Position numbers and translations under genes: made by a program
Assembly: GCA_030295235.1 (NCBI GenBank)
Contig: AP026154.1
Span: forward strand, 124,001-188,000
Direction of reading: 5' to 3'
DNA length: 64,000 nucleotides
Origin: Fistulifera solaris
Lineage: Eukaryota
Shown: in pieces, positions 1 to 64,000 of the stretch
How positions within the stretch are numbered: the stretch's first letter is position 1
Layout: every line of letters begins with the position of its first letter
Notes under the pieces: generated by a model
Told to the model about the DNA's origin: nothing
Seen by the model: only the letters and a program-made list of their open reading frames with translations
Database searches by the model: none

Positions 1-570
1 CGGCCAACCATGCTCCCGGCAGGTCTTGCTGAATTTTGCGGAGCCATCGCGATACGGTAAAGTTGCCCGCTTGCAGTAATCCGACGGCAAAAAAGATGCA
101 GTTGAAGGCGGGGCCAAAGATCAGTTGCCCACAAACAGCTTTTTGTAATGTGCTCACCAACGAAGTCCCGGGCAAGAGACGAAAGATTGCTTCGTACCAG
201 TAATGCGCGGCGGGTCCAAAGTAAAGTAACCCTATCAAAGCTCCGGCCGTAACTCGTTTGACATCAATGTGTTGGTTGTTCTTTCCTTCCAAACGCTGTG
301 CCAAATAATCCGACAAGGCGAAAATGGCACATGCCGTAACACTTTTGGTATAAATGGGACGTTTTCCAAGTTGTACTGCATACCATGTTCCCAGTTTGGT
401 AAGAGGCGCCAAAATGGGGAGCTCTTTTGCAGATGCTTCTGCGCCTCCACGCAGTTGCAAGGGCAACGCTCGAGTAGGAGTGACTAACGCTCTTGGCGTC
501 GGAGCACGATGCGCCCAAGCATGGGTCGGTGAACAGAGAAGTAGTAGAAAAAGAACAAAGTCGACCGCAT
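1..570 (-). CDS. Mpv17/PMP22 family membrane protein with bipartite presequence (3' end runs out of window)
   Basis: Not in ORF track; manual translation gives MRSTLFF(F)LLLLCSPTHA-WAHRAPTPR...LRGGAE...WYAVQLGKRPIYTKSVTACAISALSDYLAQRLE...GLLYFGPAAHYWYEAIFRLLPG...QKAVCGQLIFGPAFNCIFF, typical Mpv17/PMP22 motifs. Needs 1-nt corrections near 550 and near 62. Confidence 0.85.
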
Positions 571-1529
571 CTTATTTCTGCAGGCAAAAGAAGAAATAGA
601 GACAGACGACCATGAATTGTTATTAAACAGTGAGATAAACGCTTCAATACAAACGTGTGACAACTCGTTTCGCTCTACTAGTCTCACTGTTTGCGATAAC
701 GCTTTATCACGCACTCAAAATATAATTCTTGTTGTGATCTCAAACTTTAAAAAAAATATGACAGAATCATTGACACTAGAACGACGAAGACGTCTGTCTT
801 GTTTGGTTCGATACACACCTCGGAGAATTGTGGTCTGATTCTCAAATGTAACACATAGATTTGGGTTCATTGTGGAATCGTTTTTCGTCATGGGTGTAGA
901 ATTCGACGTACAAGCACAACAGACATTCCTAAAGACACTGTTTCAAAAAAGCCGACTTACGTTTTCCGTAGGTTGTCAATACAAAAAAAGAAAGTGTATA
1001 ATGAATGCTTACCGCGAGATCGTGATGAATCACAGTGGCATGGTGGTGTCTACGAAAGACGAAAGAGGATTCTTATTGAGCAACAAGGCCTCGTAGAGTG
1101 CTACAACAAGAATGCGATGGAGTTACCAGGTAAAGGATGTCAACAGAGAAAAACGGCGTAGATGAAACGTGCTTATTGTGTGGCAGTGAGAAAAAAGAAG
1201 GGGATTGATTCCTTACGGACAACAGACGACTCATGTCTCATGTCTGGTGTCCCACCAGGAGAGGAGGAGTCGTCATTCGTCGTCATCCCCAATAAGATGA
1301 CGTCATAACCCCAACCCTGGTCTGTGTTTTGAAGCGAAAGATCTTACGGAGTTTTTCGCATCGCGGCCATCGCAATCATACCCAACTTCCAGGAAACCTT
1401 TTTGGATGCAAATGCAACATAAGGGAGACGCAACAACGTCAAGCCGTCCAATAGTATCAGTTCATAAACGACAGAGTCGGATCATCAAAGTGTCTTTTAT
1501 AAAGGAAACAGAAATACAGAAATACCAAC

Positions 1530-3187
1530 ATGAGTTACGAAACGGATGCTTTGCTTCGTCCACGCGGTGATTCTTCACTGACAAATAATCTGGCAAGTCG
1601 GGGACCCTTTGTACGCGCCATCTTCCTAGCCGTCGGTGCACTGGCTCTCTCGGCGGTACTTTATGCGACTACTGCGACGCCGTCGTCTTGGAAGAAGACT
1701 GTCAAAATATTGGGTCATACGCATTCATCATCCGATCCTCTTTCCATTCTGTTCGATGAGACGCTGGACGGTAAAGAACTCTTTTATGAGCAACAAACAC
1801 TTGATCATTTGAGCAACGATGAGGATGCCAAAAGACATGGTCCCATCGATATTACAAAGTATCGAAGCATTTCCGGGGCCCTGGTCATCCAATTATCATG
1901 GTGATTGGGGGAGAAGACGCATTGACGGGGCCGTTGCATCCCTTTATTGAAGAAGGCATGGCTTCTAAATTTGGTGCCTTTGTGATTGAGCCCGAACACC
2001 GATTCTATGGGAAGAGTACCCCCGTCGAAAATGCCAGTGTCCAAGACTACATAAAGTACTTGAGTCCAGACCAGGCCCTCTTGGATGCTATTCAGCTGCT
2101 GCAAACCACTCGTCAAACACTCGGATGCTCTTTGGATCGCGCTTCTCCATTCTATTGTCCCGCCATTTCGGTCGGTGCATCGTATCCTGGTTTCTTGAGT
2201 GCCATGTTGCGATACGTGTATGCGGATTTTGTGGACATGTCGTACGCGGCCAGTGCTCCGATTCGTCTATATAGTCAAACCAACGACGCCAATGCCTATT
2301 ATGATAAAGTATCGGAAGTAGCGGAACACATGTCTCCAGGATGTGCAAGTGCAGTGCGTTCGACGATGGAAGCAGTGCACGATACAGTCTTGTCGAGTAA
2401 TTGGACAGTTTCGGAAGCGGCCGCGAATCTGGGTTTCTGTCCCGACGATCTGCCCGAATACATCCAAGACTTGGACACATTGGTCTCCGAAGGTGTCGTT
2501 TACATACTACCTGCAATTTTCGCCGACTTCAACATGTTTAGTTACCCTCCGGGTCCTCAGACCCCCAATGTCTTGGCATGCAACGTCTTTCAAAATGATA
2601 ATTTGACTCCGCTTGAAAAAATTCAAGGGTTCTTTGAACTCCGCGGTTTGGTTGAATACGGAGAAACAGTCGAATGCTTTGATCTAGGTCTCGAATTGCC
2701 CACAGGTCCAAACGCCCGAATCATGGGGAGTGACTGGAGTGGCAGCGGCGGTGGGAAAACTGGAGAGATTTGGGAGTTCCAATGCTGCAAGGACTTGATT
2801 ATTCGCACGGGATATTCCAACACGAGCATGTTCATTCCCCGCGAATGGACGTATGAATGGCACGATGAACACTGCCGTCAACGCTTTCCGGGTATCACAT
2901 TGAATTCATTTCGGCTGGAACAGAAATGGCACTTTGATCATCTGGCCGGTGCAAGTAAAATTGTGTTCACCAATGGTTTGAATGACGGGTGGTCTGCGGC
3001 GGGGAGTTTCCTTGAGGATGTCAACGATTCCGTCGTGGCGATAACGATTGCGGATGGCGCGCATCACTCGGATCTGGGTGGGAAGTATCCGGACGAAGAC
3101 GACACAGATGCCGTCAAGGAAGCTCAAGTGCAAGTCATGAATATTTTGGATCAATGGTTGGAGGAGATCTACGCGATGCAAAGCTAA
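1530..3187 (+). CDS. Serine carboxypeptidase S28 family (PRCP/DPP7-like), N-terminal membrane anchor
   Basis: Motifs QQTLDH, (TWSHRYY), IGGE, EHRFYGKS, GASYPG nucleophile, WEFQCC, FTNGLNDGWS, GAHHSDL. ORFs 1530-1904 and 1898-3187 join with a 1-nt fix in the A-run near 1832. Confidence 0.9.
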
Positions 3188-3429
3188 ATACTTTGAATTT
3201 CGATGGAATTTTGAATATCAGGCATATAAAAAGCTACAGAGCTCATTTGATCATACTAGAGGAAATTAGCAACGGCTAGATAAAGTAACAAACGCCTTAT
3301 CTACAAACGATGACTTGACACGAACTGTACAACTAACATTTGTAGAAATGACTTCGGCACTTCGAGTAAGGAAAGTTTCGGTCTTTGACGAAGAACCAAC
3401 ACTGTGAATGCAACGATACATGAAACGCC

Positions 3430-3720
3430 TGTAACCACGATTTCGTGATGCCTGAATAGCCCCGGGAACACGAAAGAAAGCGCGCAGACCGATCCAGAGT
3501 GTCATATTTTAAGGGAAGTAAAGGTATCGCGTCAACTCTTCCAACTTCAAGCAATTACTGGTTAAAGCATTTCGTTCGAGAGCGTGCATTGCTTAAAACA
3601 AGAACTCATCAATTCGACCAAGAATCAATAGTCTGTCCTTTTCGTCGTAATAAGGCTGTTTGAACCATTCACTTTCTTCATGTTGTGCGTTGTCTTGCGG
3701 AAGTCGTGTTGATTCATTGT
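3430..3720 (-). pseudogene. Internally deleted MYND-family paralogue (copy 1)
   Basis: Minus strand encodes the family N-terminal motif EWFKQPYYDEKDR (~3630-3670) close to the C-terminal motif GLRAFFRVPGA (~3460-3495). The middle of the gene is missing. Confidence 0.75.
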
Positions 3721-4038
3721 AGCAGTACAACAAAGTTTTCTGAAAAGGAAGGAGCAAAGTACTCACTCAATCGGCAACGCAAGTACAAAATAAATCCTCG
3801 GCGGTCGACAAGGACGGTGAAAATTTACAGCCCTTTCAAAACAGGACGCCTGACAAGGGAAAAGATCAAGAATGGAGTGTTTCCTTCAATTAAAATACGT
3901 CGGAATGTATAGATAATGAACAATGAAATGTTTTGCGGTGATTTTACTGTTTGCGGTTTTGGCTGCAAATGACGGCGGGGCTGAGAAGTCGCGAAAAAAG
4001 GCGCTTTCTCTTTCCACTATAGTAACTAAACTCAGGAC

Positions 4039-4061
4039 TCAGGACTAAAGTCCAGTCGTAA
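4039..4061 (+). repeat. Degenerate copy of 23-bp hairpin element
   Basis: TCAGGACTAAAGTCCAGTCGTAA versus consensus TCATGACTGAAAnnCAGTCGTGG. Confidence 0.55.
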
Positions 4062-4306
4062 TCGTTATAGACTTAGTTTGACGCGTTCGACGAGCCTTGC
4101 GCACAACGATAACTTTTTATGCCGCCATGGCGTTCAAATTGAAAAAGTTCGACTACTTTACAGCAGAAAAGAGGCATCGTAACCTCAGTTTCTATGTATA
4201 AGAGACGTATTTCAAAAATTACGATAGCAAAGCAGTCGAATCCAAACTAACTTCTAGCTTACTACTCCGCGTAAACTTTCATGTGCTTATTATGATACAA
4301 AAAGAT

Positions 4307-5240
4307 TTACCTAATACAAATTTCAGAGCTTTTTACGGGAAAGGTACACCAGAGAGAATCACGTGTTTCCGCAAACTGTTCGTATTCCAGAATGGAAGCC
4401 AGCATCGATGGTTGGCTTTCTTGGATTTTATCGAAGATTTGATAGAGCTGTTGGCGTTGATTCGTGAGATCATCAGTACTATCAACAGGCATCTCAGTTA
4501 ATAAGGAATCTGTTGTTTGCCTCGCACAGTTATGAGATGCAATAATCCTCAACTTGATAATGGCAAGAGCCATGATGAATTGCGGCGTTGTCGCTAGCTC
4601 TTCCAAATCAGATGATTCCTCCGAGGGGTCCTTGTATCGACAATTTGGGTCGATGGAGTAAGTCCAGTGGCTATGCCAGAACACCGAATTAGACTGCAAG
4701 TGTAACCAGTATCGAATGTAAGCGAATGCTTCATCGTCTCGATTAGGGTGACGAAGAATAAAAGGAACTCGTGCCCGAGTCGGGAGATGCTCCGAGGCAT
4801 TGATCTTCATTACTCCCATGCATTCGGAAAGACACTTTTCCCAGACTTCTTTTATCTCTCTTTCGTAACCCACGCCCCAGTACATGGCTGCCAGGTCGGC
4901 GCGAGCCCTCAGGTACCATCTCAAGTTCTCTGCCCCGTCCCACGCATCTCCCTTCCATGATCGACAGAAAAGTTTGAATGAATCAATCTGCTCGGGGTCA
5001 AAAAGGGCCGAAGCGGGGCGGAAGCCTGTTCCGTGTGCTCTTTCGAACCTGCGATTTGATAGCATTGAAAGCGGTGCTCATTGAAGTGCTTTTTCTGGCA
5101 CTGCTTTCCGCAATTTCAAGCCATGAAACAGCGTGAACATCGAGTGCGGTGACGTTTGTTTGATCCTGACACGCAAACCATTACGGCTCTTCTTTTAAAT
5201 TGGGATCTTTCTCGTCGTAGTAGTACGACATTTCATTGAT
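4307..5240 (-). pseudogene. MYND-family paralogue (copy 2), degenerate zinc finger
   Basis: ORF 4307-5065 carries the family helical domain (ARADLAAMYW...KEVWEK...RVPFIL..NRDDEAFAYIRYW). Upstream 5084-5230 reads YYDEKDPNLKEEP*WFAC..RCSRCFMA*NCGKQCQKKH, with in-frame stops and a frame break. Confidence 0.8.
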
Positions 5241-5391
5241 CCAGTTTGTACTGTCCAAGGAATTATGTTTTCTTTTTGCGGAAAGATCTCGTCGTAATGG
5301 CGACATTTGCATTCAGATATGCTGACTTTTTTATACAGAAGTCCTGTTTCCAACCGACTATGGGACGCCTGTCAACGACTATACATTTGCC

Positions 5392-6544
5392 TTAGTTCCG
5401 TTGCCGGAGTATATCATCTGCACCGGGAACACGATAAAGAAGTCGAAGACCGTTTGCAAGCGTGATGTTTATGGGGAAAGGATACTGCTCAAGGAAATCC
5501 TCGTCTAGATCCAGAGCCTTACGCCTTTCTGAAATGAACTCGCATTCAAGTAGGTCATCGATTATGGAGGGATGATCGACTTCCATTCTGTCAAAAAAGT
5601 CGTTCAAGCTGTTGACGTTGAATAGAGACGCCGCTCCCCGCAAGCATTTCTCGCACAACCGGTCCCACTTGCTGAATTTTCTTGCATGCCGTTTCCGTGA
5701 AGGTATAACGAAGAACTGCCGCAACTGCCTCATGAGATGCAATAATACGAAGCTTTATGATAATGAGCACCATAAGATAAGGTGCCAGTAATGTTAGCTC
5801 CTCCAGCTTGGTGCACTCTTCGAAAATATCGTTGAAACGGCAATTCAATTCAAAGGGAATGGGCCGATCACCCCCTTCCGAGCGTCCATGCCATGACTTG
5901 CGTTTGTTATAAACTGGATCCGTGTAGTCTTCAACTTTCAACCAGTATCGGATGAAAGCATAAGCTTCGTCATCTCGATTCAGGTATAGAAGAATAAATG
6001 GAAGTCGGATGCGTGTCGTGACATCGAATGCGGCGTCGAATTTCATGAGCTCGACGCAATGAAAATGCGCTCTCAGACAAACTTCTTTTACCTCGCTTTC
6101 GTACGCAGCATCCCAGTACATGGAAGCCAGATCAGAACGAGCTCGCAAGCAGTTTTGAAAACCTTCGTCCCCGTTAAAACCTCCATCCTCTCTTCCCACA
6201 TAATTCTCCGCATGATCACTCTCTCCCGAATCAATGAATTGTCGAAACGGAATGGCTACCAGCTCTGTAAGTTCTCTCCCTTCGGTTATCTGATTGCAGA
6301 GTTCCCGGTGATGTCGGATGTCCTTTTTCTGACATTGCCTTCCGCAATACCAGGCCACCTCGCACCGTGAACATCGCTTGAGCGCGGCGACGTTTGTATC
6401 ATCATGACACGCAAAGCAGTACGGCTCTTTTACAATGCGATCTTTTCCTTCGTAGTACGGCCTCTTGAACCAGTTCTTCTCGCCGGGTAACGGAACTTGG
6501 CTAGTTATAAGTCGTGCAATTTCCCAGTCGATATCTGTGTCCAT
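5392..6544 (-). CDS. MYND zinc-finger protein (copy 3)
   Basis: CFAC..CSRCEVAWYCGRQCQKKDIRHHRELC, then the shared helical domain, ending NGLRLLYRVPGADDILRQRN. One extra base in a homopolymer near 5595. Confidence 0.85.
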
Positions 6545-6793
6545 TATTTTTGTGGAGGAATGACGATCTTTCGGCAAGTCAATCTGTATCTTGTAGCAGC
6601 GAAATTGGTAAGCGACTAATAGTTTTTGTCAATGAGGGTGCGAAAGAGAACTTAGAAAGTTTGAAATGCAAATGAAAGAAAGAATGATTCAATTGTAATT
6701 GTATCAGATGAAAGTGAAGGAACGGGATGCGATGGCATAGTACAAAGGAAAGCGAGATCGCACGGAATGCGGATCGCGGATCGCAAGACGAGC

Positions 6794-7200
6794 TCATGAC
6801 TAAAAAAATGCAGTCGTGGTAAAGTTGCTAGTACACTCGGGTTGTATAGTAATTATGAAGAAGATCATCCACACTACCCCGAAGTTATTTTTTCGCATGG
6901 AATAAAGGCGCGCATTGCAAATGCTGTCTAGGATATTTTTTTGCAAAATCAAATAAATTTTAAAAAAAGTAGACTAGCTAGAGGGGAAGATGTCAGGCTC
7001 GTTTTTACTCATGACTGAAACTTAGTCGTGGAATTGTTTAGACAAGAGACTATACAATACGGAGTATAGGTTGAGCCGACAACAAAAAATTGAAACACGA
7101 CAATTTGCGCCATTTTCGGTCGTAAAAATGAATCAAAGCGCGCATTGTACATGCTTTAGACGAATTTAATGGCAATGTATTGTTTTTTTACAAATAATGC
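6794..7200 (+). mobile_element. Head-to-tail dimer of ~215-bp hairpin-headed dispersed element (putative non-autonomous element)
   Basis: Hairpins at 6794-6819 and 7009-7031 (215 bp apart). Internal boxes AATAAAGGCGCGCATTGCAAATGC (6901) and AATCAAAGCGCGCATTGTACATGC (7131). Right boundary approximate. Confidence 0.7.
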
Positions 7201-7436
7201 TACGAAGCAAGTAGAGCAAACTATGCAACGTCATTAGTTGGTGAAAGCCCACCAATCGCGAATCGATATGATCCACCTCTCGACTCACTTATCCCGAGCC
7301 AAACGTGTGCTCAGCGCAGACAGTTCCTCGTTATCTGGTAGAATGTTTCCCTTGACATGTGTCAATCAATTGTTTTTGTCTTGGAAGCAATCAGTACGAA
7401 CGATAAGGTTGCACTGAACCTGATTTGACAGCCACG

Positions 7437-8546
7437 TCAGCCTCGCAGCCCCAGAATATCAAGAGCTCCAGGGACACGGAAGAAACAGCGAAGACTGTTC
7501 TCAAGAATAAGATATCTCGGAAAAGGAAGCGGGTCAAACAAGATGTAGCTAATACCACGAGTGTTACGGTTTTCGGAAATGTGTTCGCATCTACGGAAAA
7601 AGTCAAACACGGACGAATCATCGATCTGACTATCGTCTACTTGGATTTTGTCAAGAAGTCGACGGAGCTGTTGACGTTGTGTAGTAAGATCGCAGCCAGC
7701 AAGCATATGATGCAAAATTGGCCGTACTTCCTGAATTTTCTGCGCTGATGTCTTCTGAAACACAAAATCAAGTGTCTGAGAAATTGCTTCGTGAGAAGCA
7801 ATAATGCGAAGCTTAATGATAACCATTGCCACAAGAAACGGCATTGTGTACTTTTGCTCGTTCAATGTCGAACACTCTTCAAAGATATCAAGGAAGCGGC
7901 AGTTCGGCTCAAGTGGAAAGACCCAATCTCCCTCACGCGACCTTTCATGACGTGAAAACAGCTCGGTATCATCTTGCTCCTCGAAATTGATCCAATAACG
8001 AATAAACGAATAAGCATCATCATCGCGATTGAGGTACAAGAGAATTAGAGGAACTCGAAAGCGAACGTCGCACTGGTGTGCTATATTCAAACGCAAAATC
8101 TCCGAGTAACAAAACAATGCTTTCTCCCACACCTCTTTGATTTCACTTTCATACGCTGCGAGCCAGTAAGAGTTCGCCAGGTTAAAAAGCGATTCTAAAT
8201 AGGCACGCGTGCTTTCTCCTTCATCAAAAAAACCAACTAGCGTCTCAAAAGGATTGATTGTGCCTCCGGATGGATTCGGAGCGTTGCGCAGCGCGACGGC
8301 CCCTATCCGAACCAACTCTTTCTTTTCAACGATATGTTTACAGAAATAACGATGAAAGCCGAAGTGACCGTCTTGGCATTCGGCGCTGCAATACCAAGCA
8401 ATCTGACAGCTTGAACAACATTTGGGTGCCGGGATGATGATCTTATGATTAAAAAAGCGGCACGAAAAACAGCACGGTCTCTCTTTCAGATTGGAATCCT
8501 TGCCCTCGTACCAGTATAAGGGACAATTGAGCACTATTGAGTTCAT
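7437..8546 (-). CDS. MYND zinc-finger protein (copy 4, intact ORF)
   Basis: 369 aa. CFSC..CSSCQIAWYCSAECQDGHFGFHRYFC; RFRVPLILLYLNRDDDAYSFIRYW; NSLRCFFRVPGALDIL. Confidence 0.9.
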   Translation of the reverse strand: MNSIVLNCPLYWYEGKDSNLKERPCCFSCRFFNHKIIIPAPKCCSSCQIAWYCSAECQDGHFGFHRYFCKHIVEKKELVRIGAVALRNAPNPSGGTINPFETLVGFFDEGESTRAYLESLFNLANSYWLAAYESEIKEVWEKALFCYSEILRLNIAHQCDVRFRVPLILLYLNRDDDAYSFIRYWINFEEQDDTELFSRHERSREGDWVFPLEPNCRFLDIFEECSTLNEQKYTMPFLVAMVIIKLRIIASHEAISQTLDFVFQKTSAQKIQEVRPILHHMLAGCDLTTQRQQLRRLLDKIQVDDSQIDDSSVFDFFRRCEHISENRNTRGISYILFDPLPFPRYLILENSLRCFFRVPGALDILGLRG

Positions 8547-9030
8547 CGATGCAATTTAAGGGACCTTGTTTCTTGTACCTTGTATTTTGCTTCGCTTTGC
8601 ATTTCACTGAAACAAAAAAAACTACTCCGTAATAGGTTATGACGTAGTGTGACTTTTAGTAGACGACTCCTCTTCAAATAATGTCGTACTGCGCTTGTGA
8701 AAGTTGGCCCTTTCCCTTTAGCCTTAATCAATCAACGCAAAAATACGTACATTTACGTCGGTGTGGCACTTCAATTTTTTTTAATGGTACTGTACCTGGT
8801 AAAAGGTGAAAGTAAAGAAGTGAACTTCCGGAGCGCAAGTGAAGTTGCAAGTTGCAGTGAAAAAAGCCACTTGCCTATGATCTTGTGACTAAGGAAAGTA
8901 CAAAGTCCTAACCTTACTGTACCTGGTACTCCTTATCCTTAATCGTAATCGTGACTGCTGACGCGCTATGAAGTATGAAGCTGAAAAGTAGTAAATTAGG
9001 AGTAAGGATAAGAATTTGATCTCTACCGTG

Positions 9031-9150
9031 CCACGACTGAAATTCAGTCTTGCGTTACATTTGCGGATTATACGAAACACTATGCGTCTAACCAAATAAA
9101 GTTGCGCCGCCAAATCAAGGCGCACAATACAAATGCTGCCAAAGATAGTG
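9031..9150 (+). mobile_element. Hairpin-headed dispersed element
   Basis: CCACGACTGAAATTCAGTCTTGC at 9031-9053 and box AATCAAGGCGCACAATACAAATGC at 9113-9136. Confidence 0.65.
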
Positions 9151-9397
9151 GTATGTTAGTTCAAGCTTCCAAAGTGGTGAACAACTACTCATTTGTTACT
9201 TATTAATTGGAATTGACAATGTCCTTAGCGCCAGCATAGCACTGGGTATAGTTTAAGCTACCTTTTAAAAGCTAAATCAAACATTCATCGACACTGTCCC
9301 GAGCACTTGTCCAATATCAAAATAAAAATTGGAGCGACCATCCGCAAAAATGGCATATTTCGGAGATAGTTCGATGAGTCGCTAAGACCGAAAAATG

Positions 9398-10466
9398 TCA
9401 GCCACGCTGCCGGAGAATGTCGATAGCACCGGGAACGCGAAGAAAAGAGCGAAGACTATTCAAAAGAATAAAGTCTTTAAACGAACCGTTGTGATAGTTC
9501 AAAGCATCGACCAGTTCCACCGGTCGGCGCGTTTCAGAGATGTGTATGGATTCGAGAATAGTACTCAACAAAGAAGGGTCTCCATGATGAATCAGGTCGA
9601 GAATTGTATCAAGCTGTTGACGTTGGCTATTGATATCAAATCCAAATAAAAATTCTTGCACAATCGGCCTTACTTCCTCAACATTCTTGCATGCAGTTTC
9701 CTGAAATGTAAAGTCAAGTGTTTCAGAGATCGCTTTGCCTGTCGCAACGATTCGCATTTTGATTATAGCGAGAGCCACCAGATGCGGCAACGTGTAGTGT
9801 GTCTCCTCAAGCTTGGAAGAAGACTCTTCAGCAATGTCGTTGGAGCGGCAATCAGGCTCGACGGGGTAAAGCCAGTCTCCTTGACAATAGCTTGCATGTC
9901 GTGCAAGAATTGTATCGTCGTCCTCAGCGCCGAAGTTAAGCCAATATCGCATAAAGCAATAGGCGTCGTCATCGCGATTGAGGTACAATAGAATGAACGG
10001 AACTCGAAAGCGCGTCTCGCAATGGTGCCCAACGTCCAGCCGTAAAAGTTCCAAGTAATGCGAAAGGGACTTTTCCCATACTTCTCTTACCTCCCACTCG
10101 TAAGCAGAGTTCCAACACGAGTTTGCCAGACTGAAAAGAGCGTCTAGGTAATCTTTCGCTACGTCGATCGCACCCAATTCACCAACATGCGTCTCAAAAA
10201 GGTTGATTATAGTATCGTCCATGGGGATGTGTTGCAGGGGGTAGGCCATCAATTCAACAATATCTGTTTCGTCGCCGATCCGTTTACAAAGACTGCGATG
10301 CTCTTGAAAGTGTCTCTTTTGGCATTGCGCACTACAATACCAGGCCGCATGGCAGCGTGAACAACGTTTTTAAGTCCGAAATGACTGTTCGATCGTCGTA
10401 ATACTGGCAAGCAAAACAATACGGCTCCTCTTTCAAGTGAATATCATTACCCTCGTACGAAGACAT
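9398..10466 (-). CDS. MYND zinc-finger protein (copy 5)
   Basis: ATG at 10466: MSSYEGNDIHLKEEPYCFACQ..LK/RCSRCHAAWYCSAQCQKRHFQEHRSLC (extra base in homopolymer near 10370), continuing into ORF 9398-10252, which ends NSLRSFLRVPGAIDILRQRG. Confidence 0.85.
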
Positions 10467-10809
10467 TCTCAAGGAGCCAGTTTGCTTAAAAATATTAGAA
10501 ATCGGTGCTTTTTACTCTCTAGTTTTGGAGTAAAGCGCTCGCTAGTATCTTCTACCGAAATTCCGATTTCTTATGATGTCCTTGAAAATATTCTTAGCAG
10601 ACTCTCTAGCGAACAAGGAAACTCTGTCACTCCTATCGGAAAAATATAAAAGGAACACCTCTACGAAAAGGTTTAACGGGTATGAACAAGAAAGGGATGT
10701 GCAAGTACCTGGTACGGTACCGGTACCGGGTAAGATGCAACAAAAAGCCCAATCGCATTTTTTTACCTGGTTTCGTCGTTGTCATTGCGAAATCACTATA
10801 CGCCAGTAC

Positions 10810-11307
10810 GGTAAGGATAACGATGACCACAAAGGGATACCCGGATACTGGAAAGATAAAAAATAAATCATCGTTTTGCGGCTTATAGACGATTTATTTT
10901 GAACCTAAGTCAACCTTATTCATCTTTCCAATTTCCGACGTTGCTTCCTCGATTCCATAAACGTTAATAGACAGAAATTCGATCTCGAAACGCAAATTGA
11001 TTGAAAGATGCATCACTGCAAATGTCTACGTCAATTGCATACCAGGAAATAACCCTATCGTAAGCAATTTTTCGACAGAGGGAAACCCGGATATAGGTGA
11101 TTTTTGAATGCATCCGTTTTCGGGTCGCTTTGGTGATTGCATCATTATGACCTCTCCAAAAATGCTATGGAGCAGCGTTCAATCACACGCGACCGCGTTT
11201 TTGTGCGAACACAACCAAAAAGGAGCATTAATGCAACGTTTGTCCGCGCGTAGAAAGCACGTAGACCTCCGTAAGGAAATTTATCGACAGGGAATAACCC
11301 GGATATA
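10810..11307 (+). repeat. Degenerate ~210-250-bp-period repeat (3 conserved cores)
   Basis: CGTAAG...TCGACAG...ACCCGGATATA at 11059-11095 and 11270-11307; weaker GTAAGG...ACCCGGATA at 10811-10847. Confidence 0.55.
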
Positions 11308-11366
11308 AATATCAGATCCTCATCATTAAATTTACAGCTTCAACGAAGCTAAGGCCTTGTTGTGAC

Positions 11367-11460
11367 TCCTGATCAAAGAATTCAGTCGTGATGTACTAGC
11401 AAACCTCTCCCCTCAACATAGACAACATCAATGTAAAGGAGGTAATGCAAAGATTGGACG
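11367..11460 (+). repeat. Degenerate hairpin-headed element
   Basis: TCCTGATCAAAGAATTCAGTCGTGA, then AATGCAAAGATT (11444-11455), which is shared exactly with the copy at 61.8 kb. Confidence 0.45.
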
Positions 11461-11813
11461 ACAGGCCACGTAAACAGTAGAAAATTGCACAGCCGATTCC
11501 GATTGCAAAGCCTTTGAACAAATCAAGCTGGAGGAAGCATACACAAATCAATTGCCACAAAAAAACTCACAAAGACTCCTCCTAAACCTCTGAAAAGCTC
11601 GCTTCTTATTTGTCGTTCGAAATAGATTGAGTTGTTGAATATAGTATTCCACGGGTAGCATTGCGATCGCATCCGATGACCATCACCAGGAGCAAAGCCT
11701 CCAACTCAACAAACCAGACTCCAATCACCGCTTTCCAACGATCGCATTGATATTGCAGTAACCTGCAGACCAAAAGACAATCATCATCCGTATAACACAC
11801 AGAACTCATGCCG

Positions 11814-12212
11814 TCATTCTATTTCGTCAGTGTCGATTTCATGGGAATAAGCCTGCCAAACCCAATCGCTGATAATTCTTGTAACAGCACTATCATTGCC
11901 GTCGTCGTCCCCATCATCAATTTCTCCAATGATTTGCCCGACATTTCTCCATATATCGCAATGACTTTCGGTTATTTTCAAAATGCCTTCTTCGTGCGTT
12001 TCAACAATCATGCGAGGTTTGTGATCTTCTGCGATTCGATAGCCCGGTGTCATGACATCCGGTGAGCACTCTAAAAGGAAGATCGGATCATAACATTCGA
12101 CGGCATCACCATCGGCTCGGAGCCATTGTACGATTCGAGCTTGCGTGTGCGACGGACTCAACTGTGGGATGGTGACGCGCACTTTACGCAGTAATGCCGT
12201 TGTTCGAAACAT
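11814..12212 (-). CDS. Stand-alone biotinyl/lipoyl-like (single hybrid motif) protein, probably mitochondrial
   Basis: MFRTTALLRK presequence-like start; VTIPQLSPSHTQARIVQWLRADGDAV..YDPIFLLE...VETHEEGILKI...VGQIIGEI resembles lipoyl domains. Confidence 0.7.
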   Translation of the reverse strand: MFRTTALLRKVRVTIPQLSPSHTQARIVQWLRADGDAVECYDPIFLLECSPDVMTPGYRIAEDHKPRMIVETHEEGILKITESHCDIWRNVGQIIGEIDDGDDDGNDSAVTRIISDWVWQAYSHEIDTDEIE

Positions 12213-12520
12213 GATTTCTTTCAACTCGAAGCTTGTTGAGAAAAGTTAGTTTCACCGCAAAGATTATCAATGATTTCAGTCGGATCACAATGATGTGTTT
12301 TATTCCAACAAAGCAGTTTCTGGCGCATCAATCGATTGTGAGAGGATCAACTCTACGCAGCCCCCAAGGAAGTGTATCGTCTATACCGAAAAGAATTATT
12401 CCGGGATCGAGTGCGCGCTTTCTTAGTGGCGACTTCTTTGCTGCTCAATTCTTCGAAACCAAAAGGATTGCTGAGAACGATCGCGATGATACATCATGGT
12501 CGCAGCATCGCAGACAATGC

Positions 12521-12861
12521 TGGTCCAGAGTTTCTGGACCTGTCATACAGAATTTACGTCTGACGACGCAGAATAATGGTCCAGATTTTCTGGAACAGTC
12601 ATACAGAATTTCCGTCTGATTACGCAGAATGATGGTCCAGATTGTCTGGACACGTCATACAGAATTTCCGTCAGATGACGGAAAAAAAGTGGTCTAGATT
12701 TTCTGGACCGAATCTACAGAATTTCCGTCCGACGAGGGCTGAATGCTGGTCCAGATTTTCTGGAGCAACACTACAGATTACAGAATTTCCGTCTGACGAA
12801 GCAGAATAAATCGTCCAGATTTTCTGGAACAAACATACAGAATCTCCGTCCGACAGGGCTG
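12521..12861 (+). repeat. Minisatellite, 6 units of ~56 bp, built from palindromes
   Basis: Units start at 12521, 12577, 12633, 12690, 12747 and 12811. Consensus TGGTCCAGATTTTCTGGAnnnnCATACAGAATTTCCGTCTGACGAnGCAGAATnn. Confidence 0.95.
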
Positions 12862-13290
12862 TCCATCAATCAGTAGACTACTTTTTCGGCACTTCAGCGT
12901 CGCACCCTTTTTTGCGTGGTCGATCTGCCGCTGGGTGCGAACGAAGAAGATCTTGAAGCTCAATTCAAGCAATAAATTAAGCCCATTCTACTGTGCTGAT
13001 GACAATGATTGGCTCATGACTCATGACGGAAGGCGCAGACACAGTTGCGCGATACTTGGGCGAACAGAGATGTTTTGCTATCTGCTGTCAACGAGAGGAC
13101 TTGGAGTGCACTGTGGCTCTGGGGGCAGCTCTCTTCGTGGTCATCTTCACGTTTTTCGGAAGCAAGGGACGACAAGAATGATCCGGGTTTAAAAATTCGG
13201 CTGCATAAGAAAAAAGTTTCGATCGTTTCCTTTCTTTACAAACCCGTGTCTTCCTCCTTTCGTTATTTCTTGACGACTTGTCACCAAAGA

Positions 13291-16200
13291 ATGCCCAACA
13301 CTAAAAGACGTCACAAGAAGGGAAAAGAAAAGCAGCCGAACCAGCCGCCGGCCCCACAGCTCTTCCAGCGATTGAAAAGCATGTTTCCGGCAAAGACTAT
13401 CAGCCCAGCACCGAGCGACGGAGGATATCATCTACAATACAAAGAAGCGACATTGTCGTTTCACAATTGGATGGCAAAAGCCTGGCCTGCCTTGAGAATG
13501 ACCGCCGTTGATGATTATCGCCGAGGAGTCGATTTTATTGTCGAGCACAACATGAAATTGTATCTGCAAAACGAAGAAGTGCCGCATTGGATTGTGGCCC
13601 CGCCCGATATCCTGGCTAGCTTGGCGGTGAGCATATACGACTGCGAGAAAAAGTAGCCGCGAAATTGTTTAGATCGAAAAAGTTGATTGGGTAGATATAG
13701 ATCGCGACATTCAACAAGGCAATGTCCCTAATTACAACGGAGTGAAAGTGGAGAAAGAGATTGATATTAAAGAAGCCATTTTTGCAAGGGGACGATCGTC
13801 TTCAACCCATCGCCCTTCTGGATACTATGGAGGATTTAACGGAAATCGTGCACAATAGTTACGCTCTTTTCAAAGATTGCGTGAGACGCAAAGAATGTTT
13901 TGCCTCGGGCTCTATGCATCTCTTGGTGGAATGTGCGATGGTAGCGAATGAGGCTACAGAGTGTGTCGTTCGGGCGGAGAATGAAATGATGATCGATCAT
14001 CCTCATCTTTCACCGATTTATCATGTTCTTGCGCCGGTGATATTCGCAGAACACATAGCAGGCATCAATGAACGTATAGAAAAGACAAATTGCGAGAGAA
14101 TCCCCACATAGCTTTGCAGTTTATTGCTGAAGTTGTAGAGATTGCGTTTCATTCTGGCGGACGCGAGAAAATTCTTTCCTTCTATCACGCGCTTTACCAA
14201 GAAGTCAGGACTGGATCCAAACTTTGTGGAAGAGGTCGCGAGACAAGTGAATAGGATGACCGTCACTGAGACCTTGTTTGAGTGGTCGGAAACGAATCTG
14301 GTTCCGAATGAGACTGCCGCAAATGCTGATGGTAAATTAAAACCGCGCACCTGGCTTGTTGCAAACGAATTCACCGGAGGAGACTGCTGTATTCTATATG
14401 CAAGCAAGATGATTCGGTTGGCTATGGGCTTTGTTATTGATGGCAATCAACGATTCGATTTAGAACGAGGGTTTTGAAAGCCGTTCGACGAGGACAAATG
14501 CCACGCTCGTCGTATCTGGGGAGACCTTGATGAAACATTTATGGCCATGATTTTGCCAGAACTGGTCGGTATCTGTAAAGCTGCGTCTTTTGATTGTCTT
14601 GCAGACCGACCACATATATAATGGTCGTCATTGACCTCTTTCAGCGACACGTAAAAGATGACCCGAAAAAGCCGGTGCCGATAGCTCTGACCTTTGGTGT
14701 ACATGCGCTGTTGATGTCGATTTATGTCCTTCAAGGACAAAGTGATTTGGCTAGCCTTGCCGAGTATTCAAAAAAGTCGTATAACACGCTGTTCAAACAA
14801 ATGAAGACTGTGGTCGATCGCAGCAAAGCTCCCGAAAACAGCCCTGATTTCTACGAATATGTCTTGAGGCATATGCCAAGTCGCTGTATTCCGTCAAAGC
14901 GGGTCGATATCAAGCCGCAGCGGACCACGAGAAGGCGGTGATTCTTACTTTCTGGAACCCTTTGATCGCAGGAGAGTATATGCTGTATGCAACATTTATA
15001 TGCTCCAAAGGTTTGGTACCCTCGACTGTGGACTCATTGGGTCAGCTAAAATTCACACTCCATCTATACAACGGACTATAAGTCTGCAATCCGGCGTTTA
15101 GGATCCCTTTGCTTGAATATTTAGACAAAGTATTTAGGACTACAAAAGCAGTTTGGATGGGTGGAAAGCCAGGAAAAGGGTCGTGTTACAAGGTGTTCTG
15201 GATGTCGTTGGGAATGAGTGCACATCGGGCTGCTCGTCTCACGGCCAGTGAACATGTAGGTAATAAAGATGTTCTTTTGGAAGAAAAACCGAGGTAAAGC
15301 AGCCGCGGCGTCATACTGAAGTGCTGCACATAAACTGCTAACCAAGCGATTGCCCTACGCCCTACAGAGAATTCTATATCTTTCCCGAAGAATTTAGCTC
15401 CTCGCATCGGCGCTTAGTGCTTCACGATTTCCGGAGCAAGAATGCATTTTCCGTCAAAGAAAACGCAGCCGCTATACAACCCAATGATTTTCTAGCTGAT
15501 TGTCGAGCCAGAATCAGTGTGATTCTGGATGCCATGCGAGACGAAATAGATGTTATTCCTTTGAACTTTGCCGCAATCGGGTCGATATTGCTTGAGTTTT
15601 TACACGCATTGTCAGGTCACATGGGCTGGACAAATACGATTCAAGATCATTCGCTAACGCATCCCGAATTGTCTGTCCTGAGGGAAAACGCCAACGTAAG
15701 CCCTGCTCTTTTCGATACGAAATTTATGCTGGATGGCTTGATGCAAGATTGGGGACATGTCTTGCTGTGGGTGGACAAAGAAAAAAACGAAAAGATATTG
15801 TCGGAATAGCTGCATTCACCAAGTCCTTCTTTGAGAAGATTGACAAAAGTCGTTACGTCTTCTTCATTGAGGAGAATGAGGTTACAATAAGAATTTACCA
15901 CAACCCTTTGGAAGCTCCGTATCCTTATGGTCGAACCGGCAGGACGAAACGTGATCCACTCGAGGCAGATTGGTATCACGGGCACAGCAAACGAGGTCGA
16001 CCTGTTTCCAGTATGATCATTCCCGGCAGTGCCACTCGTCCTGGAGCCTTACGCGCGGTCTTTCTCGAACGACAATTGAAGCGCAATTCTCGAGGAAAGT
16101 ATCGCCACATTGCGAGCTATAGTCTTGACGAGTTGATGGAGTTGCGATGGGACGGATCACTTTATCTTTCCAGCACACTGAATGGAGAAGCCGTTCCATT

Positions 16201-16378
16201 CATACAATCTTTCGACTCGGATAGTGAAGAGAAGTATGAACCGATCAATATTCAGCGCGGAAAGCGAGAAGGCACCATTGGTTTCTCCGATGCTCAAGTT
16301 GGACTGTTCACATCAGTGCCGGGCGCTGTAGAAAACGGAGAAACGCGATTGACACAGATCAAAAGAAATGGATTTTAA
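13291..16378 (+). pseudogene. Large DUF6604-like gene, disrupted
   Basis: N-terminal YHLQYKEATLSFHNWM...VAPPDILASLAVSI resembles DUF6604 (recognised from memory). Continues as several co-oriented ORF fragments broken by in-frame stops (14109 TAG; 14475 TGA in GF*KPFDE; 15295 TAA) and frameshifts. Confidence 0.6.
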
Positions 16379-16672
16379 GAAAAAAGAATAGTTTACCTGT
16401 ATTTACATTGCCTGACTTGGTACAACTTTCCGTATACTCGCGTAAGAAAGTATTGCAATTCTTGTGGATGACAAAATCTCTTGCTCCAGGTTTCTGCACC
16501 CATTCAAAACAGAAGATGATACGATCGCGCGCTGAGCTTTGAAAATGGAGTCTACCTAGAAGAATTATTGTACGTCAATTGCATTATCAAACGCTAGGAG
16601 ACTTCGAGAACTTTTAGCTGGTTCGAAAACATATCATTCTTGGCTCTCGTTTGCGTACGCTTCCTCTGCAGG

Positions 16673-17208
16673 TTATCCCTTCTTGGTGCACGCCCAGCAG
16701 GCCGTCGCCGAGACACTTCCCATGGCACTCCCCAGGCTCAATCCTTGCGCAATACCTAGATACCCGGGCGACAATCCACATTTCTGAGGCCCACCCGCCA
16801 CATACAGGGCCGCCGCTGCCGCTCCCATACCCATCCATACGGACTTATCCATCACTCGGACTTTAAAGTTGTCGTGTAAGCCATCGACCCGTTTCTGAAT
16901 GCCTTCTTCGTCCCACGGAGGACTCGCATTCTTGCCCTGGATGGCCGTCACGGCCAATCGTGTCGTCCCCAATACCATACCGACGGTCCCTCCGATCAAA
17001 CCCGCCGTACCGGCCGTCTGCCATACCGTGGCGTAGGGTTGGTACAGTTTGCTGGCGTGCAAGACACCTCCAATGGCGACACCGACGGGTGTGAGCAGAT
17101 CGTAGCCCGCCCCGGCGACATGATACGCTAAAAGGGACGCTTTCCTGGAAACAAATCGGCGACAGTCCAGCCGACTGTGGGATGATTACTTTGTGATGAC
17201 GCTGACAT
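16673..17208 (-). CDS. Hypothetical small membrane protein
   Basis: ATG at 17208 (MSASSQSNHPTVGWTVADLFPGKRPF/LAYHVAGAGY..) joins ORF 16673-17062 with a 1-nt fix. Gly/Ala-rich hydrophobic segments. Confidence 0.65.
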
Positions 17209-17870
17209 GATGGAAATCTGAGTATCGCATGAAGAAGCTAGTATTAACGTCAAGTAAGTGCGAAGGTAATGAGAGCTGTTTGTCGACGAGTGAGAATTTG
17301 TTGCCGTGTCACATTATTTCTTCGGTCGGCCGTTCTGTCTCCGGGTTCTCATTCTTGTTGCCGGCGGACGACGGCAAGATCGTGTTTGGGTGTTTGGTAT
17401 CATTCGTCATTCGTCGTTCGCCACTTTATGGAGCTCCACAAGACTGAAGTATCCACGTCAGTGTATCCATGAAGTTAAGTAAAAAATCCAAATGACAATT
17501 TTTACTTAGTAGAAATGACGCAATCATTCCCCATCGGTATCCGTTGTTGCAAGGATTCGTTTGAACAAATTTCATCGCAACAATTTCGGCCATCCCATTG
17601 GCCTACCATCGGAGGAAGAAAACATTCTATTACATGATAATTGGCACTCATCTGCTTGGCATTCTTGTGGAGCCATTCTTGCCAAATGGAGCTCACGATT
17701 GCCTTATGATCGGATGCGTAAGGATTTATGGTCATAATAATCAAAACGGATCGCCGTCCCGAAAGTAAGAAGCCAAACCATCGCTGATCTTCTCTTACCT
17801 TGACTTGACACTGTACATGAATATTATTTCTCACAAACCTCCTTTTGTCAGAGTTGCATCCCTTTGAATA

Positions 17871-18689
17871 ATGAAATTGTTTGCTGTTCTCTCCCTTGCT
17901 GTGGTTACATCTGCCTTGGAGCAACCCAATGGTATTCTTCAAGAATACCAGCGTGAGCTCCAAGCTTTGAATGACTTTGAGAGCCAAGTGGCTGGACGAG
18001 GTCGCTTCCTCACCGACGCGTCGGCTGGCAAGGCCAACATGACGGATTCTTCTTCGGCCGTCGGAGCCTGCCAAGCACGAAAAAATATGTGCGAAGCGGC
18101 CACTCAAGGTATGGAGTTTCCAGCACAAAAATGGATCGATACTCTCGAAAGCATGGGCAGCAGTCCCAACAACACACTCGTCGATGACTTAATTCAATTG
18201 ATTGATTGGTCACAACAAGCCGACTTCAATCCGGTAGTGTCGACGGTCCATAGCAGTGCCAGCGCCCAGAATGTATTGACGGTCCTTCGGGATACTGCCC
18301 AAGAAATCAAGAATGTCGACCAAGCGGATCCAACGGGAGCGACCGCGGTCATGGTCGATGCACTGACCCGCGTTGAAACGGTTCTTGTCAGTGTGGGCGC
18401 TCCCGTTCCCGAGCAATCGATTGATCTCGTCATTTTCTTGCTCGAGTTCGTGGCGGGTCTTTTGGGTACCCTCAGTGGATCGCCCCTCGAAATTGTCATA
18501 TACATCGTTCAGCAAGTCTTCGTCTTTGTCACAACGTTCTTGGCCGGTTTGTTCACGATTGCGGTGTTCCCTTCCGCAGACCCGGAATGTCAAAGTGAAC
18601 TCATGTTCTGCAACTACATGAAGATGATGCTCGACGTTGTACCTGGCTTGGTCGGAAGCATCTTTATTGCGGAGACGACTACTCCGTAA
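17871..18689 (+). CDS. Secreted or membrane protein, local paralogue family member 1
   Basis: Signal peptide MKLFAVLSLAVVTSA, RELQ pro-peptide-like motif, CxxxxxxC, hydrophobic C-terminal half, FP...C....M.CNY..M...VP. Confidence 0.8.
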   Translation: MKLFAVLSLAVVTSALEQPNGILQEYQRELQALNDFESQVAGRGRFLTDASAGKANMTDSSSAVGACQARKNMCEAATQGMEFPAQKWIDTLESMGSSPNNTLVDDLIQLIDWSQQADFNPVVSTVHSSASAQNVLTVLRDTAQEIKNVDQADPTGATAVMVDALTRVETVLVSVGAPVPEQSIDLVIFLLEFVAGLLGTLSGSPLEIVIYIVQQVFVFVTTFLAGLFTIAVFPSADPECQSELMFCNYMKMMLDVVPGLVGSIFIAETTTP

Positions 18690-19369
18690 ACAAGAATTTT
18701 CCACGTCGCTGCATAAATCAAATAAGTGTGAAATCTAAAAAGCTGTTTTTTCTTCGAGACCTGCCTACATCTATGTATTCTAAATAGAGTTAGTTCGATA
18801 AATGGTAGGGTTTGCTCGACAAATCTTTTCGAGACATCCAAGACATGCATCTAAATGTAATGGGGCAACAGTCCGGCTTCACTGGATAACAAAATATCAC
18901 TTAACTTCGCAACAACAATAATTTATGTCGAAACATGAAGGAGTCGCGAAACTTACGTCTCCGTGACGTGGCTAGATCTCCAAACTCCAAAACGTCTTGT
19001 CAGGGGATGTTTGTCTTCGGAGCATGTAAGGCTGGAAGACGAAGATCTGCCTTAAATCGACTAGCATTACAAAATTTTGTCATTAAATAGTCCATTAGAT
19101 GATTTTAGTGAAGCGTTTATTGAATTCACACTTCAAGGCCGGGTCACGTTCTCATTATTTCAGAATCAACAGACCATTTCGACGCTGAACGTTTCATACC
19201 GTTTTGTGATCATAAATTCTCTACCTCAACCAATTCGATCCGTACAACTTCCAACTTACTACTACGCTTCTTTCGGTAAGTACATTAGCCGATACTCACT
19301 GCTGCTAGTCATTTCAACTACAATCGCATTCACATTCATTTCCTGTACAATGACAACAGCCTCACTACC

Positions 19370-20134
19370 ATGAAATTCTGGACCATTTTTCTTGCGACCT
19401 CCGTTACGTTCGAAACGATCTTCGCTGCCGACGATACCGCACCGTTGACGCTTTTGGAAGAACCGGGTGAACGCGATTTGCTCCGCCTTGGTGTGAACCG
19501 TCGCTGTGGTCGTCGTCTCGAATCCTGTGTCGCCAACTCAGGAAATTCCGGATTGCCCATTCAGAACTGGCTGGGTGATCTTCGCCCACTCGGTGGTGAT
19601 GATGACAATGTAGACGAACTGCTTTCGATTCTGAATGCGGTTCAGGCCGCCAACGCGGGGCCCTTCGTGAGTGGTTTATCGCAGCTTGGTCTCCGTGATC
19701 GTGTTCGAGCTCTGCGCTTTTTCCGATCGACGATTTCGAATTTGAACGATCTCACGGTTTCGGGTGACAACTTTGATATTGCCCAGAGTCTGGATGACAT
19801 TGCGGGAATTCTCGTTGGGCTGTTCTCCTTTCTAAACGGCATGATCGATACGGCGCAATATCTGTTCCTTTCGCTCGCTCTACGCCTTACGCTGGTGACT
19901 TTGCAGTTGACCGATGCCGCCCAGGACCTGGCCATCGCTTCGTTTGTGGTGATTCCGGCAATTTTGACTCAATTCCTTGTGAGTACGTTGCGAGATGCTA
20001 CGGCGATTCTGTTGTTTCCCTTTGCCGATACGGGGTGTTTGGTGGCCTCGATGGATTGTAACTATGGTGTTTTGATGAACGGAGTCGTTCCGATTATTCT
20101 TGAAGGTATTGTGACCGTTGAAGGAGAAGAATAG
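19370..20134 (+). CDS. Secreted or membrane protein, local paralogue family member 2
   Basis: Signal peptide, RRCGRRLESCVANS, QNWL, FPFADTGCLVASMDCNYGVLMNGVVP, matching member 1. Confidence 0.8.
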   Translation: MKFWTIFLATSVTFETIFAADDTAPLTLLEEPGERDLLRLGVNRRCGRRLESCVANSGNSGLPIQNWLGDLRPLGGDDDNVDELLSILNAVQAANAGPFVSGLSQLGLRDRVRALRFFRSTISNLNDLTVSGDNFDIAQSLDDIAGILVGLFSFLNGMIDTAQYLFLSLALRLTLVTLQLTDAAQDLAIASFVVIPAILTQFLVSTLRDATAILLFPFADTGCLVASMDCNYGVLMNGVVPIILEGIVTVEGEE

Positions 20135-20469
20135 AATGATGCGCACTAGAATGAAACCGAATAGTAGTGTCGTTTTTCCTTGCACATTGTAAGGGTTTTT
20201 GTAAATACTCCGGAATAGACCGCTTTGACGTATGTGCGAAACAAATGAACTAAAGTAGCTCATTCCTCTACGTCCTTTGCGCGTGGGGTGAACAGAACGA
20301 TGTCTCAAAGAGTAATAACAGCATAACAGCCTTGAACTACAAGAATATTTGTGAATTGATTGTCATTTATTTTTGAAAAATCATTTCCTCTCGAAACGTT
20401 AACAGGTAGTGCGATGTCACGCGTGTATTCATTTGCGCAGCACGACTGCGACGCGGCAGTGCATTTGTC

Positions 20470-20492
20470 TCATGACTGAAAATTAGTCGTGA
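20470..20492 (+). repeat. 23-bp hairpin of dispersed element
   Basis: TCATGACTGAAAATTAGTCGTGA. Confidence 0.75.
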
Positions 20493-20853
20493 AAAGCAAT
20501 AGTACATTATTGGCCTAGACAAAGGCTTTGCAGTAAAGGATAGACCAACTTGGCCTTTCGAAAAGAGTAACATGCACGTAATGTGATTGAAAAATGCTTA
20601 TTAGTACCCCAATTTCTTCCATTTTTGTTTCAACTTTTCTAGTTTTTCCTCAAATGTAAACCAGATCTTTATAGTGTCAACAAAATTGACTATTGATACT
20701 TTATTTTTATTTTTCTGAAGATAAACCCAAATTTTATTTTATTCCCTAATTCCTTTTATCTACTCACTCCGGAGTATTCCATTAAAGAGACGCTGGTATT
20801 ACATTTACATGCCTTTGAAAGAGCAACCGTACTGTGTTACGGAGTAAGAGTTT

Positions 20854-20928
20854 ATAGATTTTCTGGGCACCCAACATCACATCTACAGATTTTCTGTAAG
20901 GCGTCGTCCAGTTTCCAGTTTTTCTGGA
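20854..20928. repeat. Cluster of three CAGA-N3-TCTG palindromes
   Basis: ATAGATTTTCTGGG (20854), TACAGATTTTCTGTA (20884), TCCAGTTTTTCTGGA (20914). Confidence 0.7.
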
Positions 20929-21283
20929 TATCACTACTGGTACCTACGTACCGGAACGACAATTCGCTCATTTTTGATGCGCCTTTTGACCTATTTTTTA
21001 GACCAAAAGAGGGTCACTTTTTCGTTCTTCATCGAAAGGGAACAGGGAACATGAAAATAAATAAAGGGAAGTATGTGCCGTTTCGTCGAATTCTCATAAT
21101 AATCGACTATTTTCACTCAGCATTACAGATAAAAGTGGCTCTTAATCAAGGTAGGTTCGAGTCGAGGTGCCGTACCTGGTAACGACTGCTTAGTGACGTT
21201 GTGCCAAATTGGAGCCTGGTTATACTTCAGCTAAAACTGCGTTCACTTTCGCTTTTCGATTCAATGAAAATTAGTGTCAAAGA

Positions 21284-21775
21284 ATGAAGGTGTTGATCTT
21301 TTTCTACGCTGCTGTATCTTTCATTCTGGCGACTCCTTTCGCTGCGGATTATGCAGAAGACCAGGATCGACCCGAACTCCTCCGTCGCAATTCTAACCGA
21401 CGCTCTGAACGTCGGCTTCGCTCTTGCAAGAGGCGCCTTCAATCTTGTGAAGCTAATTCAATGAATCAACATTTGAAGTCTCAGAACTCGAGTAAGATGG
21501 ATGAGTCGCGCTACTGTATTCCCAAACCTTCTGATATCAATCAGGCGACGTACAATTTCGAAAGTACGCAAACGAAGAACTGGTTAGCAGGAGGAAAGCC
21601 CGCATCTGTCGTCGACGGATCAAAAGTAACGAAAAACATCAATACATTTCTGAAACGCGTGAATCCAATTCTTCGCAACTGCATTGTGATGATGACGGAA
21701 TTGTTTTTGCTGACTTTGCTCACAGACGGTTTGTACAAATATATCTCTTCTACGTTAGGTAGGAAATTACTTTAG
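21284..21775 (+). CDS. Secreted protein, paralogue family member 3 (truncated or intron-containing)
   Basis: Signal peptide, ELLRRNSNRR..RSCKRRLQSCEANS and TKNWL similar to member 2. Possible introns (GTAAG near 21492). Conserved C-terminus not found. Confidence 0.55.
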   Translation: MKVLIFFYAAVSFILATPFAADYAEDQDRPELLRRNSNRRSERRLRSCKRRLQSCEANSMNQHLKSQNSSKMDESRYCIPKPSDINQATYNFESTQTKNWLAGGKPASVVDGSKVTKNINTFLKRVNPILRNCIVMMTELFLLTLLTDGLYKYISSTLGRKLL

Positions 21776-22162
21776 TCATCTAGATGGAAATGGGTAAGGG
21801 TAAACGAAACAGTCACATGGTGCTTCGTCTTCCTGTTTTAGCGTAGCCTCGCTTAATAAAGTTACCTAAGTCTTGTCCCATGAACGAGACCATAGAGACT
21901 CATTGCTCATGAGATGCTCCGAAGACTGGATGAAAGACAACAATAGAAACTCGAGCACAAGAAGGCTAGGCTCGAATACGTGAATACTAGCGGGTTAAAC
22001 GTTGCAATAGGATTTCTACGTAAGCGTAAGCACGAAAGCATTCAACGACTGTTTTGGAAGTAAAAATACCCGAAATTTCCCAGTTGAACAGTGCGATGCC
22101 GGTCATTAAAATATAGAATAATATCAGAGGTCATCCATTTCACATCCTAAAGAATCATTTGG

Positions 22163-22588
22163 CTACTCGCTCTTTTGCTTTTCCTCCACGGTCTCTACAT
22201 CCATCGACGCGGGCGGTGCCTGTTTGAGCTTGTTGGCATTCGCTTCTCCTTCCTGAAGTCCTTTTTGAAATTCTTTGGGGACTTCTTTGAGTTCACCAGC
22301 GATTTTACCGGCATCCTTGCCCAATTCGGCCAACTTTTGCGGTCCCAAAACAAAGGCGGCGGCGACCAAAATGATGGCTATTTCAGGGGCACCCAAGCCA
22401 AAAAGACCCATCGTTTGTATGTTCGCCACGGACTTGCGTTGATGCTGAAGTGCAGCGGGCGTGTAGTAATTGCTCGATGGAATCGTTGGCTGCGTCGTCG
22501 ATCGGAATGATTGCGGTGTCACCGGCGCAAACGCCGAAACAGTAGCCATCATCATGAATGCCGTGAAATAAGGTAAAATTGACTTCAT
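22163..22588 (-). CDS. tatA: Plastid twin-arginine translocase TatA/B-family subunit
   Basis: Bipartite presequence (..ATVSA-FAP..), then GLFGLGAPEIAIILVAAAFVLGPQKLAELGKDAGKIAGELK. Confidence 0.9.
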   Translation of the reverse strand: MKSILPYFTAFMMMATVSAFAPVTPQSFRSTTQPTIPSSNYYTPAALQHQRKSVANIQTMGLFGLGAPEIAIILVAAAFVLGPQKLAELGKDAGKIAGELKEVPKEFQKGLQEGEANANKLKQAPPASMDVETVEEKQKSE

Positions 22589-22979
22589 TTTTGCTGCGAT
22601 TGTGATAAAGTGTTGACGAAGCTTTTAAATTGGGGCGGAGACGGAGGTAAAAGTAAAGATAGTCGATGTCAAATGAGAGCTGAGATCTTGATGTCCTTCA
22701 AGTCGAAAAAGTCGATTGATTGCCTGTGATTGACTTTTCGATCCTCCCTCCAACTCAACGGTATGACGTACGACGAGCTGTCGCAGCAGGAATGGAGCTT
22801 GCTTGCGTGGACGTGACTTTCCAGACCCGGATGATCAAGCCCATAACCTGCTCAGACCCGTTTGATCATGACTCCTCCCTACGCCAACAAAAACTTTTTG
22901 CAGAATAAACGCGACAAAAGACGAAAGCACAACACGTTATTATTCATTCTCGACTTACTTATCGAATCTAGTTTACAGC

Positions 22980-25152
22980 ATGGGAAACAGAGTGAAAGGA
23001 CGCGTGAAGAAGAAGTCTATCAAGGCGGCCCTCAGTTCGGCCGCCGGTAGCAAGCGCAAGCTAACGCGTATGGGAAAGAGGCAGAAAAAAGAACACGGAG
23101 GTCTCGAGGCGACATTTATCGGACGATCGAAATGTATCAAAATGCTACAAATCACAATCAAAGATTTTCGTCGTCTTTGTATTTTAAAGGGAATTTACCC
23201 GAGAGAGCCTATCGGGCGCACGCCGGGGAAAAAGAAAGGTCAAACATTCTATCACATTAAAGATATCAAAGCGATTGCCCATGAGCCGATTCTCCAAAAA
23301 TTCCGCGAGTTCCGTGCGTTTATGAAGAAGGTAAGTAAGGCTTAAGAATGATATTTATTCGCATTAGAACAACAAAAATTTAATCGCATTTGCTCTTCAC
23401 TGCTCAGGTTCGCCGTGCCGCTGGACGCAATGAAATGGACGAAGCCCAACGCAAGAATTCCTTGTTGCCTCAGTACAGCCTTCACCATTTGGTGAAGGAG
23501 CGTTATCCTCGCTTTGTGGATGCCTTGTCGGATCTTGACGACGCATTGACTTTGACTTACTTGTTTGCTTCATTGCCGGCACATTCGAACGTCAACTCCT
23601 CCGTCATCAACAAGGCCAAGAACTTGGCTGCCGCCTGGGGTTCGTATTGTGCCACAACCTCGTGCATTACAAAGTCGTTCATTTCGGTCAAGGGGGTCTA
23701 TTTGGAAGCGACGATTCAGGGAACCGCCATCCGTTGGATTGTCCCCCATGCGTTTACACAGCACCTGCCGAATGATGTGGATTTTCGTGTGATGCGAACC
23801 TTTCTCGAATTTTATGAGACCATGTTGAACTTTGTATTGTTCAAGCTGTACAATGATATTGGAGTCCGTTATCCATTCCCTGCGAAGGAACTTGGCGGTG
23901 AAGTGGTGGGTAACACGAGTGCCGTGTTGGCGAAAACACTACGTGCATTGATGAAAGGTCTCGACAGCAGCAAGGGTGTTGTGAGTCAAGTGGTTACTGA
24001 ATCACTACAGGAGCAACAACAAAATACGGATGAAGGTCGCAAAGCAAAGAGAAGTAAACGCGATAAGGATCTTATCAAATCGGTGGATGTTGCACTCAGC
24101 AAACTTAATGATGAAGAGAGTGAAGAGGAGGACGAAAACAGCGATGACAACGATGCAGAAGATGATGATGTTGATGTTTCTGCTCCACTGCGCGCTGCTC
24201 TCGACCAGGTTGCCGAAGACGAGGCACGTGGTGCGGTGCTTTGTATCGCTGCCGAAGTCGATGATGAAACGGTTAAAAGGAGACGTCTTTTGAAGGACTC
24301 GTCTTTTTCTTTTCACGAGAAATTCCCCGTGGTTACCTTGAGCTGGTGTGCCTCTCTTACGGTGCCAAGGTAGGATGGGAAGCTGAGGACAGTCCGATCT
24401 CGATGAAAGATTTTTCCATCACACATCACGTGGTGGATCGACCCAAGCTCCCGAACAATTATGATTCTTTGCCAAAGTCTCGCGAATTCATTCAACCTCA
24501 GTGGATTTTGGATTCGGCGAACTTCATGTTTTTGTTACCCATCGCGAAATATGGTGTCGGCGTGTCTCTTCCACCACACTTGTCTCCTTGGGTAGACAAT
24601 GAAGAAGAAGGCTACAAACCGGCTTACGCGGAAGAGATTGAAAAGCTAAAGAATGGAGAGGTTTTAGACGACCGTGAGATGGAGGAAGTTTCGTCTGATG
24701 TGCCTGAGATGGAAGATGACGAAGACGAACAGGGCGAGGAAGAGGATGAGCAAAGAGAAGAAGAAGCTTTTGAAGAAGCAGACAGCGACGAAGAGGAGGA
24801 GGAACCTGTCACAAAGCCAATCAGAAAGACCAAGAGCAAGAAAGATCGTCAAAAGGAAGAAGAGGAAGAGGCTCATGCTCTTGCTAAGACCATGATGAGC
24901 CGCAAGGCCGCTCATTTGTACGGTCGTATGCAATATGGTATTGCCGGCAAGCAGGCCAAGATTGATGCACTGCACAAACGCCGCGCGGAGATCGAAAGTT
25001 CTAAGACGAAAGAAAACGGAAAAACTGTCCTGAAACAAAAAGTGGAACGCTTGAAGAAAGAACGGTCGACACTTGAAACGCAGTACGATGCAAGCGGAGG
25101 GACTATGAAGAAGAGCAAAAAAAGAAAAGTCTACGTAGAGCTCCACAAGTAA
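22980..25152 (+). CDS. PES1: Pescadillo homologue (ribosome biogenesis, BRCT)
   Basis: DFRRLCILKGIYPREP, HLVKERYPRFVDALSDLDDAL, ITHHVVDRP..IQPQWILDS..LPPHLSPW. Intron 23331-23407; 1-nt indel near 24290. Confidence 0.95.
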
Positions 25153-25399
25153 AATGGCAAGTAGGATAGCACTTGGCACTTTGGTGTGTACAAAAGGTAT
25201 CAAATCTAGATTGCAATTTATAGCAAGATTAGGTAACGCATGATTACATGATCAACAGAACGATTTATGGATATCGGTCATGCGTCGGAGTAGAACGGCC
25301 CTGCTACCTGCGGTCTCTGTAGTAGTTCCAATCGCGGCTCAAAGCCAAGGGGGAAGTAATACAAACGCACCACGAATGTCTTTCGCATGGTCCGTTCAC

Positions 25400-25789
25400 A
25401 AATAATCCAACAGCGTCATAAGCCACGTATGTCGTAAGTCTCCACAGTAGTTCTGGCAATGCATGCCTTGATTTTATCGAATAAGGAATCGATTGGGATT
25501 GAGCTCAAACATATTTACTACTCCTATTAAGTAAAGTGTATTACAATCGTACCGCGACTATATTTCAGTCATGAGTCAATTTTATTTCGAGCCATACTTT
25601 TACCCAACCTCCATTCGTTTTCCTATCTTGGTAAATGCTGTTATCCTAATGCAAATATCTTTTACAGCCTGCGCAATACACACCTTGATTCTTTCCAGCA
25701 AAAAAAAACCGCGGATCGTTTTCTTCAATATTCACTATAGACTCAAAGTGAAGGCGACCTTTTTCACCACGACTGCTTTTCAGTCATGA
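25400..25789 (-). mobile_element. Head-to-tail dimer of ~215-bp hairpin-headed dispersed element
   Basis: Reverse-strand hairpins at 25767-25789 and 25552-25574 (215 bp apart). Boxes at 25667-25690 and 25456-25473. Interior aligns patchily with 6820-7008. Left boundary approximate. Confidence 0.7.
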
Positions 25790-25904
25790 AGTGCAACGGG
25801 ATGAAATGTATGTACTTGTACGGTACGAGAGGGAAAAATTCACTTGCAAACCTAGTCTCTTTCGATGTAACCAAAAGTAAAACGTCAACTCATAAGTCAT
25901 ATAC

Positions 25905-26651
25905 ATGTCACCTTCTATTGAAAAGGAATTCTTCATCGAAGACACAGAGACAACCGTACGGTACGCTGATTTGAATTCGAATGTCGTAGCTGTCGTGACA
26001 CATCCGTGGACGTTTCTTGGAGGCAATATGCACAACAACGTTGTGGTGGCTGCCGTATTGTATTTCCAGAAACTAGGCATCAGTACAGTCCGCTTCGACT
26101 TTCATGGCAGTGGTATCGGTCGCGGTTACACGCAAGTCGAACAAGTTCGTTCAATAGTTCGAAAAATTGTGAAGCGCGACTTTGATGATAATGGTGATGA
26201 TGATGACAAACAAGAAGATACAGCAACCCATCCTGCGAAACGACCCACCAAAGTCATTCTCATTGGATATTCCTACGGTTCTTTGATTACAGGAAGCGCC
26301 AGTGCGAATATGGACGAATGTATTGCTTCAATTTCTATCGCACCGCCATTTGCGGTGCAGCATTGGTTGTTACTCTTCAATTCCTCCTATCATTTACGAC
26401 AATCGACGCTTGCGGAGCATTTGCCGCGTTTGTTTCTCATGGGCACAAAAGACAATTTTACTTCCGAAAAGGTCTTTCAAAACATGATTGAGACACATTA
26501 TCTGAGCGCTGTAGGTGCGATCGTGCCACACGCCGATCATTTCTTTCATCGTCGCGAAAAGGATGTCATGGATGTTATCGGACAGTGGTTGCTGGAGACA
26601 TTTGCGAGTCACTGTCAAGGAGATTTGCGACGATTGCGGGATTTTCCTTAG
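25905..26651 (+). CDS. Alpha/beta hydrolase
   Basis: THPW..LGGNMHNNVV, VRFDF.GSG, GYSYG nucleophile, GTKDNF, HADHFF catalytic triad. Confidence 0.9.
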   Translation: MSPSIEKEFFIEDTETTVRYADLNSNVVAVVTHPWTFLGGNMHNNVVVAAVLYFQKLGISTVRFDFHGSGIGRGYTQVEQVRSIVRKIVKRDFDDNGDDDDKQEDTATHPAKRPTKVILIGYSYGSLITGSASANMDECIASISIAPPFAVQHWLLLFNSSYHLRQSTLAEHLPRLFLMGTKDNFTSEKVFQNMIETHYLSAVGAIVPHADHFFHRREKDVMDVIGQWLLETFASHCQGDLRRLRDFP

Positions 26652-28208
26652 TCGTATCCATTTTATTCGGGAAAGTGAATGTACGAGGGAATGATCCAGT
26701 TATCGCAATGAAATTGTTCAATCTTGGTAGTTTGGCTTTTCTAAGAGAATGAATGCACGAACAAACGAACGTAGCAGTCCAAAGGAAACTTTGTTTTGAA
26801 AGGCATGGTTTTGTTTCGTTCCTGAGTTGAATCAAAGTGGAATAGGATGCGAGGAGACGACACTCGCTTGATCCCATAATCTGGTATTCACGCGGCTCGT
26901 GTATCGTTTCTAGTTGCGAGATTCGCTGTGACCATTCTCTTCCTCCTCACTTGTCTCGATGGCTAGGCCAAAGAAACAGAACCATACACGGAATTGCTTG
27001 AAAATAGTCATGGTATTAATAGATTACAGAGAAATACATTCAACAAGAAGAAGCATAGAGGAATGATCGAAGAGGAAGAGAAAGAGGATCACGGCGATGA
27101 AAGTCGGAATTTTTGAAGATTTGCGACCGGCGGACTCGAAAGGCTGCAATTGTGAACTGGTGCACACGTGACTTAGAACGGTTTCGGACGTTCTGAGCAT
27201 TTGACGTACCTTGCGAGGAATTTGTGGGTTGCGCTTATCAATTGTTCCGTGGTCGCTCCCCCTCATTGTGGTCAACGAAAGAGTTATCATGCGTATGCCA
27301 GCGATACAACGGTTGATGATTGCGCTTTGTCTTTTATTCACATCGTCCAAACGATTTTGGAAATGATAAAGAATAGCAGGCGCTCAAAATATGGTAAACT
27401 TTCAATATTTGCGGCTCTTGTTACAAATGGACTGTGCTCCGCAAGTAGTTTCAACTCATCGAATCCCATTGGTAGCGAAAGGACCCGCTACGCCCTCCGC
27501 CGCCAACTGATTCACGCAAATCCACTTCCTTCATTGTTACAAGTTATGCGGAGTGACAGCCCATGGATGACGAGATTTAAAGCTGCTTAAGGTATCTAGA
27601 ATAGTTGTCGCTATAGTAGAGACAACTCTTTGTATATTCTAGGCAAAACAGGTACATTTGGTGCTCTTTATTTGTCTTGAAAACAACATCTCATGTCTCC
27701 AAGTTACACATCTTCCACGGCTTGCGACGAAGTAACGAAAACGACCGCTGGCGCGAATGATGGCGGGCACTCAGAATAGACTCTATCCAGCTATGTATGT
27801 CAGTAAACTGCAAATGGCGGAAGCCCTGCGATCCTTAGTCGAAGGGTCGAAAATTTTTTCTGGAAGAAATGCGGTTTTTGGAAACTGCAGGGCATATACG
27901 ACAGATCATTATATGACATTTCGGCTACCCCTCGTAATCTTGTTCGCCGCATAACGTTCTTCACTCAATGCTTCTGGGGAGCATTTCCGTCGGTATATAC
28001 CAAGTGCGCTTGCTACCTTCTGCGCAGTAGCCAACCAGCTGTTGTGAAACTTTAATTTCGCCGCTAACCTTGTGTCGCGGTTTCCCTGACGCCTCCCACC
28101 ATAGGCTCCTATGGCCTTCTCCCGAGGGGCGGTGAGCGGCATTAAAGTCTCCTTAGACTTCAGTGCCCGCTAAACAATCAACATGTTGTATACTTGTTTC
28201 ACCGTTCG

Positions 28209-28438
28209 TTCAGTCCTAGTGATAGCAGAAGTTGATTGCTCTGCTTGCCGCTTATTCGAGATTGTGCATGTTGCTTTCTGTGAGTTTACTTTTCGCTTCA
28301 ATCAAATATATCGTCGAGGATTTCAGTCCTAGTGATAGCAGAAGTTGATTGCTCTGCTTGCCGCTTATTCGAGATTGTGCATGTTGCTTTCTGTGAGTTT
28401 ACTTTTCGCTTCAATCAAATATATCGTCGAGGATTTCA
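28209..28438 (+). repeat. Perfect 113-bp tandem duplication
   Basis: 28209-28321 is identical to 28322-28434, with TTCA microhomology at the junctions. Confidence 0.95.
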
Positions 28439-29188
28439 ACCGCACACGCCTTTGAGGAGAAAAGAATTGTAGACTCTTCGAGTGCTTAAGGTCGTTTTGT
28501 AAAGCTCGAGCGGAGTCACCACTTCCTCACAGAGGCTCCCTTCAACAGATGTACAAAGTATTATATTTCAAGTACGCCGTGTATTGCTCGCACTGCCGCA
28601 ACACACAGACCTGATGACTGCGGATGTTATACTTTGTATTTCGTTAGTCAGACATATCGACCAGTGTTCCGTGTACTTTAATGATGATGGACGCCTTTTC
28701 TATAGCAACCTCGTTCTTATGAACGTTCAAGACCGTAAATACGACAGAAAAACGACATGCAAACACTTGCAAAAAGTTTACGGATTTTACTTAGCCAAAG
28801 GATACGGATTGCATTCAGTAAATCAAAGCCACTTCATGACTATCGAAAATGCTGTAGTGTAGTATCCATACCGAGACTCGGATCTTCATTTGCCAATTAT
28901 GGTTATTCAACTTTTAAGACGGATAACCTTAAGACGTTTTTCAATACCACTGAGCGATTATGGCTTCGGCCTACACCATTTACTATAGTCTTGAAGTGGC
29001 TTTGATTTGTTTAATGTAATCCATGTCGTTTTGGTATGTTAAATCCGTAAAATTACACAAGGGGGAGATTGTAAAGAAAAATACATCCGCCGCCTATTTT
29101 TTTCTTTTTGTTACTGTCCACCAACCATCAAAAGAGATGAAGAGTGGACTACTTGGTTGTAAGAATTAATTCCCTTATTCCTTGAAGA

Positions 29189-30628
29189 ATGAAGCACAGA
29201 TCGTTAGACGCTCGCTTCATTGCTTCTATTTGCAGGAGCTCACGTTGGATGAGCCTTCTACTCGCTTGTCTGTGTTTAACGAATAATCATGTCCTCGGCT
29301 ACCTTCCTTCGAGAAGTCGTCAACATCCTATACAACAATCTGCGTCATTGTTATTCGCGAAAATAAAAAAGTTGCAAGATGCTTTTGATTTATCGGTTAT
29401 TGAAGCCTTTGAACTTGAATTGGAGCAACAAGATACGATGGAAGACGACCACGACGACGACGATGATGACGAACAAATAATCGCCATGCAGTTCAACGAT
29501 GATTCCTCTCCAAGTATGTTAACCTGGCAAGTTCCTCCCGAGTATCACAATACTCGCATCGATGCAGCACTGGCGGCTTGTCTGGTCAACGAATCACGAT
29601 CAGCATGTGGGTCGTTGGTGACCGAAGGATGTGTGCAAGATGGAGTGACACACGAAGTCTTGAATAAAAAGTCGTACAAAGTACAGGAAGGACAAACGTT
29701 ACGCATTAATCTTTCTCAACGCGATGCTAAAGTTCCGACGGATATTCTAGTACCCGAGAACATTCCCCTCGATATTTTGTATGAAGATGAACACATGATT
29801 GTTTTGAACAAAGCCGCGGGCATGGTCGTACATCCAGCTGCTGGAAATTGGAGAGGCACGGTGGTCAACGCACTGGCGTATTATTTGCCGACCAGTCCTT
29901 ACGGAAGTGGAGAATTTATAGCAAACGGATCAATGACAGCCAAAAACAGTAATAACAACGAGGACGGAGAACCGGTTCTGTTTCGTCCAGGAATTGTCCA
30001 TCGTCTCGACAAGGGCACGACCGGTGTCTTGGTGGTGGCAAAAAACAGTCACGCACTCACATCTCTCTCCGAAGCATTCGCGAATCGCCAAGTGCAAAAA
30101 ACATATCTTGCCATTACCGTGGGGAATCCGGGAAAACAAGTTACCATTGATAAGCCCATCGCACGTCATCCCATTCACCGTCAGCGAATGCGTGTCGTTC
30201 CCGATCCTCATCAACGAGATAGTAGTGGTATGGCACCCAAAGATCGTTTATTACAACAATCATTATCTTCCGGTCGGAGAGCACTTTCGTTTGTTGACAC
30301 ATTGGCCTTTGATGGACAATTGAGTGTTGTACAGGTAAGGATTGCGACCGGACGAACGCATCAGATTCGTGTTCATTTGCAAGATCGACATACACCGATT
30401 TACGGTGATGATGTCTACGGATTGAAGGATTGGAATGACAGACTGTTTAAAACACAGCAAATCCGTGATCGTCCGTTGTTGCATGCCTATAAGCTGCAAA
30501 TTGAACATCCTGTCACGGGTCACGTCATGGAATTTCGGGCACCCTTGGCCGAGGATATGTTGCGTGTAGCCAAAACAATATGTCCTCGTGGAGACGATTT
30601 TGAGCATTCTGAAATATTTGAAACGTAG
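29189..30628 (+). CDS. RluA/RluD-family pseudouridine synthase, organelle-targeted
   Basis: S4-like RIDAALA, LDILYEDEHMIVLNKAAGMVVHP, GIVHRLDKGTTG, TGRTHQIRVH, LLHAYKL; hydrophobic N-terminal presequence. Confidence 0.93.
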   Translation: MKHRSLDARFIASICRSSRWMSLLLACLCLTNNHVLGYLPSRSRQHPIQQSASLLFAKIKKLQDAFDLSVIEAFELELEQQDTMEDDHDDDDDDEQIIAMQFNDDSSPSMLTWQVPPEYHNTRIDAALAACLVNESRSACGSLVTEGCVQDGVTHEVLNKKSYKVQEGQTLRINLSQRDAKVPTDILVPENIPLDILYEDEHMIVLNKAAGMVVHPAAGNWRGTVVNALAYYLPTSPYGSGEFIANGSMTAKNSNNNEDGEPVLFRPGIVHRLDKGTTGVLVVAKNSHALTSLSEAFANRQVQKTYLAITVGNPGKQVTIDKPIARHPIHRQRMRVVPDPHQRDSSGMAPKDRLLQQSLSSGRRALSFVDTLAFDGQLSVVQVRIATGRTHQIRVHLQDRHTPIYGDDVYGLKDWNDRLFKTQQIRDRPLLHAYKLQIEHPVTGHVMEFRAPLAEDMLRVAKTICPRGDDFEHSEIFET

Positions 30629-31058
30629 AAGCTAATTGTGAAACATAATCTTGCGGGGGCGCGATCCATGAAAGATTTGGCTTCTTGTATGTTGGATGTA
30701 CAGATACCGTATCAAGCGGTAGGGGCTTCTTAATCATTGAAGCGCTAATATTGTTAAAGGATTTTCGATCGAGTAATTGCAAAGAGACAGAATAATAGCT
30801 AGCATTAATGAGTGTATTAGTTTATCTGATCGCTTGCGGTCGCAACGTACGGTTGCACACATGACGAGGGCGTCCATTTGCATTGTTACAACTATGGAAC
30901 GAGAACGATAAACGAAACAAACCGTCCAAGCCTCTTTGCACTTTTGTGGTCGCTGTCTCTCCTGGGCTAAATTTAGAACCTGAAAATTCGCATGAATAAT
31001 TGTGCTCTACAGTGGACTCAACCGACTTTCATGTCACACGCCTCACTATTATTTGCGA

Positions 31059-32330
31059 TCACGATGCTTCATCACGATCCATGATTCCGTACAATCTTGG
31101 CAAAGCGCTTCGTCGCACATATTGCAACACGTACGCGCTGCTGGTAGGACCCCCAAACCCAAACGTTGGAGACGTGTCGTAATCGTTATCATCATTTTCA
31201 GAAGAGGAAACAAACAGGTTCCCAATCAGTCGTCTCCAAAATCCCGGTTTTGCGAGCTTTTTGATGTCGTCCTGCTTGGCCATCATTGTTTCCACCTCCT
31301 TAACAACATCCGACGACGACGACGACGACGAAGAATCGTCCTGTTCATTTTGTAACAGCCTTTGCTGAATTATACTCGGTTGTTGTTGACCACCATAACT
31401 ATCACACAGTACATGCTTCAAATCCGCCGATTCAATGACATCATCGTTACAACGGTACCACACATTGGATTGAACATCAGGACGCACATAAGCATAGTAA
31501 TGTCCTTCTCCATACTCTCCAACATGCACCACAATGCCTTGCAAATCATAAAACACATCATCTTTTTCGTCAGCCCCACAGAACTGCCCCAAATTCAAAA
31601 CAACCGGAAACACACACGGCGCATTGATTTTCGTGGTGGTTTCCGTATTCCAATCAAAATGAAACCGTTTCAAATGCAATTGCAAGATCGGTGGCAAAGA
31701 CGCGGATTGCAATTGAATTCCTTTCTGGGCATCGATCGCCGGTGCCCCCTTTTCTGGTCGCCAACCATTTCCTTCCGTCGCTTTGAGTAGCTCCGGTTGT
31801 ACCAGTTGCGTCAATGCTTCTTCGAGAGTCGGTTGAACATCGAGTGATAAATCCAAAAACGCTTCTTCTTTGCGTCGTTCTCGTTGGGATCCATCAAGCG
31901 CGACAATATAGTCTTGATACGCTCCTTGATACAAATCCGACAATGCGGACGATTGTACGGCCGGCAACAACAGTTTCCAAAATTCTTGTGAGTCTTGTTG
32001 TTGCCATATGGGGATACCAAGGGCTTGACAAAAGGCGCGAGGGGATGTGGTGGTTGTGGAGGTAGACATGTCACGAAACAAATCTCGTAACGCTGTGTGC
32101 GCGGTAGAGGATGACGGTTGATCTTTGTTGTCGCCGTCATGATCCGATTGCAATACAATATTTCGTACTTGAGGTATGTGATATGCACATTGAATTTGGG
32201 CGTTGAGATAACACGTATTGCCCAAATTTTGCAATGCTGGTGGAGGACGATTGCCGTACGCCGATGTTGAGAGAACGAGGAGCGTCGCGCACACCAGTTG
32301 ACGAGAAGGAATGATGATTCGAAAGAGCAT
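31059..32330 (-). CDS. Ubiquitin-specific protease (peptidase C19) with signal-peptide-like N-terminus
   Basis: Cys box LQNLGNTCYLNAQIQ, QQDSQEF, LHLKRF, His box VVHVGEYGEGHYYAY, CNDD, SAYVLQY. Confidence 0.92.
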   Translation of the reverse strand: MLFRIIIPSRQLVCATLLVLSTSAYGNRPPPALQNLGNTCYLNAQIQCAYHIPQVRNIVLQSDHDGDNKDQPSSSTAHTALRDLFRDMSTSTTTTSPRAFCQALGIPIWQQQDSQEFWKLLLPAVQSSALSDLYQGAYQDYIVALDGSQRERRKEEAFLDLSLDVQPTLEEALTQLVQPELLKATEGNGWRPEKGAPAIDAQKGIQLQSASLPPILQLHLKRFHFDWNTETTTKINAPCVFPVVLNLGQFCGADEKDDVFYDLQGIVVHVGEYGEGHYYAYVRPDVQSNVWYRCNDDVIESADLKHVLCDSYGGQQQPSIIQQRLLQNEQDDSSSSSSSSDVVKEVETMMAKQDDIKKLAKPGFWRRLIGNLFVSSSENDDNDYDTSPTFGFGGPTSSAYVLQYVRRSALPRLYGIMDRDEAS

Positions 32331-32487
32331 GGTACTCGGCACTTATTTAGATATGAATTGGATTGAAGGTAGATGATAAGTTGGTGTCAGAATCATAAAA
32401 GTCGATCACAGTCGATCACAACAAAAGTTTTTAGTCGATCGGCATTCGGCATCCAGTCAATCACGGAAAGCTTACACGTGGCTTTAT

Positions 32488-32600
32488 TCATGACTGAAAT
32501 GCAGTCGTGGTATGATACCCTATCTACGGTAGAGCTACTAGTACCTGGTAAAACGGATAAGTAAACGTTGAAGACAACGATTACCAAGGCATTCTGCCGA
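32488..32600 (+). mobile_element. Hairpin-headed dispersed element
   Basis: TCATGACTGAAATGCAGTCGTGG (32488-32510). Downstream AGTAAACGTTGAAGACAACGAT resembles AGTGAATATTGAAGAAAACGAT of the 25.7-kb copy. Confidence 0.7.
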
Positions 32601-33348
32601 TGAGAGTAAATTTGAAATAGTACCTGGTACAGCCTTCGTTCAACAAGTTAGGACAACGAGCGGAAACAAGGTACGGACAGGACAACACGTTATGTAGATA
32701 TTGAATGCGGACAACAACGACCCTCAAGACGTTTCGCCGCAAAGAAGAGAATCATAGTTACGTGCATTGCAAAGACTGTTGATTGTTGATGATGAATGCA
32801 TTGTCATTGTCACAAAAGTATTTTTATAATCTTGCAAAAGAAACGAGTGTTAGAACGCAGTTTGGCTAGAAATAATCTTGACGCACATTCGGGTACCCCC
32901 ATAGGGATAAAATTCCTACGGCGGCTACACAAATTTGTGTAGACACTCGAAGCGTTGCATTTTTCGTTAGTTTTGCGTATTTCAATCAATTTGATGACGA
33001 TTATCGTTTATTTGCACGAAATATATATGTGGGAGAAAGTGACGATGGCATTGGTGCAAAATTGACCCGAAAAGTGGTGTGATCGAAATGTTGATTTTCC
33101 ACTCCTGAAAGCTTACACGTGGCGCACTAAGATGATTGTAGTAAGAAAAGTACCATGGTTGTACACGTTGCTCAACACATCTCGTCATCCTTTCGTTTTG
33201 CGCCCTTTTCTGGCGAAAAACGATGAACGATAAACTCCAAAGCACGCACCTTTTGTTTCATTTTATTTGCATCATCCTCGGTAAGAGAACATCTCTAAAA
33301 GATTGGTGACTCCTCTTTCGGCTGAATTTATTGTTGTCACTGGGAAGA

Positions 33349-35109
33349 ATGACCGACTCGCATCCTACGGAGCAAAGTGACATTATCATGACGGAACATG
33401 ATGCAAAGGAGAAGGAGGAGGAGGACGAAGTTCTGACCGTCGAGCACATGGAAATATCGACGTCGGATGTTGGACAAGAGAAGGAAGAAAAGAACATGGA
33501 GGAAGAAGAGAATGTAAAGGACGAAATCAATCCAGCGGATGATGACAGTGGCAAAGAAGACGACTCCTCTTCGACAACATTGGCGAATGATGATGACGAT
33601 GATGACTTGAGCATCGACAAGGATGCGGATCTCCTGACGACGGAACAAGTCGAAGAACGTTTGATGCAGGCTACGACTTGGAAAGAACAAGGAAATGCTG
33701 CCTTTCAAAAGGGAGATTTGGATCCTGCCGCTCGTGCCTATCGCAAAGGTGTCGCTTTGCTCAAACCCGTACAGCAGCGCCTGCAATTTTTGGATAGTTC
33801 CGTCAACGGCAACGCTGAACAGGAACAATACAAGTCATTGTCGGTGGCGTTACAAACCAATCTCAGTATGGTATGTTACAAGCAACAGAAATATTCACAT
33901 GCTCTCAAAGTGGCGTCGCAGGCCTTGTCGTTGGATCCGACCAACATCAAAGCTCTCTACCGAAGAGCTCTGGCGCATCGGGCTTTGGGAAATTGGGACG
34001 ATGCTCGTACCGATTTGAAACAGGCCTTACAGCAAGATCCCAACAATACGGCGTGCAAAAAAGAACTCGTATCGCTTAAACAACAAATGGATGGTTTGAA
34101 ATCATCACAGAAAAAGGCTCTCGCGAAAGCGTTCTCCTCCAAGTCATCGTCCTTTCTCTATGACGACAAGGAAGCCGCCGAACAACGTAAATTAGAACAG
34201 CAACAAAAACAAAAGAAAATGGAACAGGAATTATACAAGAAACGCAAAGCACAATGGGAAGATGAATGTGTGCAGCGCATGGCCAAAAATGAACCGGCGA
34301 TATCCTTTGAAGATTGGGAAAAGGAACAAAAAGAAATCGAAGAGGCGGAAAAGAAACAAGAGGAACAGAAACGAAAAGAAGAAGAAAAGAAACGTCGGGA
34401 GGAACGCAAACAAGCGGAAGCGCAACGCAAAAAAAGAGAAAAAGAATGACAAAGATGACGATAGTGATGATGATGCTTTAACGGAAGAAGAACTCAAAAT
34501 GATGCGTGGATACAAAAGACCAAGGATGGACGAACCACGAGTTACTTTACACGAGAGTTATCGGCGGAAGAAAAGCAGCAGTTGGGTGACATGGCGCCGA
34601 AACGACTGGATGAAGTAGCGCCACTACCCGCACGCTTGCCCGTGGCAACACCGACGGCGACCGCCGCGGCATCGAAATGGAACCAGGCGGGTACATGGGA
34701 AGAAAAGGACACTACTGCATGGTGTAAGGAGAGTTTGCAGCAACGTCTCAAAGATACGACGGTAGAGGATAGCAGACTGGAAGTCTCAATTTCGAAAGTA
34801 GATGAGTTGACGGGAGATGCGTCGGTTGCGATCACGGGCGGAAAGAAACGATACATTTTTGATTTCCATGTCAAACTCAAATACGAAATGAAAGAAACAG
34901 GCACCGATGACGTGATTGCCAAGGGTAGTGTAGCCTTACCCGACATTTGCAGTGGTCATCATGAAGAAATTGAAATCAATTTCTCGGCGTGGAGTAAAAA
35001 GCCTCCGTCTTCATTGACAACATTTGCCCAAGACATGCAAAAGCGCTTGGCAGAACAATTGCGCGCCAACATCCAGGCCTGGGTGGTAGATTTCAATGCA
35101 CAATATTAG
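33349..35109 (+). CDS. TPR plus Aha1-N domain Hsp90 co-chaperone
   Basis: TPRs WKEQGNAAFQKG, NLSMVCYK, KALYRRA, then a coiled coil and SKWNQAGTWEEKDTTAWC..GDASV...GKKRYIFDF. Two homopolymer indels near 34435 and 34515. Confidence 0.85.
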
Positions 35110-35305
35110 GACTGACAGCGGAAGCCACTGTCAAATGAGCCCATCAATCACTCAGTATTACGGAGTATTTTTTTAGAGCAGTAGAGAAGAAAATCAGGCA
35201 AACGAGAGCGAGCATCTCCCTTGATTACAGATGAAGATGTACTTGCTAAGTAAAACTCTTTTTTGCCAGCACGATTGTGCCGTATTACATTCAACTTCGC
35301 AATCA

Positions 35306-38159
35306 TTATAAATTCTTATCGTGTGGCAAGTCCGGGATGGAATATGGAACTGCTAAATTATCTTCGTCTTCGCCTGGTGAATCCATGAAGCGCGCCAGAT
35401 CAGTCGTAATGTTCTTTTGGTAAAACAGATGATCGAATGTGGAATATCCTACGACAGCATTCGCGGCCAGCCAGGCCGCTACTAACGACGCGGAGAAGGA
35501 AGCGCCGATCGTGACATCGGATCCGCCATACAGCAAATGCTTGTATGGAGTATCTACTCGAACTCCCTTTGCTGCATAGCGCTCCGGCGTATGGCTCAAC
35601 CCCATACTTTGTGGTCCTTGAAGTTTTCCAACTATAAGCTTTCCTGTGATTGTTGAAGAAGAAAAGTGGTATCAGTACACATGATCGTGTAAGCGAAACA
35701 TAACCAGACACTTCTTTTGGCTTACCTTCGAGCTGAGGATACAGCTCAATCAGCTCTTTCTCAACTTTCCTTTGCAGATTCTTGAGATTCTCAAGAAAAA
35801 GCTTAGGATTCGACTGCTTTGTTTGGAAAATACGAGGGTTCGTCCCCATATCAGCCACGAGGTCATCATCGGCTTCGACGGTGATTACGCACGTTGACAT
35901 ATTCGGGTGAACCGATGAAAACGAAGGATCTTTGGCGGAAGGGAATGCAATGTGCATCCATGAGACTCCTGGCTCAAATTGTTTCTGTCGATGTTTTCTC
36001 CTCTTTCGATCTTCGCCGGACAGATCAGTTACCGTCTCAGAAACACCCGACACGCGTTGCTCATCCTCGTCTTCCCAACCAATTTCACCGTGTCGGATTG
36101 TGTTCGTACTGGGATTGATCTCATCTAAGGCTCTTGCCGCCCCGGGCAAACGATAAAAATCAGCTCCCGTCAAGTCAAGCTCTTGTGCACTCCCTTTTAA
36201 CGAATACGCAAACTTTACCACAGGGCGCTGCTCCTGGAGTGCACCGAGTCCCTCCGGGTGTCCGTATTTTGTCCGAATTTCAGCTGGCATTATTCTAACA
36301 AATGTATCAATAAATGTCAGCATCGAAACCACAACCGGATCGTTCGCTTTGCTACGGAACCGATCGGCAGCAAAGACAATCTCTTGGCCCGACATGAGTC
36401 TTACTCCAACACAAGACGGCTTTTCAGATGATTTCTTCTCATCATCTCCTCCAAGAGGCTCCACGAATACGAGTTCCTTCAGGTGAAGTCCCGTCACGAT
36501 CCGTCCCCCCAATTTTTCAATTGTATTCGCCAGTGCATGACACAAAGCCCGACTACCGCCAATGGGATAGTGCATTCCCTCCCCTGACAGTGCCCCGCAC
36601 AAGTTAGTGACATGAACTGCCATGCTGGCCTTGCTGGGGCGAAGATTCTCACCGGGTAATCCAACACCGGCCATCAGTGATCTAGTGTGTGTATTCAAAG
36701 GAAAGCACTGATTCAAAATAGACTCGGCGTACTGTACCGAGACAGTTTGATACGATGATTTGGACTGGTACTTGTTCGCTGACTCGGGCAAAATCTTGGA
36801 TAAATAGAAGGCACCGGCCGTAGCATTCAACGATTCGAGAGCATCAATATACGCACCCACCGCCGAATCACCAGCACTTCCATCCGAACCGGGCCATCCA
36901 TCACCCAAATCTGTGGCGACATCTGCCATAAGCGAATAGGTCCCACCGGCCGCTTTGAGAATAAACGGGATTTGATCCGACGCCTTGTCGGCTCCAACAC
37001 CGGGAATCGACAGAATTTGAAAGGCATGACCATCCGCTTCTGTTCCAATCTGTGCAAATCGGATTCCACCTTGACAATCATTTTCTGTACACAAGGCCGG
37101 TGCCAAGAAAGCTTGTTGTTTAGCGATTCTCGTAATGTTCATAGACCCCATATCAACGGGAATTCCATCAATGTCTTCCACGTCACTGGCATCGTGATTT
37201 GGGCAAAGGACCAATACCTTACGACCCGCACGCGACAAGAGTGCGGCAGCAAACAATGTAGCAGCACCCGATCCCAGTAGGATAGTATCATATTGTGAAG
37301 TATCAATGGAAGCTTCGTCTTGACCCAAAGGCATTCCGACGGGTCGTAACAATAGCTGATGTTTGCGTTGCATCTCTTGGTCGGGAGTTTCGTCTGGTTC
37401 ACCTTGTGGTTTTTGATGATGATAATAATAGGGCGTTAGGGTCGGAATTCGATGGGGCATCGTCCCCACTCGCTGCCGCAAACGCCGATTCTTGATCGTT
37501 TGCAACACCAAGACCAATCCCACCAATGCCCACGGTTGCAATCCCACCAGTAGGAACAAAAACGCCAACAACATGACTTGCCATCCCAAATTACCTCGGG
37601 TCATCATGAATAAGATAATCACCGCCGTCGATCGGGGGATGGGTGGTTTCCGCAACGGCGAGAATTCGCCCATGGCATACTTGCGTTGCAGGGTTCGCAC
37701 GAATGTTTCAATTTCGGGATGCTGGGTGATAAAGGGTCGAAAGATGCCGTACTTTTCGTCCAAATTCCGTTCAAACCGCGCCGCATTCGCGTGGATTCTC
37801 CATCCTCCTTTGGGGGCAAAGAAGTGTTGGGATGTTTCCGAAAGCACGCGATCGAATTCGTCAATTTGGTATTGCGAATGAAACAATGGTTTGTTGGGTT
37901 GAAGAGAAGAGACGATAGTTCCGTCAGTATTGATTTGCGCCGCGGCTTCTTGTTGAGAGAGTTCGTACAACAAGCAATCTTCGGCATATTGTTCTAAGGT
38001 GGCGGACGCCAAGTCGATGAATTTCGGACGAAAGACATCGATCACCCAATCCGATGATATTCTACCGACAATACTATCTGCGGGAACATTCTTTGGTTTG
38101 ACTTTAACTCCGGCCGTCGTCCATCCGCGGGTTGTTTTGGGTTTTTTTCCTAATTTCAT
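35306..38159 (-). CDS. FAD-dependent oxidoreductase, retinol saturase/phytoene dehydrogenase-like, with N-terminal membrane extension
   Basis: YDTILLGSGAATLFAAALLSRAGRKVLVL, GMHYPIGG, IAFPSAKDPSF, ELYPQLEG, GLSHTPERY. Intron 35644-35725. Confidence 0.8.
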
Positions 38160-38826
38160 GTTGTTGAATGATGGTTTGTTGATATGCAGCAAAGGTATAT
38201 TAACAAGACTGTACTACAATAAGTCTCTCACGCGCTTGATCTATTATCGAACAATCAAAGATGACGAATTGAGTGTTTGTTATAATGGATCCGAAGGAAT
38301 GCTGAGGGAAGTTAAAACATCATGATAAATAATGATGTTAAATGATGTGTTCATCATTCTCGTACTCATTTTTACCTGTCTTCATTGTTGAAGGATCGTC
38401 GCGCTCTCCGCTCCACGTGTCTGTCGTCGTCTTGCCGTCGTCCAGTCCTGTCAAATGTTCAAATCGTCGCAGTCCTGAGTGAGTCAGTCGTCCTGAATGG
38501 AATGTATCGTTATCATCGCGTTCACGGAATGAATGAATCTCGTGATTGACACCCACCCGCTGCTCGATCCACTCACGTCAGTCAGTCCTTTTTCTTACTC
38601 TAGACGAAACTGTACAAGGGTCTCGTACGTGTGCAACTTGCACCGTTTTGCGATGTCCGACCGTCAGACATCGGCGCGTTGGGTTGCGTTTTGGGTTATT
38701 GTTGAGAGAAAATCTTCGTGTCGATGTTGGCGGGCAACGTCTGGGTGTGTGGGTGTGTGAGTGTGTCAATCCACCATTCTAAATCTTTCGTTTGATTGCA
38801 AAGAATTAGCCTATACGAATATTATT

Positions 38827-40185
38827 ATGATGAAACGAATCTTTGTTGTCTTGACTTTGGCTTCTTGTGCGGGCGCCAGTGCCTTCACCACTCAGCAACA
38901 CGCCAAATCCTCCGTTGGAACGCAACAACGCACTGTCGTGCTTTCCCCGTACGTATCATAGCTGCGGATATGTTGGCGTCAGAGTATCTCTTTCGGGCGG
39001 ATTTGATTATGGCTATCTTCTACTGTGCCGATCGTATCATGTGTCAGGTGTTACTAATCATTATGATTTGTTCTTTTCAATCAACAAACCAAACACTTTC
39101 GTTCGTTCTCTCTTGCTTTCTTGCTTTCTTTCTTCTCACTCGATTCTTTCCTCTTTTCCAGACAAGCCAAGCATGTTAAATCCGCCACTGCCTTGGCACT
39201 CTCATCGGTTGGAGGTGCCAAGAAGAAAGAAGAACCTGCCAAATCATCGAATGGCTTGGCCGAAACACTCCAAGTCGGTGGATACTTTGCCTTGTGGTAT
39301 TTGTTCAACATTGCCTACAACATTTACAACAAACAAGCCTTGATGATTCTCAGTTACCCCTGGACCATTGCTACCATTCAAATGGCGGTCGGACTCTTGT
39401 ACTTTGTCCCCGTCTGGATGCTCGGTTTGCGCAAGGCCCCGAAACTCAACATGAGTGAACTCAAAACACTCGTCCCCATTGCTCTCTGCCACACCGGTGT
39501 GCACGTCGGGGCCGTGATTGCCCTCGGCGCCGGAGCCGTCTCGTTTGCGCACATTGTCAAAGCTTCGGAACCGGTCGTCACCTGCGCCCTCAATGCTCTC
39601 TTGTTGGGTGAAGTCTTGCCCCTGTCGGTCTACGCCACACTCTTGCCCATTATTGGTGGTGTCGGTATTGCTTCCATGAAAGAATTGTCCTTTACTTGGT
39701 TGGCACTCGCTTCCGCCATGTTGTCGAACGTTTCTTCGGCAGCACGTGGTGTCTTGTCCAAGAAAACCATGAGCGGCAAGAAGATTGGTGAAAACTTGGA
39801 TGCCCAGAACTTGTATGCGGTCCTCACCGCCATGTCCACGGCCATTCTCATTCCGGTCATGTTTGCGTTGGAAGGTACCAGTTTCTTCACGGCCTTTAAC
39901 CAAGTCGTCGCCAAAGGAGAATTCACCCGCAAAGCACTCGCTACCTTGGTGGCACTCAGTGGAGCCACGTACTATGCGTACAATGAAGTGGCCTTTTTGG
40001 CTTTGGGCAAAGTCAACCCCGTCACGCATGCCGTTGGTAACACCATTAAGCGTGTAGTGATCATTGTGGCATCGGTGATTGCCTTTAAGACTCCCATGAG
40101 CACGGGCAGTATTGTTGGTTCGTCGGTGGCCATTTTGGGTACTTTGTTGTATTCGTTGGCCATGAATGCGTCCAAGAAGAAGTAA
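38827..40185 (+). CDS. Plastid triose-phosphate/phosphate translocator family protein
   Basis: Exon 1 presequence MMKRIFVVLTLASCAGASA-FTT; intron 38949-39161; WYLFNIAYNIYNK, GAVSFAHIVKASEP, VTHAVGNTIKRV. Confidence 0.95.
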
Positions 40186-40504
40186 GTAAAACTTCTTAAA
40201 GAAGAATACGATAACAGCAATAAAGACTCTAGTAGTAGACTACTGTGATAAAAAGTAATCAGCAATGAAATCAGTTTGGAATCTTGTTGAATCAAATGAA
40301 ACAACTCGACAAGACTTACACTATTTGCAGTCCCGAAACGATGTCGCGTGCATCCAATTTGATGAAATTCGAACGCTACCTGGTGTAGAAAGCCATTGTT
40401 ACGCTCATGCAAGGCGCACAATTCAATAGCATTGTAATGGCATCGATGGTATTGTTGTTGGGGATGTGTTTCAGATGGCATGGACATTATTTATCTTGCC
40501 CTTA

Positions 40505-40687
40505 CTAGAAATTCTGAAAGGGTGCATTTCTCACTTCGGAGTAGTACAGATCCTACGTATTCCGCGTGACTTCCAGAAATTCTGGAGGAGGTGTATTTCA
40601 TCCTGCAGGAATTCTGTGTGATTTACAGGAATTCTGGAAATGGCGCATTTCATTTACAGAAATTCTGTGTACCCCCAGAAATTCCTG
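40505..40687. repeat. Cluster of six CAG(A/G)-AAT-TCTG palindromes
   Basis: Copies at 40505, 40572, 40605, 40625, 40656 and 40675. Confidence 0.75.
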
Positions 40688-41101
40688 AGAATGTTTTACT
40701 AGCCTATAAAGAGTAGTCTGAAGCTCATCATTCGCCAAACGACGCGAAGAATGCGGAAGACGCGACAAAAGCAACAAGAAGACAAACGAAAAACAGTCAC
40801 CGCGAACATTCGACTTCTCTTGACATTTATCTTTGTCTTCATTTGATATTGATGATATTGATATGCTTTTAAGTCTATCCTTCATCTTGTTTGTTGCAAG
40901 GAAATTAATTTAACCGTCTTATTCTTTTCGCGTGAAAAGAATTGTTTCGTTGTTACGACATTTACAACACGTTGCAAGCGATCGTCATTCGCATTTGCAG
41001 TCCTACAGACACGACACAATTCGCCTTCAAAATAACTTCAATTCCTACTTATTGTCGTAAAGCATCAATTCACACACAACAACGAATTCGAGTAGCATAA
41101 A

Positions 41102-43211
41102 ATGCACGAATCCATGCGCTGGAGTGAAATCAATCACGAACACAGCACCGCACCGACGATCAAAAATCACAGTGTCACGCATTTCAACGGTTATTTGTTT
41201 TGTTTTGGAGGATATGATGGAAGACGCAATCACATGACGTTATTGATTTATCACATTGCCGAAGAACGATGGATTCGACCGCAGCAGACGACGATGGATG
41301 GCAATTTGGAATTTCGGATTAACGACGGTGACGACGATGACGATTATTCGACCCACCACCATACGCAAAGCAAGAATAATAGTACAATTGTTGTACAAGG
41401 ATCACCACCTCCCGGACGCAACGGACATTCTGCTACATTGGCCATGGACGATGAAGAGAATGCGAAAATTGTCATTATCGGAGGATGGCTCGGGACCGGC
41501 CCCTTGGCGGCTTCGGACATGCACGTCTTGGATGTCAGTGCCGGTGGACGACAATTGCGATGGTATCAGCCTCCCATCAAAGGGACACCACCGGGACCGT
41601 GTAATATGCATTCGGCGGATTATGTCGCACATCGTCGAGAAGTATACGTCTTTCGGGGAGGGAATGGACGGGAGTATTTGAATGATTTGCACGCCTTGCA
41701 TGTGGACACGTTGACGTGGCGGTTGGTCGAAACGAACGGGGAAGCACCACAACCGCGAGCGAATCACAGTAGTGCCATGTTGGAACATGAATTGTGTTTG
41801 TTTGGAGGATGGAATGGGACGGAACGACTCAATGATATTCACATTTTGGATACGCAAACCTCGACGTGGACGCGACCCCGCGTCGGAGGGGTGTTGGTGA
41901 GTGTTTTGACTCAGAACATGTTATACGTGGTTTTACAAATCTTGAAAATCTCACGCATCATATTCTGGCACCGTTGGCAGCCACATCCACGCGCGGGTAT
42001 GACTTTGACAGCGCTACGAGGTCGTCTCTTACTGTTCGGTGGTTCCGGTACTTCGGCCAAGTGCTTCAATGATTTGCAGATATTAGATCGTCAAGAAATG
42101 GTCTGGTTAGATGTGTCTCAATCCGATTCATCGGAGAATCGTGTTGGAACGGTGGCGGTGGCGCGACGGGAATTTGATAGGGATGATGCGCCAACGTTTC
42201 GGTTTGGTGGTAGTGATTATGGTATGCCGTGTCATCGGAATGGACACCATTCGACGGACTCTTCTTCTCCGCAAAACGATGGATTGTTGTTGGAACATCA
42301 ACAGCAGCAACAGCAGCAGGATGGATTTTCTATTCGTCACGGTACCGACTGGAGATCCAGAGACATGGCGGGTCAAATTCGAGATGCCACCGCCAGTGTG
42401 CGGTCGCTGCATGTATCACCCAATCCCAATGACGAAGATTCGGTTCCCACGGTAGTTGTGCATGGTGAAGGACCCGGTCGTAGGGCGGGACATACGGCCA
42501 CGGTGGTGCATCGCAAAGTATACGTCTTTGGTGGATCGTGTGGTGAGTCAATCAATGGTGCAAGAAAGTGTTGCACTTGTTCTCGTTCTTCTCATTTCGT
42601 TTTGAACAACTGTTGTGCAAAATGCTAGGCTCCGACTATCTCAATGACTTTTTCGTGCTGGATACGGATCCACGACCCCAGCTGGAGGTTTCAGAACCCA
42701 ATAGCCTCCAATTGTTTGATCGCCGATTGTGGCATTTTTCAACGAACAAGAATTTTCGGATGTCACATTCCTTGTTCAAGGTCAACGAGTGTATGGTCAT
42801 AAGATGGTGTTGTCGATTGTCTCGGATTGTTTCCGCGCCATGTTTACGACAGGGTTTCGAGAAGAGAATGAAAACGAGATTGTAATTCGGGACTGCAGTC
42901 ATTCCGCTTTTCTCGCCATGATGGAATATATCTATACAGGTTTCATTCCCAAGTCGCTGAGCTATCCAACGCAGCAGCAAAATGCCGACATTCGTCAACT
43001 GGATCGTATCATTGAAATGTTAGAGCTAGCCGATCGTTTCTTTCTGGATCATTTGAAACAAGTCTGTGAGAATATGCTACAATCGGCCGTCTCTCCCGAT
43101 ACAGTAGAATATTTGTTGCAAGTCTCCCAAAAGACGAATGCGACGCAGTTGCAATTGATCTGTGAGCACTTAATACGCAATCGCGGTGATACGATACGGC
43201 TTGAACGGTAA
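41102..43211 (+). CDS. Kelch-repeat plus BTB/POZ protein (LZTR1-like architecture)
   Basis: Repeated H-x..FGG kelch motifs; BTB FSDVTFLVQGQRVYGHKMVL..FRAMF. Introns 41897-41980 and 42543-42628; indel near 42735. Confidence 0.9.
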
Positions 43212-43310
43212 TCATCGTTGAGTGCGACGCACGCTTCGTTGTTAGGATTGATATATATTTAGTATTTTTAGTATAGATTTTTAGGGAAACAGGTTCTGCT
43301 TTGTAGTGTC

Positions 43311-43838
43311 TCATGCACTGTAATCATCAAACATATCGACAGGTCCTCCTGTAGATGTGGCGGTCTTCTTATTGTCCACCGATGGTGCTTTTCCTTGGGG
43401 AGTCGTTTCCGCCGCTTCCATGGTCAATTCGGGTGTCATCTTTTCTCCTTTTGATTCTCTTACACGTCGTAATATTTCTTGTGCTTTTGTTTTTTCTTCT
43501 GCCGATAAACCTTTCCAGAATTCTTCATCGTCTTGTCCTTGGGAATAGGACTCGGCGACGATTTGCGCGCTTAAATCTTTGCTATCCACAATGAGCCCGA
43601 CGAAAATAGCCGACAATAAACCACCAAACATGACGGCGATTCCTCCCATGAATACAGGTGCGAATTCATTACTCGACATGTTTGCGATATCGGAATCGAT
43701 CGTGGCAATTAAGAAATCATGAGGCGTCAGAGTTCTTTGTGAAGATGCGCGATGATGTCGTCTGAGTGATACGACGGAGAAACTTTCACAGGCTGTTAAA
43801 GCGCAAAGAAGACTAAGTAAACCGGCAATTCGATTCAT
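43311..43838 (-). CDS. Hypothetical plastid-targeted single-pass membrane protein
   Basis: Signal peptide ending CES-F, transit-like segment, one TM helix. Confidence 0.7.
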   Translation of the reverse strand: MNRIAGLLSLLCALTACESFSVVSLRRHHRASSQRTLTPHDFLIATIDSDIANMSSNEFAPVFMGGIAVMFGGLLSAIFVGLIVDSKDLSAQIVAESYSQGQDDEEFWKGLSAEEKTKAQEILRRVRESKGEKMTPELTMEAAETTPQGKAPSVDNKKTATSTGGPVDMFDDYSA

Positions 43839-44379
43839 GCTTGTTTTTTGTTCCGCAGTTTCTAATGATTCAGCTCCTTATTGACAGAAAGAATGATGCC
43901 AATTCATTGATGATACGGTGTGCAACCTTTTTCGCTTGTTGAAGAAGTTTGTTTTTGGTGGACGCGCGTCAGTCATGACGGAGGGAGAAATATGTTCACT
44001 AAGGGTAAAGGTGTTTCTCACCACTTTATGTCCTATACATCATAATTCGCTAAAAGGTTTTACATTTATGACAAGTGTGTAAAACATCCAGGCGCTCCGG
44101 TTATCGGCAGTCTAAATAGATTGCAATACTTAGAGGCCTTCTGCGATTCTGATTTCGTCCAAGCCTACTTTAATTTGTAGAGTCATTCAACACAGTGTTT
44201 CAAGCCACGTTTTGGTAGCGTTTTCCTTACGTAGTCACACCCGTTTTACAACAACACCGCATCACATTCAACCAATACAACTCCATTGCGGCAGATTGCT
44301 CAGGACGATATCATTGAATTAGCTGCACAGGAAAGAGAGCGAACGGATTTAGTTTGACAAGAGTGGAAATTGATAGAGA

Positions 44380-47105
44380 ATGATCTTTTGTGGGGCACCC
44401 ATTGATCAGCAGGTGATCCAAGAGGAATATACGGCACCAACAAAAACCTTCTCCCAGATCTCTGCGTTAAGATTGACACGGAAGACCAAATCATTGAGGA
44501 AATCATTCCCGTAGTAACAGTGGTAGAGCCGACACTTCCAGTCGACCCGCCTTCATCGGCGGCACCCGCGCCGGTGAATTTGTGCGATGAGGAGCCACAG
44601 ATGCGTTCACAACACTCCAAAATATTCAAGCATGATGCTCTCAGCAAGGCATTGGACAAGATTGATGAGACGATTGCGGTCGATAGTGCGTCATCGAAGC
44701 AAGAAGCGAAGGTATCACCGAAACGGTCTCCCCAGAAATCGTTCATCACTCACGTCACTGCACCGCGTATCCCACCTCCCCGACGAGTCTCTAGCCCGTA
44801 CCGCGTTCAACAAAGATCGAGACCCACTCTTACTACACCACCACCCACTCGAACAAACAAGGTTTCTAAAGCGCCCGTGAGAGCGAAAGCGACAAATAGG
44901 TCTTCTTCGAGGACACCCAATGCAACAAGTAACGAGCTCTCAGCCCATAATATTGATGAGCCTCTGGAGAAATTAATTGAGCGACTAGAAGATGGATTTC
45001 GCGTGACCCTTCAGTCCGGGCCGAGTATCCGAGAACTCGGAGGCATGAATTTACTCTTCTTTCTCAGTCAAGATCGGCAGCGCATCATGGTCGAGTCGTT
45101 CATGTACGTGGATGAAAATCGACAAGATCAGGACAGTAGCATCGCGATTCGGATCCGAGATATTGTAAAGATAGAGGTCCGAGATGGGCGTAGAGGAAAG
45201 AATTGTTTCTTTGTTCATGCATTGAGAGAACGCGAGAGTGTTCGCTGCTACGAGTTTGAAGCATCTTCCAAGTGGGAACGGGAAGTCATTATTTCGGCGT
45301 TACTTGTCATTTTGGATCAGGTCAACGCAGAACAGGAGCTGAGGGAAATTGAAGAGTCCAAGACGAGAAAGTTTGTAACCAAAGTTTACGAGAAAGAAGA
45401 GGAGAATGTCGTTGTTGGAACAAAAAGTAAACCCATCGTGTGCAATCCATCCCTTGAAGAGGAAGAAATTGCTGTTCTGTCTCCTGTGACACAAACTCGT
45501 CTATTTGACAGTGACAGGGGTACAGAGGTTAGCTTATTCGTATTGTCTGATGTGCAATCGCAATGTTCACGACGAACCATTCGATCTGCACTTAGTCAAG
45601 GCATCCCGCTGCCGGAGTGTGTTGAGATACCAGGCCCAAATTGTTTAGGATCAAAGAAGACTGATTCCGAAGAAATCGGAGAAGAAAAGAAGGCAACAAC
45701 CGATCAGGCACCTAGTCAGGGAGATAACGGCCTGTAACTCCCATAGCCTATTGGTCGCTAGCGGCAACTGGTGTACCGATGATATATGCTCAAATGCATT
45801 GCGTGATATTGCAGAGACTTGCGCCGGGATATTTGGTAGGAAGCAGCACGTTGCGTCTGGACCTTTGTCAACTGGTTTGTCGTGTCAAGTAGACCAGCAA
45901 CTCGCTCTCGAAGAATATATTGCGACTGCCCTTGATGCACCAAATACAATGTACTCGTATCTAGTTGAAGGCGATAACGGGAATGCCGAAGCTACCAACA
46001 ATCAATCTGAGCAGGCTACTCCCCTTGGGCAGGTTCGTCGGCGTGTTCAAAATCGTGCTAATCTTTTAAATGCTCAAGCTATTCGACTTCGAAATCTTCG
46101 CAATGAGATGACGTTTACCTCAGCTTTCAAGCGCTCCAAGGAAATGAAGTTACCACCGAGAGCGCAATCATTTGACGATGCCCAAATATATTCATCGCAA
46201 AGGCGCCAGCAACAAGCAACTCTGAAAGGGGCAGAGAAGCTTCATGCGTCTCCTCTGATTCAGAATATAGTTCAAGCACTTGCTCTGGACGAGCCTCAAA
46301 ATACATCTAATGAAGGAGAAGAAGTTGCATACTACGACAGCGATCCAGAAGACATGGAGCCACGCGAGCCCAGCGATCGAGGATTGGTATATTTTGATCG
46401 AATCGACAGGGCTCGCCAGATTCTCTCAAAATCAGATAGTCCTTTCAAAGCGAGGGGTTTAGACAAAATACCTTTAGGGAAGAAGGTAAAGAAGCTTGAC
46501 GAAGCATCAGTGGTAGAAATCGTACAGGTATGATCGCAAGAGTTTTTTCGTCCTCCTCAAAATTTCACGAAACTCATTTATTTCCTTTTCAATTATAGAC
46601 CATGCTCAACGAAAGAATAATGCTAATGTGGCACCCAGAGGTCTCAAAGTCCAAACCGGGTGGCGCTCCAATTTGTGTCAAAGCTTGGATCGAATCTGGT
46701 GTTTATTTGGTCGATGGGACCTTTCTACTTCCGAAGTTTACCATGATTCGAGCAACAGATGCAAGCAGCTTATCGAACGAAAAGATTCCTCTAAAACAAA
46801 GTGCTTCTTTGGAGAAGTTCGATTTGCTAGATGTTTGCCGTATCTTCGTACCTGAGATGATTGATCGCTCAAGTTATCCTTACCCACACATGTCGCGCTC
46901 ATTCATTATTGAAACTGGTACATCCCATTTCATGTTGGAAGCCCAGAGTGTAGAAGACAGGGATCGCATTGTCTACGGTTTGAAGCTTGTGATCGCCAGG
47001 CTGGCGTCTCTACTCATGCTTCGTGACATGCGAGCCGCAAGCGAATTTTTGGAGCTACCGCCCACATGGTGCCTGGAGAAGCACCTAGATGGACGCAAGA
47101 TAGTT
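44380..47105 (+). CDS. Large hypothetical protein with two PH-like segments
   Basis: Co-oriented ORFs 44520-45737, 45751-46533 and 46602-47177; intron ~46528-46599. YEFEASSKWEREVII and MLEAQSVEDRDRIVYGL resemble PH C-terminal helices. Several frame breaks; ends approximate. Confidence 0.6.
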
Positions 47106-47235
47106 GTCGTGATCTCTGGGACACGAGTAAATCAACGGCAGAAGCATCCTCAGCTATACAATAGAAGCGAATACTAAAACATAAAATAAAGATCCCTATA
47201 AGGGTTGAAACGGACAGGATAGGCATGCTGACTGA

Positions 47236-48295
47236 TTAATTTGGCGTGTTGCCAATTCGCCTCATTATCATCTGCGCCAGTCCAGTAGAGGATTCGTCGC
47301 CTCTACCGCCATCGTTCATTTTAGAAGCACTATTTATGCCAAGGCGTTGCGGGGCCGACATTTCTGTAAAGTTAGTCGCTTCATCACCATCTGTTAAATA
47401 CCCATTTCCGATACCAAGCCCGTCTGTGGGTACCCTTACCCCCAACATACCCGACGGATTAGTCTGCATACCCGTGACGACGCTTGGCTCGTCCGCTTCG
47501 ATGTCCCGATCTTCATCGTCTTCGGTTTGAGAAACATGGAAATCGGGTTTACTTCGAGCGAGATAGTGATCATCGTCATCATCAATTTCTTCGAACAGAC
47601 AATTAGTAACGGATTGTTTGAAAGCGTCCCATCCACCTGTGATGTAAAGCAGAACAGAGCTAACCAAGAGAAGAATGAATGACATGATGACGGTGGCAGC
47701 GATCAGACCAGCATCAGCAGTGCTTCTTCCATTGCTGTCATTATCGTAGAAGATAACCTTTGAATCATCGACAATTGCCTGGAAAGTCAGTGAAGCCACC
47801 GGAAGTCCATTGAATTTCAATTCAGAAAGATTGTCAGTTTCCACCAGTCCAGCCAAAACCGTGTCGATATCGATGGGGAATCCCTTTCCTGTGCGATAGA
47901 TAACGTTCACTCTCGATTGAGTGGAAAGCAAGACTTTCGTGCCGTTTTGAATCGTTTGCCCGGTCATAACACTGACCGTGACTTGCTCGATTCCATCTAT
48001 GTCGTCACTCGTGTCGACTTGCTGAAGTAACTCCAAAAAGTAGGCCGCCACCTGGTCTTCAATCACGGCCGCACTCTCGACCGTCAAATACGATTGGGTG
48101 GCCGATGACCAGTCGAGTGAAACTTCTGCATCGCAAGAAGACTCTAGCAGCTGGTGAAGGACACAACGGAACGCATGAGCGAAGACACGAAATGGGAAGA
48201 TCGTGCAGCGGAACACAAGGGATTCTTACCACTGTGCCAAACGTGAATTGCCAGACTTCGAGAAGAGATACGAGGAATACCAGGGATGTCTTCAT
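47236..48295 (-). CDS. Type I membrane protein of unknown function
   Basis: Signal peptide MKTSLVFLVSLLEVWQFTFG, intron 48151-48229, TM helix LIAATVIMSFILLLVSSVLLYITGG, acidic tail. Confidence 0.75.
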
Positions 48296-48933
48296 GGTGA
48301 ACGAATGAAATTGAATTACAGCAACGTGTCTTGAGAGGCAATGGGGTGTGACTTCACTGATTTCGTCTTTGATTTGTGACATCGACAGGCGTGACTCCAT
48401 AGCCCGCGATGCAATCAATATCCTTCATTGCTGTACAGGTGCATAAGACCATCATGCCTAAGTAGAGGGAGAGGTTATTTTTTACTTATATGTAAGATGT
48501 GAGGCGCGCGAATGAATATTGCATCTTTCCGTTGCCGTTTATTAAGCTCTAACCTTATCGATGAACAAGCGTGCATAATTTCGCAGAATGTGGGTCACGA
48601 ACTGGCCAGATTTCTTTTTACATTCTGCTACATACAAAGTACAAATACTGTAACCTTACTTGGATTGAGTGTGACGACATTCTGTTATGGTCTGACGCAA
48701 GCTGTGACGTGTCAGTTCCACCAATACACTCACGTCCATACGAACGAATAATCGACTGTCCGCTACCCGACACGCCGGATCCGATCCGAAACCGAAACTC
48801 CAAATGGGAGGTTTCAAATCCTTCGGTTTTTTCGCTCTCGTCGCGAATCACAAAGATTTTCGTTCGCTCAGCTTTCATTCCTTGTTGTTATTCAACACAA
48901 ATAGAGCAGTAACAAGTAGTATTACAAGTGATC

Positions 48934-51900
48934 ATGACACAAGTAGAGGATGAAAAGCCTCCCGCGGAAGGCGCGGAAAAAGAAACGGAGGAGGTAGAAC
49001 CTCCACCCGAAGAATTCTTGTTGGTGGGACTTTTCATTCTCCCTCCTCGTCAAAAGACAGCTGGCGATAAAGTGCAGCATGCGGTTGCGCTGCCTCCATT
49101 ACGAGGCGAAGAACCAGTACAGTCGCTACGAGGTGCCTTATCGGAGGTCATAGGGTACGCGCACATGACCAATTTCCGCTTCGAAGTGTGCGATAAGCCA
49201 GTGAACGTGACGACCGGAAACGTGCCGCTAATCTCGCCTTACTCGGGAACCGATGCAGCCATTGCGACGCCTCTGGCAGCAGAAAGTTTATGTGAAGAAG
49301 CCGTCAAGACTTCGGAGAACTGTTTAGACGAGTACGGGACTTTGGTCAAGTTGACGGAACGAGAAAACCCCGCTTGCTTTGAAATTGTGCTCGAGCGATA
49401 TGATGTTGCCGGCATCAAGGATCACGTGACACGTTTACGCAGTTTGATGCAGGGAAACGCTCCTTCGGTCGAATCTTTGATTGACGAAGACGATGAGGAG
49501 AGACAAGAAGAATCATCGGACGAAAAGAAAGGGGATAGCGTCGGAGACTTGCGTTTGACTTCGGTCAAGCCGGTCGCGGGCAATTTGCAGGACTTTTTCT
49601 ATCGAGTCAACGGCGAGGACCCAGAGTCGTATCAATCAGGAATTAAACTGAAAAAAACGTCAAATGGTAGTAAGAACAAAAAGAAGAAGGGCCCAGAGGA
49701 AGAAATCCCGAGCAAAGAATCGTTGTTTGCAGATAAGGTGAAACGATGGAACGAACTCGATGACAAGATGAAAATGCCGTATGCCATTCGATACAGTGGC
49801 TATCATCCTCCCCCATCGTCACGCCGATGGTTGGGAGATCTAGCGTATCTGGAGTTGGTCGACCTAAGCCAGGATGCGTCATTGAATGGCTCGGCGATAT
49901 GCATTTCCGTCACCGCCACGACGACAGGCTTTTACGTGAACAAGAGCAAACCCAATCAACACTTTGACCCATCACCCAACACACAACCCTGCTTCTCGCA
50001 TTCGCTTTTGGATTGTTTGCTACAGGCATCGCCAAAGTTCAGCCAGTCTTGGGCTGCGGCCGTTGAAGCGGCGAAAGAACGCAGTGCCGTGTTGAAAAGC
50101 CTCAACAAAGATCCTTTGCTTTCATTTTTCCGTGTTGCAGCACGGGCTGATTTTGGTGGTTTCAAGCTGCCAAATGATAGCTTCCAGCAAGCGCTTGACG
50201 GCGCCTTGGTTTCACCGTCCTGGATTGTGCCAAAGATTCCGCTTGACTCGTGGCATAATCACCAACTCCATCCTTATAACATTACAAAGGCCGAAGAAGA
50301 TCTCAACCAGACCTACGGTGTTGATTTGCGAAGCGGGGGTATTCGTGATTGGAATGAAGAACTACAGATGGCCCGCGAAATGCAAACCGAAACACTCACT
50401 CAGCGTATCGAACGAGCTCGGTTGCTTCACAAAGTTCTCACCGAGTTCGGAGAAGCGTCGTTGCTTGGTGTGAAAGCAATTGTCGACGGTCATATCGCGC
50501 CTATGAATCCGAACGAAACGGCTCGCGCCCAAGTCTTTTTGCACAATAACATATTCTTCAGCCGAGCCATTGACTCCGGCCCTGAAACATTTAAGTGGCA
50601 CAAAGGCGACGCGGCGGCTCGTAAAGCTGCCAACCGAGATCTTTCGGTCATATCCACTATCTCTAGAACTGAAAAATCTGGTTTGTGCACGTTGGCTACC
50701 GTGCTGGTTGACTTTTGGGCACACGCTACGTTTGTCAGAGCATCTTGCCTGGTATTTTGATTGGTGAGAGGTCGCACACCTTGTTGTACGGCGCTGTTGA
50801 AACTGGTTCACCCCTTAAATTTGACGCAGAGCTACATGAAACGATGAAGGGGTTTATTGGAGAGGGTATGATGTTAGCATCGCGACCGGTGTACAGAATT
50901 CCTGTCACATGTGAACGACTAGAGGAAGTCCAGAAACTCAAAGAAAAGAATCCCTTTACCAGGAACTAGAAAAGAAGGAAGACGAGAAGGTAGATCCTGA
51001 TGCAACCATTGAAACTTGCATTCCGATTGAAGCAAAAGGTATCATGGGCAGTGATAAGAGAAAGTATTTACTGGATTTTGGACGTTTGACTCCTCGTGAC
51101 GCGAACTGGGTTCCAGCCAGCGAGGGAGGTACAGGCAAATTTGAAGGTCTTCAGTTGACCTCAAATATTCCCGCAACACTCCATGACGATGAATGGACAA
51201 TGCACGTTCTCCGTCCTGAGCTTGTGACTCGCTTTACTCAGACGAAAATGGCCCGGTATCTCGAATCTAAGAAAGAAGTCGCTGATAGCGAAAGCAAGAA
51301 GTCTGACGACGAGGCGCCGAGTGAAACGTCCAACGACAACGCTCTTTCAAAATCGGAAAAACAAGAAAAAGCTGACAAGTCAGAAGAAAAAGCTCAATCG
51401 GAGGGCACTCCTAGTAACTCAGAAGAGAAGGATACGCCGGAAAGTCGGAAGCTGACAGAAGAAGACAAAGCATACGCAGAGACATTAAAACTAAATATCA
51501 ACGTCTTCATGCCACACATGAAGAAATACGAAGAAGACCTTGCTGATCAAGTAAACAAGGACGAGCAGTTGGTTCGAGAAGCTGCAGAGTTCCTTTGGGA
51601 TGAGACTTTGCCCCGCATCATTCGCGGCGTGAAAGATGGTAGTCTTCACCCCGTTCCAATGGACGGAAAGACCCTGACTGAATTCATACATCGCCATGGC
51701 ATCAACTGTCGCTACCTTGGTCGTTTAGCAACTTTGGCGAAGGAAGAAGAAGCACGAGATGAGCAAACGGAAGCTGAGTTGAAAAAGGTACTCTTTCTTA
51801 TGTCGAGCGTCGGAGCATGCCAAAATGCTGGCTTGAGCTTTTGGAATGCGAGATCGTTGCGCGTGCTGCTAAGCATGTTCTGGATCGCTACTTGAGAGAA

Positions 51901-53283
51901 AATGCTGGTGTTGCTTCGATGCAGCCATCACAGACGATTGCTTCTTTTTTAAGCTCCTTAATTTCGGAGCGCGAAGAAACCGCTGCACAAACGGAAACGA
52001 GACTCGAGAAGCGGACGGTAGGCCCAGACGAAGATGATTTCAATGCTCTTACCATCACCGACACAGGAAGGAGAGTGAGTGGCGGAGACTCATTAATGAT
52101 TCGCGGTCGGTTCGAAGTGTGGAACGATATTGAGCATGAAGTCGGGCGGCGTTTCCGCTATAATCTTTCGCTCTATAACAAGGGAAATAAATCTGGTCGA
52201 GCCCTTCACGTTCCCTTACTTCGCCGGTTCTGCCAACGAGCCGGCATTCGACTCTACGCAAAGGACTATGATGTTGGCAACAGGTGCTTATGTGGCGGTG
52301 GCAATAACCTTTCCGGACTTTTGCTGGAGTCGTATCCTATCTCCCCGCTCGATATTGTGGATATTGTTCCTTTGATGAAACATTCATCTGCATATGGCGA
52401 GGGATTTGAACCATGCTCTGTCGGTGCCACTATTTCGCTGCCTCCTTTGCAGGTCGCCCTTACCGATGCTCGTTTCGCGTTGCAGCGTGCGCATGTTATG
52501 ATGAATGGCCGTGCTCTTAGCAAGGCTGTTGAGCTAGCTCAAGAAGCGGCGTCACTGTATCAACGTGTAACGGAGAGTGCAACTCATCCGGGTGTTATCG
52601 AGAGTATGGAGTTATTGTCCAACATCTTCTTAGAGGCTGGTGACATTGATACGGCTTCTCTGAACGAAGCCAAGGCGGTTACGCTGTGCATCCAAGGTAG
52701 TGGCTTCGACTGTCCCAGAGTTTTCGCTTCCCACATGTCCTTATTTCAAATGAATTTCGCGGCAAAGAGAATGGACCAAGCAATCAAACACGCGCACGCC
52801 GCTCTTTACATTCTCGAGTTGATGGCAGGTCCGCGACACACGGAAGTCTTTTCCATCTACCACAGATTGGGCAGCATTTACTCGAGCGACGACTTCAAGG
52901 GCAAGTATAACACAATCGCACTCGCAATGCTGGAAGAAGCCGATAAACGGGGTAGTTGTGATCGTCTTATGGATGGTATTGCAGCCAAAAGCCACGCCAA
53001 AGTTCACGCTGGTCTGAAAAACTTTGAAGCCGCTGCCGAAGCTGAAAGAAAGTCGTACCAGGTCTTCACCTTGTTCTTGGGAAAAGATCATCAACTAACC
53101 AAAGAGAGCGAAGTTGATCTTGTGAACTACTCCAAGCTTGCTATCCGGACGAACGTGAGTAAGGTTTCGGGTGAGAAGATTCGCGAGCAGGAAGCGATCG
53201 CGGACGCTGTTGCTGCAGAATTGGTGGCCGAAGAAGAACAGAAAATGAAGAAGACTTCCAAGAAGAAAAGAGGAAAGAAGTAA
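48934..53283 (+). CDS. CLU1: Clustered mitochondria protein (CLU1/CLUH)
   Basis: SGYHPPPSSRRWLGDLAYL, RDWNEELQ, HNNIFFS, GSDKRKYLLD..RLTPRDANW, DGKTLTEFIHRHGINCRYLG, C-terminal TPRs. Indels near 50713, 50960 and 51790. Confidence 0.92.
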
Positions 53284-53506
53284 AATGTAGAAATGTCACA
53301 TGAAGAGATATTAGGTGTAGAGACATATCTACTACCCCGTAGTGATTCTTTGAGCTTCTACTCTGGGCATCTTAGGCTTTTGAGCGTCCACCTGTCACCC
53401 GTATGCCCTTATTTCTCATCCAAGGAAAAATCCTGGTTTTCGATTTTTTTCTTTCTCGTTTCATTTCGTTGCAACTTTTCACTTAGTATTCCGACAATTT
53501 ACAAAA

Positions 53507-54809
53507 ATGAACTCGGCTGCTTTACAAATCGAGTGTTCCGATCAACCGTTGGACTTTTGTTTTCATGCTTCGCGACCCAGTCTTCTGGCGGCCGCGTTAG
53601 TTGACGGTACTTTGGAAATTCACGATTTTGCCGATCTGCTGGATGACGACGAAGAAGATTCGTTATTATCCTCGACACCTGTGCATACACAACTCCTTCC
53701 GACCCAAAGTGGGGGGGACGAAACAGGCGAGTTGTCGATCGGTTTTGTTTACGAAACATGGAGATCTTTATACCGGAGGAACGGGTGGAGATTTGGCCAA
53801 ACTCGACACGGAAATTGTTTGTACTTTCACCACCAAGACATCACCGAAATCAGTTCTATGGCGAATCAATGATGCTGCGTACAACAAAGCCGCGGTGCAT
53901 GTTCTCCACGAGATTCCAGAGAATGCTATAGCGAATCAAGGACTGCTCGTTTCGGGTGATGACATTGGAGGTGTGCGTGTTTGGGATCCGCGACTCATGG
54001 GAACGGATACGGCTGACAATAAGCTGAAAAAGAAGCCTACGGGCTGTTTGTTTAGTTGGAAAGAGCATGAGGATTACGTCTCCAGTATTGATCATTCTGC
54101 GGATGGAATGACTCTGTTATCGGCATCCGCGGACGGAACACTCTGTGTCTACGACCTACGAATGGCGCAGCAACCGAGCGTTTACGAAAAAGACAAGATT
54201 GTGCGTCGCTCTGACGTCCAGGATGACGAGCTTTTGTCACTCAAGGTCATGAAAAATGGCAAAAAGGTGGTTTGTGGCACAGGAATGGGTGTTCTGAATG
54301 TTTGGAGCTGGGGGACCTGGGGTGATATCAGTGACCGCTTTCCAGGCCATCCCAACAGCTTGGATGGCTTGGTCAAAGTAGACGAAGATACACTTTTGAC
54401 AGGATCCTCGGATGGCCTGATTCGTGTTGTAACGGTCCATCCCGACAAGTTTTTGGGTGTATTAGGGGACCACGAAGAGTTTCCTATTGAGAAGCTGGCA
54501 TTTACCAGTGACCGCAAGTATATTGGTAGTTTGTCGCATGACAACCTGATTCGCTTGTGGGATGCGGCAATACTGGGCGAAGATTATGATGGAGATGCTA
54601 AAATGAGCGCGGCACCGACAGTTCATGTGACCAGCGAGGCACATAGCGGAGATGAAGACGGTTGGGATGACGTTGACGACGACGAAGACATGAAGGAACG
54701 AAGTACCGACGACGATGACAGCGACAGTAGCGAAGACGACGATAGAAATGAAGATCAACGAGCCGGTCGATTCAAAACGGACAATGAAAAATTCTTCGAA
54801 GATTTATAA
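53507..54809 (+). CDS. WDR55: WD repeat protein 55 (JIP5) homologue
   Basis: LDFCFHASR, EHEDYVS, SDVQDDELLS...KKVVCG, DISDRFPGHP, TGSSDGLIR, FPIEKL; acidic tail ending FFEDL. Extra G in the G-run at 53711. Confidence 0.9.
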
Positions 54810-54820
54810 CGACAACGTTT

Positions 54821-56326
54821 TCATGAGGAAGCCTGCCCTGGCAATCGGACCAAGCCCAGTGCCCCAAGTATGGCAACCGCATTGCCCATCCCCACGCGTG
54901 CAATGAATTCTTGTGCATCTCCTTCACAAAGAGACCACAACAGCTCTCCCGCAAAGCGTTTAATATGACTATGAGGCCAGGTCAAGAGCTGTATTAATTT
55001 GTAGCGCAGAGTGCCAACGGGCGCATCCAAGGGTTTCATATTCCGACATTGTCCGTGCTGTTCAATTTCTTGGCGCTTTTTTTCTTGAAAGCTTTCATCT
55101 GGAAATATATGTGATCTGAGTTGTTGACGGATACTCGCGTGATGCGTGGCGACTTTGTACAAGACAACTAATATCGGTGTGAGTGCTGCCGCCGCCGAGT
55201 CCTGCACGAGGGTTTGTTCCACCACTTGCGTCACTTGATGCTCCAGAATAGCCCAAAGTGGCAACAGAACATCTTGAGATTCGAGGAAGATTCCCAATAC
55301 TTCGGCAGTGGCATCCATGAGTGGAGGAATGGCTTCCCGTCGGCATTCTTCGCATTGTGGAGTAGTAACCTCTAAGCGTAACAACTTGGCAATTAATTGT
55401 GCGAACAGTCCATCTAATTCAATCTGTTTCCCCAATCGCAATACGTAGGCGGCTCGTAAGATTTCTACAATTAATTCGGCTCGTTTGTCGTTAATATTTC
55501 CGAAAGGATTGGCGTCGAGTGCTCGTAGTGCTAAATACGGCAAGAAGGAAGCAAATGTAACTGGAGTATGTTCGGGCCATTCCGACGGACAATCTTCCAT
55601 CCGCAAAGGCTGCACCGTCAAGGTATATTCCATTCCTCGTGGAAACGATACCAGGATATTGTGAACATTCCGTACAATCGACAAAGCCAACGCAACATCG
55701 TTATTGAGAGAACGAACCAAACAATCCAGTAATTGGGACATGATTTGATCCTCTTCGAGTAGTTGCTGGTACGATTGGATCAGTCCTTCATTACACCCCG
55801 AAACGGGATTGTAACTGGTATAAAACAAAAGCTGAGAAGCATGTTGTGCCAAAACAGGATCGGACCCACAATACTCTTGCATCCACGATAAATATTGTCG
55901 CAACAATCGGTAGGACCGCCAAGGCATCATGCCCTCTTGCAGTGAATTCGTTGCCGTGGAAGAGTACATGCTTTGCAATAAGCTGCGCAAAAAGTTCTTA
56001 CTTATTCGTAACAAGAGTCGCAATTCTATGAACTCAGGTGATGATGGTTGAGATTGCTGCTCGGCTTCCACCACTGTCGTTTCCGTTTCATAACACTCAA
56101 TCCAACGCAGCAAGATATTAGATATCAATTGTTGTTTTTCAATTAGCGACGGTTCATCCTCCTCGGATGCTTTCCATTCTCCACACGGTTGTAATGATGA
56201 TGATGATGATGGTGTTTTCCATTGTATTTCGCAACGTTCGCACCATTCTTCGAGCGGATTTGACGATCTCGTCCTTTGCAACAAATTCCATAATTCATGG
56301 AGTCTTTCGTCTTCCAAATGTGTCAT
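54821..56326 (-). CDS. RIC8: Ric8/synembryn-like G-alpha chaperone/GEF
   Basis: C-terminal signature TLRYKLIQLLT....IKRFAGELLWSLCEGDAQEFIARVGMGNAVAILGALGL. Confidence 0.75.
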   Translation of the reverse strand: MTHLEDERLHELWNLLQRTRSSNPLEEWCERCEIQWKTPSSSSSLQPCGEWKASEEDEPSLIEKQQLISNILLRWIECYETETTVVEAEQQSQPSSPEFIELRLLLRISKNFLRSLLQSMYSSTATNSLQEGMMPWRSYRLLRQYLSWMQEYCGSDPVLAQHASQLLFYTSYNPVSGCNEGLIQSYQQLLEEDQIMSQLLDCLVRSLNNDVALALSIVRNVHNILVSFPRGMEYTLTVQPLRMEDCPSEWPEHTPVTFASFLPYLALRALDANPFGNINDKRAELIVEILRAAYVLRLGKQIELDGLFAQLIAKLLRLEVTTPQCEECRREAIPPLMDATAEVLGIFLESQDVLLPLWAILEHQVTQVVEQTLVQDSAAAALTPILVVLYKVATHHASIRQQLRSHIFPDESFQEKKRQEIEQHGQCRNMKPLDAPVGTLRYKLIQLLTWPHSHIKRFAGELLWSLCEGDAQEFIARVGMGNAVAILGALGLVRLPGQASS

Positions 56327-56947
56327 TTTTTAATTATTGTCGCGAATTATCTCATTATAAAAAGTGTAGGAAGAGTAAAAAAGGGTAGCATTAGCAATTA
56401 GCAACCTGTTAGAATAGTAGTAGTTGGAATGAAATAAACGCAGGACGCAGGAACGAATAAAAGCGAAACGGCGACCGTGACTCAGAACGAAATGGAGTCT
56501 TGGTCTCCTAGTAGAACCAACACATTGGAGCTATAGGAAAGTAAGTTGCGACCGATCTATCCGATTTCGACGTAAACAATAGAAGAATGAATCGCAAAGA
56601 GAGCTACAATAAAGGAACCTCTCTAACTAAGACAATTCGTGTAGTTTCTCAAAGGGTTCCTGCTGTATTTATAGCAGCGGAACGTCGTCTCAAAGAGCCG
56701 TAAACCATTCGTGACTCGGGAATCGTGACAAAAGGTCGTCTACACTTTGGACTGTCTCTCGATGATTAGGTTACGCGGTGTGACAATAAACGTGGCGCCG
56801 GCGTTCAAGAAAATGCTGCGTCGATCGTCGTTCAATCTTTTCTTATGTGCACGCAACGCACTACCTGGTATGGTGCTCTCGACACACATGAAACGATGCG
56901 AATCAACACTTCAAAGTTCTAGTTTCCTCTCAAGGCGTTTTCAAGTG

Positions 56948-57542
56948 ATGAAAATTGCGCTGCTGGGAGATTCCGATGTGGCACGATGGCCCGTTTCCGA
57001 ATATCCGAGAAAAGTTGTGCAGGTTTCGGGACAATCCGGTGCTACATTATCGCAAATTGTCGTGCCCCCCGACATTGAGCAATTCGATGTTGTGATTGTT
57101 TGTGCCGGTGAAAATGATATTGCTACCAATATCCCTCTGTGGAAAAGTGAACAAGACTTGCGAAATCTGTTGCAACAATTACTTGTCACCCAATCATCTC
57201 TGCAGCGAGTCGTCTTCTTTTTAGGACCCAAATTCGAGCCGTGGATGCAAAACGACAGGGAAATGCGGAAGAAATACTGGCAAATGCATGTATCCTTTCA
57301 GCGCATCTTATCGACGGAGGAACCCTTTGTGACTACTAGGTACAATACATCGATTGTTTGTTGCTTTTCTGCACAGACAAGTCGGGCGACCAGCTAGAGA
57401 AGCAAGGATCCGTGTTCAAAGCTACACCAAATCCACTTTATTTTCATGCCGATCAGCTTCATTTGTCTCGAAAAGGTTATTTTGTCTGGAAGGAGTTGTT
57501 GGAGCAGCAATTAGTACAACTATAGATCAAGGGAAAGAATAG
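56948..57542 (+). CDS. SGNH/GDSL-type hydrolase
   Basis: LLGDSD, GQSGAT, CAGENDI and, after a frame break near 57330, FHADQLHLS.KGY. Confidence 0.8.
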
Positions 57543-58444
57543 GACCACCTCGAGTAACATTCCAACTGAAAAACAAGGCCAGTGGCCATCGCAGCCTCTC
57601 CGCGCTCCACGCAACGAAAATAATCGAGTCGTCTACGTACGACACCGATGACGTCTCAGATAGCATCACGACTCCTTCCTTGCAGCGTCCTAGAGGTTTG
57701 GGCAAGACAACCAATTCCGCACAATCGTCTGCATCGACAGGACTGTCGTTCTCTGAATTTGGGAAGCGATGATGCTCGCTGGCGGAAGATATGTAACGAA
57801 ACGGCTGTCATCAATCATTCTTGATAACACCCACCCACCCACATGAATAGTGACGATTGATCATCAAATAATATGAGTCATTACCCTACACCCTTTGCAC
57901 ATACAAACGCTTTCTCGCCCGAACGCGCATCTCTAAACGCGACGAAATCGAGCAACAGCTACTGCCGCTGAAGCACCGAAATTGTATGTCCCTCCTCAGC
58001 AGGTGTCTACGAATTCCAATCCATTTTCTTCCTCTACGCTGAAGGATTCCTTCCAAGAAAGCCCGATTAGGAAGACTATTGGTATCTCCGTCATCATCAA
58101 ACTTACCCCAGAGTATTTTTTCATTGTCCAAATTCAAAATTCCGGACGCCTTCCATCACATTTGGGCCTCATCCAAGTTTGTGAGTATTTAGTGAGTCAC
58201 ACCAGTACTTACTGTAGAGAGTCTTATCCTTCACGATCTAGTCGAAGTTGCTGCAACAAGAAAACAATAGATGCTTTTAATCAGTAGACCCTCTACGCCT
58301 TCATTGATTTTCGTTACGTTTTAAATATCTGTAAGAACCTGTCGCAATAGCATATAACGCTTTTGACGAGCTAGTCAATCTAAAAGTTAGTTCACAACTA
58401 CTTGTCCGCTGTAGCTCATAAAATATACTGAAGCACCCAATAAA

Positions 58445-59308
58445 TCAAGAGAAACGACAAGCTACAATTCCTTTTTCTTCGTCTTGTTCACTTTGCTTGG
58501 TCGTTGTTGCTGTTGTCGCTGTTTTGGTTGTTTGAGTACTTTGTCTCCCCCCTTCCGAGGAACGCTTCACAAACTGCCGTGTATTCTCCCAATACACCAT
58601 AAATTGCAATAATGTCAAACCATTCAGTACTACGGCAATTCCAAATCCGGTCAAAACAGGTAAATCCCATCCAACTTCCTTCAACGTGGTCATAATCCGA
58701 ATCAGTGAACCCGCCAAATTCATCAAAGTCGTAATGATGGATTGAGCTCCCGTATGTTTCACCTGATAAGTTGCGTACAACTGTGATCCTCGTGCATACA
58801 TCATAATCGGCCATTGCGATGCAATCAACAGATAATGCTGCCATGCTGGCAAGAACCAACTGACGCCAACGACGTAGGCCAGTCCGGCCACTACGACGAG
58901 AAACTTTTCCGCTAACGAAATGACCGGAGTAAATTTCCACACCAACAAAAGAATGACAAAGGATTGCAACACCAATGCGGCATTTTCTCCGTAAGCTGTG
59001 ACAGGATGTCCTTCTAAAAAGCCGTAGGCAAAGCCGTTCGCATAAACGAGTACATCGGCGTACACAGAACCACGCGAAAGGCCTTCGGTGGATTCTGTAT
59101 CAATCAAATTGACAATGACGGGTGCCTTGTTGAGGAAGGCACCGGCAATAATGGCAACACCGAGTAATTTGGCGACAAACGTGGACCAGCAAGCCGATGT
59201 CATCAACGGAAAGTCTTGGACGCAGATTTCTTCCGTGACGTTTTCGTCTTCTCCCCAAATCAGTGCGGCCACGTACATGATCAGGGGAATATCCAAGAGA
59301 AACTTCAT
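58445..59308 (-). CDS. MPDU1: Mannose-P-dolichol utilization defect 1 (PQ-loop) protein
   Basis: AKLLGVAIIAGAFLNKAP, STEGLS, PVTAYGEN, KHTGAQSIIT..MNLAGSLIRIMTTLKEVGWD. Confidence 0.85.
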   Translation of the reverse strand: MKFLLDIPLIMYVAALIWGEDENVTEEICVQDFPLMTSACWSTFVAKLLGVAIIAGAFLNKAPVIVNLIDTESTEGLSRGSVYADVLVYANGFAYGFLEGHPVTAYGENAALVLQSFVILLLVWKFTPVISLAEKFLVVVAGLAYVVGVSWFLPAWQHYLLIASQWPIMMYARGSQLYATYQVKHTGAQSIITTLMNLAGSLIRIMTTLKEVGWDLPVLTGFGIAVVLNGLTLLQFMVYWENTRQFVKRSSEGGRQSTQTTKTATTATTTKQSEQDEEKGIVACRFS

Positions 59309-60007
59309 GATAGTTGCAAGCAATTTAACTTAAAAGCGAAAGCAAACGACTACTTTTGTCATTGACGCGATGAGGCAAATGAAATCATCGCATCTATTCT
59401 ATTCTATTCTTCTTCGTTCAACGATGATTTTTCTCAGCGAGACGGAAATAAGTGAGATATGCACGCGTGTGTAGCCCGTTTCATGTAAGTATAAGGTTCA
59501 AGATAGATCGCTAGAGATCGCAATCGGGACTTACAACATTGCAGTCCCGGAAATGCAATGACATCGTTATTTCTTTAAGCCATCTATCCTCCTCTCACAT
59601 TTTGTCTTAGACCAGGCAAAGGTGCAATATATGGAGCAAGGGTTTCTTTCAAAACATGGCCATTGTGGCTAGTGATGACGCAACAACGCACAATACATGC
59701 CCAGTTTTATTTGTACCAAGCAATGGTCTATGGTTTGACGACGTGTTGGGGTGACTTTTTGTTACGGACTCATAATTTTTATCAGAGCACCACCTTTGTA
59801 GCTTGTTGGTCATGGACTCAATTGGAGCTAACTTTCGCAGTCAAAATGACTTATCTAAGTAGCAGCGCCATGGTGGCGTCTATGAAAGTTTTCAATATCA
59901 GTAGATTTCATTCGTCGTCATGGTGTTTGGTACATGAAGAAATATCGCCTTGAACAATGACGCCGGCATTAGAGTGCTTCTCTGAAAAGTTGAAAAGATA
60001 TTACATC

Positions 60008-61558
60008 TTACGATTGAACTACTTCATTCTGCAAGTTCTTCCGCCTAGCAATCCACCATGTTCTGGAAGCGAATTGCACCGCACGTCCGCCTTGAAAAAG
60101 AGCCAAAATCCACCAAACTCCAGCTAAGGATGCCGGTCGTAACGGACTCGTGAGCCACAAAATGGTGACCAATGTAGTAACGAGATAACTCGTACTCAAG
60201 AATCGCAAATCACGCTGCGCCAAGAGCATGCCTTCGCACGTCAAGGCAATCGCGTGCATCGAAACACTAAAGGCTAGTATTGGTGCAGTCGCACGCAGTG
60301 CAGATGCCACTGCAGCAGTATTGGTGAAAATCGCGGATCCCTGTGACGGCAAAAGTCCCGCTAGAGTCGCAGCTACGAGTCCTGCCACAACACCTGTTTG
60401 AAATAGAAATCTCCGAGCACCTTTGGTTTTGTTGCGTTGCTGCAATATTCGCGGAAGAAAAACTTGGGACGTCATACCGACGGAATCGCCAACCGGTGTC
60501 CAGAAAAGAAATTACGCAACAACACTTGGTGGGCTGCCAATGCCGTAGCTCCCAATCGTCCCACGGACAAACTAACTCCATTGTACACCACAGACTTGCC
60601 CAGAATCGTAGCGAAGATGGGCAACGAATATTCTCAAAAACTCATTCAACAAGGTAGAGTTGAATGAAGAGAATCGCACATGAAGATCTCTTCGAACGCG
60701 TTGGATCAAAAACAAGGCCGCCGCTACATCGGCCGTGGCTGTGGCTACCGCGGCTCCGGCAATGCCCCATCCAGCGTACTTCACCAGGGTAACAGTCCCA
60801 ATCAAATTCAACCAAAATGCCAGAATCACACTCCACAGAGGCGATGCCGTATCATGCCGAGCCAGTAATGTCGCACGCGAAACCGATGCCCAAAGAACAA
60901 AAGGCTGGGCCAAGGCACGGATGAGCGAATAGCGCAATGCGGAGGGAATGACGGAAGCACTGGCTTGCCCGGCAATACTCCACAGTAGAGGTGTACCGGC
61001 CGTCCAGACCATGCTACACAGGAATACACCCAAGACTCCGGCCAAGACTAACGCCGTTTCTACGGTCTGTTGAACCGATTCGTCTTCCGTCGCGGAAGCA
61101 ACGAGATTCGTACAGGCCGTCGCAACGAACATGCACAAATAGGCACTGCTATCGATCAAGGTACAGGCCGGTGCGAGCGCCGCCAGTTGTGTAGCACCAC
61201 AACATTGTCCCACCACCGCTGTATCAATCAAGGACATGATCGGTGGGGCCATCCACAGGGCTAGTGTGGGGGTGACAAATTGGAAGACGGAACGGGCACT
61301 GAGATTATAGGATTGTGAGGTGGATGTGGCATTGTAAATTGTGTCTTCTTCGCTCAAAATCAAGCTCTTTTCGTTCACTCCTAAGGAAGCGTTGTGAGGG
61401 ACTGCATGGAGAGGAACAAAGATGCGAGAATAGGTAATGGGCGTGTTGCTTGTTCCACTAAATCGAACCATTCGCGAAGTAAACGCGTTCGATGTTCGCG
61501 TCGCGGCGAACAACACCGCTAGAGTCAAAGCTTTCATTATATTGTGTCGAAGTCTCAT
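60008..61558 (-). CDS. Plastid-targeted MATE transporter (EDS5/DTX46-like)
   Basis: Presequence ..ATRTSNA-FTS; PIMSLIDTAVVG, LAALAPA, YSLIRALAQP, GWGIAGAAVAT, EGMLLAQRDLRFL. Two homopolymer indels near 60640 and 60507. Confidence 0.88.
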
Positions 61559-61757
61559 GTTTCTTTCACTTGGATCATTCGATAAGCAACAAAAAAGAGG
61601 TGTTTTCATTGGGAAAGGCAGAAAATAGGCTAATTTCTTTGAAAGACGTTGGATGCAACGAAACGAATGCATCTCAAATTTCGAGATGGACGTCGGGGTG
61701 GAGGAAACGATGACGTTGCGACGCCTCCTCTCTAATCTTGAGATACTAACCAGACAG

Positions 61758-61865
61758 TCATGACTGAAATCCAGTCGTGGTCAATATTGAAGAACACTAT
61801 GGGCGGTTGTTAATGTTGAAAAGGATTCTCCGGATCAATCGAGAACTGCAATGCAAAGATTAACA
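61758..61865 (+). mobile_element. Hairpin-headed dispersed element
   Basis: TCATGACTGAAATCCAGTCGTGG (61758-61780), then AATATTGAAGAA (shared with the 25.7-kb copy), AACACTATG (shared with the 9.0-kb copy) and AATGCAAAGATT (shared with the 11.4-kb copy). Confidence 0.7.
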
Positions 61866-63218
61866 ACTCTTCCAGCAACTAAAACAATCAATTAACAAGA
61901 AACAGGACGGTCGCGTCAATATGCTGCAGGAAGCACACCCCGTAAGTTGTCAAAGATCGAAAATCCCAACCAACGACTCAATACTTTGAAGACAGATGTC
62001 TTGCGTGACGGACTTTTTAGAGAGATTATAATCTGCCGAAACTTCTTTGCAGGTTGCTAAAGTTCTTGCTCTACCGTGCCGGCTGTTGCATTTTATTTAT
62101 TTTTCTTTAAGGTAATAACATTCAAAACGGAATCATGGCATAGACATTGCAAGTATGACCAAAGATCCAACTGCCCGAAAACTAACGGATACCTTCAAAG
62201 GCTTACACTCACAGAAGACGAGGAACTTTCTGCAAATCATATTGAATTCTTGTCATCGCTGTTGGTGTATTCTGTTAGACCGCTCGAACCGTGAAACATA
62301 GTAAGGTCGCTATGCCCTTCGTTTCCTCTGTCGTCGTCGCGTGCGGCTATTTTCTTCGAACTGGTCGTACTTCTTGAACTAACCGATGTATCGAATAATG
62401 CACAATCCAATGCAATTTTCGGAAAAAATTACGGTGGCATCCGTCTTGACGTTTTGTGTGGCTTTTGGAGGTGAGGCCGGGCGGTCTGTTGGGCTTTTGA
62501 GCATTCACGGCAGGTGGTTCTTTCGCTGAGACTGATTTGTCAAGGTTGATTGATAAATTAACCGCGGCGACGCCTTCGACATTATCGTGGTGCTGGGGCC
62601 TATCGACGAAGAAATTTATCTCGTGCCTTTTACGTTTGCCTGTTTCGTGCCAACAGTAGGAGCTACCGGTACCGCTGGCCGTTTGCCTGACGCTAAAATT
62701 GTTTCTCGCTGCGATAAGACCGAGTCTGATGAAAATATCGACGTCCACTGAAAGCTTTTCTTTAATTTACGACTTGCACTTTCAACTGCTTCTTCCCAGC
62801 GATCGTAGCCAACTTTGCTATACATGAAAGTTCTTCGTCGCTGGTGCCTTGCTTTCAAATTATTCCTCACTGCACAAGCAAGGACACCTTTCTTTATTAC
62901 GTATTTTTTCCCTGATAATAAAACACTAATATTATTCCTAATTTTTTAATCGTCAGAATCTAATCTTGACATTCGACTGAATTTTCCAATTTTCATTCAC
63001 ATATATTTCAGTCCGATACTTCTCTGAGTAAGCTTTGGTTCTAACTCTCTAGCCTTAGTGCGCTAGTAGAGGGCCAGTCCCGAGCCCGTTTCCCAATGAG
63101 GGGGATTCCGTTTTGGCATTCCTTCTCTTGGATTTCGCAGAAGCATACTAACTGACCTGACCAGGGAAAGACTGACTCATGCGCGCCCGGATGAATTCCT
63201 TTTGTCCCTGTTCGGTAC

Positions 63219-63521
63219 CCAGATTATCTGGAGATGTCGAAATTCAACTCCCCTCTAGATTTTCTGGATACGTCAAAATTTAACACCCCCAGATTTTCTG
63301 GATGTTTCAAGTACTGGGAACGGCGTTAAAATTCTGCTTCCTCGTAGACGCTACGTAGAATCTTGTACTGGGAGGCACAATTTTAACGTCCTCACAACCG
63401 TACCTGGTACCAGACTCCCAGATTTTCTGGACAATACTCCCCAGATTTTCTGGACAAGTCGAAATACTACTCCCCCAGATTTTCTGGATACTTCAAAATA
63501 CCATAATCCCAGATTTTCTGG
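63219..63521. repeat. Array of seven CCAGATTTTCTGG palindromes (~34-bp period) interrupted by a foldback segment
   Basis: Copies at 63219, 63255, 63289, 63418, 63441, 63475 and 63509. Confidence 0.9.
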
Positions 63522-64000
63522 ACAATTTTGACTTTCCATTGTTGCAATTCACAGGTGATGCATGAGACAACTCAAAATTGAAAGAGCTATAACTTGTTTA
63601 CACTTTGTTACAACGTATTATCGGAAAACTCTTCCGACCCAAAATCGCAGTCGACGATACTGGTTACGGATGATTCGGTTCCTTCCCACTCACAGTAGTT
63701 AACAATCGAATTTTGCGGAAATGTGGCATCCTGCGAAATGTCACCACTGGTCCGACTGCTCCGTTCGGTCATTTCGTTATTGGAAAAGGACGAAGTACTC
63801 GGTTCAGAGCGCAAGACTCGTTTTGGTGGACTTGCGTTCATTGCCGAGCAATCAGACTTTTGAAGGAAGGGTGTAGCCTTTCCGATGCCGCTGAAAGAAA
63901 TAAGTCCGTCAAGCTGTGTGACACGTGTCGCAATTCATTCGCATGATTGGGCTCTGATTGTTGCTGGTTCGACACGTTTCTCATTCCGTTCGCGAACGAA

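Follow-up and report, generated by a model that had tools for sequence, protein, structure and literature searches.

A dispersed, palindrome-headed repeat family between the genes of the diatom Fistulifera solaris

We analysed a 64,000-nt stretch of contig AP026154.1 of the diatom Fistulifera solaris (assembly GCA_030295235.1, positions 124,001 to 188,000 of the forward strand; hereafter the window). It carries members of a real, abundant, non-coding repeat family that lies between genes and has a unit of ~218 bp headed by a 23-bp palindrome (H). A pattern search of the window gave 7 head matches, compared with 0.00 in 100 shuffles. Copies were scored with a unit HMM trained on 38 units, among them the best preserved full unit in the window (25576-25789). 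The repeats detected are listed below in window coordinates.

4039..4061, plus strand: doubtful degenerate head, inner arms only; no HMM match at E<=1
6794..7221, plus strand: two units head to tail, the head at 6794 with an 8-nt loop and that at 7009 exact; HMM 6794-6947 E=1e-13, 7009-7221 E=3e-8
9031..9175, plus strand: decayed single unit with an atypical head at 9031-9053 (two mismatches, matched on the minus strand) and a body piece at 9112-9175; weak HMM matches, E=0.055 (head, minus) and 0.012 (body, plus)
11367..11391, plus strand: doubtful copy, right arm only; no HMM match at E<=1
12516..12870, minus strand: 56-bp tandem array with the short palindrome C and the T motif, which closes some H arrays elsewhere too
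13014..13045, plus strand: decayed left end, read directly, that comprises the doubled 7-mer and a degenerate head; ~145 bp from the 56-bp array
20470..20517, plus strand: solo core (head with one mismatch, weak second block); HMM E=0.016
25411..25789, minus strand: two-unit array, heads at 25767 (exact) and 25552 (one mismatch); HMM E=9e-38 and 2e-7
32488..32881, plus strand: exact head with decayed body, followed by a headless unit at 32680-32881; HMM E=1e-6, 0.027 and 1e-14
56489..56598, plus strand: additional decayed unit; HMM E=7e-6
61758..61913, plus strand: single unit with an exact head at 61758, lying upstream (~200 bp) of an oppositely oriented MatE gene; HMM E=4e-9
62945..63160, plus strand: young repeat J, 98% identical over 217 bp to C2:165933-166149; elsewhere, two loci have it fused to H cores

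The initial annotation had listed ten copies of this family. Eight were supported, including 6794, which is a genuine copy even with its 8-nt loop, and those at 4039 and 11367 are doubtful. The list was incomplete, lacking the headless unit at 32680-32881, the decayed unit at 56489-56598 and the left end at 13014-13045. The spacing of 215 bp holds for both doublets. The proposed intergenic placement is supported by a looser head pattern, which occurred 25 times in 90 kb of non-coding DNA and once in 110 kb of coding DNA in another chromosome block. The copy at 61758 lies inside a stop-free frame, yet ~200 bp upstream of the likely MatE start. In agreement with the earlier statement that the window encodes no cognate enzyme, no mobile-element enzyme was found by Pfam among the 29 longest of its 93 ORFs. 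An assembly search for a homoeolog of the 19-27 kb part of the window (40 of 96 candidates scored) found none, and run X1 contained a second, diverged copy of this region at about half depth. The X1 joints that skip part of the 32.5-kb copy had sides of <30 letters and were excluded from use. In run X2 loose ends flank 25744-25790 on both sides, which probably reflects a contig whose head belongs to a different locus. Contigs of runs X2 and X3 did not cover the copies in the window and were uninformative on expression.

The exact head occurs 546 times in the genome and its reversed control 0 times, which confirms a dispersed family. A rough estimate of possibly ~3,000 unit fragments in total follows from applying the ratio seen in 400 kb (57 HMM hits to 10 exact heads) to the 546 heads. 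The family is spread across all chromosomes. A unit has a core of ~57 bp, made up of H and a second block, and a spacer of ~160 bp, and the arrays are laid out as core-(spacer-core)n, with copies single or head-to-tail and solo cores common. Array size ranged from 1 to 11 units in 97 arrays from 90 sources. Arrays ended at unit positions 40-79 in 44 of the 97, and 13 of 17 young (Y) arrays ended directly after a core. Neighbouring cores were in tandem in 63 of 67 pairs, with 4 pairs facing inward and 0 outward. The loop of H has 5 nt, ranging from ~4 to 12 nt among copies. Genome-wide there are 92 occurrences of the doubled 7-mer plus TG. A metagenome scan returned 16 exact heads, none with similarity in the body, and these are therefore taken as chance matches. 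H was absent from viral contigs (0 matches) and plasmids (0 matches). Literature searches, judged from their listings, gave no description of the H repeat, and searches with four short motifs led to one unrelated paper only.

The unit had been described as two conserved islands in a drifting body. The head is indeed more conserved (0.93-0.96 vs. about 0.7 in the body, a contrast inflated by the choice of units by their head), but the whole body is homologous, with a median pairwise identity of 52% compared with 33% for shuffled bodies. The second box reported in five copies was found within 3 mismatches in three; in the other two it is visible but more diverged. It does not form an island: its mean column conservation was 0.69 vs. 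0.67-0.75 for the rest of the body in 20 units from different loci. In the same 20 units the second-best conserved block is instead at unit positions 36-54 (0.82).

The arms had also been read as a hairpin pairing on one strand only, and a small RNA had been suggested. Among 121 copies, 27 wobble-making and 19 mismatch-making transitions were counted in the stem (p = 0.30); in contiguous DNA only, wobble changes were favoured 7 to 1 (p = 0.07, n = 15). Compensatory double changes numbered 2 in 121 copies x 9 pairs, none of the 9 pairs carried a double change in 23 cores, and the covariation term was -0.04. Rfam gave 0 matches at E<=1 in 7 loci. Because there is no Rfam match, no covariation and no significant strand bias, the RNA or single-strand hairpin reading of H is not supported. 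The G5-C19 pair was unchanged in 121/121 copies, even though C19 lies in a CpG and a C-to-T change would leave a G-T pair. H is probably read as double-stranded DNA by a candidate protein via its GAC...GTC positions, and among the options offered by the initial annotation a protein-bound cis-module fits this invariant pair best.

We compared the two subgenomes. Many H sites are common to both, while young arrays are present in one homoeolog only; presence/absence differences of the kind that the initial annotation proposed to look for thus occur between homoeologous chromosomes. The head was present in both homoeologs in 10 of 16 head-bearing gaps, and at several sites it was deleted or broken in one of them. 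Two Y-array sites were inspected against the homoeolog. At each, both homoeologs carry the old head, behind which the array has taken the place of 220-270 bp; these are the two empty sites resolved at base level, each against a homoeolog diverged by 20%. An old head lies within 600 bp of 7 of 18 Y arrays vs. 9% of non-coding positions (p = 0.0006), the other 11 having none nearby. The 9% null is too low, since "non-coding" here includes unrecognised exons; counted per gap, an old head occurs in 13/62 (21%), and against this null 7/18 is only borderline (estimated p about 0.06). That large size changes concentrate at H was not supported, as changes of >300 bp were not enriched in gaps with an old head (4/13 vs. 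14/49, p = 1). Arrays of C were not significantly linked to H (4/16 vs. 5/46, p = 0.22). No target-site duplication was detected (longest word shared by the flanks 4.26 vs. 4.43 in permuted pairs, n = 19), no pair of terminal inverted repeats (TIRs) bounding H arrays was found, and the array ends were too eroded to fix a target site.

Young arrays carry pieces of other repeats, and both J and C arrays abut H cores. The left ~360 bp, or part of it, of a TTAA-flanked TIR element precedes Y arrays at five loci (L173, L180, L181, L033 and C1:309.5k), and no right TIR was seen in these chimeras. Three of them begin exactly at the TIR with different flanks, which resembles the work of a transposase and speaks against spread by repair. 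A separate young element of 830-870 bp has TIRs beginning with GA and TTAA on both sides in 3 of 4 fetched copies. In L020, L033 and L167 the T motif lies on the 5' side in inverted orientation, and roughly a dozen loci have it on the 3' side in direct orientation; an element with T at both ends was not seen. T was rejected as a TIR, with 23 exact copies lacking a close inverted pair, and so were the cores, given 4 inward vs. 63 tandem pairs.

The explanation we favour, tentatively and at somewhat under an even chance, is a lineage-level, dispersed satellite-like family with a putative protein-read palindrome, spread by repair and unequal exchange in the manner of the Drosophila 1.688 and Rsp-like satellites. 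A candidate protein would recognise the H duplex through GAC...GTC. Arrays would expand and contract in place by unequal exchange between cores, as the copy-number differences at shared sites suggest, and new arrays would arrive mainly by break repair with another repeat locus or a circle as the template, in many cases where an old core is already present. Such copying would replace local sequence, leave no target-site duplication and carry along neighbouring repeat pieces. Replacement and chimerism were observed at a few sites, and from there we infer the repair pathway. The initial dispersal to unrelated sites may have been the work of a transposon now lost or undetected. The published account of the 1.688 and Rsp-like repeats describes the same pattern (Sproul et al., 2020; PMC7403614): short tandem arrays scattered through gene regions, one junction fixed and the other variable, and clusters of mixed composition that move as one. 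A younger repeat there lands on existing clusters of an older one, as the H arrays may also do. The H family differs in that its old and young units are related and its palindromic core is far more conserved than the spacer. It is also present on all chromosomes.

A non-autonomous rolling-circle element of the HINE/DINE-1 or Helitron2 type with central tandem repeats, in which H would be the hairpin for an HUH transposase, is an unlikely reading. It would account for the head-to-tail arrays without target-site duplication, and the Y arrays have a fairly fixed 3' end and a variable 5' end, with T runs after some right ends. The orientation of the T motif (inverted 5', direct 3') and the 7 to 1 wobble preference in contiguous DNA point the same way, but no overall strand bias or covariation was found and the T copies show no close inverted pair. 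HINE/DINE-1 Helentrons (Thomas et al., 2014; PMC4067079) and Helitron2 (PMC5148889) are likewise non-coding, with internal tandem repeats and palindromes; they make no target-site duplication, of which the H arrays gave no signal. In H elements, unlike these, no subterminal inverted repeat pair on one element, defined 3' stem-loop terminus or RepHel was found (the last in an insensitive search), and the palindrome recurs in every unit. Genome searches with PF14214, PF05970 and PF00589 (tyrosine recombinase) gave 0 matches but were insensitive (for the first two, the first control also had no match), so these zeros are not counted as evidence of absence and weigh only weakly against a rolling-circle origin; within the reach of these searches, no enzyme moving the family was found, HUH and tyrosine recombinase included. 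The hallmarks of Helitron1 are a 5' TC after A, a 3' CTRR before T and a hairpin ~11 bp from the 3' end. The H family does not show them: the base before the head is T in 9, C in 8, A in 3 and G in 1 of 21 cases, the hairpin ends ~30 bp before the core end, and the consensus end word is not CTRR. Replitrons were undetected in diatoms (PMC10288648), a further point against this origin.

It is distinctly unlikely that the cores are repeats lying within or at the ends of non-autonomous DDE transposons of a Kolobok-like or foldback-like kind, with H as the site of a transposase or accessory protein. The young TTAA element with its GA-starting TIRs fits the Kolobok definition (PMC9587614), and its left part heads several Y arrays; a Kolobok-like element is fused to some young H arrays. 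In form only, the core-(spacer-core)n arrays and solo cores resemble the (LTDR-INT)n-LTDR multimers and solo repeats of KolobokP described there, and four core pairs face inward. KolobokP, however, has LTDRs of 450-660 bp with TIRs and a target-site duplication (PMC9587614), whereas the H core is 57 bp and has no TIR, target-site duplication or transposase/nuclease gene. The Kolobok TIR pair (RR...YY) with a TTAA duplication was present in the separate 830-870 bp element and in no H or Y array examined; around Y arrays neither a right TIR nor a TTAA pair was found, and arrays of the main family have no TIR segment. The first 20 of 24 Harbinger-type transposase matches had no H unit within 1.5 kb, and two extended ones contained none.

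We rate as improbable that, however the copies arose, the host retains them for a cis-acting role as promoter elements, replication origins or chromatin anchors. Apart from the heads shared by both homoeologs, the arms differ between homoeologs at 58/306 positions (19%, 17 pairs) vs. 28-35% in the adjoining flanks, and a 23-bp head stretch is identical amid indels ~200 bp upstream of one gene. Yet the arm divergence is not below that of fourfold-degenerate sites (3577/17750, 20%; p = 0.67). Only by leaving out 4 pairs affected by indels, replacement or misplacement did it fall to 27/234 (11.5%, hand count), and that selection is biased. Divergent gaps were not enriched in heads (3/20 vs. 12/33 tandem), and the broken heads noted above also argue against retention. 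Centromere/ARS motifs of F. solaris have been published in a preprint that also mentions unexplained, highly repeated intergenic elements (bioRxiv 10.1101/2021.11.10.468027). The core of its motif 3 has an exact 22-nt match inside J at 62966-62987 on the minus strand (0 in 100 shuffles), and the centromere/ARS motif has 10/11 bases in common with the H consensus (loop and right arm). Motif 3 has a half-site in common with H, and the repeat J that bears it abuts H cores at two loci; H is not among the three motifs printed there, and Supplementary Figs S7 and S16 of the preprint may show H or C repeats.

A stronger version, quite improbable in our estimate, would make H a dimeric site for a host chromosome-maintenance protein, and its thousands of copies a lattice across the genome that renews itself and consists of sequence-defined replication origins or break sites. 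The old cores would then persist for function with new arrays copied in behind them, and the half-site would be that of the centromere/ARS motif. If the factor that binds this motif also binds H, the family would supply diatom artificial chromosomes with an origin or centromere element that is defined by sequence and can be tested; otherwise it is an ordinary lineage-level repeat, relevant mainly for annotation. Diatom intergenic repeats are poorly catalogued. The H family offers a compact system for asking how small satellites spread into gene-rich DNA with no enzyme of their own, and the two subgenomes provide an internal comparison.

Very improbable, and the least credible of the readings, are targets or non-autonomous copies of a Crypton-type tyrosine recombinase, or else a structured RNA or retrozyme-like ribozyme array. 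The arm-spacer-arm form and the word GAAGAC near where arrays end would suggest the former; against it, arrays neither begin nor end on GAAGAC, Y-array ends lack it, the loop varies from the usual 5 nt and no shared terminal word was found. Against the latter stand the Rfam and covariation results. Two palindromes outside the family were also observed: the H-like one in the L188 family lies inside a reading frame and is taken as chance, and L194 carries its own 20-bp palindrome array, which is similar to C and not to H.

The H family, whose dispersed units are headed by a 23-bp palindrome (H), is a real, abundant repeat. At up to two mismatches the head motif gave seven matches in the window vs. 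0.00 in shuffles, and exact heads numbered 546 genome-wide vs. 0 in the reversed control. A unit HMM trained on 38 units delimited head-to-head supported eight of the ten copies listed in the initial annotation, leaving those at 4039 and 11367 unsupported, and picked up two more, at 32680-32881 and 56489-56598. Genome-wide there are 92 copies of the left end, a doubled 7-mer. Several repeat copies lie between the members of a tandem set of four paralogs (minus strand, 4307-10450), three of which carry a MYND finger. The window also matched a published diatom motif, in line with the organism being taken as a diatom. The family is apparently undescribed (no printed description in a literature search whose scope stopped short of preprint supplements, Repbase and Dfam), though this kind of repeat is already known; the Drosophila 1.688/Rsp-like dispersed clusters (PMC7403614) resemble it most in the way they work.

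The unit is ∼218 bp long. Among 20 units from different loci, chosen by their heads, column conservation was highest in the arms (0.96 and 0.93), followed by the loop (0.85) and a second block spanning unit positions 36-54 (0.82), with 0.67-0.75 elsewhere. The second conserved box proposed initially falls within this last range. Median identity between unit bodies was 52% vs. 33% for shuffled bodies. Arrays consisted of a single unit in 48/97 cases (maximum 11 units), and 44/97 ended at unit positions 40-79, directly behind the core (head plus second block). About a dozen close with a short extension bearing the T motif, by eye a degenerate half head. The young subfamily Y has units of 236-248 bp and a 12-nt loop, with at least 175 matches at 80-93% (40 of 101 candidates scored); 13 of 17 Y arrays end behind the core.

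The stem was examined in 121 copies, related to one another and partly chosen by exact patterns, whose orientation was set from the second block. Transitions preserving a G-T pair numbered 27 vs. 19 giving an A-C mismatch (p = 0.30), or 7 vs. 1 in contiguous DNA only (p = 0.07, n = 15). The G5-C19 pair was invariant, though C-to-T would still pair. RNAalifold recovered the stem from 23 cores with no double change in it, and an Rfam search of seven loci gave no match; the family failed the tests for a structured RNA. The stem evidence favors base-specific recognition of H as duplex DNA, probably by a protein. Divergence gave no clear signal for or against host selection on the heads: across 17 hand-picked homoeologous pairs, arms differed at 58/306 positions (27/234 after dropping four broken or misplaced pairs), flanks at 28-35% and fourfold sites at 20%.

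The homoeologous contigs C1 and C2 are collinear, with 20% divergence at fourfold sites. Heads were present in both at 10 gaps and in one only at 6. C2 lacks the young arrays at C1:137.1-139.5k, 222.3-224.1k and 309.5-311.8k; therefore, spread went on after the subgenome split. Two Y sites resolved against C2 carry an old head common to both homoeologs, and at both the Y array takes the place of 220-270 bp right behind the head or core without duplication. The 19 arrays ending in a core that were checked for a TSD showed no signal of one. An old head lay within 600 bp of 7/18 Y arrays against a null of 9% by position or 21% by gap, so support for this proximity is moderate; a coarser test of size changes >300 bp against old heads was negative. 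The mechanism of spread is one that we infer.

The initial annotation saw no cognate enzyme in the window, and this held for the longest 29 of its ORFs. Insensitive searches of the genome for domains of Helitron, PIF1 and tyrosine recombinase gave no match. No H unit occurred at Harbinger-type loci (first 20 of 24 transposase matches, plus two extended loci). H arrays failed as Kolobok (PMC9587614), and the family failed as Helitron1. The comparison with HINE elements pointed neither way: the arrays showed no TSD signal, and the T motif was seen in both orientations at different loci but not at both ends of one element. One Harbinger-type locus, L194, has a palindrome array of 20-bp period at one end.

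Other repeats in the genome and window
L188, L189, L190, L196 (C18:907k and others): Harbinger-type element, ∼3.9 kb, 36-bp TIR, four copies at ∼99% identity
L218:301-1122, L219, L220 (C5:804341, C13:905804, C17:539841): young non-autonomous TIR element, 830-870 bp, GA...TC ends
Window 12516-12870, 40571-40684, 63220-63530: C palindrome arrays (13 bp, period ∼34-57 bp)

The separate 830-870 bp element has TTAA at both sides in 3/4 fetched copies, TIRs and flanking TTAA being likewise features of Kolobok (PMC9587614). Thirteen of its 33 genome matches break off at one common internal position. Y arrays lie downstream of its left part at L180, L181 and L033 (common-stop matches) and at L173 and C1:309.5k (shorter matches); the right TIR was never seen at these five junctions. 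At several loci C-type arrays sit on the flanks of H arrays, a link not significant in contiguous DNA. Related C-type arrays longer than 1 kb, at C1:137k, C1:240k and C2:215k, are not the same in the two homoeologs. A dispersed repeat at 32915-33079 (77% to L026:963-1124) adjoins H arrays at both places, and a ∼75-bp palindromic MITE-like element at 63314-63392 has further copies in L009, L015, L030, L162 and L194.

The young repeat J (window 62945-63160) is fused to a core on C2 and adjoins an array in L058. It carries the core of a published Fistulifera solaris centromere/ARS motif (bioRxiv 10.1101/2021.11.10.468027); the longer motif 1 from the same source had no match at up to three mismatches. 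Since window J is 98% identical to the C2 copy, the published motif may belong to a mobile repeat.

A second diverged copy of window 18500-34500 appears at about half depth in sequencing run X1; an assembly search for window 19-27 kb found no homoeolog among the 40 of 96 candidates scored, and the assembly may lack this copy. Two further features are a 113-bp tandem duplication with identical copies (28209-28434) and an inverted repeat of 84 bp (28774-29054).
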